DNA of 64,000 nt from an uncultured Gemmatimonadota bacterium (GTDB taxonomy: Bacteria; Gemmatimonadota; Gemmatimonadetes; Palauibacterales; Palauibacteraceae). Location of the stretch: positions 4,207 through 68,206 of the forward strand of contig CAZDZJ010000118.1 in assembly GCA_964509895.1 (NCBI GenBank), in the 5' to 3' direction. Each line of letters begins with the position of its first letter. Position 1 is the stretch's first letter. Of this stretch, positions 1 to 64,000 are shown in pieces. A program made the translations under genes and the position numbers. Below the pieces are notes generated by a model that did no database searches, was not told the DNA's origin, and worked only from the letters and a program-made list of their open reading frames with translations.

Positions 1-436
1 GCTCGACTTCCGCTTCGGTCACGAAATCGGTCCCACGTGCCTGAAGCGCCGTGAGACGGTCCGCGTCCCGCTGCGCCTGCTGGTAGGTTGCCTCCTGCTG
101 GGCGAGGTTGGCCTCCGCCTGCGCAAGTCCGGCCTCGGCCCGTTCCACGGCCGCCCGGAAGAGGGCCGGGTCGATCTGCAGCAGGAGGTCTCCCTCCTCC
201 ACATCCTGCCCTTCCTCCACCGGGAGTGCGATGATCCGCCCGGCGACGTCGGTCGTGATATCCACGTGCGTCTTGGGCTCGATGTGGCCCGTCGCGGAGA
301 CATCGTCGACGAGGTCCCGCAACCCGACGGCCTCCACGCGGACTTCTACGGCGCCGCGCCCTTCCCGCTGCATGGCGAGGAATCCCATGGTCGCGAGAAG
401 TCCGACGACGACGACCGCGATGATCGCTTTCTTCAT
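1..436 (-). CDS. RND/MacA-type efflux transporter periplasmic adaptor subunit (runs off the left edge of the window)
   Basis: Hand translation from ATG at 436: MKKAIIAVVVVGLLATMGFLAM (membrane anchor), then SATGHIEP..VDITTDVAGRIIALPVEEGQDVEEGDLLLQIDP (biotinyl-lipoyl half-motif of HlyD/MFP proteins), then a coiled-coil hairpin. Not in the ORF track because no stop lies in the window. Confidence 0.85.
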   Translation of the reverse strand, partial: MKKAIIAVVVVGLLATMGFLAMQREGRGAVEVRVEAVGLRDLVDDVSATGHIEPKTHVDITTDVAGRIIALPVEEGQDVEEGDLLLQIDPALFRAAVERAEAGLAQAEANLAQQEATYQQAQRDADRLTALQARGTDFVTEAEVE

Positions 437-506
437 CCTTCACAAGAACCTTTATTTCGAGACTCGGCGCGGTGTTCGGAACCCTCCCCGTCCCGCGTCC
501 GGGGGC

Positions 507-525
507 TACGTCACCGATACGTCAC
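507..525. promoter_or_regulatory. Direct repeat TACGTCAC-N3-TACGTCAC (11-bp period), candidate OmpR/PhoB-family response regulator site
   Basis: Exact 8-mer at 507-514 and 518-525, about 70-90 nt upstream of the adaptor gene start. Confidence 0.4.
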
Positions 526-621
526 GGGTACGGCCCCGCAACGCGAAGGGTTTCACCGCTCTCGGCGCTCATCCCGTTCCCGCAAGCGGCCGCACACGCC
601 TCCCGGTCGGACCCGTCGCTG

Positions 622-1368
622 CTACCCGGCCAGTCCCGCCAGGAGACCGGAAAAGATCGCGATGGCTGCGACGAGGATCAGGTAGAGCACGAGCAGGTAG
701 GTCGTGCCCGCCGCAACCGACCGCCCCGGATAGAAGCGGCTCACCGCCACCCCTACCACCCCGCACGTCCAAACAGAGAAGATGTTGATTCCGTTTAGGA
801 ACCTGCCGATGAACCCCTCCATCTCGGGCAGGAAGAGGCCAGGCGAGAGGATCGTGATCTCGGCGCCGACCGCCAGCAGGGCGATAGAGACGATACTCCC
901 CGCCGTGTAGACGTACATGGCGTGCGCGACGGCGCCCAACAGCTGCTTGAAGCTGGCCTCACCCCCCATGACGACGTTGAACGCGATGAGGAGAAGTCCC
1001 GCGATGAGCGAGAGTATGAGGGGCGTCGCGATGATCGCGCCCGCAATGACGCCGATCGCTCCCGGTGAAACGGCTGCGTCGACCTGTTGCTCCAGCACCG
1101 CCGGGTCGGTTCCCGCCGGCACGAAATCCGCGATTCGGGCCTCTGCCGCCCTCCGCAATACGTCCTCGGGGACGATGACCGGCGTGAGGAACTGAAGCGC
1201 GATGCTGAGGCCGATGAGGCCCAGGACGGCGCCCAACCAGGCGGGCCGGTGGCGGAGTGCGTCGAACAGCTTCGCCGGCGAGACGAAGACCTGCACGATG
1301 CGCACGGGCAGGGAGGGGATCCCGTGGTCCTCCACCGATGCCTCGGACGATTCCGGATGGTGTTCCAT
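622..1368 (-). CDS. Yip1-family multi-pass membrane protein
   Basis: Begins 'VRIVQVFVSPAKLFDALRHRP.W', with about 5 hydrophobic segments. Start moved to ATG 1368, preceded by GGAGGAGAGG. Confidence 0.75.
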   Translation of the reverse strand: MEHHPESSEASVEDHGIPSLPVRIVQVFVSPAKLFDALRHRPAWLGAVLGLIGLSIALQFLTPVIVPEDVLRRAAEARIADFVPAGTDPAVLEQQVDAAVSPGAIGVIAGAIIATPLILSLIAGLLLIAFNVVMGGEASFKQLLGAVAHAMYVYTAGSIVSIALLAVGAEITILSPGLFLPEMEGFIGRFLNGINIFSVWTCGVVGVAVSRFYPGRSVAAGTTYLLVLYLILVAAIAIFSGLLAGLAG

Positions 1369-1387
1369 GCCTCTCCTCCAGTCTGTC

Positions 1388-2086
1388 TCAGCCCTCGGAC
1401 GGGGCGCGCACGGCCTCGCGCCCGGCGGCGTCCAGGACGCGGACGAGCCGGTCGTCCGCGTCGAGCCATACCCGGTGCAGGGCGCCTTCAATGTCCACCT
1501 CGTACCGCATCGCGTCCACCGACTCCCCGCTTATCGAGACGCGCTCCTCCGCCCGTCGCGTCAGGCGTGCGGTCGCGGTTCGCGCGGCGAGGGGCAGGAC
1601 CACCTGCAGGAGCCCCTCCGGCGCGTCGCGCAGCGCGAGCACGAGAACGAGATAGTGGTGCGCCACCCCCGGCTCGAGAATCGCGGTCGCGTCCTGCACC
1701 GGGTACTCCTTCCAGCGCTCCCCCTCCGCGGTCGCGAAATGAAAGCGGACGCGGTCGGGGAAGCGCTCCCCGCTGACAAGGGCGGATCCCCCCTCACGTA
1801 TCTCGTATTTCACGGGGAGCAGCTCGGGATCCATCTGCAGTCGCACCTGCCAGGCGGTTCGCTGCGCCATTTCGACGCTGGCCACGGCGTTCACCGTGGA
1901 TCCGGTCTGCCAGATCCGGAAACGCTCCGTCCCCACCCGGCGCCCGTCCTCGCGCAGATAGAGGTGGCCCGCGTCGAGTTCCTGGGCGCTGACGCCGTAC
2001 GGGATCGGCACGACCGCAAGGAGCAGGGCCGCCAGGAGCCCCGCGAGCCCCCGTGCCCTGCCCGGCGATCTCGCTTTCTTTGCCAC
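1388..2086 (-). CDS. Secreted hypothetical protein, beta-strand rich (DUF6134/DUF3108-like by eye)
   Basis: 232-aa ORF with a signal peptide (MAKKARS..LAGLLAALLLAVVP..VSA|QE) and 'VGTERFRI'/'VDAMRYEV..GALHRVWLDADDRLVRV' patterns. Confidence 0.6.
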   Translation of the reverse strand: MAKKARSPGRARGLAGLLAALLLAVVPIPYGVSAQELDAGHLYLREDGRRVGTERFRIWQTGSTVNAVASVEMAQRTAWQVRLQMDPELLPVKYEIREGGSALVSGERFPDRVRFHFATAEGERWKEYPVQDATAILEPGVAHHYLVLVLALRDAPEGLLQVVLPLAARTATARLTRRAEERVSISGESVDAMRYEVDIEGALHRVWLDADDRLVRVLDAAGREAVRAPSEG

Positions 2087-2187
2087 TCGTCCGCCTGGTT
2101 CGGAACCCGATTGAGACCCGGTTGATGCCGGTGCCGATCCTGATGCACGGTGAAGTTACACGGTTGCAGGGGCGGGAGCGACGAAGA

Positions 2188-3720
2188 ATGTCCATGTGGG
2201 TTGGGTCGGCCTCGGTGATGTCGGCGGCGGTGATGGGACTCGACGTGCGGCCCGTAAGTGTCGAGGTGTCACTGACGAAGGGGACGCCGATCATCCAGAT
2301 CGTCGGGCTCGCGCAAAGCGCCGTCCGCGAGGGCCGCGAGCGGATCCGGGCCGCGGCGGCGCAGCTGGGTCTGCACGTCCCCGGGTTGCGCATCACGGTG
2401 AACCTGGCGCCGGCGGACCTTCCCAAGACGGGGGCCGCGCTGGATCTGCCGATCATGCTCGGCATCCTGTGCGCGAAGGGCGACCTCGCCCAGGAGACCC
2501 TCCGGGGCACGCTGGCCGTGGGCGAACTCGGACTCGACGGGTCGCTGCGCTCCATACGCGGCGCCCTGCCGATCGCCCTCTTCGCCGCCGCGAGTCCTCA
2601 CGTCTCGCGCCTCCTCCTCCCCGCCGCCAACCTGCGGGAAGCGTCGGCCGCGGAGGGGATCGCCCTGGGCGGGTCGGAGTCTCTGACCCATGTCCTCGCC
2701 GCCCTGAAGCACGGGTCCGGACGGCGCGCCCCGTTGGCGCTGCTGCGTCCCGTCCCTCGAAGCACGGACGACGGCAGGCCCGAGGACGGCGGGTTCGACC
2801 TTTGCGCCGTAAAGGGACAGCCGGTCGCGAAGCGGGCCCTCGAGATCGCGGCAGCGGGCGGTCACAACCTGCTCCTCTCCGGGTGCCCCGGCTCCGGCAA
2901 GACGAGTCTCGCCCGCTGTCTCCCCGGCCTCCTTCCGGCCCTCGACATCCGGGAGGCCGTGGACGTGACGGCGATCCACAGCGTCGCGGGCCTCCTGGCC
3001 GATGGCTCCGGGCTCAGGCGCGCCCGGCCTTTCCGGGCGCCGCACCATTCCATCAGCGAGGCCGGGCTCATCGGCGGAGGAAGTCGTCCACGGCCGGGCG
3101 AGGTGTCGCTCGCGCATCACGGCGTGCTCTTCCTGGATGAACTCCCGGAGTTCGGCCGCCGCACGCTGGAGGCACTGCGCCAGCCCATCGAGGAAGGGCA
3201 GGTGCGCATCGTCCGCGCGGCGGGGTCGGCGAGCTTTCCGGCCGAATTCACGCTGGTGGCCGCGATGAACCCCTGTCCCTGCGGCTTCATGGGCGTGGCG
3301 GGCCGCTGCCGCTGCCCTTTGGAATCCGTGCGGCGTTACCGCCGGCGCGTGAGCGGGCCGCTCCTCGACCGGATCGACATGCTCGTCGACGTGCCCGCGG
3401 TCCCGTGGGAGCAGCTCGCGGACCCCGCACCCGCGGAGACGAGCGAGGTCGTGCGCTCCCGCGTGTCGAGGGCGCGCGCCCTCGCCTCCCGCCGGCAGGG
3501 AACGACGAACGCGCGCCTCCCGCCCGCCCGTCTCGAAGAGGCGTGCCGGATCGACCGGGTCGGCCGCTCGCTGCTGAGGAAGGCCGTGACGCATCTCGAC
3601 CTCACGGCCCGCGGGTATCACCGCGCGCTTCGCGTCTCCCGGACGATCGCGGACCTCGAAGAGTGCGCCCGCATATCCGAGGAGCACGTCGCCGAGGCAA
3701 TTCGTTTCCGAGGATCCTAG
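2188..3720 (+). CDS. comM: YifB/ComM family Mg-chelatase-like AAA+ ATPase
   Basis: Lon-like N-terminus (ITVNLAPADLPKTG..LDLP), Walker A GCPGSGKT, PFRAPHHS, GEVSLAHHGVLFLDELPEF, AMNPCPCG, SGPLLDRID. Start position approximate (ATG 2188 or 2194). Confidence 0.92.
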   Translation: MSMWVGSASVMSAAVMGLDVRPVSVEVSLTKGTPIIQIVGLAQSAVREGRERIRAAAAQLGLHVPGLRITVNLAPADLPKTGAALDLPIMLGILCAKGDLAQETLRGTLAVGELGLDGSLRSIRGALPIALFAAASPHVSRLLLPAANLREASAAEGIALGGSESLTHVLAALKHGSGRRAPLALLRPVPRSTDDGRPEDGGFDLCAVKGQPVAKRALEIAAAGGHNLLLSGCPGSGKTSLARCLPGLLPALDIREAVDVTAIHSVAGLLADGSGLRRARPFRAPHHSISEAGLIGGGSRPRPGEVSLAHHGVLFLDELPEFGRRTLEALRQPIEEGQVRIVRAAGSASFPAEFTLVAAMNPCPCGFMGVAGRCRCPLESVRRYRRRVSGPLLDRIDMLVDVPAVPWEQLADPAPAETSEVVRSRVSRARALASRRQGTTNARLPPARLEEACRIDRVGRSLLRKAVTHLDLTARGYHRALRVSRTIADLEECARISEEHVAEAIRFRGS

Positions 3721-3824
3721 TGCAGTGTCGCAGAAATCCTCGAGACACCGAGAGTGCCGGGGCACCGCGGGGACGGATGCAGCGGCGCTCGAATGACCGC
3801 AGGATTTCTGCGACACTGCACTAG
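3717..3824. mobile_element. 108-bp MITE/REP-like element with perfect 24-bp terminal inverted repeats bounded by CTAG
   Basis: CTAGTGCAGTGTCGCAGAAATCCT (3717-3740) is the exact reverse complement of AGGATTTCTGCGACACTGCACTAG (3801-3824). The two CTAGs carry the stop codons of the convergent flanking genes. Confidence 0.7.
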
Positions 3825-4459
3825 TGTCGCGCGTCGGCCGGGAGTTCGGGACACGGGCCGGCCTCCACCGGCTGCGGGGCCGGCACGTTCCCCCGCCCGA
3901 GCGTCAGGAAGTTCGCGAGCAGCCGGTGCCCGCCCGCCGTCAGTACGGCTTCCGGATGGAACTGCACGCCCCACACGGGCCACGACGCGTGTTCGAGGGC
4001 CATCACCTCACCCTCTTCCGTGCGGGCCGTGACCAGGAGGCCGGCGCCGGGCGCCCCGGGGTCCACGATCAGCGAATGGTAGCGGGTGACTTCCAGTGGG
4101 GAGGGGAGGCCCGAGAAGAGTCCCCGCCCCTCGTGAGAGATCGCCGAAAGACGACCGTGCATCGGACGCCGAGCCCGGACGACGCGTCCACCGGTCGCCG
4201 CAGCGATACACTGGTGACCGAGACAGACGCCGAGAATCGGGATCTCCGCGCCCACCTCGCGCACCACCTGGACGGAGGCTCCGGCTTCGCCCGGCGTGCA
4301 GGGACCGGGCGAGATGACGATGTGCGAGAAGCCTTCGCCCCGGAGGGTTCCCGGATGCACGGCGTCGTTGCGCCGCACGCGCACGGTCTCCCCAAGTTCC
4401 TCGAGGTACCGGGCGAGGTTGAAGACGAACGAATCGTAGTTGTCGATGAGGAGGATCAT
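3821..4459 (-). CDS. pabA: Aminodeoxychorismate/anthranilate synthase component II (class I glutamine amidotransferase, PabA/TrpG)
   Basis: MILLIDNYDSFVFNL, IVISPGPCTP, ILGVCLGHQ (catalytic Cys), RYHSL, GVQFHPE (His-Glu). PabA versus TrpG cannot be told apart by eye. Confidence 0.9.
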   Translation of the reverse strand: MILLIDNYDSFVFNLARYLEELGETVRVRRNDAVHPGTLRGEGFSHIVISPGPCTPGEAGASVQVVREVGAEIPILGVCLGHQCIAAATGGRVVRARRPMHGRLSAISHEGRGLFSGLPSPLEVTRYHSLIVDPGAPGAGLLVTARTEEGEVMALEHASWPVWGVQFHPEAVLTAGGHRLLANFLTLGRGNVPAPQPVEAGPCPELPADARH

Positions 4460-5051
4460 GGCAGCCGCAGGATATGTCCCCCCCGACGTCAGGTCGAGGC
4501 TCTTCGCGGCCGTCCTCCTTCCCTCCGCGGTGTGCGAGGATCTGGCGCGCGCGACCGCCGCTCTCCGGGCTCTGGAAGGGGTGCGGCCGGTGCGGACGGA
4601 GCAGCTCCACCTCACGCTGCGCTTCATCGGCGAGGTCGACCGGGCTCGCGAGAGGCCTCTCGCGCGCGGGATCGCTGCCGTGGCGGCGGCCGTGTCGAGC
4701 TTCCCGATCCGCCTTCGCGGTGCAGGCGCCTTCCCTTCGCACCGGCGCGCTCGCGTCCTGTGGGTCGGAGTCGAGCAGAGTTCCGCGCTCGCCGCTCTCC
4801 AGGCGTCCGTGGAAGCTGCCGTGGTCCGGGCCGGCGTGGCTCCCGACCCGCGTCCCTTCCGCCCGCACGTGACGGTGGGACGAATCCGCCGCCCCCGGCC
4901 GCCCGTAGGTCTGGCGGGCGCCGTTGCCGGGGTCCGCTTCGAGACGACCGTGGACGTCCGTGGCGTGACCCTGATGCGGAGCGTGCTCGATCCAGGCGGG
5001 GCACGGCACACCCAGGTTGCCGCCTGTCCGCTCGCGGAGGGGTCCCGGTGA
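4458..5051 (+). CDS. thpR: RNA 2',3'-cyclic phosphodiesterase (2H phosphoesterase, former 2'-5' RNA ligase)
   Basis: RLFAAV, LHLTLRFIGE and FRPHVTVGR (two HxT motifs). The ATG at 4458 is preceded by GAGGAGG. Confidence 0.88.
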   Translation: MAAAGYVPPDVRSRLFAAVLLPSAVCEDLARATAALRALEGVRPVRTEQLHLTLRFIGEVDRARERPLARGIAAVAAAVSSFPIRLRGAGAFPSHRRARVLWVGVEQSSALAALQASVEAAVVRAGVAPDPRPFRPHVTVGRIRRPRPPVGLAGAVAGVRFETTVDVRGVTLMRSVLDPGGARHTQVAACPLAEGSR

Positions 5052-5064
5052 CGCCCGCGACGGA

Positions 5065-5079
5065 GCGACACTACACTAG
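5065..5079. repeat. Solo, degenerate copy of the terminal repeat of the 3717-3824 element
   Basis: GCGACACTACACTAG versus GCGACACTGCACTAG (3810-3824): 14/15 identical, ending in CTAG, in the thpR downstream intergenic region. Confidence 0.5.
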
Positions 5080-5130
5080 TGTACAGCAGGTTGGTTCTTT
5101 CCCCGATTCCGGTCGGAGGGGGTCGAAGAC

Positions 5131-5883
5131 ATGGGTATCTTCCGAAGACTGTTCAAGGGACTGGGCTTCCTCATCTTTCTCCTGATTCTGCTGGTCGCCG
5201 GCTGGATCTTCAGGGAGGAAATCGGAGCGTGGCTCGCGAACGTCGACGCGGATGACATCGTCGTCGAGGAGTCGGTGCCGGAATTCGGTCCCGCAGCCGC
5301 GGCTCAGGTGGACACGGCCCTGCGGGAGCTGGCGGCCGGCCGCGATCCGGGCGTCGCCGGGCCCGCCCGGAGCGAACCCGCCGCCGTCGATTCGGCCGCC
5401 GTCGAACCGACCGGGGAGTCTGCCGGCGGGGACGAGGCCGCCGCCGGCCCCGCGGCGGAGACGCGCTTCACCGAGACGGACCTTCAGAGCTACGTGCGCT
5501 ACCAGGTGATCCCTCGGCTGCCGGCCGGCGTGGGGGAACCCGCGCTCGAGCTGCGCGACTCGACCGTCGCCTTCTCCGTCATGCTCCACTTCACGCAGCT
5601 TCCGATCGCGGCGGACGCCGCCGCAACGCTCTCGAGGATGCTCGGCGACTCGGCCCGCGTGGCCGGGGAGGTCCGGCCGGAGGTCGGGGAGATCGGCGAA
5701 GGGCGCCTCGACCTCGTGAACCTCCGGGCGGGCGTCATCCCGGTGCCCCCGATGATGGTCGGCATGGCCGCACAGCAACTGGGGTTGCGCATGGACGGAG
5801 GAACCGTGCTCTTCGACATCCCCGCGAGCGTCATCGACGTCCGGGTGGAGAACGGGGAGATCGTCCTCGTCACGAGCCGTTAG
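5131..5883 (+). CDS. Membrane-anchored hypothetical protein
   Basis: N-terminal TM helix (LGFLIFLLILLVAGWIF), acidic Ala/Pro linker, then a folded C-terminal domain. Typical codon usage and SD GGAGGG. Confidence 0.7.
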   Translation: MGIFRRLFKGLGFLIFLLILLVAGWIFREEIGAWLANVDADDIVVEESVPEFGPAAAAQVDTALRELAAGRDPGVAGPARSEPAAVDSAAVEPTGESAGGDEAAAGPAAETRFTETDLQSYVRYQVIPRLPAGVGEPALELRDSTVAFSVMLHFTQLPIAADAAATLSRMLGDSARVAGEVRPEVGEIGEGRLDLVNLRAGVIPVPPMMVGMAAQQLGLRMDGGTVLFDIPASVIDVRVENGEIVLVTSR

Positions 5884-5943
5884 GGCCGCCCGCGACCAGG
5901 CCGGCGGCCCGCCCGTCAACCACACAAGCGGAGTCTCCCAGGC

Positions 5944-7434
5944 ATGGCCGAGAAGTTCCCCAACCATATCGCGGGCGAGTGGACCGCACCCGCCGGCGGC
6001 GCATACATCGAGAACCGAAACCCGGCCCGCACGTCGGACTTGATCGGCCTCTTCCCGGACACGGATGCGTCGGGGCTGGACGCCGCCGTGGCCTCCGCGC
6101 AGCGCGGCTTCGAGGCGTGGTCCCGCACGCCCGCGCCCGAGCGGGGGCTTGTGCTGAAGAAGGCCGGGGACCTGCTGACGCAGCACAAGGAGGACCTGGC
6201 GCGCACGGCTACGCGCGAGATGGGCAAGGTGCTCGACGAAACGCGCGGCGACGTCCAGGAGGCGATCGACACGGCCTACTACGCGGCCGTGGAGGGCCGG
6301 CGCCTCTTCGGACGCACCGCGCCCTCCGAACTGCGGAGCAAGTGGGCGATGTCGTTTCGGCGGCCCATCGGCGTGTTCGGGATCATCACGCCGTTCAACT
6401 TCCCGGTCGCGGTCCCGAGCTGGAAGATCTTCCCCGCCCTCCTGTGCGGGAACAGCATCATCTACAAGCCTTCCGAGGACGTGCCGCACAGTGCCCACCG
6501 CTTCGTCGAGATCCTGCTCGAGGCGGGGCTCCCGCCCGAGTGCGTGCAGCTGCTGCACGGACGGGGGGAGACCATCGGGCAGGCGATCGTCGAACACCCG
6601 GGCATTCCCGGGCTTTCCTTCACCGGATCCACGGAGACCGGCAGCCGGATCGGTGAGATCGCCGGGCGGATGCACAAGCGCCTTTCTCTCGAGATGGGCG
6701 GCAAGAACGCGCAGATCGTCATGTCCGATGCGGACCTCGATCTCGCCCTCGAAGGGGTTCTCTGGGGCGCTTTCGGAACGACGGGGCAGCGCTGTACCGC
6801 GACGAGCCGCCTCCTCCTGCAGAGCGACATCCACGACGAGTTCGCGGAACGGCTGTGCTACGAGGCGCGCTCTCTCCGGCTCGGGGACGGACTGCAGGCC
6901 GGCGTCGATGTGGGTCCGCTCATCCACGAGGACGCACGCGAGAAGTGCAAACGCTACGTGGCGGTCGCGCGTGACGAGGGCGCCACGGTCGCGACGGGGG
7001 GTGGACGCCCGACGGAGAGCGGACTCGCCGACGGCTGGTTTTTCGAACCGACGGTCCTCACCGGCGTCGAGAGGGGGCACCGGACCGCGTGTGAAGAGAT
7101 CTTCGGCCCGGTGCTCTCCGTCATCCGCTTCGACACGCTCGAGGAGGCCTTCGAGATCAACAACGAAGTGCCGTACGGGTTGTCCTCATCGATCTACACG
7201 CAGGATGTGTCATCCTCCTTCCGGGCCGTGGAAGAACTCGACAACGGCATTACCTACGTGAACGCGCCGACCATCGGTGCCGAAGCCCACCTCCCGTTCG
7301 GTGGCGTCAAGAGCACGGGGAACGGACACCGCGAAGGCGGGTGGGAAGTCTATGAGTTCTACACGGAGACGAAGGTGGCGTACGTCGACTACAGCGGCTC
7401 CCTGCAGCGCGCGCAGATCGATGTCGATTGGTGA
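5944..7434 (+). CDS. NAD(P)-dependent aldehyde dehydrogenase
   Basis: ITPFNFP, FTGSTETG, LEMGGKN (Glu), GQRCTA (catalytic Cys), EEIFGP, PFGGVK.STG.G.REGG. Confidence 0.95.
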   Translation: MAEKFPNHIAGEWTAPAGGAYIENRNPARTSDLIGLFPDTDASGLDAAVASAQRGFEAWSRTPAPERGLVLKKAGDLLTQHKEDLARTATREMGKVLDETRGDVQEAIDTAYYAAVEGRRLFGRTAPSELRSKWAMSFRRPIGVFGIITPFNFPVAVPSWKIFPALLCGNSIIYKPSEDVPHSAHRFVEILLEAGLPPECVQLLHGRGETIGQAIVEHPGIPGLSFTGSTETGSRIGEIAGRMHKRLSLEMGGKNAQIVMSDADLDLALEGVLWGAFGTTGQRCTATSRLLLQSDIHDEFAERLCYEARSLRLGDGLQAGVDVGPLIHEDAREKCKRYVAVARDEGATVATGGGRPTESGLADGWFFEPTVLTGVERGHRTACEEIFGPVLSVIRFDTLEEAFEINNEVPYGLSSSIYTQDVSSSFRAVEELDNGITYVNAPTIGAEAHLPFGGVKSTGNGHREGGWEVYEFYTETKVAYVDYSGSLQRAQIDVDW

Positions 7435-7549
7435 GACGGGGGCGGTGAGACGCCGTTGAGATGCCGCCGTACATCTCCGGGTGTGGGGCCGGACGCCGGC
7501 CCGCGCGCGGCGACGTCGATCACCGGCTCGTGCAACAGGGAAGGGTGGC

Positions 7550-8374
7550 ATGGAGGACAGACCGGCTGAGAGAGCCGATTCCGAGGCGAAGGAGACGGTA
7601 GGGGAGGGCGCCGCCACGCGCCGGGGCGTCCGCAGGTTCCGGGCGCCCACGACGCGGGCTCGCCGCAGTCGCGACGCGTCCGTCGGCCGGTGGATGTGGG
7701 AGTGGACGAAGTCGATCTTCATCGCCCTCGTGCTGTTTCTCTTCGTCCGCACCTTCGTGGTGGAAGCCTTCCAGATCCCGACCGCCTCGATGGAGAACAC
7801 GCTCCTCATCGGAGATTTCCTCCTCGTCAACAAGATGGTGTATGGAGCCGAGATCCCCGGGACCGAACTGGAGTTGCCGGCGTTCGGCGAGCCGTCGCGG
7901 GGTGACGTCATCGTGTTCGAGCCGCCCGAATCCGCCGAGCAGCCGCCGCGCACGAACTACGTGAAGCGGATCGTCGGGATGCCCGGGGACACGCTGCGCA
8001 TGCGCCGGGGAAGGCTCTTCGTGAACAACGCTCCCTTCGAGGAGCCCTATGTGAAGGCCGCGTCGAACTTCCCCGACGCTCCGAGCCCGAAGTTCGCGTG
8101 GCAGCGCCGGTTCCTGACCGATCGCGCGCGCCGCTCCGGCACCGTGACGACCCGGAACAACTGGGGACCGCTCGTCGTGCCGGAGGACAGCTATTTCGTC
8201 ATGGGGGACAACCGGTCGAACTCCGAGGATTCCCGCTACTGGGGGTTTGTTCCGAGAGATGCGATCCGCGGGCGGCCCTTCCTCGTGTACTACTCGTACG
8301 ATCGGGAGCCGAGGGGTTCCTGGTCGTGGCTCACCGAGATCCGCTGGGACCGGATTCTGCGCGGCGTCGACTGA
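7550..8374 (+). CDS. lepB: Signal peptidase I
   Basis: TM segment, then FQIPTASMENTL (Ser), GDFLLVNK, YVKRIVGMPGD (Lys), YFVMGDNRSNSEDSRYWG. Confidence 0.93.
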   Translation: MEDRPAERADSEAKETVGEGAATRRGVRRFRAPTTRARRSRDASVGRWMWEWTKSIFIALVLFLFVRTFVVEAFQIPTASMENTLLIGDFLLVNKMVYGAEIPGTELELPAFGEPSRGDVIVFEPPESAEQPPRTNYVKRIVGMPGDTLRMRRGRLFVNNAPFEEPYVKAASNFPDAPSPKFAWQRRFLTDRARRSGTVTTRNNWGPLVVPEDSYFVMGDNRSNSEDSRYWGFVPRDAIRGRPFLVYYSYDREPRGSWSWLTEIRWDRILRGVD

Positions 8375-8386
8375 GGGCCGTCGGCA

Positions 8387-9181
8387 GTGGTTCGCCTTAT
8401 TGAACGGTACCTGGCGGACATCGGTCGCGAGAGGCTCCTCGAGCCGGAAGACGAGGTGGAACTCGCGCGCCGATGTCGGGCCGGCGACGAGGCGGCGCGG
8501 CGCAGGCTCGTAAGCGCCAACCTCCGCTTCGTCGTGTCCGTCGCTCGCTACTACCGGGGCCGGGGCGTCCCGTTCGCCGACCTCGTGAACGAAGGGAACC
8601 TGGGGCTCGTGCGCGCCGCCGACCGTTTCGATCCGGAGCGTGGCGTCCGCTTCATCAGCTACGCACACTACTGGGTGCGGCGAGCGATGGCCCGTGCCGT
8701 TGACGAGCAGGGCGAACGCCTGCTGCCCGGAGGCTCCGCCACGCAGCGTGTCTCTCTGGACGAGCCGGCTCCGGGGGCCGGCTGCACCTTCGAGGAGTTG
8801 CTGCCCGACGAGCAGACGCCCGAGCCGGGAGCCGGGCTGATTCGAGAACGGCTGCGCAGGGCCATCGAGGGGAGTCTGGCCGAGCTGCCGGCCCTCGAAT
8901 CGGAGGCGGTTCGCCGCTACTTCGGGCTGGGGTTCGAGTGCCCGCAGACGCTGAGCCAGATCTCGCTGGCGCTCGACGTGTCACGGGAGCGGGCGCGGCA
9001 GCTCAAGGACCGTGGCCTCTCGCGACTGCGCGCGGGCGCCGAAGGGTCCGGGCTCGTGCGCTTCGTGAATGACGGAGCTCCGCGGGCCGGCAGGCCCCCC
9101 CGCGGCCGCGCGTCGCGCGCACACCCGGCCCGCGAAGACGTTCTTTCGCTCGCGATTGACTTCATGCGAGGGGCTGAATAG
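8387..9181 (+). CDS. Sigma-70 family RNA polymerase sigma factor (RpoD/RpoS-like regions 1.2, 2 and 4; region 3 largely missing)
   Basis: YLADIGRERLLEPEDEVELA (1.2), ANLRFVVSVAR..Y..DLVNEGNLGLVRAADRFDPERG.RFISYA (region 2), TLSQI...DVSRERARQL (region 4 HTH). Confidence 0.88.
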   Translation: MVRLIERYLADIGRERLLEPEDEVELARRCRAGDEAARRRLVSANLRFVVSVARYYRGRGVPFADLVNEGNLGLVRAADRFDPERGVRFISYAHYWVRRAMARAVDEQGERLLPGGSATQRVSLDEPAPGAGCTFEELLPDEQTPEPGAGLIRERLRRAIEGSLAELPALESEAVRRYFGLGFECPQTLSQISLALDVSRERARQLKDRGLSRLRAGAEGSGLVRFVNDGAPRAGRPPRGRASRAHPAREDVLSLAIDFMRGAE

Positions 9182-9184
9182 CTT
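9156..9184 (+). promoter_or_regulatory. Sigma-70 promoter for the rplM operon
   Basis: TTGACT (9156-9161), 17-nt spacer, TAGCTT (9179-9184). Confidence 0.65.
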
Positions 9185-9213
9185 CACGGGCTATCATTTT
9201 CACGCGCTCGGCA

Positions 9214-9237
9214 GCCGTCCCGCCGGGCGGTTTTTTT
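9214..9237 (+). terminator. Hairpin plus T7, between the rplM promoter and the rplM start
   Basis: GCCGTCC-CGCC-GGGCGGT followed by a T7 run (9231-9237). Confidence 0.6.
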
Positions 9238-9253
9238 GAGGTAGACAGAACGA

Positions 9254-9691
9254 ATGAAGACGTATTCGGTGAAGGCCGGGGAGATCGAACGGGACTGGTA
9301 TGTGGTGGACGCCGCGGACCAGGTCCTCGGCCGTCTCGCGACCCGCATCGCGACCGTCCTTCGCGGAAAGCACAAGCCGATCTACAGCACGCATCTCGAT
9401 ACCGGCGACTATGTCGTCGTGGTGAACGCCGAGCGTGTGCGGCTGACCGGGAGCAAAGCGGATCAGAAGGAATATTTCCGGCATTCCGGCTACATGGGCG
9501 GAGAGCGCTTCATCCCCTTCCGTCGCATGCTGAACCGACACCCCGACCGGGTGATCAAGCTGGCCGTGAAAGGCATGCTGCCGAAGAACACGCTCGGCCG
9601 GCAGATGCTCGGAAAGTTGAAAGTGTACGCGGGGCCGGAGCATCCGCACGCGCCCCAGCGCCCCCGCCCCTTCGAGACCGTCTCGGGGTAG
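9254..9691 (+). CDS. rplM: 50S ribosomal protein L13
   Basis: [49 protein letters not shown]. Confidence 0.98.
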
Positions 9692-9727
9692 CGGGAGCGC
9701 GCGCGGGCCCTGCCAGGGAGACGAGAG

Positions 9728-10123
9728 TTGGCGGAAACGGAACAGGTCCAGTCGGTCGGACGCCGGAAGCGGTCGGTGTCGCGCATCACGATGAAGCGTG
9801 GTGTAGGCTCCGTGCAGGTGAATGGGCGGGCGTTCGAGGAGTACTTCACGATCCCGCGGCACCGTTCGCTCATCGCGGCGCCGCTCGATGTCACGGGGAC
9901 CCGGGCCTCGTACGATATCGCCGTTCGGGTTCGGGGAGGCGGAATCACCGGCCAGGCCGAGGCGACGCGCCTGGGTATCGCGCGCGCCCTCCTCGCGATG
10001 GATGAGGACCGCCGGCGAACGCTGCGGTCCCATGGCATGCTGACCCGCGATCCGCGCATCGTCGAACGGAAGAAGCCGGGTCGTCCCAAGGCGCGCAAGC
10101 GCTTCCAGTTCTCCAAACGATAG
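9728..10123 (+). CDS. rpsI: 30S ribosomal protein S9
   Basis: GRRKRSV.R, GGGITGQAEA.RLGIARAL, LTRDPRIVERKKPGRPKARKRFQFSKR. TTG start. Confidence 0.98.
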   Translation: MAETEQVQSVGRRKRSVSRITMKRGVGSVQVNGRAFEEYFTIPRHRSLIAAPLDVTGTRASYDIAVRVRGGGITGQAEATRLGIARALLAMDEDRRRTLRSHGMLTRDPRIVERKKPGRPKARKRFQFSKR

Positions 10124-10146
10124 CGGGAAGGCGGAAAGCCGAACGC

Positions 10147-11169
10147 ATGGGCGTCGAGTTGCAGGACCTCCTGAAGGCGGGCGTACACTTCGGGCACCAG
10201 ACACATCGCTGGAACCCGAAGATGCGGAAATACATCTTCGCCGAGTGCGGCGGGATCTACCTCATCGACCTCAAGAAGACGCAGCGGGAGCTCGGGCGGG
10301 CACACGAGTTGGTGCGTCAGACGGTCGTCGGCGGCAAGTCGGTGCTCTTCGTGTGCACGAAGCCGCAGCTCGCCCGCGTCGTGCGAGAGGAGGCCGAGCG
10401 CTGCAGTTCGTTCTATGTCACGGAACGGTGGCTGGGCGGGATGCTCACGAACTTCCAGACGATCAAGAAGAACATCGCTCGCCTGAAGGAACTCGAGCGG
10501 GGCGTCGAGGAAGGGGCGTTCGAGTATTACACGAAGAAGGAGCGGCTGCTCCTCGAGCGCGAGCGCGAGAAGCTGGACCGTTATCTGTCCGGCATCAAGG
10601 AGATGACGCGCCTCCCCGGGCTCGTGTTCGTGGTGGATTCCACCCGCGAGGAGATCGCGGTGCGCGAGGCGAACCGCCTCGGCATCCCGGTCGTTGCGAT
10701 CGCGGACACGAACGCGGATCCCGACCTCCTCACCATCGCCATCGCGGGCAACGATGACGCGATTCGCTCGGTCTCCCTGATCACGCGTTCGGTGGCGGAC
10801 GTCGTGGAGGCGGCGCGTCGCGAGATCCCCGAGGCGGGGCGGGAAGAGGCCGAGTCCCAGGCGTACACGTATTCGAGCGACGCCGGAGGGGTCGCCGAGG
10901 CCGCGGCAGGCTCTCGACGACGAAGGCCGCGGCGAAAGCCCCGCCCCGAAGTCATCGCGCAGCGACTGCATCACCCGGCCGTGATCGAGGGCGCCGACGG
11001 TGAAGCCGACGCCGTCGACGGCGATGCGACGGCGGAGGCGGCCGACGATGAAGCAGAGGCCGAGGACGCGAAGGCCGAGGTGGCCGACAACCCGGAGCCC
11101 GCGGCGGACGCCGGATCGGAGGGTGCCGAAGCGGCGGTTGTCGGAGAGGTGGGTTCAGAAGAGAAGTGA
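10147..11169 (+). CDS. rpsB: 30S ribosomal protein S2 with a long C-terminal extension
   Basis: [45 protein letters not shown]. Confidence 0.98.
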
Positions 11170-11173
11170 CCGC

Positions 11174-11202
11174 AAGGGGCCGCTTCGGTGGCCCTTTTTT
11201 TT
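11174..11202 (+). terminator. Intrinsic terminator between rpsB and tsf
   Basis: AAGGGGCCGC-TTCG-GTGGCCCTTT followed by a T run to 11202. Confidence 0.75.
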
Positions 11203-11213
11203 GAGAAGGAGAC

Positions 11214-12071
11214 ATGGAAACCATGACGCAGATTACGGCCGGGGCGGTCAAGGCTCTCCGCGACCGGACAGGCGCCGGGATGATGGACTGCAAGCGCGCC
11301 CTCATCGAATCGGCGGGGGATACGGAGCGGGCCATCGACCTGCTCAGGAAGGCGGGCGCGGCGAAGGCGGCGAAGCGCGTGGCGCGCGCGGTGTCGGAGG
11401 GCACGATCCGCATCGCGAAGCGCGACGGGGCCGCCGCGATGGTCGAGGTGCTGAGCGAGACGGATTTCGTCGCGCGCAGCGAGGCGTTCGAGGGTTTTTC
11501 CCGAGATCTCGCGGATCGGATGCTCGACCTCCCGGTGCCGGACGGGGAGACCCTGCAGGGCGATGCGCTCATGCGCCTCGAGGGCGGAGGCGAGATCGAG
11601 AGCCGCCTCAACGAGTTGCGGGTCCAGGTCGGCGAAAACGTCCAGGTGGGACGCGCCGTCCGCTACGACCTCGGCGAGGGCGGGGCCTTCGCGTCCTACG
11701 TGCACTTCGGGAGTCGCATCGGCGTGCTGGTGGAGGTCTCCGATGCCGGCCGCGCGGCGATGGAGGCCGCGCGTGGGATCGCGATGCACGCGGCGGCCAC
11801 GAATCCGCGCGGCGTGTCCCCCGACGACATTCCGCCGGAGGAGGTCGACCGCGAACGCAAGCTGCTGACCGAGCAGGCGCTGGAGCAGGGCAAGCCGGCC
11901 TCGATCACCGAGAAGATCGTGGAGGGCCGCATGCGCAAGTTCTACGAGGAGAACGCGCTCCTGTGGCAGGCGTACGTGCGGGATCCGGACCTGACGGTGA
12001 AGGACGTCCTGCGCGAGGCCGGCGAGGGCCTGGCGGTTCGGCGTTTCGTCCGCTTCGAGGTGGGCGGCTGA
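11214..12071 (+). CDS. tsf: Translation elongation factor Ts
   Basis: [53 protein letters not shown]. Confidence 0.97.
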
Positions 12072-12811
12072 GTCCCGCGGAGCGGCACCCCGGGGCGGCG
12101 GGCGACCTCAAATACCGCCGCGCCCTCGTGAAGCTCTCCGGCGAGTCGCTCGCCGGAAACCGGGGCTTCGGGATCGACCCACCGGTCATCGAGGAACTCA
12201 CGCACGAAATCCGGCGGGTCCACGAGAGCGGCGTGAGCCTGGGACTCGTGGTGGGCGGCGGAAACATCATGCGCGGGACGGTGGCCAGCGCAGGCGGCAT
12301 GGATCGGGTGAGCGCCGACTACATGGGCATGCTCGCCACCGTGATCAACGCGATGGCGCTACAGGACATGCTCGAGCAGTCCGGCGTGGAGACGCGCGTC
12401 ATGTCCGCCATCCGCATGGAGGCGCTGGCGGAGCCCTACATCCGGCGTCGTGCCCTGCGTCACCTCGAGAAGGGCAGGGTCGTGATCTTCGCCGGAGGCA
12501 CCGGAAACCCGTATTTTTCGACAGATACGGCGGCCGTGCTGCGGGCGATCGAGATGGAAGCCCACGTGATCATGAAGGCGACGCGCGTCGACGGCGTGTA
12601 CACGGCGGATCCGGAGACGGATCCGGATGCATCGCTCATCGACGAGATCGGCTACCTCGAGGTGATGACCCGCGAACTCGGCGTCATGGACGCGGCGGCG
12701 GTCTCGCTGTGCAAGGAGAATTCGCTGCCCATCGTCGTCTTGAACATCAAGCGGCCGGGTGCAATCCTGGCAGCGTTGCGAGGCGAGAGGATCGGAACCC
12801 TCGTCGGGTAG
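12068..12811 (+). CDS. pyrH: Uridylate kinase
   Basis: [50 protein letters not shown]. The start is inferred as CTG 12068, overlapping the tsf stop; the first canonical start (GTG 12128) lies inside the conserved motif. Confidence 0.95.
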
Positions 12812-12862
12812 GCACGGCCTGCCTGCCACGGTCGCGCCCGCATGCGCGAAGATCGGAGGGGC

Positions 12863-13423
12863 ATGGTGCCGGAGGAGACGCTGGAATACGCGGTCCTGGC
12901 GATGGAGAGCGCGGTAGAGGCGATCGCGAAGGAATTCGCCACGGTGCGCACCGGCAAGGCGACGACCGCGATTCTCGACGGAGTGAGGGTCGAAGCCTAC
13001 GGCTCGCTCGTGCAGTTGAGGCAGGTGGCCAACGTCAGCGCCCCGGAACCGACGATGCTGGTGGTCCAGCCGTACGATCCGAACATCGCCGGGGACGTTG
13101 CCCGGGCGATTCAGAGCGGCGATCTCGGGCTCAACCCATCCGTGGACGGTCCCATCGTGCGGGTGCCCATCCCGCCGCTCACCGAGGAACGCCGCCGGGA
13201 ATTCGTCAAGGTTCTGCACCGGATGGCGGAGGAGGGGCGGGTGTCGATCCGGCACGCGCGACACGAAGCGCGCGACCGGCTCCTCAAGATGCAGCGCGAC
13301 GGGGAGGTCGGTGAGGACATCTGCCGCCGCACGATGACCGAGGTGCAGACACACACGGACGAGTACGTGAGGAAGATCGACGAGATGCTGGCGCGCAGGG
13401 AAGCGGAGGTGATGGAGGTTTGA
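12863..13423 (+). CDS. frr: Ribosome recycling factor
   Basis: EFATVRTGKA...LDG.RVEAYG, LGLNP..DG..VRVPIPPLTEERR.E.VK, E.RVSIRHARHEA. Confidence 0.97.
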   Translation: MVPEETLEYAVLAMESAVEAIAKEFATVRTGKATTAILDGVRVEAYGSLVQLRQVANVSAPEPTMLVVQPYDPNIAGDVARAIQSGDLGLNPSVDGPIVRVPIPPLTEERRREFVKVLHRMAEEGRVSIRHARHEARDRLLKMQRDGEVGEDICRRTMTEVQTHTDEYVRKIDEMLARREAEVMEV

Positions 13424-13671
13424 GCAGACCGAAGAACGTCACCGGTGCCCTTCACGCATACGTGACCGGGCGCGATCGCGTCTGGGAGCACGGGCGCAAG
13501 CTCGGCCGATCCGGGGCTCCCTCCGGGGATCCTTCCGGCGAGCCCCCGCCGGAAATCGCGTTCGGCCAGTTGCCGGCGAGGCCGCAGTTCGGCGTGTCCG
13601 TGGCCGAGGAGCTGGACTTCCGCCGGGGCCCGGCGGCCTGGCGCGACCGTCCCCGGCAGGGAGATTCCTGA
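13420..13671 (+). CDS. Small hypothetical protein (83 aa) translationally coupled between frr and tilS
   Basis: The TTG start overlaps the frr stop (TTGA), its stop overlaps the in-frame CTG upstream of tilS, and it fills the gap exactly. No recognisable motif. Confidence 0.5.
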   Translation: MSRPKNVTGALHAYVTGRDRVWEHGRKLGRSGAPSGDPSGEPPPEIAFGQLPARPQFGVSVAEELDFRRGPAAWRDRPRQGDS

Positions 13672-15056
13672 CGGTCGGCACCGACACCCTGCCAGCTTCG
13701 GGGGCTTTCGCGGAGGCGCGCCTCGCGCGGGTGCTCGGCGCCGCTCCCGCGCTGCTGCCGCGGGACTCTTCCGTGCTCGTGGCATTTTCCGGCGGGTCCG
13801 ATTCGGTCGCGCTGCTTCATCTCCTGCGCTCCCTTGCCGCGTCGTGGCGGCTGGAGCTCTCCGCCGCCCACTTCGACCACGGTCTCGAGCCCGGGAGCGC
13901 GGCGCGGGCCGAATGGGCGGCCGCACATTGCCGCCACGTCGGCGTTCCGCTGCTCATGGATCGTGTCACCGGACTCGAGGGCGGCCACGGGGCATGGCGC
14001 ACGGCCCGGTACGCCTTCCTGGAGGAAGCGAGGCGCGAGGTCGGCGCGGATCGGGTCGCCCTCGCCCATCAGCGCGATGACCACGTGGAGACCGTTTTGC
14101 TGAACCTCCTGCGTGGCCCCGGCTATCGCGGTCTCGCCGGCATCCCCGCTCGTCGCGGGGTATTCGTGCGCCCCCTGCTCGGCTTCCGGCGGGAGGAGTT
14201 GCGGGACTATCTCCGTGCTGAGGGGCGGGAGTGGCTGGAGGATCCCGCGAATCGAGATCTACGGCACCGGCGCTCACGGGTGCGGTACGGGCTGCTTCCG
14301 GCGCTGGCCGACCGGGAACCGCCCGTCCGGGACGCACTGGCGGAACTCGGACGGCATGCACGCGTCGCGGAGGGTGGCCTCGAAGCGCACGCCCGGCGGC
14401 TCCTTTCCGCCGCGGGATACCGCGAAAGCGGCGGCGGGGCGCAAATTGCCCGGCCCCCACTGCTGGGGTATGATCGGGCGGCTCGCGGGCGCATGCTGCG
14501 CGTGGTCGCCCGCGACCTGGGGTTTCGGCTGTCGCGAGGCGCGACCGCGGCGGGCGCCGCATTCATCGGCACGGGGGAGAGCGGCCACGGGGTCGATGTC
14601 GCAGCGGGTCTGCGGGTCGAGCGGGAGTTCGACCGGATTCACCTGCGACGGGCCCGCCGGGCGCCGTCCGACCGCGAGGCCGAGATCGATCCGGCGCCCG
14701 CCGACCGGTCGGGGCGGACGCGGATCCGCCTCGGGGGGAGCGTGTACGAGGTTCGCTGGGGGGCCCTCGATGGAACGGAGCGTTGGGCCACGGCGTTTCC
14801 CGCACACGAGGTGCGCTTCCCGATCCGCGTGCGGGGGCCGAAGCCCGGGGACCGGATCCGCACCCCGGCCGGGTCACGAAGGCTTGCGAAACTGTTGATG
14901 GAGCGCCGCGTGCCGGTCTCGGATCGCTCCGGGGTCCCGGTCGTCGTGAACGCCGACGGGAGCGTGCTGTGGGTCCCCGGACGCGCCAGGTCGGCGGCGG
15001 AACCGTCCGACCCTGACGGAACATGGTTCGCCATCGGAGTCCAATGGATTCACTGA
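13668..15056 (+). CDS. tilS: tRNA(Ile)-lysidine synthetase
   Basis: VAFSGGSDSVALL (PP-loop), AHFDHGL, ALAHQRDDHVET.LLNL.RG, RPLL, EDPANRD..HRRSRVR. Start is either CTG 13668 (coupled) or GTG 13731. Confidence 0.93.
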   Translation: MTVGTDTLPASGAFAEARLARVLGAAPALLPRDSSVLVAFSGGSDSVALLHLLRSLAASWRLELSAAHFDHGLEPGSAARAEWAAAHCRHVGVPLLMDRVTGLEGGHGAWRTARYAFLEEARREVGADRVALAHQRDDHVETVLLNLLRGPGYRGLAGIPARRGVFVRPLLGFRREELRDYLRAEGREWLEDPANRDLRHRRSRVRYGLLPALADREPPVRDALAELGRHARVAEGGLEAHARRLLSAAGYRESGGGAQIARPPLLGYDRAARGRMLRVVARDLGFRLSRGATAAGAAFIGTGESGHGVDVAAGLRVEREFDRIHLRRARRAPSDREAEIDPAPADRSGRTRIRLGGSVYEVRWGALDGTERWATAFPAHEVRFPIRVRGPKPGDRIRTPAGSRRLAKLLMERRVPVSDRSGVPVVVNADGSVLWVPGRARSAAEPSDPDGTWFAIGVQWIH

Positions 15057-15637
15057 GGGATGAGACCGCCGCAACCAGGGCCGCGGAACGCGAGTTCTCG
15101 GAGTATACGGGAGGCGAGCCCCTCGGGCGCATCGTCTACTCCGCTTCGGAGATCTCGGCCCGCGTCGCCCGCATGGGCGCCGACATTACGGCCGCCTATC
15201 CTCCGGACGCCGATGTCCTGCTGCTCGGCCTGCTGAAGGGTTCGTTCGTGTTCCTCGGCGACCTGGTTCGCCAGATCCGGCGTCCGCTGCAGGTCGACTT
15301 CCTCGTCGCCTCGAGCTACGGCACGGGCACGAAGAGTTCCGGGACCGTGGAACTCCTCTACGACCCGCGTGCCCCGATGGCCGGCCGGCACATCGTCATC
15401 GTCGAAGACATCGTGGACAGCGGCACGACGCTGAATCAGCTCTGCGGCGGGATCGCCGAGCGAGGCCCGGCCTCCGTCGAGATCTGCGCGCTCCTCCACA
15501 AGCGTATCGCGCCGGATCTCGCGTGGGAGCCCCGGTGGGTTGGTTTCGATGCGCCAAATGAGTTCCTTGTGGGGTATGGGTTGGATCACGCGGAGGATTT
15601 TCGCCACCTTCCCTTCATCGCGTGTCCCCGGACGTGA
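15044..15637 (+). CDS. hpt: Hypoxanthine phosphoribosyltransferase
   Basis: LLKGSFVFLGDL.R, VIVEDIVDSGTTL (PRPP-binding loop), FLVGYGLD.AE.FR.LP. Confidence 0.95.
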   Translation: MDSLRDETAATRAAEREFSEYTGGEPLGRIVYSASEISARVARMGADITAAYPPDADVLLLGLLKGSFVFLGDLVRQIRRPLQVDFLVASSYGTGTKSSGTVELLYDPRAPMAGRHIVIVEDIVDSGTTLNQLCGGIAERGPASVEICALLHKRIAPDLAWEPRWVGFDAPNEFLVGYGLDHAEDFRHLPFIACPRT

Positions 15638-15698
15638 GCCGCACAAGGGACATCCGCAGGCGAGAAATCGGAGTCGGAACAGGTCGGAATAAAGAAAA

Positions 15699-17699
15699 AT
15701 GAGACAAGACCAGCCGCAGAAGCCGGACGGAGGCGACCCGTCGGGCCGGATGAATCGATGGCTCAGGACCGCTTCGTTCTGGGCCCTGCTGATTCTCGTC
15801 CCGGTCGCTCTTCTCCAGTTCATGGGCGGCGCCCGGGAGAGCCGCGAGACGCTTAGCTATACGGAGTTCCGCCAGCAGATCACGCAGGGGAACATTGAGT
15901 CGATCGAGGTACGCCTCGGAACCGGCGAGGTCGAGGGCCGGCTCCGAAGCGTGATCACGGTCGACGGGGCCGAGATCGCGAACTTCCATCTCCTTCTCCC
16001 GACGCGGGAGATCGGCGACGAGTTGATGAGCGAGCTTCTCGCGGCCGACATCGCGATCGAGACGCTTCCCGCCAGGAGCAACTGGCTCAACGTCTTCATC
16101 TCGATCCTTCCGTGGATCTTCATCATCGGACTCTGGCTGTTCGTCTTCCGCCAGATGCAGGCCGGAGGGTCGCGGGCGTTCAGCTTCGGCAAGTCGAAGG
16201 CCCGGCTCCTGAGCGGAGACACGCCGAAGATCACCTTCGCCGACGTGGCGGGGTGCGATGAGGCGAAGGACGAACTGCAGGAGATCATCGAGTTCCTGAA
16301 GGACCCGCGGAAGTTCTCGCGCCTGGGCGGGCGCCTGCCGAAGGGTGCGCTCCTCGTCGGCCCCCCCGGGACGGGCAAGACCCTCCTCGCGCGTGCGGTG
16401 GCCGGCGAGGCCGGACGGCCGTTCTTTTCGATGTCGGGTTCCGATTTCGTTGAGATGTTCGTCGGCGTGGGCGCCTCCCGCGTCCGCGACCTCTTCGAAC
16501 AGGGGAAGGCACAGGCGCCCTGCATCATCTTCATCGACGAGATCGACGCGGTCGGCCGCCACCGCGGGGCCGGTCTCGGGGGCGGACACGACGAGCGGGA
16601 ACAGACGCTGAACCAGCTGCTCGTCGAGATGGATGGCTTCGAGTCGAACGAAGGCGTGATCCTCCTCGCGGCGACGAACCGGCCGGATGTACTCGATCCG
16701 GCGCTCCTGCGCCCGGGCCGATTCGACCGTCAGATCGTCGTCGACAATCCCGACATCAAGGGGCGGGAAGGGATCTTCCAGGTGCACACGCAGGACATCC
16801 CGCTCGCCGAGGATGTCGATCTCGCGGTGCTGGCCAAGGGAACGCCCGGCCTCTCGGGCGCGGATATCGAGAACGTCGTGAACGAGGCGGCGCTCATCGC
16901 GGCGCGGGAGGACAAGGACCGCGTCTACATGGAGGAGTTCGAGCGGGCGAAGGACAAGGTCATGCTCGGCACGGAGCGGCGCAGCATGGTGATCTCGGAG
17001 GAGGAGCGGAAAGTCACCGCGTACCACGAGGCGGGGCATGCCGTGGTCGCCCTCCGGGTCCTCGGCCTGGACCCGCTCCACAAGGTCACGATCGTGCCGC
17101 GCGGACGAGCCCTCGGGATCACGGCCTCGCTGCCCGAGGAGGACCGCCACAACTACACGAAGGAATGGCTCGAGGGGCAGCTCAAGATGCTCTTCGGCGG
17201 CCGCGTGGCCGAGGAGATGATGTTCGGCGACGGCAAGATCACGACGGGAGCGGGGAACGACATCGAGCGCGCGACGGATCTCGCGCGCCGCATGGTCACC
17301 CAGTTCGGCATGTCACCGGCCGTGGGCGCGATGGCGGTCGGGGACCGGGAACAGGAAGTCTTCCTCGGACGCGACCTGTCGCAGCGGCGCGAGGTCAGCG
17401 AGAAGACGGCCGAACTCGTGGATGGCGAGATCAAGCGGATCCTGGATGAGTCGTACGCCGCGACGCACACCGTCCTCGAAGAGAACCGCGAGCTCCTCGA
17501 GTCGATCGCGGAGGCGCTCCTGGAGCGTGAGACGCTCGATTCGGAGGACATCAAACTGCTGGAGGAAGGGGAGGAGCTGCCCGAGCTCGTTTCCGAACCC
17601 GTCCGTCCGACGCCTGCGCCGGCTGCCGTGGAGCCCGCGCCGCAACGAGAACGTCCGCTGGAGGGCGCGGGCGGCGAGCCCGCCCCGGCCCCGGCCTAG
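15699..17699 (+). CDS. ftsH: ATP-dependent zinc metalloprotease FtsH
   Basis: Two TM segments, [43 protein letters not shown] (HExxH), [11 protein letters not shown]. Confidence 0.98.
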
Positions 17700-17716
17700 G
17701 ACACCAGGTCGCGCGG

Positions 17717-18634
17717 ATGGGGCTCTCCACGGTCGGGGCGGCGCGCGTCTGGCGGATGGGCGACCGAAAACTCTCCCTCGACAGGCCTCTGGTCGCGGGC
17801 ATACTGAACGTCACGCCCGATTCGTTCTCGGACGGCGGGCGGTTCGAGCGGCCGCGTGCGGCGATTGCGCGCGGCCGGCAGATCGCCGTGGACGGAGCGG
17901 CGATCCTCGATGTCGGAGCCGAGTCCACGCGGCCCGGTGCCGATCCGGTCCCCGCCGGGGAGGAATGGGCCCGACTCGAACCTGTGCTCCACGGGCTCCG
18001 CGACCTCCCGATCCCCATCTCGGTGGATACATCCAAGCTCGAAGTTGCGGAGCGGGCGGTCGACGCCGGCGCGGCCGCGATCAACGATGTGACGGCCCTG
18101 CGCGGCGACCCCGGCCTGGCGCGTCTCGCCGCCCGGACCGGAGCCGGGCTCGTACTCATGCACATGCGCGGCACGCCGCGGACAATGCAGCTCGACACGG
18201 CCTACGGGGATGTCGCCCTGGAGGTGCGCGGCTTCCTCGCCGACGCGCGGCGGGCGGCGCTCGAGGCGGGTTGTGAACCGGAGCAGGTGGCGGTCGATCC
18301 GGGGCTCGGTTTCGGCAAGTCCGTGGACGGCAATCTCGAGCTGCTCGCCCGGCTCGACGAGATCGCGTCGCTCGGGGCGCCCGTGTGGGTTGGCCCGTCG
18401 CGCAAGTCGTTCCTCGGGGCGCTCCTCGATGCCGGGTCCGACGAGCGCGTCACGGGCACGGTTGCCGCCTGCCTGGCCGCGGCCCGGCGCGGCGCCGCTG
18501 TGCTGCGGGTGCACGACGTCCGCGAGACGCGGCAGGCGCTCGACGTCGAGGCCGCCATCGATGCGCGCCGCGCGGGCGGCGCCCGGGGCACGCGGCCCGG
18601 CGTGCGCACGCGCGCGGCAGGAGGGCACAGCTGA
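17717..18634 (+). CDS. folP: Dihydropteroate synthase
   Basis: GILNVTPDSFSDGG, LDVGAESTRPG, ISVDT, VLMHM.GTP..MQ, DPGLGFGK, GPSRKSF, LRVHDV. Confidence 0.96.
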   Translation: MGLSTVGAARVWRMGDRKLSLDRPLVAGILNVTPDSFSDGGRFERPRAAIARGRQIAVDGAAILDVGAESTRPGADPVPAGEEWARLEPVLHGLRDLPIPISVDTSKLEVAERAVDAGAAAINDVTALRGDPGLARLAARTGAGLVLMHMRGTPRTMQLDTAYGDVALEVRGFLADARRAALEAGCEPEQVAVDPGLGFGKSVDGNLELLARLDEIASLGAPVWVGPSRKSFLGALLDAGSDERVTGTVAACLAAARRGAAVLRVHDVRETRQALDVEAAIDARRAGGARGTRPGVRTRAAGGHS

Positions 18635-19518
18635 TGGACGCCCTATGGAACTACGTGCGTCTGCTTCAAATCGATCTTCTCGACGTCTTCGAGATCACGG
18701 TCGTAGCGATCCTCATCTACCGCGTCCTGATCCTCTGGTCCGGCACGCGCGCGTTTCAGATGCTGTTCGGCCTCGTCCTCCTCGTCGGGGTATACGCGGC
18801 GGCCGGCCGGCTCAACCTCGACCTCATCGAATCGATCCTCTCGCAGGCCTTCACGTACGGCGCCTTCGCCCTCATCGTCGTCTTCCACCCCGAGCTGCGG
18901 AACGCCCTCGCCCGGATCGGGCGCAGCCGCGTGCTCAGCGTGCTCACGCGGCTGCAGGAGCGCAGCGAGGCGGTCGCCGACGAGATCGCGAAAGCGGCGG
19001 CGGAACTGTCCCGCACCCGGACCGGGGCGATCATCGCGATCGAGCGCGAGTTGTCACTGGAGGAGTACATCGAGAAGACGGGGACGCGTCTCCGGGCTGA
19101 CGTATCATCCCCGCTGCTCGTGTCGCTGTTCACGCCCAGGTCGCCCCTTCACGATGGTGCGGTTGTCGTGCGCGATGGGCAGATCGTCGCCGCCGGCGTC
19201 CACCTGCCCCTCACGCAGTATCCGCTCAGCGACCGGACGCTGGGGACGCGGCACCGGGCCACGCTCGGCCTCTCCGAGGAGACGGACGCGTACGTCGTCG
19301 TCGTGTCCGAGGAGACGAGTCAGATTTCGCTCGCCCGGAGGGGCGTCCTGCGCCGAAACCTGGGCGCGCGGCAACTCCGGGACCACCTCGCGGCGGGCGT
19401 TGCGGCCCCCGAACCGGGACGGTCCGGCACGGAGCCGAAAGCGGGGGCCGCGGAGCTGCCGGACGGCGCACGCGATCTGGTTGTCACGCACGAAAGCGGG
19501 CGGCGGGAAACCGTTTGA
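18634..19518 (+). CDS. cdaA: Diadenylate cyclase CdaA (membrane-bound DAC)
   Basis: Three N-terminal TM helices, VVFHPELRNAL..IGR, PLHDGAVV (DGA motif), LGTRHRA.LGLSEETDA..VVVSEET (RHR motif). ATG overlaps the folP stop. Confidence 0.93.
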   Translation: MDALWNYVRLLQIDLLDVFEITVVAILIYRVLILWSGTRAFQMLFGLVLLVGVYAAAGRLNLDLIESILSQAFTYGAFALIVVFHPELRNALARIGRSRVLSVLTRLQERSEAVADEIAKAAAELSRTRTGAIIAIERELSLEEYIEKTGTRLRADVSSPLLVSLFTPRSPLHDGAVVVRDGQIVAAGVHLPLTQYPLSDRTLGTRHRATLGLSEETDAYVVVVSEETSQISLARRGVLRRNLGARQLRDHLAAGVAAPEPGRSGTEPKAGAAELPDGARDLVVTHESGRRETV

Positions 19519-19543
19519 CGGGGCTCCTCCCGTCCCCTAGACT
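19515..19543 (+). promoter_or_regulatory. Sigma-70 promoter for the exbB-exbD-exbD-tonB operon
   Basis: TTGACG (19515-19520), 17-nt spacer, TAGACT (19538-19543). Confidence 0.6.
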
Positions 19544-19599
19544 TGGCCAGTTACGACCAATCCCGGGATTGGGCGACAACCCCCTTACCGGCAGGCGAT

Positions 19600-20256
19600 A
19601 TGGACAATCAGTACGAGTTGCTGACGTTGTTCACCGATGGCGGGTTCATGATGTACCCGCTTGTCCTCTGCTCGCTGATCGCGATCGGCGTGATGCTGGC
19701 CAAGGCGTGGACTCTGACGATCGCCCACCGCGACTCCAAGAAGCTGCTCAACGAAATCGAGAACCTGGGTGTGAGCGGTCGCCTCGGCGAGGCGATCACG
19801 ACGGCCGAGGAGACGCGGGGTCCCGTCGCCGCGATCCTGCTGGCCGGCCTCCGCCGACTCCGCGATCGGGGCAGCGAGGCGCGCACCGACGGGAAGGACA
19901 TCCAGAAGGCAATCGCCACGACGGGTGTGATCGAACTCGACTTCCTCGAGCGCGGGCTCACGGTGCTCGGCACGATCGCCAACGTCGCCCCCATGCTGGG
20001 CTTCCTCGGCACCGTGATCGGCATGATTCTCGCCTTCCAGGCGATCGAGATCGCGGGGCAGGTCGAGCCCGGGCTCGTCGCCGGCGGAATCAAGGTGGCG
20101 CTGATCACGACGGCCACCGGGCTCTCCATCGCGATCCCGGTCAACATCGGCTACAACTGGTTCGTGACCCGCATCGATCGTCTCATCCTCGACATGGAGG
20201 AAGGGGCGCAGGAGGTGCTGGGGTTGATCTGGGACCTCGAAGACCGGCGCTCATAG
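19600..20256 (+). CDS. exbB: MotA/TolQ/ExbB proton channel protein
   Basis: GGFMMYPLVLCS, LGTIANVAPMLGFLGTVIGMI.AF..I, GIKVALITTATGL.IAIP. Confidence 0.92.
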   Translation: MDNQYELLTLFTDGGFMMYPLVLCSLIAIGVMLAKAWTLTIAHRDSKKLLNEIENLGVSGRLGEAITTAEETRGPVAAILLAGLRRLRDRGSEARTDGKDIQKAIATTGVIELDFLERGLTVLGTIANVAPMLGFLGTVIGMILAFQAIEIAGQVEPGLVAGGIKVALITTATGLSIAIPVNIGYNWFVTRIDRLILDMEEGAQEVLGLIWDLEDRRS

Positions 20257-20314
20257 CGGGCGCGCCGGAGAGCCCGAATCGGGTCCCCGGACCCCCAACG
20301 GAGAGAAGTCGACG

Positions 20315-20737
20315 ATGGCGATCATGAAGCGCAAGCAGAAGGTGTCGGACGAGATCCCGACTTCTTCGATGGCGGACATCGCGTTCCTCCTGCTGGTTTT
20401 CTTCCTCACGACGACGGTGTTCAACGAAGAGCGCGGTCTGCCGATCGTTCTGCCCGAACCGGCCGAGGAGCAGGATGTGTCCGGCAGGAACCTGATCTTC
20501 TTCATCGTGCAGCCCGATGGCACCGTGATCGTGCGCCGCGGGGAGAGCGAGCAGGAGCAGATGGTGGCGCATTCGCAGGTGGCCAACATCCTGCGCACCG
20601 AGCTGGAAGGCAACGAGAACCTCATTGCCGCCATCCAGACCGATCCGAACGCCGCGTACCGACACATGGTGAATGTGCTGGACGAAGTGAAGCTGGCGGG
20701 CGCCGAACGAATCTCGCTACAGGAACTGGATAACTAG
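20315..20737 (+). CDS. exbD: Biopolymer transporter ExbD/TolR (copy 1)
   Basis: IPTSSMADIAFLLLVFFLTTTVF (Asp in the TM helix), C-terminal D..AAYRHMVNVLDEVKLAG. Confidence 0.9.
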   Translation: MAIMKRKQKVSDEIPTSSMADIAFLLLVFFLTTTVFNEERGLPIVLPEPAEEQDVSGRNLIFFIVQPDGTVIVRRGESEQEQMVAHSQVANILRTELEGNENLIAAIQTDPNAAYRHMVNVLDEVKLAGAERISLQELDN

Positions 20738-21184
20738 ATGGCGATCAAGGACAGCGGCTTCAAGAAAAAGTCGGGATCGGACGGGTCGATTCCCACCTCG
20801 TCCATGGCGGACATCGCGTTTCTCCTCCTCATCTTCTTCATGGTGACGACGGTCTTCCGAAAGGACCGGAACCGGCAGATCGAGTGGACGACGGCCGAAG
20901 CCACCGAGAAGATCGACGAGAAGCGAGCCAACATCCTGCACCTCTGGATCCAGCGCGACGGCTCGGTATGGATCAACGATGTCCTGACCCCCTTCGAGGA
21001 TATCTCCGAGGCGGTTCGGCCCATCTACGCGGAGAACCGGGAACTCGTGGTCGCGATTCGCGGCGATTCCGAGGTGCCCTATCAGCAGATCAACACGATT
21101 ACGGAAGAACTGCAGTCCGCCGGCGCGGTTCGCGTAACCTTCGCCACACGACTCGAGCAGCGCGCGATGCGGGCTCGGCGCTAA
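20738..21184 (+). CDS. exbD: Biopolymer transporter ExbD/TolR (copy 2)
   Basis: IPTSSMADIAFLLLIFFMVTTVF, IRGDSEVPYQQI..I.EELQSAG. Confidence 0.9.
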   Translation: MAIKDSGFKKKSGSDGSIPTSSMADIAFLLLIFFMVTTVFRKDRNRQIEWTTAEATEKIDEKRANILHLWIQRDGSVWINDVLTPFEDISEAVRPIYAENRELVVAIRGDSEVPYQQINTITEELQSAGAVRVTFATRLEQRAMRARR

Positions 21185-21226
21185 GGGTAGCAGCCGGAGA
21201 AGAGGCTGCAGGAGACCGGGAGAGAG

Positions 21227-21889
21227 ATGATGGAAGAGACCGGCATTCGGCTCACCGCGAACGACCAGTTCAAGCGCGCGAGCACCAACTGGACGCAGAT
21301 CGGCCTGATGGCGGCGGTCATGCTCCACTTCGGGCTGTTCGTGCTCGTCAAGCCGTTCGAGGCCGCGGACCTCGGCACCGTTGTGGACGAAATCGAGGCG
21401 GTAGCCCTGCCGCCTGAAGTGAAGATCCCGCCGCCGCCGGAGCAGATCGCGCGTCCCGCCACCCCGCGGGTCGCTTCGGTCGACATCTCCGAGGATATTA
21501 CGATCGCGGAAACGACGTTCGAGTCGTTCACGACCGAAAACGCGCTGCCGCCGCCACCCGAGACGGGGAGTCCGGCGGACCGCCCCTCCTTCATCGCGTA
21601 CGACACGCCGCCCGTGATGCTGAACGGCGGTGAGATTCAGCAGATCCTGGAACGCGAGTATCCGCGTACGCTGAAGGATGCCGGCATCGGCGGACGCGTC
21701 GAACTCTGGTTGTATGTGACCGAGGGTGGGGCCGTCGAGAACTTCGAGGTCAAGACATCCTCCAATAACCCGCTGCTCGACGAAGCCGCGGGGAAGGTCG
21801 TGCAGCAGATGAGGTTCACCCCGGCCCGGAACCGCGACAGGGTGACGGCGGTGTGGGTCTCCCAGTGGGTGACGTTCCAGGTGATCTAG
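21227..21889 (+). CDS. tonB: Energy transducer TonB
   Basis: TM helix with His (AAVMLHFGLF), Pro-rich linker, YP..LKDAGIGGRV.L..YV...G.V....V..SS..PLLDEAA...V..MRFTPA. Confidence 0.88.
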   Translation: MMEETGIRLTANDQFKRASTNWTQIGLMAAVMLHFGLFVLVKPFEAADLGTVVDEIEAVALPPEVKIPPPPEQIARPATPRVASVDISEDITIAETTFESFTTENALPPPPETGSPADRPSFIAYDTPPVMLNGGEIQQILEREYPRTLKDAGIGGRVELWLYVTEGGAVENFEVKTSSNNPLLDEAAGKVVQQMRFTPARNRDRVTAVWVSQWVTFQVI

Positions 21890-21946
21890 TGTAGACAGCA
21901 GCAGCAACGGGCTGTTAGCCCCCCCGGCAACCCGACCGGGTCCCAC

Positions 21947-21988
21947 ACGCCCGGCGCCGCTCCGAGTGGCGCCGGGCGTTGGTTTTTT
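21947..21988 (+). terminator. Intrinsic terminator after tonB
   Basis: ACGCCCGGCGCCGC-TCCGA-GTGGCGCCGGGCGT followed by TGGTTTTTT. Confidence 0.8.
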
Positions 21989-22002
21989 GAGGCGAGCGTC
22001 CG

Positions 22003-22008
22003 TAGACT
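22003..22008 (+). promoter_or_regulatory. -10 element TAGACT placed for leaderless transcription of yggS
   Basis: TAGACT ends 7 nt before the GTG start at 22016, with no SD in between. Confidence 0.5.
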
Positions 22009-22015
22009 GTGCCGC

Positions 22016-22714
22016 GTGACGAACGATCAGGTCGAGGCCCGGCTGGCCCGAGTGATGGAGCGCATCGGGGCCGCGGCAAGGCGGGCCGGGCGGCATGCGG
22101 ACGACGTCGAGATCCTCCCGGTGACGAAGGGGCATCCGGCGCGGGCCATCGAGATCGTGGGGGGGCTCGGCGTGGGCCGGATCGGGGAGAACCGGGTTCC
22201 GGAGGCCGAGGCCAAGCGATCGGAGTTGGGGCCGACGTCCGGCGTCGCGTGGCATCTGATCGGCCGGCTGCAGCGCAACAAGGCGCGGCGGGCGGTCCGG
22301 CTGTTCGACGTCGTGGAGTCTGTCGACAGCGTGCGGCTGGCGGGAACGCTGAGCCGCATCGTCCGGGAGGAGGCGTGCGAGCCGGTCGAAGCGCTCGTGC
22401 AGGTGAACACGTCGGGTGAGGCCGCGAAGGCCGGGTTGGGTCCGGAGGTTGCACTCGACGCGGTGGCCGAAATCTGCGAACTGCCCGGTCTGCGCGTAGC
22501 CGGGCTGATGACCATGGCTCCGTTCACCGGGGACGAGGCCGTGCTCCGGCAGACGTTTCGTCGCGCGGCGCGTCTGCTGGGACGCTGTCGCTCGGAGATC
22601 CCGGCCTTCGGAGGCCGGACGCTCTCGATGGGGATGAGCAACGACTTCGAGATCGCGATCGAGGAGGGGAGTACGCGGGTGCGGCTCGGCACCGTGCTGC
22701 TGGGGGAGAGATGA
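22016..22714 (+). CDS. yggS: YggS/PLPBP pyridoxal-phosphate homeostasis protein
   Basis: ILPVTKGH (PLP Lys), IGENRVPEA..K, WHLIGRLQRNK, VQVNTSGE..KAG, GLMTMAP, LSMGMSNDFE.AIEEGST.VRLGT.L.G.R. Confidence 0.95.
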   Translation: MTNDQVEARLARVMERIGAAARRAGRHADDVEILPVTKGHPARAIEIVGGLGVGRIGENRVPEAEAKRSELGPTSGVAWHLIGRLQRNKARRAVRLFDVVESVDSVRLAGTLSRIVREEACEPVEALVQVNTSGEAAKAGLGPEVALDAVAEICELPGLRVAGLMTMAPFTGDEAVLRQTFRRAARLLGRCRSEIPAFGGRTLSMGMSNDFEIAIEEGSTRVRLGTVLLGER

Positions 22715-23337
22715 TCGATCTGACACCGCTGGATGTTCGGAAGAAGAGGGAGGACTTCAGGCGCACGGTGCGCGGGTACGATCCGGGCCAGGTCGATGCT
22801 TTCCTCGCGGTGGTGGCGGATCGTCTGGAGCGCTACGTGCGCGAACACGTGGTTCTCAGCGAACGGATCGGGCGGCAGGAGGAGCAGCTCGAAAGCTACC
22901 GGACTCGCGAGAGGGCCCTCAACGAAGCGCTTCTCGCCGCGCAGGAGTTGCGGGAGGAGGCCCGCCTCCAGTCCGAACGCGACGCGTCGGTGCGGGTCCG
23001 TGAGGCCGAAACGCGCGCGCACGCCGTTCTGGCCGACGCGGAGCAGGTCGTCCGCCTCTGCCACGAAAAGGTCGAGGACCTGAAGGCGACGCGAGGCCGC
23101 TTCCTCGCCTCCCTGCGGAAGCTGTTCGAACGTTTCGACGAGTATCTCGATTTTGAGGGTGAACGGTTCGGCGATGGGCCGGAAGACCTCGATCAGTTTG
23201 TCGAACGGTTGCGCCGGATCGGGGAAGACTCCCTCGAGGACGCCGCTGCCGAGCCTTCCGCCCCGCAGCCGGCCCACGAGCCCCCGCCCACGATTAGCCA
23301 GGTCGACGCCGGCGGTTCGGGCGCCGCGTCGACCTGA
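22711..23337 (+). CDS. divIVA: DivIVA domain-containing protein
   Basis: LTPLDVRKK.EDFRRTVRGYDPGQVDAFL (DivIVA N-terminal motif) followed by a coiled coil. Confidence 0.9.
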   Translation: MIDLTPLDVRKKREDFRRTVRGYDPGQVDAFLAVVADRLERYVREHVVLSERIGRQEEQLESYRTRERALNEALLAAQELREEARLQSERDASVRVREAETRAHAVLADAEQVVRLCHEKVEDLKATRGRFLASLRKLFERFDEYLDFEGERFGDGPEDLDQFVERLRRIGEDSLEDAAAEPSAPQPAHEPPPTISQVDAGGSGAAST

Positions 23338-23414
23338 CCGCAGCCCGGGGCTGCGCACGCCCGCCGTTCCGACGCCCGCGTCGATCATCCGGAAACACCA
23401 GATGGAGCACCCCC

Positions 23415-26400
23415 ATGGCCTACCGGCCAATACCGGATTCCGTCCGGGGACTGGAAGCCGAAGTCCTCGGGCGCTGGGAGAAAGAGAAGACCTTCGAGCA
23501 GAGTCTGGCGGCTCGGGCCGATGCGCCGGACTTCGTGTTCTACGAAGGACCGCCGACGGCGAATGCCAACCCGGGCGTGCACCATATCCTCGCGCGCACG
23601 ATCAAGGACACGGTGGGGCGGTACCGCACCATGTCCGGCTACCATGTCCCGCGTAAGGCCGGCTGGGATACACACGGGCTGCCCGTCGAACTCGAGGTCG
23701 AGCGCGCGCTCGGCATCTCCGGCAAGCCGGATATTGAGCATTACGGGGTCAGGAAGTTCAACGAGGCCTGCCGGAGCAACGTGTTCCGCTACCAGGACGA
23801 GTGGGAACGGCTGTCCCGCCACATCGGCTACTGGCTGGACTACGGCGATCCGTACGTCACCTGCTCACGGGAGTTCGTCGAGTCCGGCTGGTGGGCCCTC
23901 TCGGAGATAGAGAAGCGGGGGCTGCTGTACCGGGGATACAGAGTCCTCCCGACGTGTCCGCGCTGCGGCACCGGCCTCTCGAGCCACGAGGTTGCCCAGG
24001 GCTACCGGGACGTGACCGAGCCTGCCGTCACGATGAAATTCCACCTCGTCGACGACCCGGACGGCGCGCGGGTCCTGGGCTGGACCACGACGCCGTGGAC
24101 GCTTCCGGGCAACCTCGGTCTCGCCGTGGGGCCCGACATCTCCTATGCCCGCGTGCGCATCCTGCCGGAGGATGCGAACCGCGCGACGCCCCCGGGCCGG
24201 GCTCACGACGGGCCTGGCGGGGCTTCTCCCGGCGAAGTGCTCATCCTGGCTCGAGACCGCGTTGCCGAGGTCCTTCGCCACCCGTACGAGATCGAAGCGG
24301 AGGTGAGCGGGGCCGAACTCGCCGGGCGGAGCTACCACCCGCTCTTCCCGGGCGCGGTGGACGGCTCCCGCTCCGCCGCCGCGTGGACCGTGCTCCAGGC
24401 GGACTTCGTCACGGTCGATGAAGGCACGGGCGTTGTCCACACGGCCGTGATGTATGGAGAAGATGACTTCCGGCTGGGAGAGGCGGCCGGGCTGCCGATG
24501 CAGCACACGGTCGGGGAGGACGGACGTTTTCTGGGAACCGTTCCGGGCGGACTCGCCGGCATGCACGTGAAGGACAGAGCGACCGAACGCGCGATCCGCG
24601 ACTGGGCTGTGGCCCACGACCAGCTGTACCTGCGCGAGATGTACGAGCACAGCTACCCGCACTGCTGGCGGTGCGAAAGCGCGCTCCTCTACATGGCGCG
24701 GGATTCCTGGTACATCCGCACGACCTCGGTGCGGGACCGCCTGCTGGAGCACAACGCGTCCATCGACTGGCACCCGCCGGAAACGGGGTCCGGCCGCATG
24801 GGCGAGTGGCTGAAGAACAATGTGGACTGGGCGCTCTCCCGAGAGCGCTACTGGGGAACGCCGCTCCCGATCTGGCTCTGCTCCGAGGATGCCGGGCATC
24901 GGGAGGTGCTCGGGTCCTTCGCGGAACTGGGACGGCGGGTCGGTGGTCTTCCTGACGGCTTCGACCCGCATCGGCCGGAGATCGATGGCTACGAGTGGGA
25001 TTGCGCCGCCGACGCATGCCGCGGTCGCATGCGAAGGGTGCCCGAGGTCGCCGACGCGTGGTTCGACTCCGGTTCGATGCCGTTTGCCCAGTGGCACTAC
25101 CCGTTCGAGAACCGGGAGACCTTCGAGCGCTTCTTTCCGGCGGACTTCATCGCCGAAGGCGTCGACCAGACGCGCGGATGGTTCTATTCGCTTCTCGCGC
25201 TGTCCACCATCCTCTTCGACCGTGCCCCCTTCAGGGCCGTGATCGTCAACGACCAGGTGCTGGACGCCGAGGGGCGGAAGATGTCGAAGTCACGGGGCAA
25301 TGCGGTGGATCCGCGCGACGCGCTCGACACCTACGGGGCCGATGTCACGCGCTTCTACTTCCTCTCGGGGTCCAACCCGTGGGTGCCGAAGCGGTGGGAT
25401 CCGGCCGCGCTGCGCGAGACCGACCGCAAGCTGTTCGCGACGCTGCGCCACACCTACCGCTTCTTCGCCCTCTACGCCAACGAGGAGGGCTGGTCCCACA
25501 CGGAGCCCGGGGCGGCCCGCGTCGCCGGCCGAAGCGACCTCGACCGCTGGGTGCTCGCGCGCCTGGACGGGGTGGTCGTGCGGGTGGGAGAAGCGCTGGA
25601 GTCGTTCGATCTCACGGCGGGGGCCCGCGCCATCCAGGAATTCGTGCTCGACGATGTGTCGAACTGGTACGTGCGCCGCAGCCGCGACCGTTTCTGGGCG
25701 ACACAGCCGGGGACCGCCGCGGCGGGCGCCGACGCCTTCGCGACGCTGCACGAATGTCTCGCCACGACCGCGCGGCTGCTCGCCCCCTACGCGCCCTTCC
25801 TGTCCGACTGGCTGTACCGGGCGCTCACCGGTGAAGGCTCCGTCCACCTGGCGGGCTTTCCGGTCCCGGCGGGACGTTCCGAACCCGCACTGGAGGAGGC
25901 GATGGAGGATGTTCGACGCCTGGTGGCGCTGGGCCGCGCCGCGCGGGAAAAGGCGGGGGTCCGGATCCGCCAGCCTCTGCGTACCCTGCATGCCGTGCTG
26001 CCGGGGGGGCGCGCACTGGCCGACCCCATGGCGGCGCTCGTGATGGAGGAACTCAACGTAAAAAAGGTTGTGTCGCTGGGGGATAGCGAAGATCTTGTTC
26101 GGCTGTACGCGAAACCGCATTTCGGGGCGCTGGGTCCGAAGCACGGCGCACGTACGCCGGCGGTCGCGGCGGAGATCGGGAATCTGAATACGTTCGCGCT
26201 GAGCAGGCTCCGTGATGGCGAGCCGATCGAAATCAGGGTCGGCGGCGGTCGGGTCCGGGTGACGCCCGAAGACGTCGTGATTCGAGAGGAGACGCTCACG
26301 GATCTCGCCGTGGCCGCGGGCGATGGTTACCTCGCCGCGGTGGATACGGACATCGATGACGCGTTGCGCGCCGAAGGCTATGCGCGGGAGATCGTGAACC

Positions 26401-26651
26401 GCGTCCAGCGCCTTCGACGCGATGCCGGGTTCGAGGTCGCCGACCGCATCCGGCTCGGTGTGGCGGGTCCGGCGGGTCTGGAACGGGCGGTGTCGGCGCA
26501 CGAGGCCTACATCGCCGGCGAGACGCTCGCTGTGGAGGTGGAGACGGGATCGGCCCCGCTGGGGGCCCTGAGTACATCCGTAGTGAAGATCGATGACGCC
26601 GAAGTCCGTATCGGAATCGGCGAAGTCGGCGACGACGCTTGCAAAGCATGA
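23415..26651 (+). CDS. ileS: Isoleucine--tRNA ligase, type 2 (IleRS2)
   Basis: FYEGPPTAN..PGVHH, GWDTHGLPVE, WTTTPWTLPGN, DWALSRERYWG.PLP.W, WFDSGSMP, DFIAEGVDQTRGWFY, KMSKS, IleRS2-type C-terminus (EG.AREIVNRVQ.LR..AGFEV.DRI). Confidence 0.97.
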   Translation: MAYRPIPDSVRGLEAEVLGRWEKEKTFEQSLAARADAPDFVFYEGPPTANANPGVHHILARTIKDTVGRYRTMSGYHVPRKAGWDTHGLPVELEVERALGISGKPDIEHYGVRKFNEACRSNVFRYQDEWERLSRHIGYWLDYGDPYVTCSREFVESGWWALSEIEKRGLLYRGYRVLPTCPRCGTGLSSHEVAQGYRDVTEPAVTMKFHLVDDPDGARVLGWTTTPWTLPGNLGLAVGPDISYARVRILPEDANRATPPGRAHDGPGGASPGEVLILARDRVAEVLRHPYEIEAEVSGAELAGRSYHPLFPGAVDGSRSAAAWTVLQADFVTVDEGTGVVHTAVMYGEDDFRLGEAAGLPMQHTVGEDGRFLGTVPGGLAGMHVKDRATERAIRDWAVAHDQLYLREMYEHSYPHCWRCESALLYMARDSWYIRTTSVRDRLLEHNASIDWHPPETGSGRMGEWLKNNVDWALSRERYWGTPLPIWLCSEDAGHREVLGSFAELGRRVGGLPDGFDPHRPEIDGYEWDCAADACRGRMRRVPEVADAWFDSGSMPFAQWHYPFENRETFERFFPADFIAEGVDQTRGWFYSLLALSTILFDRAPFRAVIVNDQVLDAEGRKMSKSRGNAVDPRDALDTYGADVTRFYFLSGSNPWVPKRWDPAALRETDRKLFATLRHTYRFFALYANEEGWSHTEPGAARVAGRSDLDRWVLARLDGVVVRVGEALESFDLTAGARAIQEFVLDDVSNWYVRRSRDRFWATQPGTAAAGADAFATLHECLATTARLLAPYAPFLSDWLYRALTGEGSVHLAGFPVPAGRSEPALEEAMEDVRRLVALGRAAREKAGVRIRQPLRTLHAVLPGGRALADPMAALVMEELNVKKVVSLGDSEDLVRLYAKPHFGALGPKHGARTPAVAAEIGNLNTFALSRLRDGEPIEIRVGGGRVRVTPEDVVIREETLTDLAVAAGDGYLAAVDTDIDDALRAEGYAREIVNRVQRLRRDAGFEVADRIRLGVAGPAGLERAVSAHEAYIAGETLAVEVETGSAPLGALSTSVVKIDDAEVRIGIGEVGDDACKA

Positions 26652-27028
26652 ACGCGGAACAACGAAAACACATCGAGAAGAGGCTGCTGCAGGCGCGTTC
26701 GCGCGCAACGCGGGAACTCGGGCAGTATGACGACACGTTCACGAGCGCCCTGCAGGGTGCGGACAGCGACCTGGCCGCCTACAGCTTCCATATGGCGGAC
26801 CAGGGGACGGACGCCATGGAGCGCGAGAAGGCGTTCCTGTTCGCGAGCAAGGAGGGCCGGCTGCTCTACCATATCGACGAGGCGTTGCGGCGGCTCTATC
26901 GCAACCCGGAGCAGTTCGGGAGGTGCGAGCACTGCGGCGAGGAGATCGACTTCGAACGGCTCGACGCCCTTCCGCACGCACGGCTCTGCATCCGTTGCAA
27001 GGAAAGAGAAGAGACCGGTGCAGGCTGA
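26648..27028 (+). CDS. TraR/DksA family C4 zinc-finger transcription factor
   Basis: HMADQGTDAMERE, IDEAL.R, FGRCEHCGEEI...RL.ALP.ARLCIRCKE. Confidence 0.9.
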   Translation: MNAEQRKHIEKRLLQARSRATRELGQYDDTFTSALQGADSDLAAYSFHMADQGTDAMEREKAFLFASKEGRLLYHIDEALRRLYRNPEQFGRCEHCGEEIDFERLDALPHARLCIRCKEREETGAG

Positions 27029-27569
27029 ACCCGCGCCGCCGGCAAGAAACGACCTCGCCGCACGGCTCTGGCTGACCCTCGTGCCGATCGTGGTCATCCT
27101 CACGCTGGACATCGTGACCAAGGCGTGGGTCATGAACACGTTCGAGTTGTACGAGCAGACGCCCGTGATCGGCGATTTCTTCCGCTTCACGTATACGCAC
27201 AACCGGGGCGCCGCGTTCGGGCTCGACATCGGGGAACATTCCCGAATCTTCTTTCTCATCCTGTCCCTGGTCGCGCTCGGCATTCTCGGCGCCATCTACC
27301 GCGGCACGCCATCCTCGGACCGGCTGCGCGTCCTCGCCATCGCGCTCGTCTCCGCCGGCGCGCTGGGCAACATCTGGGACCGCATCCGGCTGGAAGCGGG
27401 GGTCGTCGACTTCCTCGACTTCGGCATCGGCACGAGCCGTTTTCCCATCTTCAATATCGCGGACTCCGCCGTGACGGTCGGTGCGGTGCTGCTGCTGATC
27501 TCGTTCTGGCTCGAGGGCCGGCGCGAGAGGGAGATGGCGGCCGTGTCGGCGGAGGCGACCCCCGAGTGA
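27018..27569 (+). CDS. lspA: Lipoprotein signal peptidase II
   Basis: LDIVTK, NRGAAFG, GALGNIWDRI, VVDFLD, FPIFNIADSAVTVG. Confidence 0.95.
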   Translation: MQAEPAPPARNDLAARLWLTLVPIVVILTLDIVTKAWVMNTFELYEQTPVIGDFFRFTYTHNRGAAFGLDIGEHSRIFFLILSLVALGILGAIYRGTPSSDRLRVLAIALVSAGALGNIWDRIRLEAGVVDFLDFGIGTSRFPIFNIADSAVTVGAVLLLISFWLEGRREREMAAVSAEATPE

Positions 27570-27570
27570 A

Positions 27571-28563
27571 GTGAGCCCGCGCGGATCCGGGGGGGAGGGT
27601 GCGGGCGAGCGGCGGCTCATCGAGATCAGCGAGGGTGAGGACGCGGCTCTCGAACGGCTCGACCGCCTGCTTGCCGACCGCCTCGCCCTGAGCCGGTCCC
27701 GGGTCGCGCAACTCATCTCCGGCGGCCGGGTGACCGTCAACGGACGGATCGTGCCGAAACGGTATCGCCCCCGGACAGGGGATCGGATCGGCATCGACCT
27801 GCCGCCCCCGGCTCCCACCCGGCTGGAGCCGGAAGACATCCCGGTCGAGATCCGCTACCAGGATGACGCCCTCGCGGTCGTGGAGAAACCGGGCGGGCTC
27901 GTCGTCCACCCCGCCCCGGGGCATCCGGGGGGGACGCTGGTGAACGCACTTCTCTTTCACCTCGGCGACCTGTCGAGCATCGGGGGGGACCGCCGGCCGG
28001 GCATCGTGCACCGGCTCGACAGGGACACGAGCGGACTCATGCTCGTCGCCAGGCGGGATGAAGCGCACCGCGCGCTCTCCGCCGCTCTCCGGCGGCGGGA
28101 GATCGAGCGCGGGTACGTCGCCGCGGCGTGGGGACACCTCGACGAGGAGCGCTTCGCGGTGGATCGCCCGATCGGGCGCGACCCGCGCGACCGGAAGCGG
28201 ATGGCGGTGCGGGAAGAGGGGCGGCCCGCACTGACGCATGTGAAGCGCCTGGAGCGCTGGAACGCGGCGGAATTGCTCGCGGTCCGGCTCGCCACGGGCA
28301 GAACGCACCAGATCCGGGTGCACCTCCGGTCGCTCGGACACCCGGTGGTCGCGGATCCCGTCTACGGGCCCGACTGGGAACGGGGGTTCGGCGGCGCGGG
28401 CGGCCGCTGGGCCGAAGTGCTTCGGCGCCGGGCCGGGCGACTCTTCCTGCACGCCGCGCATCTCGCGTTTGAGCACCCCGGGACCGGCGAAGTGATGTCC
28501 TTCGCCTCGCCGCTGCCCTCGCCGCTGATCGAGGCCGCGGAATGGGCCCGGCGCACCTCGTAA
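27571..28563 (+). CDS. RluA/RluD family pseudouridine synthase with N-terminal S4 domain
   Basis: RLDRLLA..L..SRSRV..LI..G.V.VNG, VVEKPGGLVVHPAPG, VHRLDRDTSG (catalytic Asp), TGRTHQIRVH, LFLHAA.L.F.HP. Confidence 0.93.
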   Translation: MSPRGSGGEGAGERRLIEISEGEDAALERLDRLLADRLALSRSRVAQLISGGRVTVNGRIVPKRYRPRTGDRIGIDLPPPAPTRLEPEDIPVEIRYQDDALAVVEKPGGLVVHPAPGHPGGTLVNALLFHLGDLSSIGGDRRPGIVHRLDRDTSGLMLVARRDEAHRALSAALRRREIERGYVAAAWGHLDEERFAVDRPIGRDPRDRKRMAVREEGRPALTHVKRLERWNAAELLAVRLATGRTHQIRVHLRSLGHPVVADPVYGPDWERGFGGAGGRWAEVLRRRAGRLFLHAAHLAFEHPGTGEVMSFASPLPSPLIEAAEWARRTS

Positions 28564-28623
28564 AGGATTCGGCGTGGGCGCGGACGGCGATGGCGCCTCC
28601 CCGGAGACGCGCCTTCGAGGTAG

Positions 28624-28652
28624 TTGACGCGTGTCGGAGGGACGTCTAGCGT
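28624..28652 (+). promoter_or_regulatory. Sigma-70 promoter giving a leaderless transcript
   Basis: TTGACG (28624-28629), 17-nt spacer, TAGCGT (28647-28652). The ATG at 28659 lies at the expected +1 distance. Confidence 0.6.
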
Positions 28653-28658
28653 CCCCGC

Positions 28659-28880
28659 ATGAACCAGGGAAGACGCGACCGCAAGAGGGGGGATGTCCCC
28701 GCCCGAGGCCTCAGGTTCGGCGTGGCCAACTACGTATCGTTCGCGCTCGGCCTCACGTCGATCGTCGCCGGATACGTGCTGCTCGACCGGGGGTCCGTGA
28801 CGGCCGCACCGCTCCTGCTCATCCTGGGCTACGCGGTGCTCCTGCCCGCCGGACTCATCCTCGGCTGGCGCCGCCTCTAG
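28659..28880 (+). CDS. Small two-TM membrane protein (DUF3098-like by eye)
   Basis: 73 aa: NYVSFALGLTSIVAGYVLL..GS.T.APLLLILGYAVLLPAGL. Confidence 0.65.
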   Translation: MNQGRRDRKRGDVPARGLRFGVANYVSFALGLTSIVAGYVLLDRGSVTAAPLLLILGYAVLLPAGLILGWRRL

Positions 28881-28946
28881 CAGGCCGTGGCAAGACCCCG
28901 CGTCAGCGCCGCTCGAACGCAGCGGGGTCTTGCCGCGGCCTGCTAG
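28877..28946. mobile_element. 70-bp MITE/REP-like element with 25-bp inverted repeats bounded by CTAG
   Basis: CTAGCAGGCCGTGGCAAGACCCCGC (28877-28901) pairs with GCGGGGTCTTGCCGCGGCCTGCTAG (28922-28946), 24/25 complementary. The left CTAG contains the upstream gene's stop codon. Confidence 0.6.
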
Positions 28947-29030
28947 CGCCGGTCCGCAGTTTTCGCCGCGGCCGGCGGGATTCGGCCCGCGAAGGCCCGG
29001 CCGCAAGCCCGCGCCGACGGTCACGACTCA

Positions 29031-29105
29031 GGGCGAATAGCTCAGCCGGTTCAGAGCGCCTGCCTTACAAGCAGGAGGTCGGGGGTTCGAATCCCTCTTC
29101 GCCCA
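29031..29105 (+). tRNA. tRNA-Val (anticodon TAC); CCA not encoded
   Basis: Acceptor stem GGGCGAA/TTCGCCC, D-arm TAGCTCAG..GG.TCAGAGC, anticodon stem CCTGC/GCAGG with loop CTTACAA, T-loop GGTTCGAATCC. Confidence 0.97.
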
Positions 29106-29118
29106 TTTGGTTACCGAT

Positions 29119-30048
29119 ATGTGGTTCCTGATCGGCACGCTCTCGCGATGGGCGCTGTTCACGGGTCTCCTCGTGGCGGTGGGAGCCGTCGCCTTCAAGC
29201 TCGTAGTCCTCAGGCGCTTCCCCGGGTTCGGGCCGGTGGAGGACGCAGCGGACGGGATCACGCCGGAGCGGGTGGCGGCGCGCATCGGTGGACTTGCGGT
29301 ACTGCTCGCCGGCGCCGGCGCCCTCGGTCGCCTCGCCACGGAGGTGAGCGTCTTTCGCGATCCCTTCGAACCGATGGGGGCGGAGGTGCGCCTACTGGTG
29401 ACCGGCACTTCCTGGGGTCGGGCGTGGCTCGGCCAGGTCACGGCGGTCGTCCTTTCCGCGTTCGCGTTCGCCCTCGCTTCCGCGCGGGGCCCGCGGGCCG
29501 AGTTCGGCTGGGTCGCGGCGACGGCGACGGTGGCCCTCCTTGCCTACACCCCGGCGCTGGCGGGACATGCGGCCGGCGCCGAGCACTTCGTTACCCCGGC
29601 GATCACCGCCGACGTCTTCCATGTCGTGGCCGGAGGCGTGTGGATGGGTACGCTGTCCGTGATGGCCGCGGTCCTGCACTTCGGCCGGCGGCGGGGAGCC
29701 TCGATCTCGAGGGGCCGCATCGTCGACTGGGTCTCGGCCTTCTCGCCCCTCGCCCTCGGCTCGTCGGCGATCCTTGCGGCCACGGGCCTCTTCGCGGCGT
29801 GGCTCCACCTGGGCGCGGTTTCGGCGCTCTGGAACGAACCCTACGGCCGGACGCTGAGCCTGAAGCTGTTCGTGCTCCTCGGGATACTGGCTTTCGGCGC
29901 GTACAACTGGAGGCGCGCACCCGGCCGGGTCCGGGATGGCGGGAATCCGCCCCGCCTGCCACCGACCGTCACGCTCGAGTTGAGCGCGGCGGGCCTGCTC
30001 CTCCTCGTCACGGCCGTCCTCACCGGGACGCCGCCGCCCGCGCATTGA
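29119..30048 (+). CDS. CopD family inner-membrane copper resistance/transport protein
   Basis: About 8 TM segments, ALAGHA, ADVFHVVAGGVWMG.L, FS.LA..S..IL.ATG, PYGR.L.LKL, TLE..A..LL..TAVL. Confidence 0.8.
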   Translation: MWFLIGTLSRWALFTGLLVAVGAVAFKLVVLRRFPGFGPVEDAADGITPERVAARIGGLAVLLAGAGALGRLATEVSVFRDPFEPMGAEVRLLVTGTSWGRAWLGQVTAVVLSAFAFALASARGPRAEFGWVAATATVALLAYTPALAGHAAGAEHFVTPAITADVFHVVAGGVWMGTLSVMAAVLHFGRRRGASISRGRIVDWVSAFSPLALGSSAILAATGLFAAWLHLGAVSALWNEPYGRTLSLKLFVLLGILAFGAYNWRRAPGRVRDGGNPPRLPPTVTLELSAAGLLLLVTAVLTGTPPPAH

Positions 30049-30082
30049 GGCTGACGAGATCCCCGGGGAGGCCCCCCGGGCC

Positions 30083-31390
30083 GTGACCGCGATCCCGGCA
30101 CTTCGCGTCGACGGCGACCGCCTCTGGGGACGCCTCGAAGAGATGGCGCGCATCGGGGCCACGCCGGCCGGGGGCGTCCACCGGCTCGCCCTGAGCGAAG
30201 AGGATCGCCGTGCGCGCGATCTCTTCCGCGCCTGGGCCGAAGCGCTCGGCCTCGCGGTGTCGATCGACGGCGTTGGCAACATGTTCGCGCGCCGGGAAGG
30301 GACGGAGGCCGGCAGCGAAGAGGGTCGGCCGCCGCTCGTGCTCGGGAGCCACCTCGACAGCCAGCCCACGGGCGGGCGGTTCGATGGGCCGCTCGGCGTC
30401 CTCGCGGCGCTGGAGGTCGTAGAGACGCTCGAGGAGCACGGGATCGCGACCGCGGCCCCGCTGGAGGTCGCGAACTGGACCAACGAGGAAGGCGCCCGCT
30501 TCGCCCCCGCCATGATGGGATCCGGGGTGTTCTCGGGCCGCTTCGGGTTGGAGGGGGCCCTGGCCGCGACCGATTCGGACGGCGTGACGGTGGCTGAGGC
30601 AATCGACCGGATCGGCTACCGCGGGCCGTCCCCCGTCGGCGGACGCCGCCTGGGGGCACATCTCGAATTGCACATCGAGCAGGGCCCCATTCTCGAACAG
30701 AATGCCTGCGAGATCGGTGTCGTGACCGGAGTGCAGGGCGCCCGCTGGTTCGACCTCACGATCGTCGGTGAAGAAGCGCACGCCGGCCCCACGCCGATGT
30801 CCGGGCGGACGGACCCCGTCGCGGCGCTGGGGCGGCTGCTCGTGAGCGCATATCGCCGGATCGAGCGCGACTTCGCGCCGCACGGCCGCTTGACCTTCGG
30901 GGTCCTGGCGGCGGCTCCGGCTTCCCGGAATACGGTGCCGGGCAGCGTCACCGTAAGCGTCGATCTCCGCCACCCGGCGGATCCGACGCTCGATGACATG
31001 GAGCAGTGTCTGCGCGAGGAAGCGGCGCGCGCCTGCCGGGACCGTGGCGCCCGATGGCGGCTGGACGACGTGTGGCGCTCGCCGCCGGTCCGGTTCGCGG
31101 ACGCCTGCGTCGATTCCATTCGGGCCGCGGCCGAACTCTGCGGGTATTCGTCGATGCCGTTGATGGCCGGCGCCGGTCACGACTCGGTTCACACGAACGA
31201 TGTCGCGCCGACGGGCATGATCTTCGTCCCGTGCGAGGGCGGCGTCAGTCACAACGAGGCCGAGAGCATCACGCCGGCGCAGGCGGAGGCAGGCGCCAAC
31301 GTCCTCCTCCACGCGGCGCTCGGACTCGTGGAGGAGCCATCCGCTGATATGTTGTCCGCTCCACCCGACCAGCCAGGAGGCACCGCGTGA
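30083..31390 (+). CDS. M20 family Zn-dependent amidohydrolase (N-carbamoyl-amino acid hydrolase/beta-ureidopropionase type)
   Basis: GSHLDSQPTGGRFDG.LGV, NWTNEEGARF, ELHIEQGP.LE, GEEAHAGPTPM, SGAGHD-like MAGAGHDS, IFVPCEGG.SHNE.E. Confidence 0.9.
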   Translation: MTAIPALRVDGDRLWGRLEEMARIGATPAGGVHRLALSEEDRRARDLFRAWAEALGLAVSIDGVGNMFARREGTEAGSEEGRPPLVLGSHLDSQPTGGRFDGPLGVLAALEVVETLEEHGIATAAPLEVANWTNEEGARFAPAMMGSGVFSGRFGLEGALAATDSDGVTVAEAIDRIGYRGPSPVGGRRLGAHLELHIEQGPILEQNACEIGVVTGVQGARWFDLTIVGEEAHAGPTPMSGRTDPVAALGRLLVSAYRRIERDFAPHGRLTFGVLAAAPASRNTVPGSVTVSVDLRHPADPTLDDMEQCLREEAARACRDRGARWRLDDVWRSPPVRFADACVDSIRAAAELCGYSSMPLMAGAGHDSVHTNDVAPTGMIFVPCEGGVSHNEAESITPAQAEAGANVLLHAALGLVEEPSADMLSAPPDQPGGTA

Positions 31391-32787
31391 GCGCCACGAC
31401 GAGCACCGCTACGGCGAAGCCCGCTCCGACCACTACGACGCAATGGCAGGACATCGACCGACGCCATCACGTCCACCCCTTCATCGATCCCAGGGTCGTC
31501 ACCGAGAAGGGGACCCGCGTGATCGTGGGCGCGGAGGGCCGGCATCTCATCGACTCCGATGGCCGCCGCATCCTGGACGGCATGGGCGGCCTGTGGTGCG
31601 TGAATCTCGGCTACGGACGGGAGGAGCTTGCGAGGGCGGCGTACGACCAGATGGTCGAGCTTCCCTACTACAACACCTTCTTCCGTTCGGCGCCACCGGC
31701 AACGATCGAGCTGTCCCGCGTCCTCGCCGAACTCACGCCCGGTGCGATCGCGCACACCTTCTTCTCGAGTTCCGGTTCCGAGGCCAACGACACGATCGTC
31801 CGTCTCGTCCGCCGCTACTGGGATCTGCGCGGAAAGCCGGCGAAAAAGACGTTCATCAGCCGCACGTACGCCTACCACGGCAGCACGATGGCCGCCGCGA
31901 GTCTGGGCGGCTTCGAGGCCATGCACGCGGTGGGCGACCTGCCGCTCCCCGGCTTCGAGCACATCGTGCCCCCGTACTGGTTCGCCATGGGGACGCCCGA
32001 CGAAACGCCCGAGGAGACCGGTGCAAGGGCCGCGCGCGCCCTCGAGGAGAAGATTGCGGAACTCGGCGCCGACCGGGTGGCGGCGTTCATCGGCGAGCCG
32101 GTCATCGGCGCCGGCGGCGTCATCGTGCCGCCCGACAACTACTGGCCCGAGATCCAGCGCATCTGCCGCGAGAACGATGTGCTCGTGGTCTGCGACGAAG
32201 TGATCACGGGCTTCGGCCGCACTGGAGAATGGTTCGGCGCGCAGAAGTTCGGGATCGAGGCCGACCTCATGACCATCGCCAAGGGGCTCACCTCCGGCTA
32301 CGTCCCGATGTCCGCCGTCCTCATGACCGATGCGGTGTTCGGCGTGCTCGCCGGGGGGGGCGTCATCCCGCACGGATACACGTACTCCGGCCACCCCGTC
32401 GCGGCCGCCGTCGCGCTGGAGAACCTCCGGATCATGAAGGAGGAGCGCGTTGTCGAAAGGGTGAGGGAGGACACCGGGCCCTATTTCCAGTCCCGCCTGC
32501 GGGAGCTCGAAGATCACCCGCTCGTCGGGGAGGTGCGGGGCGTGGGTCTCGTCGCCGGCGTCGAACTCTCGAAGGACAAGGCGGCCCGGGCGCTGTTCGA
32601 GCCCGTAGGCCAGGTGGGCGCGCTCTGTCACGAGCACCTCTACGACGAGGGCGTCGTCTTCCGCGCCATGCGCGATGTCGTATGCACGAGCCCGCCGCTC
32701 ACGATCACGCGCGAGGAGATCGACGAACTCGTGACCCGGGCCAGGGCGGGGATCGATCGGACGGCACGGGACCTCGGGATGATGTAG
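31387..32787 (+). CDS. Class III omega-amino acid/polyamine aminotransferase (SpuC-like)
   Basis: DGMGGLWCVNLGYGR, SSGSEANDT, YHGST, AAFIGEPV.GAGGVI.P, DEVITGFGRTG.WF, TIAKGLTSGY.P (PLP Lys), HGYTYSGHP. Confidence 0.92.
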   Translation: MSATTSTATAKPAPTTTTQWQDIDRRHHVHPFIDPRVVTEKGTRVIVGAEGRHLIDSDGRRILDGMGGLWCVNLGYGREELARAAYDQMVELPYYNTFFRSAPPATIELSRVLAELTPGAIAHTFFSSSGSEANDTIVRLVRRYWDLRGKPAKKTFISRTYAYHGSTMAAASLGGFEAMHAVGDLPLPGFEHIVPPYWFAMGTPDETPEETGARAARALEEKIAELGADRVAAFIGEPVIGAGGVIVPPDNYWPEIQRICRENDVLVVCDEVITGFGRTGEWFGAQKFGIEADLMTIAKGLTSGYVPMSAVLMTDAVFGVLAGGGVIPHGYTYSGHPVAAAVALENLRIMKEERVVERVREDTGPYFQSRLRELEDHPLVGEVRGVGLVAGVELSKDKAARALFEPVGQVGALCHEHLYDEGVVFRAMRDVVCTSPPLTITREEIDELVTRARAGIDRTARDLGMM

Positions 32788-32807
32788 TGCGGAGGCGAGA
32801 TTTGCCT

Positions 32808-33209
32808 GTGAATCGGGTCCCGCTCGGCGTGGTTCTGGCGATCCTCGGCACGGGTTCGGCCGCCTGTTTCGGGGGGCGGCCGGGCGAGCCACGCCCGGAA
32901 GTGGCCGCGTACGATTTCCGGGTCGCTTACTACGTGTCGTGCAGCGTGAGCGACGAGTGTCGCGTCCAGTACATCGACGAGGCCGGCGAACTCCGGGCCC
33001 GGGATATCGTCGGCGAGTGGAAGATGGACTTCGGCGCGAACCACGGCACTCGACTCTGGGTGCGCGTCGGCGCCGGCGGGTGTCCCCCGCGGCCGGTCCG
33101 GGCCGAGATCCGGATGGGAGCGGATGTCGTGGCCGAACAACTGGAGAGACCGCCCCGAGGCCAGCGCTGCCGCTGGATCCTGGCCGAGACCGACTTCCGC
33201 ATCCCGTGA
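32808..33209 (+). CDS. Hypothetical lipoprotein (133 aa)
   Basis: GTG start, MNRVPLGVVLAILGTGSAA-C lipobox, and its stop overlaps the next GTG. Found in the tail of ORF 31443..33209. Confidence 0.65.
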   Translation: MNRVPLGVVLAILGTGSAACFGGRPGEPRPEVAAYDFRVAYYVSCSVSDECRVQYIDEAGELRARDIVGEWKMDFGANHGTRLWVRVGAGGCPPRPVRAEIRMGADVVAEQLERPPRGQRCRWILAETDFRIP

Positions 33210-33763
33210 TCCGGCGCCTGGCGGGCGCCATCCTCGCGTTCGCCGGCTGGCGTTTCGTCGGCGAGCTGCCGGGACCCCGCTCCGTCATCATCGGCGCCCC
33301 GCATACGTCGAACTGGGATTTCCCGCTCGCCCTCCTCTGCTTCTGGATCCTCCCCTGTCGCGCGCGCTGGGTCGGCAAGCACACGATCTTCCGCTGGCCC
33401 CTCGGCGGCCTGTTCCGGCGGCTGGGGGGAATCCCCCTCGACCGGGCTCATACGGCGGATTTCGTGCGCCGCATCGTCGAGCGCTTCGATCGAGAGCCGG
33501 AGTTCACCTTCGTGCTGGCGCCGGAAGGCACCCGGAGCCGCCGGGACCACTGGCGGAGCGGCTTCTACTGGATCGCGCACCGAGCGCGGGTGCCGCTCGG
33601 GCTCGGCTTCGTGGACTACGCGAGCCGTACGGTGGGGATCGGGGACGCCTTCCTGACGAGCGGGGACATCGAAGCGGACATGGAGCGGATCCGCGTCTTC
33701 TACGCCGACAAGAGGGGGCTCCGCCCCGAGAAGGAGAGTTCGGTCCGCCTCCGCCGGCGATAA
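33206..33763 (+). CDS. Lysophospholipid/glycerol acyltransferase family protein (PlsC-like)
   Basis: IIGAPHTSNWD (HxxxxD), GK..IF..P.G.L.R.LGGIP.DR, LAPEGTRS, W.SGFY.IA..A.VP. Confidence 0.88.
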   Translation: MIRRLAGAILAFAGWRFVGELPGPRSVIIGAPHTSNWDFPLALLCFWILPCRARWVGKHTIFRWPLGGLFRRLGGIPLDRAHTADFVRRIVERFDREPEFTFVLAPEGTRSRRDHWRSGFYWIAHRARVPLGLGFVDYASRTVGIGDAFLTSGDIEADMERIRVFYADKRGLRPEKESSVRLRRR

Positions 33764-33792
33764 GCCTCCCCGATCGCCGCGCGGGGCCGTGC

Positions 33793-34896
33793 TCAGACGC
33801 CCTCGGCGGTCTCCGCGATGAGGTGCCGGACTACGGCCGTAATGTCGCCGGTCTCCTCGTAGACGGCGAGCTGCCGTTGCGAACTCGATCCCTCCTTCAG
33901 GATCCGGAGCGCGTACTCCACCTCCGCACGGGTCCCGAGTTCGTCGACGACATCATCGAGGAACCACTCGATGATCTCGACGATCAGATCCGACGCCGGA
34001 TGCTCGCTCTGCCGCCCGAAGTCGACCAGCTTGCCCGTGAGCCCGTACCGGGCCGCGCGCCACTTGTTCTCCGCGAGCAGGACCTCGGGATACTGGCGGA
34101 AGGTGAGGTTGTCGCGCCGCAGCTTCCACAGCTTCGCCACAATCCCCTGGAAGATGGCGGCGATACAGACGACTTCCTCCACGCGCGTGCACATGTCGCA
34201 CACGCGGAACTCGAGCGTCGGGAACTTGTGATTGGGGCGGACATCCCACCAGATCTTGCTCGAGTCCGGGATCGTGTTCGAGCGGACCATCGTCTCGATG
34301 AAGTGCTCGTACTCGTTCCAGCTGCCGAAGCTCATCGGGATGCCCGTGCGTGGGAAGTTCCGCCAGATGATGCTGCGGTAGGAGTGCAGCCCCGTCTTCG
34401 ACCCCTCCCAGAAGGGGGAGCTCGTCGAGAGCGCCAGAACGTGGGGCAGGAAGTACCGGGACACGTTCATCGCGTCGACCATGAAATCACGGTCCTCGAT
34501 CCCCACGTGGATGTGGGTGCCGAAGATCAGATTCCGCTCGGCGACCTGCTGCAGGTCCTCCCTCAGCCCGACGTAGCGGTCGATCGGCGTGATGTCCTGC
34601 TGCTCCCAGGTCGAGAAGGGATGGGTGCCCGCGGCCACGATGGCGAGTCCCCTCTCGGCGACCGTACCGCTGACGAGCCGGCGCATGCGGAGCACCTCCT
34701 CCCGCGCTTCCCCGATATCCCGGCAGACCTCGCTCGCCGTCTCCACGCAGGCCTGGTGCAGCTCCGGGTGAATCTGCTCCCGCGTCTCTTCATCACCTTC
34801 CAGAATCTCCGTGATGAACGAGGTGAGTTCACCGGTCTCCGGGTGGACGACCTGGTATTCCTCTTCGATCCCGAGTGTGAGCGAAGGCGGTTTCAT
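33793..34896 (-). CDS. Carboxylate-amine ligase / glutamate-cysteine ligase family 2 (YbdK-like)
   Basis: TLGIEEEYQVV, ELHQACVE, AAGTHPF, IFGTHIHVGI, LALSTSSPFW.G..TGL.SYR, IWWDVRP..KFPTLEFRVCD. Confidence 0.92.
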   Translation of the reverse strand: MKPPSLTLGIEEEYQVVHPETGELTSFITEILEGDEETREQIHPELHQACVETASEVCRDIGEAREEVLRMRRLVSGTVAERGLAIVAAGTHPFSTWEQQDITPIDRYVGLREDLQQVAERNLIFGTHIHVGIEDRDFMVDAMNVSRYFLPHVLALSTSSPFWEGSKTGLHSYRSIIWRNFPRTGIPMSFGSWNEYEHFIETMVRSNTIPDSSKIWWDVRPNHKFPTLEFRVCDMCTRVEEVVCIAAIFQGIVAKLWKLRRDNLTFRQYPEVLLAENKWRAARYGLTGKLVDFGRQSEHPASDLIVEIIEWFLDDVVDELGTRAEVEYALRILKEGSSSQRQLAVYEETGDITAVVRHLIAETAEGV

Positions 34897-34979
34897 GTGA
34901 CCCTCTCAAGAGAGCGTTTCGAGTCCGCGCGTCCGAACGGCGGGCCCAAGCTACTTTCGAGGATCGCCGGGGGCCATGT

Positions 34980-35351
34980 ATGTTCCTGCGTCCCGATTCC
35001 GGACCGTTTCCCGACACGGAGGCACCATTGATCGACTGGCTCTTCGCAATCTGCATTTTCTGGCTTATGGCTGCGATCTTCTTCGGCGGCATCTACGACG
35101 CGGAGAGTGGGTCCCCCGGCCGGCAGGCGCTCGGCCTCGTGCTCAACTTCGCCGCATTTCTCGCCATTTTCGCCGGGTTGCGGCTCGCCCTCGGCGGCCT
35201 CGGAGGGGACAGCGCATTCCTGAGCACCGTGCTTGGAACCATCGTGCCCACGGCCCTGCCGTCCATGCTGCTCGGCCGGATCGGGAACCTCGTCTTCGGA
35301 CTCGTCGGAGTCCGGATGACACGCAAGGTGTTCTCCGCGGAAGCCCACTGA
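34980..35351 (+). CDS. Hypothetical membrane protein (3-4 TM)
   Basis: 123-aa ORF with hydrophobic helices; the start could also be the TTG at about 35027. Confidence 0.55.
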   Translation: MFLRPDSGPFPDTEAPLIDWLFAICIFWLMAAIFFGGIYDAESGSPGRQALGLVLNFAAFLAIFAGLRLALGGLGGDSAFLSTVLGTIVPTALPSMLLGRIGNLVFGLVGVRMTRKVFSAEAH

Positions 35352-35462
35352 CGGGACCCTTCCTCAGCGGGAACGCCCGCCGCACTTGCAATCCGGCCAG
35401 GGTCAGCGGATTATGCGCGCGGATCGCTCATCGGAGCTTACCTTCAACAGGGAGAACCCAGG

Positions 35463-35756
35463 ATGACCAAAGACGAATTCGCGGCGAAGCTCGCCTCGCA
35501 GACCGGCCTGAGCAAAGCCAGCGCGCGAGATGTAATCGACTGTATTTTCTCGACGGATTCCGGCAAGGGGATCATCGCAGTCGAACTTGACGCAGGCCGC
35601 GACTTCACGGTCACCGGTTTCGGTACATTCGGGACCCGCCATCGCAAGGCACGCATGGGCCGGAACCCGCAGACCGGCCAGTCGATCCAGATTGCGGCCA
35701 TGAACGTTCCGACGTTCAAGGCGGGGAAGGGACTCAAGGACCGGGTCCGGGTCTAG
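35463..35756 (+). CDS. hup: HU family DNA-binding protein
   Basis: MTKDEF..KLA..TGLSKA, GFGTF..R.RKAR.GRNPQTG..IQIAA..VP.FKAGK.LKD.V. Confidence 0.96.
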   Translation: MTKDEFAAKLASQTGLSKASARDVIDCIFSTDSGKGIIAVELDAGRDFTVTGFGTFGTRHRKARMGRNPQTGQSIQIAAMNVPTFKAGKGLKDRVRV

Positions 35757-35775
35757 ACGAGTCCAGAGCGGTGAT

Positions 35776-35852
35776 GCGGCGGGACCGAAGCCGGGTTCCG
35801 CCGCGATCGCTTCCCAGCCTCCCCGTACCCTGTCCGGCCGCAAACCGGGCAG
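35776..35852. terminator. Two GC-rich hairpins between convergent hup and the VWA gene (candidate bidirectional terminator)
   Basis: GCGGCGGGACC/GGTTCCGCCGC (35776-35804) and CTGTCCGG/CCGGGCAG (35830-35852). No clear T tract. Confidence 0.45.
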
Positions 35853-35859
35853 TCCCCCG

Positions 35860-36999
35860 CTACAGTCTGAGCAGCCCCGGGAGCGCCCTCAGCGCTTCGA
35901 GGTTGTGTCCCGACTGAAAATAGTCCACGTACGGTAGCGCCGTGCGCATCCCCCGCGCCTCCGGCGCGTAGCGCGAGCTCTCGAGCAGCGGATTGAGCCA
36001 GATGACGCGGCGCGCCCGCCGCTGAACCCAGCTCATCGCGCGCTGGAGGGGCTCGACTTCGCCCTGGTCGAGGCCATCGGAGAGGATGATGACGAGGGTG
36101 CGGCGTCCCAGCATCCGCCGGCCGTACCGGCTGACGAACGTCTCCAAGCACTCGCCGATCCGCGTCCCGCTCGACCAGCCGCGCGCGCGCAGGCGGTCCA
36201 GCGCCGGGTCGACCTCTTCCCCGGCCAGCCATGGCGTGAGGTGCGTGAGACGCGTGCTGAAAGCAAATGTCTGGATCTCGCGCGCGCGACCGCACCCCAG
36301 GAGGAAGCGCAGCAGGAACCGGCTGTAGCGCTCCATTGAGCCGCTCACATCGCACAGGACGACGAGTTGCGGGGGCACATGCCGCCGCCTGCGCCGCGCG
36401 AGGCGGACGAGTTCGCCCTCGTGCGCCACGAGCGACCGCAGCGTTCTCCGCACATCGATCGGCCCGCGTCGCCCTCCCGGCTCCAGCCGGCGGCTGCGTC
36501 GCGTGGAAAGCCGCACCATGAGCTGCTCGAGCCAGGCGTCGACCTCCCGCAGTTCCTCCTCGCCGATCGAGGCGAACGAGCGCCGGGCGAGCGAGTGGGC
36601 TGCGCTGTAGGCGGCCCCGATCGGACGCTCCCGGGGCTCTTCGTCATCGCGGGCGTGCCGCGCGGCATCGTCGCGACCGAACGCCGCAAGTCCGCCGTCG
36701 GCGGTCGATGCTCGGAGGGGCGGCTGAGCCCCCCGTCCCGCCGCAGCCTTCGACAGGAGATCCTCGACGGCCGATGGCGGCCTCCCGTCACTCCACCAAG
36801 CCGGAAAGCAGCGCTCGAAGATGTCGATGTCCGCGGCGCTGGAGCAGAACGCGGCGCGGAGCCCCGCCCTGATGTCCTCCACATCGGCGACATCGAGGTG
36901 CGGAAGCGCGGCGAGTGCCGTCGTGGACTCGGAGAGAGCGCAGCCCAGTCCTTCGGCTCGCAGTCGCCGCCCCAGGTCGACGACGCGCTCCGGCGTCAA
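35860..36999 (-). CDS. CoxE-like VWA domain protein
   Basis: VVLCDVSGSMERYSRF (MIDAS DxSxS), FAFSTRLT.LT, WSSGTRIG, VIILSDGLD, VIWLNPL, P..RGM..ALPYVD.F...HNL..L. The TTG start at 36999 overlaps the upstream stop. Confidence 0.88.
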   Translation of the reverse strand: MTPERVVDLGRRLRAEGLGCALSESTTALAALPHLDVADVEDIRAGLRAAFCSSAADIDIFERCFPAWWSDGRPPSAVEDLLSKAAAGRGAQPPLRASTADGGLAAFGRDDAARHARDDEEPRERPIGAAYSAAHSLARRSFASIGEEELREVDAWLEQLMVRLSTRRSRRLEPGGRRGPIDVRRTLRSLVAHEGELVRLARRRRRHVPPQLVVLCDVSGSMERYSRFLLRFLLGCGRAREIQTFAFSTRLTHLTPWLAGEEVDPALDRLRARGWSSGTRIGECLETFVSRYGRRMLGRRTLVIILSDGLDQGEVEPLQRAMSWVQRRARRVIWLNPLLESSRYAPEARGMRTALPYVDYFQSGHNLEALRALPGLLRL

Positions 37000-37880
37000 C
37001 TTCCCCCGTCCCCCGATGACGCGAGCAGTTCCACCAGTCGCTCCTCCGTGAGTCCGGCCAGGTCGTTCGGATCCTTCACGAGCGCCCCGATCGCGGCGCG
37101 CGCCATCGTCGCGTTGAGCGGATCCGGGCCCAGGTGCTCGAGGGCGGCGGCAAAATCCAGTGTCTCCGCAACGCCGGGCGGCTTCGCGAGCCGCGCGCCG
37201 CGAAGCCGCTGCGCCAACCTCACGGCCTCCCGCGCCCGGGAGGCGGCGATATCCGGCCGTCGCCGCCGCAGGATCTCGACCTCCCGCTCCCGGGCCGGGT
37301 AGTCGATCCACAGATAGAGGCAGCGCCGCCGCAGCGCGTCCGACAGCTCGCGCGTGCCGTTCGAAGTGAGGACGACGACCGGCCGCGTCCGGGCCTCGAC
37401 CGTGCCCAGTTCCGGAATCGAAACCTGAAAATCCGACAGCAACTCGAGCAGGAACGCCTCGAACTCCTCGTCCGCTCGATCCACCTCGTCGATGAGGAGC
37501 ACCGGCCGCGTCTCGCAGCGAATCGCGCGCAAAAGGGGCCGCTCGAGCAGGAAATCGGCCCCGAAGATCGTTCGCTGCACTGCTTCGGCATCACCGTCGC
37601 GGCCCTGCAGGCGGATGTGGAGGAGTTGCTTCTGGTAGTTCCATTCGTAGAGGGCCGTGGGGAGGTCGAGCCCTTCGTAGCACTGAAGGCGTATGAGCTC
37701 CGCTCCGAGCCACAGCGCGACCGCCTTGGCGATCTCCGTCTTTCCCACGCCGGCGGCCCCCTCGACGAGAAGCGGCTTCTCCATGGCGCGACCGAGATGG
37801 ACCGCAGTGGCGATGCTCCGATCCGCGATGTAGCCCACCCCTTCGAGTTCCTCGACGATCTTCGCGATCTCGGGTTGCAA
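36996..37880 (-). CDS. MoxR/CoxD-like AAA+ ATPase
   Basis: PLLVEGAAGVGKTE (Walker A), RLQCYEGLD...ALYEWNY.KQLL, LLIDEVDRAD.EFEAFLLE.LSDFQ.SIPELGT, LTSN.TRELSDALRRRC. TTG start at 37880 with SD GGAGG. Confidence 0.92.
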   Translation of the reverse strand: MQPEIAKIVEELEGVGYIADRSIATAVHLGRAMEKPLLVEGAAGVGKTEIAKAVALWLGAELIRLQCYEGLDLPTALYEWNYQKQLLHIRLQGRDGDAEAVQRTIFGADFLLERPLLRAIRCETRPVLLIDEVDRADEEFEAFLLELLSDFQVSIPELGTVEARTRPVVVLTSNGTRELSDALRRRCLYLWIDYPAREREVEILRRRRPDIAASRAREAVRLAQRLRGARLAKPPGVAETLDFAAALEHLGPDPLNATMARAAIGALVKDPNDLAGLTEERLVELLASSGDGGS

Positions 37881-38055
37881 GGCGACGACCTCCCGGTTGC
37901 GGGTGGGGCGCGGCAATCTCAGCTTCCGCTGGAAACCGGTCCGCGCTGGATCCAACGCGGCAATATAACCGCTCCCACGGAGACTTGGCCCGACCGGCGA
38001 TCCGTCCCGACGCGGGCCCCGTCCCGGGGCTTGCGCAGGCACCCGAGGAGCGACG

Positions 38056-38523
38056 ATGGCGATCGAGATAGAGAAGAGCTTCGAGGTCCCGCAGAGCGTG
38101 GACGAAGTGTGGCGTTTCCTCACGGATCCCGAGCGCATCGTCGAGTGCCTGCCGGGCGCGACGCTCCTGGAGGCCGTCGACGAGCGTACCTACCGGGGAG
38201 AGATCGGACTCAAGCTGGGCCCCATCGGAACCCGTTTCCTGGGTGAGATCCGCTTCGACGAACTGGACGTCGAGCATCACCGCATGAGGATGACGGGAGA
38301 GGGGCGGGACCGGCGGGGGAGCGGCAACGTGAGAATGACGATGTTGAGTCATCTCCAGTCTATGGAAGAGAGGGAGGCTGGAGGGACCCGGATCTGGGTC
38401 TCGCAGTCCATCGCGCTCACAGGACGGCTTGCCTCGTTCGGGCGGGGCGGCGTGATTCAATCGGTGTCGAATGTTATGTTCAACCGCTTCACGGGTTGCG
38501 TGCGGGAGAAGTTGGCGCAGTGA
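38056..38523 (+). CDS. CoxG/SRPBCC family protein
   Basis: SFEVPQSVDEVW.FL.DPE.I..CLPGA, Y.G.I.LKLGPI...F.G, L.GRLA.FGRG.VI..V....F.RF..C. Confidence 0.85.
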   Translation: MAIEIEKSFEVPQSVDEVWRFLTDPERIVECLPGATLLEAVDERTYRGEIGLKLGPIGTRFLGEIRFDELDVEHHRMRMTGEGRDRRGSGNVRMTMLSHLQSMEEREAGGTRIWVSQSIALTGRLASFGRGGVIQSVSNVMFNRFTGCVREKLAQ

Positions 38524-38677
38524 CCAGCGGATTACGACGCGCGCATGGCCTTGCGCATGGCGCCGGCTTGCATTAATCGACCTTGATACCCTTGTTTCGA
38601 AGCTGCGTGGAATCTTGTGTGTCGCACGGCCGTGTGGGCCCTGCGCTGTCTGTTGCACGAACGGTCCGAGGTACTCG

Positions 38678-40468
38678 ATGAGAAGCACACGGAACATTCT
38701 CCCGTGGGTGGCGGTCGGAGTCGCTGCCCTCTCACTCCCGGCGGCGCCTCGCGCGCTCGACGCGCAAATGGAGGACCTGACGATCCTCGTCGCGCCCGTC
38801 GCGGTGACGGAGCCGGTCGACCGACGGTTCGGGGAACGCATCGCCGAGGAGATCCGGGACGCGCTCAAGGTCTTCCCCGGCTACATCGCGATCGAGCGTG
38901 ATGACGCCCGGGACCTGATCGACGACTTCGACCTCGACGAGAGAACGATGACGGCGATCGATTGGCAGCAGCTGGGGAACCAGATGAATGCCACGCTCGT
39001 CATGGTCGGGACGGCGACCATGACGGACGCCGGCGTGGAGGTCAACATCAGCTTCCGCGAGCCCCTCGGCGGGGACGAACTGCCCATGGTAGCCTTCACG
39101 GTGGCGGACGACGACTCCCACGAGGAGGCGGCCGGCCAGATCATGGGGCAGTTCGGGCAGGGCGTCGAGTATCGCCGGTCCATCGCGTTCTGCGGCGACT
39201 ACGTCGCCTCCGAACAGCCGATGGACGCGATCTCCAACTGCAACGCGGCGCTGGCACTGAACCCCGATAGCGACCGGGCCCACTACCTGCGCGCGCGGGC
39301 ATACATGTTGAACGAGGCCTGGGGTCAGGCGGCCCCCGACCTGCAGCGCGTCGTCGACAGGAGCCCGGGGGACGAGGAAGCCCTGGAAGCCCTCGCCTAC
39401 ACGTACGCACAGCTGGGTGACGGCGCGGCGTCGCTTCGCTACTACCGGCAGTTTCTCGACTTCCGGCCGGACAATGTCGCCGTGAGGATGCGGATCGCCT
39501 ACGACCTCACGCAGGCCGGTAGCTGGGCCGAGACCGTGCAGCTGCTCCAGGAGGGCGTGGAGCGGGCGCCGGACAACGTGGAACTCCTCGAGTACCTGGC
39601 CAGCGCGGCGCTGCAGGGCGGCCAGACGGCCGGCGAAGTCACCGACCCCACCATGATCGAGGTGGCCGTCGACGCGTCCGACAAGCTCGTGGCGCTGCAG
39701 GGCGACGCGGTAAACCCCACGACGCTGAGGAATGCCATGAACGCGTACATGCTCCTCGAGCAGTACGACAACGCGCTTGCGTTCTCGGCGCGGGCACTGG
39801 AAGCCGTCGGGGGTTCGGACGGCGCCAACGGCGATGGCGAGATGTCCCGCGAGGAACTGCTCGCCCAGGTTCACTCTTCTCGCGCCACCATCTACGATCG
39901 CATGGATGATCCGGCCGCGGGCGTGGTGGAACTGGAACAGGCGCTCGCCTACAACCCCGACGTCCCGGACGGCCGGCAGCGGCTTGCGGCGCTCAAGCTG
40001 AAGTCGGGGAACATGGAAGGAGCCGTGGCCGACTTCCGCGCCGCCGTCGCGGGCGGAGCGGATTCGAACCAGGTGGGCAACGCGATGTTCAGCCTGGGAT
40101 ACAACAATCATTATGTCCCGCAGACCAGGGTCGAGTATGCCGCGATCGACCTGGGTGAGCTGAGTACGGCGCTGGAACTGCTCGACGTTGCCACGGAATT
40201 CGTCCAGGATCCGACGCTCTCGGAGACGGTCAACTTCTACCTTGCGTACGGGTACTTCCTGCAGGGAAGCGCCTACGACAGCCGAAACGAAGCGGAGATG
40301 GCCTGCGGCCCGGCGCGCAGCGCCCTCAGCGCATTCCAGCGCGTGAGCCCGTACCTGGCGCAGGCGGGGAGTCAGCAAGCGAGCAACCAGCAGCAGATCC
40401 GCGAAGCGACCGATATCCAGCTGTACCGTCAGGAGTCGATCATCGAGGAGTCCTGCGAGCGCCGCTAA
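38678..40468 (+). CDS. Secreted tetratricopeptide-repeat protein
   Basis: Signal peptide from ATG 38678 (SD GAGGT), an alpha/beta N-terminal domain, then several TPR motifs (AHYLRARAY..A..DL, ALEALAYTYAQLGD..A...Y..FL..RPDN). Confidence 0.8.
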   Translation: MRSTRNILPWVAVGVAALSLPAAPRALDAQMEDLTILVAPVAVTEPVDRRFGERIAEEIRDALKVFPGYIAIERDDARDLIDDFDLDERTMTAIDWQQLGNQMNATLVMVGTATMTDAGVEVNISFREPLGGDELPMVAFTVADDDSHEEAAGQIMGQFGQGVEYRRSIAFCGDYVASEQPMDAISNCNAALALNPDSDRAHYLRARAYMLNEAWGQAAPDLQRVVDRSPGDEEALEALAYTYAQLGDGAASLRYYRQFLDFRPDNVAVRMRIAYDLTQAGSWAETVQLLQEGVERAPDNVELLEYLASAALQGGQTAGEVTDPTMIEVAVDASDKLVALQGDAVNPTTLRNAMNAYMLLEQYDNALAFSARALEAVGGSDGANGDGEMSREELLAQVHSSRATIYDRMDDPAAGVVELEQALAYNPDVPDGRQRLAALKLKSGNMEGAVADFRAAVAGGADSNQVGNAMFSLGYNNHYVPQTRVEYAAIDLGELSTALELLDVATEFVQDPTLSETVNFYLAYGYFLQGSAYDSRNEAEMACGPARSALSAFQRVSPYLAQAGSQQASNQQQIREATDIQLYRQESIIEESCERR

Positions 40469-40518
40469 ACCCGGAGCCCCCCAGGCGCGGCGCCTGACAC
40501 CCTTCGACACGACATTCG

Positions 40519-40555
40519 TGCCCGGCTCGCTCCGTCGCGGGCCGGGCATTTTTTT
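40519..40555 (+). terminator. Intrinsic terminator after the TPR gene
   Basis: TGCCCGGCTCGC-TCCGTC-GCGGGCCGGGCA followed by T7. Confidence 0.8.
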
Positions 40556-40590
40556 CGCCGTGCGATGGGGTAAAAAGGGGAGAATAGGGG

Positions 40591-40652
40591 TTGACACCCA
40601 TCGTTAGATCCCATAAAGTGGAATCCGGTGGGTGGAAACGGGGCGTTCTGGG
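40591..40652 (+). promoter_or_regulatory. dcw/mraZ sigma-70 promoter with overlapping MraZ-box array
   Basis: TTGACA (40591-40596), 17-nt spacer, TAAAGT (40614-40619). Repeats GTGGA, GTGGG, ACGGG, CTGGG at 40618, 40628, 40638 and 40648 (exact 10-bp period). Confidence 0.8.
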
Positions 40653-40685
40653 AGGGACACCCAAGACGAATGTCGAAGGCACGAT

Positions 40686-41117
40686 TTGCCAGGCTTTCTG
40701 GGGAGTTATCGACATCAGCTCGACTCGCAGGGTCGGGTCAGTCTGCCGGCGCCTTTTCGAAAGGGCCGGGAGCGGGAGCCGTTCGTCCTCCTCAAGACGC
40801 AACCCGACGCGCTGTCGCTGTATCCGGAAGACTCGTGGGAGTCCGTGCAGGAAGAGCTCCGGGAAATGTCGAGACGCGAGCCGCGTTTCCGTCCCCATGT
40901 CCTTCGCCTGACGGCGGACGCGGTTCAGGTCTCGCCGGACGCGCAGGGGAGGATCCTGATACCGGAGAGGATGAGAACGGCGGTCGCGCTGGGAAGTGAG
41001 GCTCTGGTCGTCGGCGCGATCAACCATGTCCAGATCTGGAATCCGGAGACGTTCGAGGCCGTGACGAGTGCGACGGACGAGGACTTCGATCGATTGATAG
41101 AGACGGTGTTCGCCTGA
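40686..41117 (+). CDS. mraZ: Division/cell wall cluster transcriptional repressor MraZ
   Basis: F.GSY.HQLDSQGRVSLPA.FR, L.LYP...W, VSPDAQGRILIP, VVGAINHVQIW. TTG start giving 143 aa. Confidence 0.95.
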   Translation: MPGFLGSYRHQLDSQGRVSLPAPFRKGREREPFVLLKTQPDALSLYPEDSWESVQEELREMSRREPRFRPHVLRLTADAVQVSPDAQGRILIPERMRTAVALGSEALVVGAINHVQIWNPETFEAVTSATDEDFDRLIETVFA

Positions 41118-41165
41118 CGGTTTTCCGATCACGGCACGGTGGGGGGAGTTGAGGAAGCCGACGGA

Positions 41166-42128
41166 GTGACAGAGGAGACGTTTCAGCACACGCCGGTCAT
41201 GCCGGAACAAGTGCTGCGATGGCTTCGCCCGGGGTGCGGAGGCGTCTTCCTGGATGCGACGGTCGGCGGTGCGGGGCATGCGATCCGGTTGCTGGAGTCC
41301 GGATCGGCCGTGCTCGTGATCGGGATCGATCAGGATGCGGAAGCGATCGAGGCCGCGAAGCGGCGGCTGGCGGCGGCTGGCGAACGCGCAAGGCTGATAC
41401 AGGCGAATTTCAGGGAAGTGGGTCGTCCGGGGTTCGCCGAGGAGATGGTCGGTCTGGCGGGGGCCCTGATGGACCTGGGTGTCTCATCGCACCAGATCGA
41501 GGCACAGAAGCGCGGCTTCTCGTTCCGCCCGGGGACGCCCCTGGGCATGCAGATGGACGAGACGGCGTGCGAGACAGAGTCCGCGGCCGAGTTGTTGAAT
41601 CGAGCGGACGAACGCGAGTTGGGCCGGGTCTTCCGTGATGGGGACGAGCGTAGGTGGCGGGCGCTCTCACGTGAGGTGGTGCGGAGGAGGAAGATCCGGC
41701 CCTTCAGCACGAGCGACGACCTCGTGGCCGCGCAGTCGGCGGTCCTGGGGCGTCCGGCGCGGGAAAGGGAAAAGGCCAGGCTCTTCCAGGCCGTGCGGAT
41801 CGCGGTCAACGACGAACTGGCCTCGCTGAGCGAGGGACTCGAGGGGATTCGCGACCGGCTCGCTCCGGGCGGGCGGTTGGCGGTTCTTTCGTATCACTCG
41901 CTCGAGGATCGGGTGGTGAAGAACGCGTTTCGCGCCTGGTCCGCCGACTGTCTCTGCCCTCCGGGCCTGCCGGAGTGCCGGTGTCGGGGAAGACCGATCG
42001 GGCGGACGCTGACGCGGCGGCCCGATCGACCCTCGGCTGAGGAGGTGGCCCGAAATCCAAGGTCACGAAGCGCGCGACTGCGGGTGTGGGAGAAGGGCGG
42101 GGCCCGGAAGGAGTCGGGCAACGGATGA
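41166..42128 (+). CDS. rsmH: 16S rRNA m4C1402 methyltransferase
   Basis: HTPVM..V, DATVGGAGHA, GIDQD, DLGVSSHQI....RGFSF, LFQAVRIAVNDEL, LSYHSLEDR.VK..F, NPRSRSARLR. Confidence 0.96.
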   Translation: MTEETFQHTPVMPEQVLRWLRPGCGGVFLDATVGGAGHAIRLLESGSAVLVIGIDQDAEAIEAAKRRLAAAGERARLIQANFREVGRPGFAEEMVGLAGALMDLGVSSHQIEAQKRGFSFRPGTPLGMQMDETACETESAAELLNRADERELGRVFRDGDERRWRALSREVVRRRKIRPFSTSDDLVAAQSAVLGRPAREREKARLFQAVRIAVNDELASLSEGLEGIRDRLAPGGRLAVLSYHSLEDRVVKNAFRAWSADCLCPPGLPECRCRGRPIGRTLTRRPDRPSAEEVARNPRSRSARLRVWEKGGARKESGNG

Positions 42129-42487
42129 GTAGCCAGGGCGAAAACGTGCGCAGGGTCCGTCGCCGGACACTGTTGCGATGGCCGACCGCCGGCATGGCGG
42201 TACTCGCCCTGGCCGCTTCGCTGATGACCGTGATCCGGCGCGGCGAGCACGGGCGACGGCTGATGGCCGAGCTTCGCGCGGTCGAAGCGGAGGCCGGGAT
42301 CGTGATGGACCGGATGGACGCGGCGCGGGCGAGAGTGGATTCGCTCGCCGCGCCGTCACGGATCGAACGCGCTGCGGGGGCGCTCGGCCTGCAGAGGGCG
42401 GGAGAGGAGCAGCTGCTCCGGATCGGCGCCGGATACCCGCCGGACGGAGAGGGGATTGAGATCCCCGGTCGGGGAGGGGACAGGTGA
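42125..42487 (+). CDS. ftsL: Cell division protein FtsL-like
   Basis: Basic N-terminus, one TM helix, coiled coil, 'L.APSRIE..A..LGL' motif, and its position between rsmH and ftsI. Confidence 0.75.
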   Translation: MSSQGENVRRVRRRTLLRWPTAGMAVLALAASLMTVIRRGEHGRRLMAELRAVEAEAGIVMDRMDAARARVDSLAAPSRIERAAGALGLQRAGEEQLLRIGAGYPPDGEGIEIPGRGGDR

Positions 42488-44508
42488 CGCGTTTCGGCAT
42501 TCACAGCACGACCGAGCTCGAGGGCGTTGCGGGCGACGCGCAGGGGGCGGCGCTCGCGCGGACACATCGCGTCCGGCATCGCACACTCGGAATCGCCTTC
42601 GCTCTCGTGGCATTGGCGTATGCCGTGCGCCTGGGCGAACTCCAGATCCTCGAAACGGAGGCTCACCGCGCGAGGCAACTCGCGCAGAGTGCGGAGTGGG
42701 AGATCCTGCCGGCGCCGCGAGGCCGGATCCTGGATCGTCGCGGCCGCGTACTCGCTGCACCGGACACGCGATACCAGGCCTTCCTCGCCGTAAACGAACT
42801 CCGCGTCGACCGGAGTGAGGCCATCGAAGCCGTCGCCTCGGTCATCCCCGTAACGCCGGAGCGCCGGGAAGCCATCGCGAAAGCCGGAGCCGGCTGGTCT
42901 CTCGTCGCGAGCGACGTGAGCGATGAAGAGCGGGTCCGGATCGCACGGACGATTGGGCCGGGTGTCTACTTCGAGAGCCGGTCCGCCAGGAAGTACCCTC
43001 TCAGCATGGGCCGCCGTCTCATCGGAGCCGTGGGGACCGATGGTCGGGGGGGAACGGGTCTCGAGGCCGATCTCGACGCCTGGCTGGCCGGAGAGCCAGG
43101 CCGCGCCGAGGTCCGGATGGACGGCCACCGCAACGCCTACCGACCCCCCGACGGGCGGGTCATCGAGGCGGAGGCCGGACACGATGTCGTACTCACGCTC
43201 GACGCCGAACTCCAGCGCATCGCCGAGACCGAACTCGCACGAGCTCTCACCGGAACGGGGGCGAGCGGCGGCGACATGGTCGTCCTCGACCCCCGCACGG
43301 GCGAAATCCTCGCTCTGGCGAGCGAACGCAGCGACGGTGCCGTCGACCGGATCTCGGCCCTCAGCGACCCGTACGAGCCCGGCTCGACGCTGAAGCCGTT
43401 CCTTCTCGCGACCCTCCTGAGCGAGGGCGTCGCCGACCTGGACGAGGTCGTCGATGTGGAGGGCGGCAGGCTACAGATGGGCTCCAGGGTGATCTCGGAT
43501 GTCCACGGGCACGACACGCTCAGCGTGCGGAGGGTCATCTCCAGGTCGAGCAACGTCGGGGCCGCAAAGCTGTCCTCGCGCCTCACGCCTGCCGTTCAGC
43601 ACCGTTATCTGCGCGACTTCGGCTTCGGCATGCGAACGCAGCTCGGATACCTGGCCGAGTCGCCGGGGCGCCTCAGCCGGCCGGAGGCGTGGACCTCGTT
43701 CAGTCCCGCTTCACACGCGATCGGCTACGCGATGTCCGCCACCTCCCTGCAACTTGCCACGGCGTATGCGGCGATCGCGAACGGCGGCGTACTGATGCGG
43801 CCGAGCCTCGTGAGAGAGGTACGGGCTCCGTCCGGGCGCGTGGTACAGCGCCTGGCCCCGAGTCCCGTGCGGCGCGTCATATCCGAAGAGGTGGCGGCCG
43901 AGGTCAGAGGCGTACTGGAGGAGGTCGTCCGCGAGGGGACGGGCAGGCTGGCCGGCATGGCGCAGTTCGCCGTGGCGGGGAAGACGGGAACGGCCCGTCT
44001 CGCCGTGGAGGGGGGCTACGCGCCAGGTCGCTACCGTGCCTCCTTCGTCGGTTTCGCGCCGGCGGATGATCCACGAATCGTCATTCTCACGCGCCTCGAA
44101 GATCCACGGGGAGGGGTCTACTACGGCGGCGCGATCGCGGCGCCCACGAGTCAGGCAGCCCTCGCGGCGGCGCTGGCGGGCGACGGGGTACAGCTCGATC
44201 CGCGCCTGGTGGTCTCCGAAGCCCGTCCCCGCCCGTGGTCCGGCGGATCCGCGGCACGCACGCCGGACGCAGCGGTCATCTTCGCCTCGACCGGGCCTGG
44301 TGCGGGCGTTGCGGCCAGGGGACCCTCGGGGAACGGCGAACCCGTCGTTTTACTCCCGGATCTCGCGGGGCTGTCCGCCCGCCAGGCCGCCGCGCGCCTG
44401 CACGCGCTCGGCCTACGGGTGGAATGGCGCGGACAGGGAAGCGTCGCTGGACAGAGCCCCCCGCCCGGGACCGAACTGGCCGCGGGTGCAACTGTCGTGC
44501 TGAGATAG
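42484..44508 (+). CDS. ftsI: Class B penicillin-binding protein FtsI/PBP3 with C-terminal PASTA domain
   Basis: APRGRILDR.G, YEPGSTLKP (SxxK), SSNVG (SxN), AGKTGTA (KTG), PASTA 'LPDLAGLSARQA...L...GL'. Confidence 0.93.
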   Translation: MTRFGIHSTTELEGVAGDAQGAALARTHRVRHRTLGIAFALVALAYAVRLGELQILETEAHRARQLAQSAEWEILPAPRGRILDRRGRVLAAPDTRYQAFLAVNELRVDRSEAIEAVASVIPVTPERREAIAKAGAGWSLVASDVSDEERVRIARTIGPGVYFESRSARKYPLSMGRRLIGAVGTDGRGGTGLEADLDAWLAGEPGRAEVRMDGHRNAYRPPDGRVIEAEAGHDVVLTLDAELQRIAETELARALTGTGASGGDMVVLDPRTGEILALASERSDGAVDRISALSDPYEPGSTLKPFLLATLLSEGVADLDEVVDVEGGRLQMGSRVISDVHGHDTLSVRRVISRSSNVGAAKLSSRLTPAVQHRYLRDFGFGMRTQLGYLAESPGRLSRPEAWTSFSPASHAIGYAMSATSLQLATAYAAIANGGVLMRPSLVREVRAPSGRVVQRLAPSPVRRVISEEVAAEVRGVLEEVVREGTGRLAGMAQFAVAGKTGTARLAVEGGYAPGRYRASFVGFAPADDPRIVILTRLEDPRGGVYYGGAIAAPTSQAALAAALAGDGVQLDPRLVVSEARPRPWSGGSAARTPDAAVIFASTGPGAGVAARGPSGNGEPVVLLPDLAGLSARQAAARLHALGLRVEWRGQGSVAGQSPPPGTELAAGATVVLR

Positions 44509-44586
44509 ACGGGAGCCGATGCGAATGAGTTGCGAGGCAGTGAAGCGAACCGAGGCCGGTCTCAGGCATACAAGATCGATGGGAGT

Positions 44587-44672
44587 TTAGCCGCGGGCGC
44601 GGCCGATGGGTCGTCGAGTGGCGGTGACGGGGGTTCCGGGCAACCGGAGCGCAGTCGCGCCCGCGCCTCTAG
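44587..44672. other. Candidate structured element (YTAG-bounded inverted repeat enclosing a GNRA hairpin) between ftsI and murE
   Basis: CGCGGGCGCG (44592-44601) pairs with CGCGCCCGCG (44656-44665), enclosing GTTCCGG-GCAA-CCGGAGC (44633-44650). Flanked by TTAG (44587) and CTAG (44669). Confidence 0.35.
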
Positions 44673-44682
44673 CGACCGGCCG

Positions 44683-46209
44683 ATGACGGATCCGAGCCCG
44701 ATGCGCCGGACTTTGCTGCAGCAGAAGACAACCAGCCGACAGGTTGAGAGCAGGCTTGCGGACGCAGGCCTCGAACCGCGGTGGAAGGGGATTCCGCCTG
44801 CGCTGTTTCCGGCGTTGCGCTCGGATTCCCGCCTGGTGGGCGCCGGCGACCTCTTCTGCGCGATCCCCGGGACGCGCGTCGATGGCCACGCTTTCGTGGA
44901 GGCCGCGAAGGGTGCCGGCGCCGGTGCCGCCGTGGTCGAGCGCGTGGCCGATGTCGACCTCCCCCAGTTGATGGTCCGCGACGGACGCGTGGCCGTATCC
45001 CATCTGGCCGCCCTCTTCGCCGGCGATCCCGGCAGGGCCCTTCGCCTCGTCGGCATCACGGGAACCAACGGGAAGTCGACGACCGCGTGGCTCACGCGGT
45101 GGATACTGCACGATGCAGGGCCCGCCGCGGCCCTTGGAACGCTTGGCACCGTTTTCGTCGATGGAGAAGTCGGCCCGCCGGGGCTGACGACGCCCGATCC
45201 GATCGATCTGGCGCTCGAACTCGCCGCCTTGCAGGCCGGCGGCGCCGAGGCGGCGGTACTCGAGGTCTCCTCGCATGCCCTCGACCAGCGCCGCGCCGAT
45301 GGTCTCTCATTCGATGCCGTGGCCTTCACGAGCTTCAGTCGCGAACACCTGGAGTATCATCCGGATCTCGAGGCGTACCGCGAAGCGAAGCTGCGCCTGC
45401 TCGAACTGCTTGCCCCGGGCGGCGTCTGCGCGGTGAACGACGATGAGCCGGCGTGGAGGGAGATCGCGCCGGCCAACGCGACCACGCTCCGCTACGGCTT
45501 CGAGCCGACGGCCGACCTCTGGCCCGACCGGCTCGCCCTCGCGGCGGGCGGGTCGCGTTTCACCCTGCGCGCGCCGGGGGAAGCGGCCACGGTCTCGCTG
45601 CCGCTCCCCGCCGACTTCAACGTGCGGAACGCCCTGGCGGCCGCGGCCATCGCCCGTGGTCTCGGCATGTCGCTTGAACGGATCGCGGCACGACTCTCCG
45701 CAGCGCCTCCCGTCCCCGGCCGCATGGAGGTGATCTCGCGCGAGCCGGTCCTCGTGATCCGCGACTTTGCGCACAACCCCGATTCGTGCGAGCGGGCGCT
45801 GTCCGCGTTGCGGGAGATCGTTCCCGGTCGGGTCATCGCGCTCCTTGGCTGCGGCGGCGACCGGGATCCCGGCAAGCGCCCGCAGATGGGGAACATCCTT
45901 TCCCGATTGGCGGACATCGCGATCGTCACCAGCGACAATCCCCGCTCGGAAGATCCATCGGAGATCTGCCATCAGATGGTCGCGGGGCTCCCGCCCGACA
46001 GCTACCAGATCGTCGTGGACCGTCGGGAAGCGATTGCGCGCGGGCTCGCCGAAGCCGGCCCGTCGGACGCGGTCGCGCTCCTCGGAAAGGGGCACGAGAC
46101 GTACCAGATCATCGGTGAGGAGCGGCTGCCTTTCGACGAGCGTCGGATCGTCGCGGAGCTGCTCCCGGCCCCTCCCGGCACGGCCGAACTCACGGGAGAG
46201 CCCCGGTGA
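44683..46209 (+). CDS. murE: UDP-N-acetylmuramoyl-L-alanyl-D-glutamate--2,6-diaminopimelate ligase
   Basis: DSR.V..GDLFCAIPG...DGH, GITGTNGKST, TTPDP, EVSSHALDQ.R, VPGRME, GCGGDRD.GKR..MG, TSDNPRSEDP (DNPR, DAP-type), GKGHE.YQ. Start uncertain (44683 or 44701; the frame is open from 44530). Confidence 0.94.
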   Translation: MTDPSPMRRTLLQQKTTSRQVESRLADAGLEPRWKGIPPALFPALRSDSRLVGAGDLFCAIPGTRVDGHAFVEAAKGAGAGAAVVERVADVDLPQLMVRDGRVAVSHLAALFAGDPGRALRLVGITGTNGKSTTAWLTRWILHDAGPAAALGTLGTVFVDGEVGPPGLTTPDPIDLALELAALQAGGAEAAVLEVSSHALDQRRADGLSFDAVAFTSFSREHLEYHPDLEAYREAKLRLLELLAPGGVCAVNDDEPAWREIAPANATTLRYGFEPTADLWPDRLALAAGGSRFTLRAPGEAATVSLPLPADFNVRNALAAAAIARGLGMSLERIAARLSAAPPVPGRMEVISREPVLVIRDFAHNPDSCERALSALREIVPGRVIALLGCGGDRDPGKRPQMGNILSRLADIAIVTSDNPRSEDPSEICHQMVAGLPPDSYQIVVDRREAIARGLAEAGPSDAVALLGKGHETYQIIGEERLPFDERRIVAELLPAPPGTAELTGEPR

Positions 46210-47603
46210 CCGCGGCCACGCAGGCTCCGGTCCTGCGCTCGGGCTGGATTCGGGCCGCCCTGCACCCGAATGCGAGCGACGCGGGGGGCACGGGCGATTT
46301 CGGAGAACTGGCGTACAGCGGGGTTTCGTGCGACTCGAGGACGCTGGCGCCCGGCGAACTGTTCGTCGCCCTCGCCGGCGAGCGGCACGATGCCGCCGAC
46401 TACCTGCCGCAGGCGGCGGCCCGGGGCGCGCCGGGCGCGATCGTGCGCGCCGGACGGGAAGACCCCGCGCTGCACCTGGAGTACTTTGCCGTCGCGGATC
46501 CCCTGCGAGCCCTCGGCGATCTGGCCGCCCGGGTACGTCTGGAGTCCGACGCCGAAGTCGTGGCCATCACGGGGAGTTCCGGGAAGACGACCGTGAAGGA
46601 GATGATCGCCTGCGCTCTCTCGGAGTCGCGCCGCGTCCACCGCACGGAGGGGAACTACAACAGCCAGGTGGGTCTTCCCCTCACGATCCTGCGTGCCGCT
46701 CCCGACGCGGATGCATGGGTGCTCGAGGCAGGGGCGAGCGAGCCGGGCGAGATTGCGCGCCTTGCGGAGATCGCACGGCCCGACCACGTCGTCATCACGA
46801 CGGTCGGCGCCGCGCACCTCGAGTGCTTCGGCGATGTGGACGGGGTGCTGCGGGAAAAGATGGCGCTGGCGCACGGAGCCTCCGGCGCCGGTGTGCTCAT
46901 CGTGGGCGAGGAACCCGCGATGCTCGCCGAGGCAGCCCTGGCCCACCGGGCGGACGCGATCGTGGCAGGATTCGGACCGCGGGCCGGCTTCGCACCCGAA
47001 GCGTACGCCGTCAAAGCGGACCGGATCGAATTCCGACGCAGCGGGACGCGCGTGGCGCTGCCGGTCGGGGGGGAACACCACTTGCGCGACGCGCTGATCG
47101 CAGCGGCGCTGGCGGAGTCGCTGGACGTACCCGCGAGCGCGGTCGCGCGGGGACTGTCGCGCTACGAGCCGCTCGGCCTGCGGGGCGCGCTCCGCCGCAT
47201 CGGGCGTCTCACGGTGCTGGCCGACTGCTACAATGCCAACCCGGACTCGTTTCGGGCCGCGATCGCCCAGGCGCGCGAATTGCTGCCGGGACGCCGCCGC
47301 GCGGTGTTCGCCGGATCGATGCTCGAACTCGGATCCCAGGAGGCACGGGCACACCGCGAGATCGGCGACGAGATGCGGGCGGCGGGGTTTGATGTCATCG
47401 CCGCGACGGGCCTCTTCTGCGACGCGCCGTTCGAGGGCGTCCGCACCCGGGCACTGATCCGCGCGGAGGATCCCCAGGCGGCCATGGAACCGTTCGCGGA
47501 TGCCCTGAGGGGCGACGAGGTCGTGCTCGTGAAGGGTTCGCGGGGCGCCCGGCTCGAGCGGGTCATCGACGCACTTGAAGCCCGGTTCGGGGGGGACGCC
47601 TGA
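46206..47603 (+). CDS. murF: UDP-N-acetylmuramoyl-tripeptide--D-Ala-D-Ala ligase
   Basis: DSR...PGELFVAL.GE..D, AITGSSGKTT.KEM, GNYNSQVGLPLT, LADCYNANPDS, GSMLELG, VLVKGSRG.RLE. Confidence 0.94.
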   Translation: MTAATQAPVLRSGWIRAALHPNASDAGGTGDFGELAYSGVSCDSRTLAPGELFVALAGERHDAADYLPQAAARGAPGAIVRAGREDPALHLEYFAVADPLRALGDLAARVRLESDAEVVAITGSSGKTTVKEMIACALSESRRVHRTEGNYNSQVGLPLTILRAAPDADAWVLEAGASEPGEIARLAEIARPDHVVITTVGAAHLECFGDVDGVLREKMALAHGASGAGVLIVGEEPAMLAEAALAHRADAIVAGFGPRAGFAPEAYAVKADRIEFRRSGTRVALPVGGEHHLRDALIAAALAESLDVPASAVARGLSRYEPLGLRGALRRIGRLTVLADCYNANPDSFRAAIAQARELLPGRRRAVFAGSMLELGSQEARAHREIGDEMRAAGFDVIAATGLFCDAPFEGVRTRALIRAEDPQAAMEPFADALRGDEVVLVKGSRGARLERVIDALEARFGGDA

Positions 47604-48709
47604 TGCTCCACCACTTCCTCTTCCCGCTCGCGGACGAGCACATCCTGTTCAACGTCTTCCAGTACATCTCGTTCCGGGCCGCCGGGGCGATGGTCACCGC
47701 GCTGCTGACAGCATTCGTCATCGGACCGGGCGTGATTCGCGGGCTCCGGAAGCACGGCATCGGTCAGGTCGTTCGCGCCGACGGGCCGGCAACACACCTC
47801 GCGAAGGCCGGCACGCCGACCATGGGCGGGATCATCATCCTCGCCGCGTGCCTGCTACCCACCCTTCTCTGGGCGCGCCTGGACAATGCCTATGTGTGGG
47901 TCGCGTTCGTCGTCACGGCCTGGATGGGCGCGATCGGATTCATGGACGACTATCTGAAAGTCGTACGCCGACATTCGCGCGGTCTCATCGCGCGCTACAA
48001 GCTCATCTGGCAGTTCATCCTGGGGCTGGCGCTGGGCGGGTTCCTCCTCTGGCAGCCCCTGTCCGCCTATGGGTCGACGCAGACGATGCTACCGTTCTTC
48101 AAGGATCTGACCATCGTCCTCACCCCCGCGATCTTCCCTCTCTTCGTGGCCTTTGTGGTCGCCGGAACCGCAAACACGGTGAACCTGACCGACGGGCTCG
48201 ACGGGCTCGCCACGGGTCTCGCCGCGATCGCCGCGTTGACGTTCGGCGCCTTTGCCTACGCGATCGGTCGGGTGGACATGTCGGAGTACCTCGGCGTCCT
48301 GTACCTGAACGGCGCCGGGGAACTGTCCGTTTTCTGCGCCGCGCTCGCGGGGGCGGCCATCGGCTTCCTCTGGTTCAACGCACACCCGGCGCAGGTGATC
48401 ATGGGGGACACCGGCGCCCTCGCGCTCGGCGGCGCCATCGGCGCGGTGGCGGTGCTCCTGAAGTCGGAGTTCCTCCTCCTCATCGTCGGAGGCGTGTTCG
48501 TCCTGGAAGGACTGTCCGTCATGCTCCAGATCGGCTGGTTCAAGTTCAGCCGCTGGCGCTGGGGCGAGGGCCGGCGACTCCTTCGCATGGCGCCCCTCCA
48601 CCACCACTTCGAAAAGAGCGGCTGGCCGGAGACGCGCGTCGTGGCGCGTTTCTACATCGTGGGCATCATCTTCGCCCTCGTCGGCCTTGCAACGCTCAAG
48701 ATCCGCTGA
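47603..48709 (+). CDS. mraY: Phospho-N-acetylmuramoyl-pentapeptide transferase
   Basis: K.GTPTMGG, IGFMDDYLK, NTVNLTDGLDGL, FLWFNAHPAQV.MGDTG, RMAPLHHHFE. Confidence 0.97.
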   Translation: MLHHFLFPLADEHILFNVFQYISFRAAGAMVTALLTAFVIGPGVIRGLRKHGIGQVVRADGPATHLAKAGTPTMGGIIILAACLLPTLLWARLDNAYVWVAFVVTAWMGAIGFMDDYLKVVRRHSRGLIARYKLIWQFILGLALGGFLLWQPLSAYGSTQTMLPFFKDLTIVLTPAIFPLFVAFVVAGTANTVNLTDGLDGLATGLAAIAALTFGAFAYAIGRVDMSEYLGVLYLNGAGELSVFCAALAGAAIGFLWFNAHPAQVIMGDTGALALGGAIGAVAVLLKSEFLLLIVGGVFVLEGLSVMLQIGWFKFSRWRWGEGRRLLRMAPLHHHFEKSGWPETRVVARFYIVGIIFALVGLATLKIR

Positions 48710-50118
48710 TGGCCGGCGAACGTCGTCCTCCGCTCTTCGCAGCCGGCGATCCCGTGGCCGTCCTCGGACTCGGGGTGTCGGGGACTGCTGCGGCAAGGCT
48801 GGTACATTCGCTCGGCGCGGATGTGTACGCGAGCGACGCGTTCGAAGGGCCCCGGCAGCGCGACGCCGTGGAAGCACTGACGGCGGAGGGCATCGCCGCG
48901 GAGGTGGGACGGCACGACGTCGAGCGCATACTGAACGCGGACCTCGTCGTGACCAGCCCCGGAATCTCGCCGACGGCGGAGATCCGGCGGACGGTGGCGG
49001 ACGCGGGCGTGCCCACCGTGGCGGAAATCGAGGTCGCCTACCGTCACCTCCGCTCGCGGGTCATCGGCATCACCGGCACGAACGGGAAGACGACGACGAC
49101 CGCGCTCTGCGGGCACCTGCTGCAGCAGGCCGGTGTGGACGCGCTCACCGCGGGGAACATCGGCCGCCCGCTCTCCGGGATTCCACTCATGAAGCGGCAG
49201 CCGGACTGGCTCGTGGTGGAGTTGAGTTCCTTCCAACTCGCCGACCTCAGGGCTTTCCGCCCGGAGATCGGCGTGCTCGTGAACCTCGCGGCCGACCACC
49301 TCGACTGGTATCCGAGCCTGGACCGCTACTACGAGGACAAGGCTCGCCTGTTCGCGAACGCGGATGCGGAGAGTCGCTGGGTCCTCAACGGGGATGACGA
49401 TGACGTGCTCGCGATGGCCGAGCCGGCCGCCGGGGAGCGCTACGTCGCTTCCATCGACCCGCACGAGGAGCCCGGCGCGTGGCTGGACGGGACCGGGACG
49501 CTGGTCCAGCGCCTCGAGACGAGACGGGCGCCGCAGTCGTGGATAGCGGCCGACGAACTGCGACTGCTCGGCGTCCACAACGTCATGAACGCGCTCCTCG
49601 CGGGACTCGGTGCGGCGCTCGCCGGCTGCGAGCCCGCCGCGATCGGAAGCGGTCTCGCCTCATTCCGGGGACTGCCCCATCGCCTCCAGAGGGTGGACGA
49701 GTTCGAAGGCGTCCTGTGGATCAACGATTCCAAGGGAACCAACGTCTCGGCGACGCGGGTCGCTCTCAACGCGTTCGACCGGCCGCTCGTGGCGCTCCTC
49801 GGGGGTCGGCACAAGGGCGAGTCCTACCGGGCGCTCGCGACCGCGCTGCGCGCCAACGCGCGGGCGCTGATCGCGTTTGGAGAAGCCGCTCCGCAGATCG
49901 TGCGGGAACTGGGTGACGCCGCGCCGGTCGAGGTCGCACGCGGAATGCCGCAGCTGGTGCAGCTCGCCCGCAGCGCCGCCAAGCCCGGGGACGTCGTCCT
50001 CTTCTCTCCGGCCTGTTCGAGTTACGACATGTTCCCGGACTATGAGACGCGGGGCCGGATCTTCGAGGAGTGTGTGCGGGCCTCATACGGAGGTGCGGCA
50101 CCGGAGGGGGCATCGTGA
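48709..50118 (+). CDS. murD: UDP-N-acetylmuramoyl-L-alanine--D-glutamate ligase
   Basis: VLGLGVSG, VTSPGI, GITGTNGKTTT, GNIG, ELSSFQL, HRLQ, NDSKGTNV, LFSPACSSYDMF..YE.RG..F. Confidence 0.96.
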   Translation: MAGERRPPLFAAGDPVAVLGLGVSGTAAARLVHSLGADVYASDAFEGPRQRDAVEALTAEGIAAEVGRHDVERILNADLVVTSPGISPTAEIRRTVADAGVPTVAEIEVAYRHLRSRVIGITGTNGKTTTTALCGHLLQQAGVDALTAGNIGRPLSGIPLMKRQPDWLVVELSSFQLADLRAFRPEIGVLVNLAADHLDWYPSLDRYYEDKARLFANADAESRWVLNGDDDDVLAMAEPAAGERYVASIDPHEEPGAWLDGTGTLVQRLETRRAPQSWIAADELRLLGVHNVMNALLAGLGAALAGCEPAAIGSGLASFRGLPHRLQRVDEFEGVLWINDSKGTNVSATRVALNAFDRPLVALLGGRHKGESYRALATALRANARALIAFGEAAPQIVRELGDAAPVEVARGMPQLVQLARSAAKPGDVVLFSPACSSYDMFPDYETRGRIFEECVRASYGGAAPEGAS

Positions 50119-51269
50119 CGGACCACGCGCTCGCCCGGGAACTGCCGCGCGTTCAGGAATTTGCCGGCTCGCCGGCGTGGGCGCGGAATACGCTCATCGG
50201 GGTTACGCTCGCCCTCGTAGTGTTCGGGCTTCTCTCCGTCTACTCCGCGAGTTCGTTCGCGGCCCAGCAGAGCGGGCTCCCGGGCACGCATGTGCTCATG
50301 AGTCAGCTGGCGCGTGCCGCCGTAGGACTTGTGGCGCTGATCGTGGCCGCCTTCATCGACTATCGCGCGTACCGGCGGCTCGCGTGGCCGATCCTCGGTG
50401 CGGTGACGGTCCTCCTCGTCCTCATGATCCTTCCGACCACGACGGACATCGCACCCGCCCGGAACGGCTCTCGCCGCTGGCTGATGCTCGGGCCGGCCGC
50501 CTTCCAGCCCTCCGAGCTGGCCAAGGTGGCGGTCGTCTTCTGGACCGCCGCGCTCGCCGAGCGCAAACAGCGGGCCTTCACCAGCTTCTTCAGGGGAGTG
50601 GTTCCGTTTCTCCTGGTCCTCGGGCCCGTCCTCGTTCTGATCGCCGCCGAGCCACACCTCTCGGCGACGCTGATCACGGCCGCGCTGGCCGCGATCGTGC
50701 TCTTCGCCGCGGGGATGCGCATCCGGCATTTCCTCGTTCTGGCGTTGCCCATCGGTCCGGCGCTGTGGTGGCTCATCCACTCCAACAGCTACCAGCTTGC
50801 GCGGATTCTGGCGTTCCTGAACCCGGAGGCCGACACCTCCGGAGCCGGCTACCAGTTGCAGCAGGCGCAGATCGCCATCGGGTCGGGCGGGCTCCTGGGC
50901 GCGGGCTACGGCGCGAGTACGCAGAAGCTCCACTACCTGCCGGAGGCGCAGAACGACTTCATCTATCCGATCATTGCGGAAGAATGGGGGTTCGTGGGCG
51001 CGACTACGATTCTGCTCCTCTTTCTCCTCTGGACGCACCTCGGATTCCGCATCGCGAGGACCGCCCCCGACCTGTTCGGGCGCCTGATCGCGATCGGACT
51101 CACGGCGATCGTGGCCATCGGTGCGTTCGGACACATCGGGATCACGATAGGACTGCTGCCCACGACCGGCGTGAGCCTGCCGTTCATCAGTTCAGGTGGC
51201 ACCGGGCTCGTCATCGCGCTCGGGGTCACGGGCATCCTGGTGAACGTGGCATCTCGGCGGAGACGCTGA
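50115..51269 (+). CDS. ftsW: Septal peptidoglycan polymerase FtsW (SEDS)
   Basis: VYSAS, NGSRRW, FQPSELAK, GYQL.QA.IAIGSGG..G.GYG.S.QK..YLPEAQNDFI..II.EEWG, P.TGV.LPFISSGG. Confidence 0.95.
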   Translation: MTDHALARELPRVQEFAGSPAWARNTLIGVTLALVVFGLLSVYSASSFAAQQSGLPGTHVLMSQLARAAVGLVALIVAAFIDYRAYRRLAWPILGAVTVLLVLMILPTTTDIAPARNGSRRWLMLGPAAFQPSELAKVAVVFWTAALAERKQRAFTSFFRGVVPFLLVLGPVLVLIAAEPHLSATLITAALAAIVLFAAGMRIRHFLVLALPIGPALWWLIHSNSYQLARILAFLNPEADTSGAGYQLQQAQIAIGSGGLLGAGYGASTQKLHYLPEAQNDFIYPIIAEEWGFVGATTILLLFLLWTHLGFRIARTAPDLFGRLIAIGLTAIVAIGAFGHIGITIGLLPTTGVSLPFISSGGTGLVIALGVTGILVNVASRRRR

Positions 51270-51272
51270 CGC

Positions 51273-52406
51273 ATGGGGTCGCCTCGAATTCTGCTCGCGG
51301 GGGGCGGCACCGGCGGCCACCTCTACCCGGCCCTCAACCTGGCCGCGGCGTTCGGCCGGCTGGCGCCCGAAGTCGAGTGCGTATTCCTCGGCGGCCGGCG
51401 GGGCCTGGAGGCGCGCGTGCTGCCCGAAGCGGGGTACGAGTTCCGGCTACTGCCGCTGCAGCCGCTGTACCGACAGCGGCCGTGGCGCAACTGGCGTCTG
51501 TTCGCGTCGGCTCCGGCCGTCCTCGCCGGCGTGCGAAGGGCATTTTCCGACTACGATCCGCGGCTCGTCGTCGGGACGGGAGGCTATGTGGCGGGGCCCG
51601 CGCTCGCCGGAGCACGCCTGCGCCGGGTCCCGGCGGCGATTCAGGAACAGAACGCGGCTCCGGGGCTCGTGACGCGCCTGTTCGCTCCGGGCGTCGATCA
51701 GATCCACCTCGGGTATCCGGAGGCCGAGGCGCGGCTCCGGGTGGGGAACCGGACGCGCCTCAGCGCGCTGGGGAACCCGGTTGCGCCCGGTGGCGGCGCT
51801 TCGGCCGGGTCGCGCCCGGCCCGCTTCGAGTGGCCCCGCACCCGAAACCTCCTTGTCTTCGGTGGCAGCCAGGGTGCGCTCGGCCTCAATCGGGCTTTCC
51901 TGCAGGACCTGGAGTGGGCGGCGCGGGAGTCCTTGGCGTGGCCGGATGGCGTCTCCGTGGTGTGGATCGCGGGGCCGGCGCACGCGGCTGAGCTCGAGAC
52001 CCGCGTGGCCGAGCTTCCCTTCGCGCGGAGCGTGCGCATCGTGCCGTACATCGACGACCTGGGCCGGCAACTGGACCGGGTGACGCTGGCGCTGTGCCGC
52101 GCCGGGGCGATGTCGCTCGCCGAGTTGTGCGCCGCCGGGCGGCCGGCGGTCCTCGTACCGCTTCCCACTTCGGCGGGAGACCACCAGCGGACAAATGCCC
52201 GGGCGCTGGCGGCGGCCGGAGCGGCGGAAGTCCGCGAGCAGGGGGGACTCGAGCCCGGCGCGCTGTGGTCGCTCTGCCGCGATATTCTCACGGACGACGG
52301 ACGTCTCGCCCGGATGTCGGCGGCCGCCGCGGGTCGTGGCCGGCCAAACGCCGCGCTCGAGATCGCGCGGGAGATGCTCACCCTGCTCGACCGGCGGGCC
52401 GCGTGA
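51273..52406 (+). CDS. murG: Undecaprenyl-PP-MurNAc-pentapeptide GlcNAc transferase
   Basis: AGGGTGGHLYPAL, GTGGYVAGP, IQEQNA.PG..TR, GNPV, VFGGSQGA..LN, CRAGA.S.AEL...G.P.VLVP, HQ..NA. Confidence 0.96.
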   Translation: MGSPRILLAGGGTGGHLYPALNLAAAFGRLAPEVECVFLGGRRGLEARVLPEAGYEFRLLPLQPLYRQRPWRNWRLFASAPAVLAGVRRAFSDYDPRLVVGTGGYVAGPALAGARLRRVPAAIQEQNAAPGLVTRLFAPGVDQIHLGYPEAEARLRVGNRTRLSALGNPVAPGGGASAGSRPARFEWPRTRNLLVFGGSQGALGLNRAFLQDLEWAARESLAWPDGVSVVWIAGPAHAAELETRVAELPFARSVRIVPYIDDLGRQLDRVTLALCRAGAMSLAELCAAGRPAVLVPLPTSAGDHQRTNARALAAAGAAEVREQGGLEPGALWSLCRDILTDDGRLARMSAAAAGRGRPNAALEIAREMLTLLDRRAA

Positions 52407-53821
52407 CCGGGGCCGTGGCGGGGCCGCCCCGCCCGGCGGGTAGCGCGGATCTGCCGGCCCCCGGGGCGCACGTGCATCTCATGGGGATCGGCGGTGCAGG
52501 CATGCGGGGACTCGCCCTGCTCCTCGACCGCGCGGGCTACCTCGTGAGCGGATGCGATCGGGCCCCCGGAGACGCCCTCGGAGATCTCGCGGACAGGGGG
52601 ATCCAGGTCGACCGGGAGCATGCGCCCGCCCATGTGCCCGGGACCGGTCTGCTGGTGCGCAGCTCGGCGGTGCCCGAGGATCAGGCGGAGGTGGCCGCAG
52701 CGGACGCCGCAGACATTCCGGTGATGCGGAGGGCACGCGCGCTCGGGGCGCTCCTGAACGGAGAGACGCTGGTTGGCGTCGCCGGGACGCACGGGAAGAC
52801 GACGATCACAGCGATGGCCGGGCACGCGGCCGTGGCGGCCGGGCTCGACCCCCTTGTCCTGGTCGGAGGCCGGGTCGACGCGTGGAACGGCTTCACGCGC
52901 CTGGGCGATGGCCCCGCGATCGTGGAAGCCGATGAGTTCGACCGCTCGTTTCTCGAGCTTCAGCCGACGCTCGCCGTGGTCAGCTCGCTCGAGCCGGAAC
53001 ATTTCGACACGTATGGCGACTGGGCGACCCTCCACTCCGCGTTCGAGGAATTCGCCGGACGGGCGCGGCAGGGCGGAGGTCTCATCTACTGCCACGATGA
53101 CGAAGGCGCCCGCGGGCTCGCCGAGGCGTCGGGGTTCGTCGGCACCGGATACGGGTTCGGGTACGGGTTCGGCGACGGCGCCTGGTGCAGGCTCGACGGG
53201 AGGGGGCCGCGCGCGTTGCGTCTCTCCTGGCCGGAGGGGGACATCGATCTCACGCTTCGCGTACCGGGGCGGCACAACCAGCTGAATGCCGCGGCGGCGT
53301 TCATCACGGCGCTGCGGCTCGGCGGCGATCCGCAGGCGGCGGCCCGCGGCCTCGCGGAGTTCCGCGGCGTGGCCCGCCGGCTCGAGTTGATCGCGGCGTG
53401 GCCCGACCTCACGGTCTTCGATGACTACGCGCACCATCCGACCGAGGTCGAGGCGTCACTGGCCGCGTTGAGGGACGCGTACCCCGAGGCGCGGCTGAAG
53501 GTTGCGTTCCAGCCGCACCTGTTCACCCGAACGCGCGACTTCGCCGACGCGTTCGCCCGCGCCCTCGCGACCGCCGATGAAGCGCGCGTCCTTCCGATCT
53601 ATCCCGCGCGGGAAGCGCCCCTCCCAGGTGTCACCTCGGAACTGATCACCGGCGCCCGGGGCGCGTTCGCCACACCCATCGAACCGGACGCCGCGATGGG
53701 TCTGGTGCCCCCGGAGGCCGGCAACGGAGAGACGGTGCTCGTCTTCATGGGTGCCGGCGACGTCACCGACCTCGCACACGCGGCGGTCCAGCGGCGGGTG
53801 GACGATGCGGTGGGAACGTGA
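52403..53821 (+). CDS. murC: UDP-N-acetylmuramate--L-alanine ligase
   Basis: HLMGIGGAGM.GLA, VAGTHGKTT, VEADEFDRSFL, DDYAHHPTEV.A.L, FQPHLFTRT, FMGAGDV. Confidence 0.96.
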   Translation: MTGAVAGPPRPAGSADLPAPGAHVHLMGIGGAGMRGLALLLDRAGYLVSGCDRAPGDALGDLADRGIQVDREHAPAHVPGTGLLVRSSAVPEDQAEVAAADAADIPVMRRARALGALLNGETLVGVAGTHGKTTITAMAGHAAVAAGLDPLVLVGGRVDAWNGFTRLGDGPAIVEADEFDRSFLELQPTLAVVSSLEPEHFDTYGDWATLHSAFEEFAGRARQGGGLIYCHDDEGARGLAEASGFVGTGYGFGYGFGDGAWCRLDGRGPRALRLSWPEGDIDLTLRVPGRHNQLNAAAAFITALRLGGDPQAAARGLAEFRGVARRLELIAAWPDLTVFDDYAHHPTEVEASLAALRDAYPEARLKVAFQPHLFTRTRDFADAFARALATADEARVLPIYPAREAPLPGVTSELITGARGAFATPIEPDAAMGLVPPEAGNGETVLVFMGAGDVTDLAHAAVQRRVDDAVGT

Positions 53822-54698
53822 TGTCCCGCTCGCGCCCCTGGTCCGGTACCGCATCGGCGGCCCGGCCGCGCGTCTCGCCCGCCCGCGAACGATCACGGAA
53901 CTGGACGTTGCGCTGCGCGATACGCGTGGACGCGGCTGCCGCGTGCTCGGGACCGGCGCGAACCTCCTCATCGGAGACGACGGCGTGGCGCAGCCCGTCC
54001 TCATTCTCGAGGGCGACTTCGCGACTGTCCGGGTCGGGACGACGACGATCGAAGCCGGGGCCGCCGCACGCCTGCCCGCCCTCGCTCAGGCCGCCCGCCG
54101 CAACGGACGGTCCGGCTTCCATTTTCTGGAGGCCGTTCCCGGCACCCTCGGCGGAGGCCTGCGCATGAACGCCGGGTCGAGGGATGAGGGGCTGTGGGAC
54201 CGGGTCGAATGGGCCGATGCCGTGACGCCCGAAGGCGAACGCGTTCGGATCCATCCGGAGGAGGCACGGCCCGCCTATCGTGAGGTGGGCGTGCCGGCCG
54301 ACTGGGTGTTCGTGCGCGCGCGCCTCGACGCGACGCCGGGCGACCCCGGTGCCGTTCGCGAAGCACACCTTACGTTCCGCGAACACAAGGTCCGGAAGCA
54401 GGTGTATGAGCTGCCTTCGGTCGGGTCGACCTGGAAGAACCCGGGTGCACCGCATCCGCCGGCGTGGCGGATCGTGGAGGACGCGGGAATGAGGGGAGCA
54501 CGGGTCGGAGACGCCCGGATCCACGAGCGGCACGCGAATTTCATCGTCAATCTGGGTCGTGCGCGCGCCGCCGACGTGCTGGAACTCATGGCGGAGACCC
54601 GCCGCCGCGCCCTGGAGCGGCTGGGCGTGGCCCTGGAGCCGGAGATCTGCCTGTGGGGGTTCGAGCCGTCCGAACTCGCGCGCGTGGGGGCCGCATGA
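53805..54698 (+). CDS. murB: UDP-N-acetylenolpyruvoylglucosamine reductase
   Basis: YRIGGPA, LGTGANLLI.D.G, VPGTLGG.LRMNAG, PSVGSTWKNP, HANFIVNLG.A.AADV..L, LEPEI. Confidence 0.94.
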   Translation: MRWERDVPLAPLVRYRIGGPAARLARPRTITELDVALRDTRGRGCRVLGTGANLLIGDDGVAQPVLILEGDFATVRVGTTTIEAGAAARLPALAQAARRNGRSGFHFLEAVPGTLGGGLRMNAGSRDEGLWDRVEWADAVTPEGERVRIHPEEARPAYREVGVPADWVFVRARLDATPGDPGAVREAHLTFREHKVRKQVYELPSVGSTWKNPGAPHPPAWRIVEDAGMRGARVGDARIHERHANFIVNLGRARAADVLELMAETRRRALERLGVALEPEICLWGFEPSELARVGAA

Positions 54699-55516
54699 TC
54701 GCGCCGGTGTGGGATCCCGACGATCTGGGCGCGCCGCCGCCCCCCGAGCGCGAGGAACCTGCGGGCACGCGCACCCGGCGGATCACCCGCCGCGGACGCC
54801 GCAAGCTCCTCCTGGCGCTCATGGCCGCCGCGATCGGCTTCTCCGTCCCCATCTGGGTGCCCCGCCTCCTTGCCACGCTGCCGGTGTTCCACATTACGGA
54901 CCTTGAGATCATCGGAGCGGAGCACGCCGCGGCCGAGGAGATCAGGCAGCTCGCCGCCGTCGCAGCGGATGCGTCCGTGTGGGATGACCTGGCCACCTGG
55001 GAGAATCGCGTGCGTGCCCATCCCATGGTGCGAGAGGCCACGGCTCGCCGGCGGGGCTTCAACGCACTCCAGATAGCCGTCGTGGAGCGGCGTCCGGTCG
55101 CCCTCGTGGCGACGCCCGAACTTCGTGCCGCGAGCGGAGATGGCTACATACTTCCCCTCGAAGCCTCCTCCGTGCCGCTGGACCTGCCGATCGTCCGCCA
55201 CCCGATCGAAACGGAGAACGGTTTCGTGACCGACCCCGAGATCCGCGAACTCATCCTTGCGCTGGAGCGCATGGATCGCACACGGAGCGACTTCCTGTCT
55301 CTCGTCTCTGAGGTCGGGCCGGCGGCGGAGGGCGGATACCGTTTCCTCCTCCTCCCGGGCGCCGGGGCCGACATCGTTCTGCTGCCGCGCGACGAACCCC
55401 TCCACGCCCTCGACCGGATCTCGATCGCGCTCGGTCAGATCGAGGACCGGCGCGTCGCGCGTGCAGACGCGCGCTTCAGAGGCCAGGTTGTTCTCACGCG
55501 CGTGGAGGAGCGATGA
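54695..55516 (+). CDS. ftsQ: Cell division protein FtsQ/DivIB
   Basis: Basic N-terminus, TM helix, POTRA (F.ITDLEI.G, HPMVREA..RR...N.LQI.VVER.PVA), and its position before ftsA. Confidence 0.85.
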   Translation: MIAPVWDPDDLGAPPPPEREEPAGTRTRRITRRGRRKLLLALMAAAIGFSVPIWVPRLLATLPVFHITDLEIIGAEHAAAEEIRQLAAVAADASVWDDLATWENRVRAHPMVREATARRRGFNALQIAVVERRPVALVATPELRAASGDGYILPLEASSVPLDLPIVRHPIETENGFVTDPEIRELILALERMDRTRSDFLSLVSEVGPAAEGGYRFLLLPGAGADIVLLPRDEPLHALDRISIALGQIEDRRVARADARFRGQVVLTRVEER

Positions 55517-56739
55517 TTCAGGGGGCGGGCATTGTAGGGGTGGATGTGGGATCGACGAAGACCTGTGCCGTCGTCGCCGCGGTGCACCCCGCCCGGAGCT
55601 CCACCGACCCGCTCGAGATCCTGGGCCTCGGTGTCACCCGCTCCGAGGGCATGCACGGTCCGCGCATCGGGAACATCGAGGCCGCGACCCTTGCCATCCG
55701 CACCGCCGTGCGACAGGCGGAAGCGATGGCCGGGCGCGAAGTCGAAGCCGCGTACGTGAGCGTGCCGAGCGAAAGCGTCCGCACGTCCCGGTCTAAGGGC
55801 GTACTTCAGGTCTCCGGCGGGGAGATCACGCCCGCGCACGTGAAGCGCGTGCAGGAAGTTGGCCGCGCCGTCCCGATCCCGCCCGGTCACGAGCTGATCC
55901 ATGCCCTGTCCCAGCGGTACGCCGTCGACGAACATAAGGGGATCCGGAACCCCGTCGGCATGGCCGGAACCCGGATCGAGGCGGATCTGTGCATCGTGAC
56001 GGCGGACATGGCGATTTGCCACGATCTGTCGAAGGTGGTCGATCGCGCCGGATACCGTCCGGACGAACTGGTCATGGCGCCCCTCGCCACGGCCCTCGCC
56101 GTGGTCGAGGATGCGGAGCGGGAAGCCGGCGTGGCCCTGGTCGAGATCGGAGGCGCGACGACCGACGTGCTCGTGTTCGGAGGACACCGCATCCTGCACG
56201 CAGCGACGCTGCCCTGGGGCGGGTCCATCGTGACGCGGGATATCGCCCGTGGCCTGGGGATCCACGAGGATGCGGCCGCGCAACTCAAGGAGCGACACGG
56301 CAGTGCGTTGCGCGGTGAGGCCGATCCGCAGGAGCTTCTCGACGTCTCCGGAGGTCGCCACGGACCCGCCCGACGTGTGTCACGCGAGTTGCTGGTGCAC
56401 ATTATCGAACAACGGCTGGATGAAGTGCTGGGACTGGTGTACGAAGAACTGGAGGCGAGCGGAACCCTGGGTGGACTGGAGGCGGGAATCGTGCTGAGCG
56501 GCGGCGGAGTATCGCTCGCGCACACGGAAGATCTGGCTCGTTCCGTCTTCAACCTGCCCGTTCGCACGGGCTTGCCTTCACTCGGGCTCACCGGGATGGC
56601 GGACAGCGTCGCCCGTCCGTCCTACAGCACGGCCGTCGGGCTGGTGCTGTACGGCGCGTCGCGGGCCCCGGCCGGAGGGTTGGTGGGAGCGACGCGCGCA
56701 TTCGCAAGAGTCGGCGGGTGGCTACGGGAGCTTTTCTGA
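55513..56739 (+). CDS. ftsA: Cell division protein FtsA
   Basis: [67 protein letters not shown]. Confidence 0.96.
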
Positions 56740-56756
56740 CGGGAGGAGCGGGACAC

Positions 56757-58172
56757 ATGGTCTTTGCATTCGACGAAAACGGCGCTCGGAACGCCAAGAT
56801 GAAGGTCGTCGGCGTGGGTGGCGCCGGGGGCAATGCGGTGAACCGAATGATCGACGAGGAACTCGATGGCGTGGAGTTCATCGCGGTCAACACCGACGCC
56901 CAGGCGCTGAAGGAGTCCGGCGCCCACCTCCGGCTCCAGATCGGCAAGGAACTGACGCGAGGTCTCGGAGCCGGCGCCCGCCCGGAGATCGGGCGGCAGG
57001 CGATCTCCGAGAGCCGCGAGGAAATGCGAGCGGTGATGGCGGGCGCGGATCTCGTCTTCGTCACGGCCGGGATGGGTGGAGGCACAGGCACGGGCGCGGC
57101 TCCCATCATTGGCGCGATGGCCCGCGAGATGGGATCGCTCTGCATCGCGATCGTGACCCGTCCCTTCCACTTCGAGGGCAAGAAGAGGAAGCGGCACGCG
57201 GAGCTCGGGCTGCGAGATCTTCGGCGCGCCGTGGACACGATGATCGTCGTCCCGAACGAGCGCCTGCTCGCCGTCGTGGGGAAAGAGATGACCTTCCGTG
57301 AGGCGCTCAAGAAGGCGGACGACGTTCTGCTCCAGGCAACCCAGGGTATCTCCGACCTCATCTCCGTAACGGGTGAGGTGAACGTGGATTTCGCGGACGT
57401 CCGGACCGTGATGTCCAACCGGGGGGCCGCCCTCATGGGAACGGGGAGCGCGACGGGCGACGACCGGGCGGTGGAGGCGGCGCAGCAGGCCATTTGCTCG
57501 CCTCTGCTCGACAACGTATCCATCAACGGAGCCACCGGCGTCCTCATCAACATCAGCGGCGGCCCGGACCTGACGATCGACGAAGTAACGACCGTCAACT
57601 CGATCATTCAGGAGGCCGCGGGGGACGAGGGCGAGATGATCTTCGGCGTCGTGAACGATCCGCAGCTCGAAGGCGGGCTCCGCGTGACCGTGATCGCGAC
57701 GGGCTTCGGAGACGCGGAAGACGACGAAGAGCCGGTGCCCGTGGCGGAGCGGGTGATCCCGGCGGAGAAGCCACAGCCCGAGCCGCCCCGCCCCGCCCCG
57801 CCGCCGGTCGCGATCGGCTCGATGTACGAGGGTCCGCGGATCTTCGACGAACCCGCGGCGGAGCCGGTCCGGCCGGAACCCGAACCCGTCGAAGCAGCCC
57901 TGGAGAGGAAGCAGGCGGGCATCGCGTTCGAGGCGCTGGCGGCCGAGGAGCCCGAGCCGACGGCCTCGGAAGGGCCGACGTTCGAGGTGATGGAGTACGA
58001 GGGCGAACCCGGGGCGCCGGAGCCGGTGCCCGAAGAGGCGACGCCGGAGGCGGAGCCTGAAGCGGCCGCCGGCGTGGAGTCCGAAGTGCCGCATCGGGAC
58101 TCGTGGACCGACGCACGCGCCGAGTTCGAGGATCTTGAGATCCCGACCTTCATACGGCGGCAGATGGACTGA
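56757..58172 (+). CDS. ftsZ: Cell division protein FtsZ
   Basis: [42 protein letters not shown] (tubulin signature), VNVDFADV, C-terminal peptide [13 protein letters not shown]. Confidence 0.98.
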
Positions 58173-59462
58173 GTGCGCTTGAAGACAAGACTGGTCATAG
58201 CTGCCGGGTTCGCCTTCGCGGGCGTCCTGCTCCTCGGTCGGGCCGCCTTCGGTCCCGGCGGAGAGCAGGCGGCGGACGTAAGGGTCGTCGAGGTGCCGAC
58301 GCCCCCCGCGCCCATCACGCTCGTGCACCGTCTGCAGTGGGGCGAGACGCTGGGCGGCGTGTTCGCGGACCATGGCCTGGATCCCGCCGAGACGCACGCG
58401 ATCGTCGAGGCGATGGGCGAATTCGAGAGTCCACGCAGGCTGCGCCCCGGCGTCACGATTCACTTCGTGAGCACGCCCGGTGAGTCTCCGGCCCGGATCC
58501 GCGTCGACCTCGATCCCGACCGCATCCTCCACCTGTGGCCCGAAGTGGAAGCCGGGTCTCTGTGGCTGGCGCGGCTGGATTCCGTGCAGGTCGTACGCGA
58601 CACGCTTCTCCTCGCGGGCCTCATTCGGACCAACCTCTTCGACGCCGAGTTGCTGGGCGATGCGGAGGGGCTGAGCGAGGGGGACCGCTTCGATGTGGCG
58701 TACCGGCTGTCGCAGGTCTTCCAGTGGCAGATCGATTTCTGGCGCGACCTCCGGCGGAACGACGCGTACCGCATCCTCATCGAGCGCGACGTGCGGCCGG
58801 ATGGATCCGTGCGGGATGCCAAGGTGCTCGCCGCGGATTTCCGTAACGACCAGAGGGTCCTGACGGGATTGCGATTCGAGCATGGAGCGGACGGTCGGGT
58901 CGAGTACTACGACGAAGCGGGCGACGCCCTCCGGGGCCAGTTCCTGCTCGCGCCCCTGGACATCGTGCGTGTAACGAGCGGCTTCAACCTCAGACGGTTC
59001 CATCCGATCCTGAGGCGCACCCGACCGCACCTCGGCGTCGACTATGGAGCGAGGAGGGGCACCCCCGTGCGGGCGACGGGAGCGGGACGCGTGACCCGGG
59101 CCGGGTGGTGGGGCAACTACGGGAACGCCGTCGAGGTTCGTCATGCGAACAACATCCGGACCCGCTACGCCCACCTGACCAACGTCGCGGGCGGCGTTGC
59201 CGCCGGCACCCAGGTGGAGCAGGGGCAGGTCGTCGGGTATGTAGGCGACACCGGTCTCGCCACCGCGCCTCATCTCCACTACGAGTTCCTCCTGAACGGG
59301 GCGCAGGTGAACCCGGCCCGCCTGCAGTTGCCGAGAGCCGAGCCCGTCCCCGCTGAAATGCGCGAGCGGTTTGCGGAGGTTCAGCAGGTTGTGCTGTCCC
59401 GTTTGCGAAGCCTGCCGCTACCCACCCATCCCGCGCTGCGCGCTCGCCGCACACAGGATTGA
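58173..59462 (+). CDS. M23 family peptidoglycan endopeptidase (MepM/Csd-like) with N-terminal anchor and LysM/OapA-like segment
   Basis: HPIL.R.RPHLGVDYGA..GTPV.A (HxxxD), YGN.V.VRH, TRYAHL, V.QGQVVGYVG.TG.ATAPHLHYE (HxH). Confidence 0.9.
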   Translation: MRLKTRLVIAAGFAFAGVLLLGRAAFGPGGEQAADVRVVEVPTPPAPITLVHRLQWGETLGGVFADHGLDPAETHAIVEAMGEFESPRRLRPGVTIHFVSTPGESPARIRVDLDPDRILHLWPEVEAGSLWLARLDSVQVVRDTLLLAGLIRTNLFDAELLGDAEGLSEGDRFDVAYRLSQVFQWQIDFWRDLRRNDAYRILIERDVRPDGSVRDAKVLAADFRNDQRVLTGLRFEHGADGRVEYYDEAGDALRGQFLLAPLDIVRVTSGFNLRRFHPILRRTRPHLGVDYGARRGTPVRATGAGRVTRAGWWGNYGNAVEVRHANNIRTRYAHLTNVAGGVAAGTQVEQGQVVGYVGDTGLATAPHLHYEFLLNGAQVNPARLQLPRAEPVPAEMRERFAEVQQVVLSRLRSLPLPTHPALRARRTQD

Positions 59463-61417
59463 GCCCCGGCCTCTGGCTTCTCGTCGCGCTGGCCGCGCTC
59501 GCGCTCGCCGGCTGGGCCTATGGCACGCGTGAGGAGCGGGTCGCGGGACGCGGCGGCCCCGCCGCGGTCCGGGCCGCGGCCGTATTCCTGATCCTCGGTG
59601 CCCTCGCGCTGCCCGCACTGCGGGACAGCGGGGTCGGAGTGCCCGAACGCGTCGTTCTCGTCGACGTCTCGCGCAGCATGGGGCTGCCCGTCCGTGCCGG
59701 AGTCGTCACGGGGCCGACGCGACTCGACTCGGCCCTCGCCCTCCTCCCCGAACTCGCCCCGGACCGGGTCTACCTGTTCGGAGACGGCCCCGTCCCCGCG
59801 CGACTCGACTCCCTGGACGCGCTCGCTGCCGAGCACGATGCGAGCCGGCTCGCACCGGCGCTGCAGGCCGCGCGCCTGGGCGGCGCCGACAGCGTCCGGG
59901 TGCTCACCGACGGCGAGTTGACGGACCGCGCCGCCGCCGTGGAGGCGGCCGAGGGACTGGGGCTCGGGGTGCGTGAGCTTCGCGTCGCCGCGGCCGGGCC
60001 CCGGGTGGCGCTCGCGGCGCTGCGGGCGCCGGAACGGGCGCGGGCCGGTGACACCGTCCGCGCCACGCTCGAGTTTCACGCCGCCGGCGGACCGGCAGGC
60101 GGCGCGAGCGAACTGCCGGACACCATCAGCTTCCAGCTGGAGCGCGACGGAGATGTCGTTGCGGCCGTGCGGGCGCCCCGCCCCGCCGCCGGGCGGACGG
60201 GCCGCGCCGAAATCAGCTTCGTGCCGCGAGAGGAAGGCGAGCGGCCCGCCTGGCGGCGCTACGAAGCGGTACTCACCGATCCGCCGGACCCCTTCGGTGT
60301 CTCCGGCCGCGCGGCCGCCTGGATCGAAGTCTCGGAGTCGTCCGCCGGGGCGGTCGTCGTGTCGCTGGCCCCGGACTGGGAGGCGCGCTTTCTCGTCCCG
60401 GCGCTCGACCGGCTCGTTCTGGGAGGTGCGCGCGGCTACCTGCGCCTCGCCGATGACCGCTTCCTCGAAATGGGCGCGGCCCCCCGCATCGTGGAGGCGG
60501 CGCGCGTGCGCGAAGCGGTGCGGGGCGCCCGGCTGCTCGCGGTCCAGGCCGCGCCCGGGGATCTCCCGCCGTGGCTGGCGGACGCGCTGAGCGCCCACGC
60601 GCGGACACTCTTCCTCGCCGAGGGACCCGGCGACGTGCCGGGGGCGGGGGCGCGCATGATGGGCCCGCTCCCCGGGGAGTGGTACGCCGCCGGACCGGTG
60701 CCCTCGAGCCCATCCGCGGCCCTCCTCGCCGAAGCCGATCTGGATCTGCTGCCCCCCGTCCGCGAACTCTACGCCGTGGAGCCTCCGGGGCGCTGGTCGG
60801 TGATCAACGCGAGCCGGAACCGGCGCGGAGAAGGGAGGTCCCTCCTCACCGCGGGAGAGGACGGAGCGCGCCGCTGGGCACTCTCCGCCGCTTCGGACTG
60901 GTGGCGTTGGTCGCTGCGCGGGAACGAGCCGCGCCGGGTCTACGAGGGGGTCTTCAGCGGCATCGTCGGCTGGCTCGTCGAGGACGCCACGCCCCGGCTC
61001 GCCTCGCTCGCACGGGCGCCGGCCCCCGGGGAACCGCCGGTGTGGCGGATCCGTCCCGGATCCTCCGACCTCACGATCCGGCTGCTCGACGAAGCGGGCT
61101 CCGAGGTGTGGGCCGACTCGGCGGCGGACCCCGCGGCCGAAATCACGGGCCCCGTCCTCCCCCTCGGACGGTACGAGGCGGTCGTGACGGCGACCGGCCC
61201 GGAGGGATCCGTCGAACTCCGGCGCCCCGTCGACGTCGAACCCGACCTCCGCGAATTCCTCCCCCGACCGCCGTCGGAACCGCTGGCCATCGAGGCGCAG
61301 CCATCGCCCGGGGGGCCGGTCGAGGTCCGCTCCCCCCGTCCCGTGTGGCCCTTCCTCCTCGCCGTCCTCCTCCTCTGCGGCGAGTGGGTGTGGCGGCACC
61401 GGATCGGGCTCCGGTGA
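59459..61417 (+). CDS. Membrane protein with VWA-like domain (N- and C-terminal TM anchors)
   Basis: Two N-terminal TM helices, VVLVDVSRSM (DxSxS), VLTDG, Ig-like central part, and C-terminal WPFLLAVLLLCGEW.WR.R.GL. Confidence 0.75.
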   Translation: MSPGLWLLVALAALALAGWAYGTREERVAGRGGPAAVRAAAVFLILGALALPALRDSGVGVPERVVLVDVSRSMGLPVRAGVVTGPTRLDSALALLPELAPDRVYLFGDGPVPARLDSLDALAAEHDASRLAPALQAARLGGADSVRVLTDGELTDRAAAVEAAEGLGLGVRELRVAAAGPRVALAALRAPERARAGDTVRATLEFHAAGGPAGGASELPDTISFQLERDGDVVAAVRAPRPAAGRTGRAEISFVPREEGERPAWRRYEAVLTDPPDPFGVSGRAAAWIEVSESSAGAVVVSLAPDWEARFLVPALDRLVLGGARGYLRLADDRFLEMGAAPRIVEAARVREAVRGARLLAVQAAPGDLPPWLADALSAHARTLFLAEGPGDVPGAGARMMGPLPGEWYAAGPVPSSPSAALLAEADLDLLPPVRELYAVEPPGRWSVINASRNRRGEGRSLLTAGEDGARRWALSAASDWWRWSLRGNEPRRVYEGVFSGIVGWLVEDATPRLASLARAPAPGEPPVWRIRPGSSDLTIRLLDEAGSEVWADSAADPAAEITGPVLPLGRYEAVVTATGPEGSVELRRPVDVEPDLREFLPRPPSEPLAIEAQPSPGGPVEVRSPRPVWPFLLAVLLLCGEWVWRHRIGLR

Positions 61418-62355
61418 CCGGGACCCTCCGCCGCCCGAAGCTGGGCCTGTGGCGGCGGATCGTCGACTTCGCGCTGACGGACGTCAACGCGCTCGTCGAC
61501 GGGCGCCTCGACGGATCCGCCATCGAACGCATGGAGGAGGTCCTGCTCGAGGCGGACTTCGGGGTCGACATCACACTGGAGCTCATCGAAGCGCTGGAGA
61601 GGTCGACGAGCCGTGGCGAGATCGGGACGGAAGACGATCTGAGGGCACTGCTCCGGGCCAGGCTGGCCGAGATTCTCGCCGCCGCGGAGCCCCCCGCCGG
61701 CGGGCTGCCCCCCAACTCGCCTCGCCGGGGGGAGGGGCCGGGGATCCTCCTGATCGTCGGCGTCAACGGCGTGGGGAAGACAACGACGGCGGCGAAGCTT
61801 GCCGCGCGCTTCCAGGCGGGAGGCGAACGCGTGCTGCTCGCCGCGGCGGACACCTTCCGCGCGGGGGCGCAGGAGCAGCTCCGGGCGTGGGCGGAACGGC
61901 TGCAGGCCGGTTTCGTGGGGGGCACGCCCGGAGCGGACCCGGCCTCCGTGGCGTTCGACGCGGTGGCGGCGGCGCGCGCCCGCGGTGTCGCCTGGGTGCT
62001 CGTCGACACGGCTGGCCGACTCCATACGCAGGACGACCTGATGCGCGAACTCGTCAAGATCGACCGAGTGCTCGGCCGGCAGGCAGAGGGCGCGCCGTAC
62101 GAACGGCTGCTCGTCGTCGACGCCACCTCCGGCCAGAACGTGACGAACCAGGCGCGACAGTTCGGGACGTCGCTCGAACTCACGGGCCTCGTGCTCGCGA
62201 AGTTCGACAGCACCGCGCGCGCCGGGACCGTCGTCTCCGTCGTCCGCGAACTTGCCGTCCCGGTCCGCTTCCTCGGTGTCGGCGAGTCCCCGGAGGATCT
62301 CGAGGCGTTCTCCCCGGATCGATATCTCGACAAGATCTTCGCGCCGGAGCCTTGA
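61414..62355 (+). CDS. ftsY: Signal recognition particle receptor FtsY (NG domain only)
   Basis: From the tail of ORF 60571..62355: LLEADFG, VGVNGVGKTTT.AKLA, AADTFRAGA.EQL, VDTAGRL, VVDATSGQN, PVRFLGVGE..EDL..F. GTG 61414 overlaps the upstream stop. Confidence 0.94.
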   Translation: MTGTLRRPKLGLWRRIVDFALTDVNALVDGRLDGSAIERMEEVLLEADFGVDITLELIEALERSTSRGEIGTEDDLRALLRARLAEILAAAEPPAGGLPPNSPRRGEGPGILLIVGVNGVGKTTTAAKLAARFQAGGERVLLAAADTFRAGAQEQLRAWAERLQAGFVGGTPGADPASVAFDAVAAARARGVAWVLVDTAGRLHTQDDLMRELVKIDRVLGRQAEGAPYERLLVVDATSGQNVTNQARQFGTSLELTGLVLAKFDSTARAGTVVSVVRELAVPVRFLGVGESPEDLEAFSPDRYLDKIFAPEP

Positions 62356-62359
62356 TCCC

Positions 62360-64000
62360 GTGACGTCCGCGCGCTCCATCCTGAAGGGGTCCGTGCAGTA
62401 CCTGAAGGGCGTGGGCCCGAGACGGGCGGAGCGTTTCGCGAAGCTGGGCGTTCGCACGGGGCAGGACCTCCTCTATCACCTTCCGTACAGGTACGAGGAC
62501 GCGACGACGGTCGATGCGATCTCGGAACTGAAAGTTGGCCAGGATGCGACCGTCATCGGGCGGGTGGTGTCGAAGGGCGTCATCCCCACGCGGCGCCGGC
62601 TGCGCGTCTTCCGGGCGGTGATCCGGGACCGCAGCGGCCACATCGAATGCGCATGGCCGGGACGACCGTGGCTGGACCGAACGATCGACAGGGGCGATCT
62701 GCTCCTCGCCTCCGGGCCCGTGCGCTTCTACCACGGCCGCCAGCTCCAGCCGCGCGAACACACCGTGCTGGCGCGGGCCTCCGACGAGAGGGACGGCCCC
62801 GGGGACAAACCCGCCGAGGATCGCCCCGCCGCGGGGCGCGTGTTTCCGGTCTATCCGGCCACCGAGGGGCTCACGCACCGGCAGATCCGCGCCGTGGTCG
62901 CGCTTAATCTCGACCGCCTCCTCGCCGACCTCGATGGCAACGACCCCGTTCCGGACGACTGGCTCGAGGAACTCTCGCTCCCGCCGCTCGCCGAGGCTCT
63001 GCGCACGCTGCACCAACCGTCCGCCGTCTCCCGGGTCGAGCGCTGCCAGCGGCGCCTCGCCTTCGAGGAACTGTTCTTCCTCCAGCTGCTTCACGCCCGG
63101 GCCCGGGCGCGTCTCCGCCATGAGGTTCGCGGCATCGCCTTCGACGCCGCGCCCACCCTCACGAACGCCCTCCTGAACGGACTCCCCTTCCGTCTCACCG
63201 GGGCACAGCGCCGCGCCTGGGGTGACATCGAAGCGGACATGGGGCGGGCGGCGCCCATGAACCGCCTGCTCCAGGGCGATGTCGGGAGCGGCAAGACGGT
63301 TGTGGCCGCCCTCGCCATGCTCAAGGCGATCGAGGCGGGACACCAGGCGGCGATCATGGCCCCGACGGAGCTTCTCGCCGAGCAGCACCAGCGCACGTTC
63401 GTGAAGCTGCTCGAACCGCTGGGCCTGGAGCCTGTGCTCCTCACCGGCTCCGTCACCGGGAAGGCGCGGCAGCAGGCACTGGCCGGCATCGCCGACGGCA
63501 GCGCCCGGCTCGTGGTCGGAACACATGCCCTGATCCAGGGAGGGGTGGATTTCGCGTCGCCGGGGCTCGTCGTCATCGACGAACAGCACCGCTTCGGCGT
63601 CGAGCAGCGCCGCCGGCTGCGCGAGAGCGGCGAAGCCGCCGACGCCCTCGTGATGTCGGCGACGCCCATCCCGCGCAGCCTCGCCCTCGTCCTCTACGGC
63701 GACCTCGACCTCTCCGTCATCGACGAACTCCCGCCGGGCCGGCGACCGATCCGCACGGCCGTGCGCGGTCCGGAGAGCCGCGACGCCGCCTTCGATTTCC
63801 TCGGCGACCAGCTCGCCGCCGGCCGCCAGGCATACGTCGTCTATCCTCTCGTCGAGGAGTCCGAGGCTCTCGAGGCGCGCGCCGCGACCGTCATGTTCGA
63901 ACAGCTCCAGGCCCGCTTCCCGGACCTCACGGTACGCCTGCTTCACGGACGCCTCTCCTCGGCGGAGAAGGACGACGTGATGCGGAGCTTCCTGGCCGGC
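62360..64000 (+). CDS. recG: ATP-dependent DNA helicase RecG (runs off the right edge of the window)
   Basis: Hand translation from GTG 62360: SVQYLKGVGP.RA..F.KLG, DLLYHLPYRYED, RRLAFEELF, RLLQGDVGSGKT, MAPTELLAEQH, DEQHRFGV.QR, MSATPIPRSL. Confidence 0.95.
   Translation, partial: MTSARSILKGSVQYLKGVGPRRAERFAKLGVRTGQDLLYHLPYRYEDATTVDAISELKVGQDATVIGRVVSKGVIPTRRRLRVFRAVIRDRSGHIECAWPGRPWLDRTIDRGDLLLASGPVRFYHGRQLQPREHTVLARASDERDGPGDKPAEDRPAAGRVFPVYPATEGLTHRQIRAVVALNLDRLLADLDGNDPVPDDWLEELSLPPLAEALRTLHQPSAVSRVERCQRRLAFEELFFLQLLHARARARLRHEVRGIAFDAAPTLTNALLNGLPFRLTGAQRRAWGDIEADMGRAAPMNRLLQGDVGSGKTVVAALAMLKAIEAGHQAAIMAPTELLAEQHQRTFVKLLEPLGLEPVLLTGSVTGKARQQALAGIADGSARLVVGTHALIQGGVDFASPGLVVIDEQHRFGVEQRRRLRESGEAADALVMSATPIPRSLALVLYGDLDLSVIDELPPGRRPIRTAVRGPESRDAAFDFLGDQLAAGRQAYVVYPLVEESEALEARAATVMFEQLQARFPDLTVRLLHGRLSSAEKDDVMRSFLAG

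Follow-up and report, generated by a model that had tools for sequence, protein, structure and literature searches.

Two multi-copy CTAG-bounded miniature transposons in the genome of a sponge-associated Gemmatimonadota bacterium

Insertion sequences (IS) of the IS630 family are mobile elements. IS630 inserts at the TA within CTAG (Tenzen & Ohtsubo 1991, as cited in PMC2170065), and the family member ISY100 moves by cut-and-paste, with the TA duplicated (PMC2170065). In IS870 and ISMt1, a stop codon is provided by the TAG of the element's own CTAG target (Fournier et al. 1993, as cited in PMC13630536). Small derivatives of such elements are also described – the pneumococcal repeat unit (RUP) is a 107-bp MITE derived from IS630-Spn1 (Oggioni & Claverys 1999, reviewed in PMC2229807).

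The 64,000 nucleotides of Gemmatimonadota DNA analysed here (the window) contain two CTAG-bounded palindromes, designated MITE-1 and MITE-2, which are the two top inverted repeats within it. Both had been pointed out in an initial annotation of the sequence, and are present as it described them. The two elements and the genes that adjoin them are:

3717–3824, no strand: MITE-1 (element 1), 108 bp including both flanking CTAGs, between the convergent ComM-like and GATase genes
3717–3740, plus strand: left terminal inverted repeat of MITE-1, CTAGTGCAGTGTCGCAGAAATCCT
3801–3824, minus strand: right terminal inverted repeat of MITE-1, 100% complementary to 3717–3740
2053–3720, plus strand: ComM/YifB-like gene of the Mg-chelatase family, with its TAG stop (3718–3720) inside the left CTAG of MITE-1
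ca. 3821–4459, minus strand: class-I glutamine amidotransferase (GATase) gene (Pfam GATase), with its TAG stop (3821–3823) inside the right CTAG of MITE-1
28877–28946, no strand: MITE-2 (element 2), 70 bp, CTAG-bounded, between a conserved 76-aa ORF and tRNA-Val
28650–28880, plus strand: conserved small ORF (76 aa, GC3 0.88), with its TAG stop (28878–28880) inside the left CTAG of MITE-2

The inverted ends of MITE-1 are perfect over 24 bp, each starting with CTAG, while MITE-2 has arms of 25 bp with one mismatch, a loop of 20 nt, and ends that read CTAGCAGGCCGTGGCAAGACCCCGC. The predicted folding energies are −71.6 kcal/mol for MITE-1 and −58.2 kcal/mol for MITE-2, with z of about −9.8 relative to shuffled sequences for both. 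The elements are small and non-coding, and a tblastn search of the window for an IS630-type transposase gave a best E of 1.7, in agreement with the earlier statement that the window holds no transposase. The ComM-like gene matches Pfam Mg_chelatase, ChlI and Mg_chelatase_C, with the match reaching the last residues. The GATase orthologues of four relatives (L020, L021, L022 and L026; 185–216 aa) end at CTAG, and the orthologues of the small ORF called in three others (L023, L024 and L025) have 74 aa and an identical C-terminus.

Both elements are present in many copies. Summed over contigs, the depth in four sponge metagenomes that hold the organism climbs from ca. 30x to 130–2900x exactly over 3717–3824 and 28877–28946, a copy-number estimate to which other organisms may contribute. 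In X1, MITE-2 is found in 30 contigs, with a summed depth of up to about 1480 versus 30. Numerous contigs of several kb, with the depth of the organism itself (22–34x), terminate inside MITE-1 or MITE-2, and loose ends with flanks that do not agree occur at 3717 and 3824 in MITE-1 and at 28877–28880 and 28943–28946 in MITE-2. The initial annotation had allowed that each element might be single-copy; the depth spikes and contig breaks in the metagenomes show them to be multi-copy.

Comparison of orthologous loci revealed empty sites for MITE-1 (L022 and L026) and for MITE-2 (L023, L024 and L025). L022 and L026, both Candidatus Palauibacter (ComM 87–88% identical), have the window sequence minus MITE-1: CTAG occurs once at the site, and the ComM and GATase gene calls overlap by 4 nt, with the one CTAG acting as a double stop. 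L020 and L021 have a spacer of 24–38 nt here and not a shared CTAG; because these relatives differ, we infer from L022 and L026 what the site precisely looked like in the ancestor of the window lineage. MITE-2 is absent from the orthologous site in L023, L024, L025 and one X4 strain, and in the three former the stop of the small ORF directly abuts the right flank found in the window (TAG followed by CGTCGGTCCGC versus TAG followed by CGCCGGTCCGC). Empty sites with a single CTAG or a single TAG are found in L022, L026, L024 and L025, and CTAG stands at both ends of both elements, a pattern that fits a 2-bp duplication of TA and a 4-bp duplication of CTAG alike. Other copies are found at different loci in related species: one with MITE-1 ends is placed upstream of a start codon, at a distance of 4 nt (L021:507–571), and one of MITE-2 is in a 5' intergenic region (L025:11043–11113). 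A strain that is 98% identical (L019) has a diverged member of the MITE-1 family, inverted, at the same ComM/GATase CTAG.

MITE-1 and MITE-2 are thus multi-copy miniature transposons in the genome of a sponge-associated member of the Gemmatimonadota. Their copy number, their borders exactly at CTAG and the empty sites in relatives bear out the original proposal of non-autonomous mobile DNA. It is highly improbable that they are instead terminator or regulatory hairpins that arose in situ, or REPIN-like doublets of REPs moved by a RAYT (IS200/IS605-like). Although GC-rich intergenic hairpins between convergent genes would suit the former and the dimensions of MITE-2, with 25-bp arms on either side of a 20-nt loop, are REPIN-like, both elements are multi-copy with sharp CTAG borders and unrelated flanks, are cleanly present or absent in relatives, and have the target repeated at both ends. 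In REPs, which are associated with a RAYT gene, the imperfect palindrome contains a conserved head of the GTAG type, and REPs are not known to duplicate their target. For MITE-1 these possibilities are largely refuted by its ends, which equal those of IS630 elements.

The source of the MITE-1 ends was apparent from a scan of the 20-mer CTAGTGCAGTGTCGCAGAAA against ca. 600 Gb of genomes and JGI metagenomes. Eighteen stretches were recovered, and 17 of these are ends of one type of IS – the terminal 20 nt of MITE-1 are identical, 20 of 20, to IS630-family ends in L001–L006 and L008–L018. The IS is complete in L011 and L018, with 1170 bp, CTAG at both ends, a perfect 16-bp terminal repeat and a single ORF of 361 aa. 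This ORF matches the NCBIfam model for IS630 family transposases (NF033545) at 270 bits, where the cutoff is 100, as well as Pfam DDE_3 and HTH domains, and its closest named relative is ISPsy32 (56% identity). An IS transposase with matching ends, which the initial annotation had proposed to look for, was therefore found for MITE-1, and it is of the IS630 type, not of the IS5, IS701 or IS1182 types that had been suggested; derivation of MITE-1 from these or from IS1380 was rejected, as its ends equal those of IS630 elements. Full-length matching IS were seen only in a Verrucomicrobiota MAG and in JGI metagenome contigs of unstated origin (ca. 57% GC). That they have a 20-nt end in common with a Gemmatimonadota genome suggests that one IS630 lineage has spread widely by horizontal transfer.

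Very probably, then, MITE-1 is an internally deleted, IS630-derived MITE that was moved in trans into CTAG, MITE-2 behaves in a like manner, and target choice together with purifying selection explains their positions at stop codons. MITE-1 would be a non-coding remnant, through internal deletion, of an insertion sequence of the IS630/Tc1-mariner family, and its 16–24-bp ends would be binding sites for a DDE transposase of the IS630 type, provided in trans. The transposase would excise MITE-1 and paste it in at the TA within the palindromic CTAG, and the TA would be duplicated. Duplication of TA within CTAG means that both junctions read CTAG, and since CTAG has TAG on both strands, insertion into a stop CTAG restores the stop at both sides and does no harm. 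Before insertion, the site now at 3717–3824 would have been a CTAG that was the overlapping stop of two convergent genes. We infer mobilisation in trans, duplication of TA rather than of 4 bp, and the family to which MITE-2 belongs.

Stop codons lie in three of the four terminal CTAGs, those of the ComM-like gene, the GATase gene and the 76-aa ORF. The initial annotation had a TAG stop within the CTAG of both elements, which is borne out; the right CTAG of MITE-2 is no stop codon. CTAG is a rare sequence here. There are 12 sites in the window versus 62 expected from dinucleotide shuffles, and in 191 kb of Palauibacter DNA there are 49 sites versus ca. 560 expected from base composition, a more than tenfold depletion. 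Stops account for 25 of these 49 (51%), and they are the stops of long ORFs with high GC3. With CTAG so depleted, and roughly half of those that are left consisting of C plus a TAG stop, target choice and purifying selection would suffice for the placement observed: the elements are on TAG stops mainly because they insert into rare CTAGs, half of which are already stops. Two insertions at stops, when 51% of targets are stops, do not amount to enrichment, and the copies at L021:507–571 and L025:11043–11113 are off stop codons. Of the earlier idea that the elements insert at stop codons without damage to genes, the absence of damage stands – the neighbouring genes are intact – but no special mechanism directed at stops is needed. 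The case shows cleanly how a preference for CTAG of the IS630 type, in a genome purged of CTAG, funnels insertions onto TAG stops, where target duplication keeps them neutral, even at one CTAG common to two convergent genes.

Retention or preferential fixation at stops, with the hairpin acting as a bidirectional terminator or as a stabiliser of RNA 3' ends, was weighed against this and seems unlikely. The hairpins are very stable, have perfect or near-perfect arms, and start directly at the stops of convergent or tRNA-adjacent genes, and the ComM/GATase site is occupied in several strains, in L019 by a different, inverted member. Against a role of this kind, however, the stop insertions are no more than expected from the targets available, other copies lie away from stops, and relatives do without the elements. 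Neither hairpin is followed by a U-tract on either strand, and a canonical terminator-like site was not found; an intrinsic (Rho-independent) terminator was rejected on the lack of a U-tract and on the absence of the hairpins from orthologous sites. A search of the region 3500–5300 against Rfam 15 gave only two microRNA-precursor models, at 22–25 bits versus gathering thresholds of 91–100.

The two elements were at first taken for one family, but their ends are unrelated and they form two: the ends of MITE-2 have no clear similarity to those of MITE-1 or IS630, and no parent IS was found for it, the large collection scans having covered the MITE-1 end. MITE-2 is best viewed as a second family that behaves like MITE-1 and is most likely also of the IS630 type. 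It is possible, if rather doubtful, that MITE-2 alone comes from a family that duplicates 4 bp of CTAG or YTAR (IS5, IS1380, IS701 or IS1182 type), in which case two transposase superfamilies would have used the same CTAG target in the window. Its distinct ends and missing parent would fit such an origin, as would the precedent of MITEPsy1 in Pseudomonas syringae, which is thought to be derived from the IS5 family and duplicates CTAG (PMC3189936). Its size, hairpin form and behaviour, however, are those of MITE-1, and the two elements have a core in common at a near-equal offset from the right end. MITE-2 also begins with CA after CTAG, unlike IS1380 elements, which usually start with CC after the target, or IS5 elements, for which GG or GA is usual.

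The cores are located as follows:

3780–3795, plus strand: core of MITE-1, 16 nt, CAGCGGCGCTCGAATG
28904–28919, plus strand: core of MITE-2, 16 nt, CAGCGCCGCTCGAACG

The match between them, 14 of 16 positions, was reported in the initial annotation and was confirmed. Comparing loop against loop, it is nominally non-random (p = 0.001 with random window segments, 0.0002 with shuffles), for an observation made post hoc; in a test over the whole window with two further mismatches allowed, it looks like chance. The MITE-2 core is conserved at 15 of 16 positions in the L025 copy, and the L019 family member has a diverged form of the MITE-1 core. We consider it improbable that the core is a real module, whether a subterminal site or a small structured RNA or DNA motif, that was exchanged between CTAG-targeting MITE families or kept independently by them; the elements might then be retained at overlapping convergent stops for a role such as setting 3' ends. 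In L019, that CTAG is occupied by another member of the family, in inverted orientation, which is consistent with retention of this kind.

Two other sites had been put forward as possible relatives:

5065–5079, minus strand: solo relic, reading CTAGTGTAGTGTCGC on the minus strand, of an end of the MITE-1/IS630 type; it lies downstream of a LigT-like gene
44587–44672, no strand: ordinary weak GC-rich hairpin, rejected as a candidate

The first is indeed related, matching the MITE-1 terminal repeat at 14 of 15 positions. L020 has the motif at the orthologous location (GCGACACTGCGCTAG), L021 and L022 have it in a decayed state, and the solo end is an old relic. The second was rejected as a family member. 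Its fold is weak (z = −1.8), it has no match to the terminal repeats, and it is single-copy, with a flat depth of ca. 33x and a 20-kb X1 contig that passes straight through it.

In practice, annotation of Candidatus Palauibacter and of comparable uncultured genomes with high GC calls for masking hairpins of 70–170 bp as MITEs. Such MITEs break short-read assemblies – the contigs of this organism end in them – and can lengthen or shorten ORF calls at stops.

The suggestion that these elements are an undescribed system did not hold up, as MITE-1 has IS630-family ends and the targeting of CTAG is known, which makes it a RUP-like MITE. The L011 element resembles IS630 of Shigella sonnei and the IS630/Tc1-mariner family in its length of 1170 bp, its 361-aa DDE transposase, its short terminal repeats and its CTAG boundaries, the classic IS630 target with TA duplicated; the window elements differ in having no transposase, and its match to MITE-1 is confined to the ends (20 nt). 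IS870 of Agrobacterium vitis and ISMt1 also have a CTAG target tied to stops, with the duplicated target supplying the TAG, but in IS870 this TAG ends the element's own transposase ORF, while here the rebuilt TAGs end host genes. MITEPsy1 is a 100-bp MITE with duplicated CTAG (or YTAA) at its borders, thought to come from the IS5-family ISPsy2 with a true 4-bp duplication (PMC3189936), whereas MITE-1 matches IS630 ends; MITE-2 could be of the MITEPsy1 type. The closest parallel is RUP. Like MITE-1, it is ca. 100 bp, non-coding, and has terminal inverted repeats that match an IS630-family element, and like both window elements it inserts at TA, has many intergenic copies and folds into a long hairpin. 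MITE-1 differs from RUP in its host (Gemmatimonadota, 69% GC), its unrelated sequence, its much longer, perfect arms (24 bp), its strict CTAG target, and in that all finds of the matching IS were in other organisms. MITE-1 and MITE-2 leave the current understanding of transposition unchanged, and are a clear instance, though an ordinary one, of transposon biology already known, that of RUP/IS630-like MITEs.

The window, from a sponge-metagenome organism, has a GC content of 69%, and its ComM-like and RluA-like proteins are 79–89% identical to proteins named Candidatus Palauibacter (Gemmatimonadota). Its best two inverted repeats are MITE-1 and MITE-2, the CTAG-bounded palindromes reported in the initial annotation, which was largely right about them – both structure and coordinates were borne out. 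The end sequence of MITE-1 is CTAGTGCAGTGTCGC and that of MITE-2 is CTAGCAGGCCGTGGCAAG; the RNA folding energies are −71.6 and −58.2 kcal/mol, respectively (z ca. −9.8).

MITE-1, MITE-2 and the adjoining features of the window.
2053..3720, plus strand: ComM/YifB-like gene, with its TAG stop at the left edge of MITE-1
3717–3824, 108 bp: MITE-1, with perfect 24-bp inverted ends, CTAGTGCAGTGTCGCAGAAATCCT
3821–3823, minus strand: TAG stop of the class-I glutamine amidotransferase (GATase) gene, at the right edge of MITE-1
28650..28880: conserved 76-aa ORF, on whose TAG MITE-2 begins
28877–28946, 70 bp: MITE-2, with 25-bp inverted ends, CTAGCAGGCCGTGGCAAGACCCCGC, and 1 mismatch
29031–29105: tRNA-Val, anticodon TAC, 84 nt downstream of MITE-2

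MITE-1 fills exactly the space between the stop codons of the ComM/YifB-like gene and the GATase gene. Just 5' of the 76-aa ORF is a short hairpin with an unoccupied CTAG (GGGACG-TCTAG-CGTCCC, 28636–28654), which is conserved in the relatives L023 and L024 and, instead of marking a transposon footprint, may have a regulatory or 5'-UTR role.

As a test for repeats, the contigs of four sponge metagenomes containing the window organism were aligned to the window. Summed contig depth rose from ca. 30x in the flanks to 130–2900x exactly across 3717–3824, and from ca. 30x to 400–1500x across 28877–28946. In one of the metagenomes, run X1, 30 contigs match MITE-1 and 30 match MITE-2, and a second full copy of MITE-2 lies inside one 9.4-kb contig. 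Several multi-kb contigs at host depth (22–34x) terminate within MITE-1 or MITE-2, and the unaligned contig flanks, which start at 3717, 3824, 28877–28880 and 28943–28946, are mutually discordant. Taken together, the depth jumps, contig breaks and discordant flanks are the signature of dispersed repeats ending at the CTAGs. Between 3767 and 3765, most of the other MITE-1 copies have an interior that is longer and differs from that of the window copy, so the window copy looks like a short deletion derivative; no variable positions inside MITE-1 were listed from the metagenome contigs, even at a low minimum share. A second, larger depth spike, at the tRNA-Val gene, is due to conservation across organisms, not to a repeat. 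Depth is also modestly increased (92 vs. ca. 33) at 48005–48671, within the gene at 47579–48709, where joints and short cross-matching contigs are numerous; the signal probably comes from a conserved or paralogous domain and not from a mobile element.

A search with the 20-nt end of MITE-1 in ca. 600 Gb of reference genomes and JGI metagenomes returned 18 stretches, 17 of which are ends of one insertion sequence. A 20-mer match in Alcaligenaceae (L007) has an unrelated interior and was treated as chance. The insertion sequence is complete in two of the stretches, L011 and L018, where it measures 1170 bp, is bounded by CTAG on either side, carries a perfect terminal repeat of 16 bp, CTAGTGCAGTGTCGCA, and codes one ORF of 361 aa. 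This ORF scores 270 bits against the NCBIfam model "IS630 family transposase" (cutoff 100) and also matches Pfam DDE_3 and HTH domains; the closest named plasmid relative of the transposase is ISPsy32, with 56% identity. The relatives returned for P0001, the transposase in L011, all fall into one very large and widespread subfamily of IS630, and none of them is labelled Palauibacter. A 17-mer of MITE-1 had one match in viral contigs, without a transposase, and the 64-kb window contains no transposase of the IS630 type, in agreement with the initial annotation. IS630 targets the TA of CTAG (Tenzen & Ohtsubo 1991, as cited in PMC2170065), and in ISY100, another element of the family, TA is duplicated through cut-and-paste (PMC2170065). 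Ends shared with an IS630-family insertion sequence and location at the IS630 target identify MITE-1, by sequence, as a MITE of the IS630 lineage.

Orthologous loci in relatives of the window provide empty sites for both elements. L022 and L026 have a single CTAG at the ComM/GATase junction, where the two gene calls overlap by 4 nt (...GGACCCAG-CTAG-CGTCGCGCGG... in L022, ...GCGGACC-CTAG-TCCTG... in L026). The window without MITE-1 and one CTAG has the same layout, ...GGATC-CTAG-TGTCGCGCGT..., and two other relatives have a spacer of 24–38 nt at the junction. NCBI names the ComM protein on the L027 contig Candidatus Palauibacter polyketidifaciens. There the two genes are separated by an unrelated insert of 1.1 kb (3037–4172), which was considered as an IS630 element and rejected as not IS630; it contains a 94-aa stop-to-stop frame with a cysteine-rich product and a signal-peptide-like start (MKRFVPIALVVVAAFFF...). 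In L019, a strain that is 98% identical and comes from a neighbouring run accession, a diverged family-1 MITE is found inverted at the same CTAG (5067–5139), meaning that the site has been struck, or exchanged, more than once. Six of its first 24 nt differ, all within 30 nt of unique flank. Run X2 contains a second variant of the locus, and the L019 and X2 variants suggest that MITEs turn over within the population at this one site. The junction seems to be an insertion hot spot. A 65-bp family-1 copy in L021 lies 4 nt upstream of a start codon.

For MITE-2, sequence that matches the right flank in the window comes immediately after the stop of the small ORF in L023, L024 and L025 (CTAA, TTAG and CTAG), and a strain in run X4 also lacks the element. 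Dispersed in multiple copies, bounded by CTAG and absent from these sites in relatives, the palindromes are mobile elements, as had been proposed. L025 has its own family-2 copy elsewhere (11043–11113), with both ends decayed to CCAG. At 5711–9089 of L025, isoleucyl-tRNA synthetase is called at 578 aa, vs. 1078 aa in L023 and L024, and an unannotated 521-aa minus-strand ORF covers the missing part; the short synthetase may reflect an insertion or a problem of assembly or frameshift. An insertion sequence with matching ends, found for MITE-1, was not found for MITE-2 in viral contigs, where the MITE-2 end has no match. MITE-2 is most likely of the IS630 type, and its derivation from a family that duplicates a 4-bp CTAG is rather unlikely.

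CTAG is scarce in this DNA – 12 sites in the window vs. 62 expected from dinucleotide shuffles, and 49 in 191 kb of Palauibacter DNA vs. ca. 560 expected from base composition. Of these 49, 25 coincide with stops of ORFs that are long and have a high GC3, so an element that seeks CTAG has about even odds of landing on a stop codon. Landing on a stop does no harm, since TAG is restored to the left and right of the element, and two cases do not amount to enrichment. Among nine ends of the parent insertion sequence in other organisms, just one is preceded by a long open frame. Older MITE copies in relatives read CCAG for CTAG (L021:568–571; L025:11043–11046 and 11110–11113). Very-short-patch repair has been proposed to cause change in this T-to-C direction, which may be the route by which CTAG was lost from Palauibacter genomes (depleted ca. 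tenfold).

One of two suggested relatives of the palindromes was upheld. The solo end at 5065–5079, which matches the MITE-1 end at 14 of 15 positions, is an old relic that occupies the corresponding position in L020 and is degraded in L021 and L022. A composite transposon at 3717–5079, formed by MITE-1 and the solo end and carrying the GATase and LigT genes, was rejected, since relatives without MITE-1 have the two genes and the solo end in the same positions. The looser palindrome at 44587–44672 was dropped as a family member (fold z = −1.8, flat depth, one contig spanning the whole palindrome).

For the shared 16-nt core, a lenient whole-window test was compatible with chance, and direct comparison of loop with loop gave a post hoc p = 0.001. 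The core, kept at 15 of 16 positions in the family-2 copy of L025, may be explained by common descent or a common site. That it is a relic of the 3' end of the transposase is a conjecture; a stop is kept 29 nt from the end in the window and L019 copies, vs. 27 nt in L011, but a 1-nt indel difference between runs in the upstream consensus argues against coding, and the longer MITE-1 variant resembles a longer palindromic MITE.

No terminator-like site was found at MITE-1 or MITE-2, and 3500–5300, the region around MITE-1 scanned against Rfam, matches no family; a terminator role of the hairpins is possible but unsupported. The proposal of an undescribed system did not hold, as MITE-1 has the ends of an IS630-family insertion sequence and is of the RUP-like kind already known. 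Its relation to IS630 is like that of RUP to IS630-Spn1 in pneumococcus (PMC2229807).
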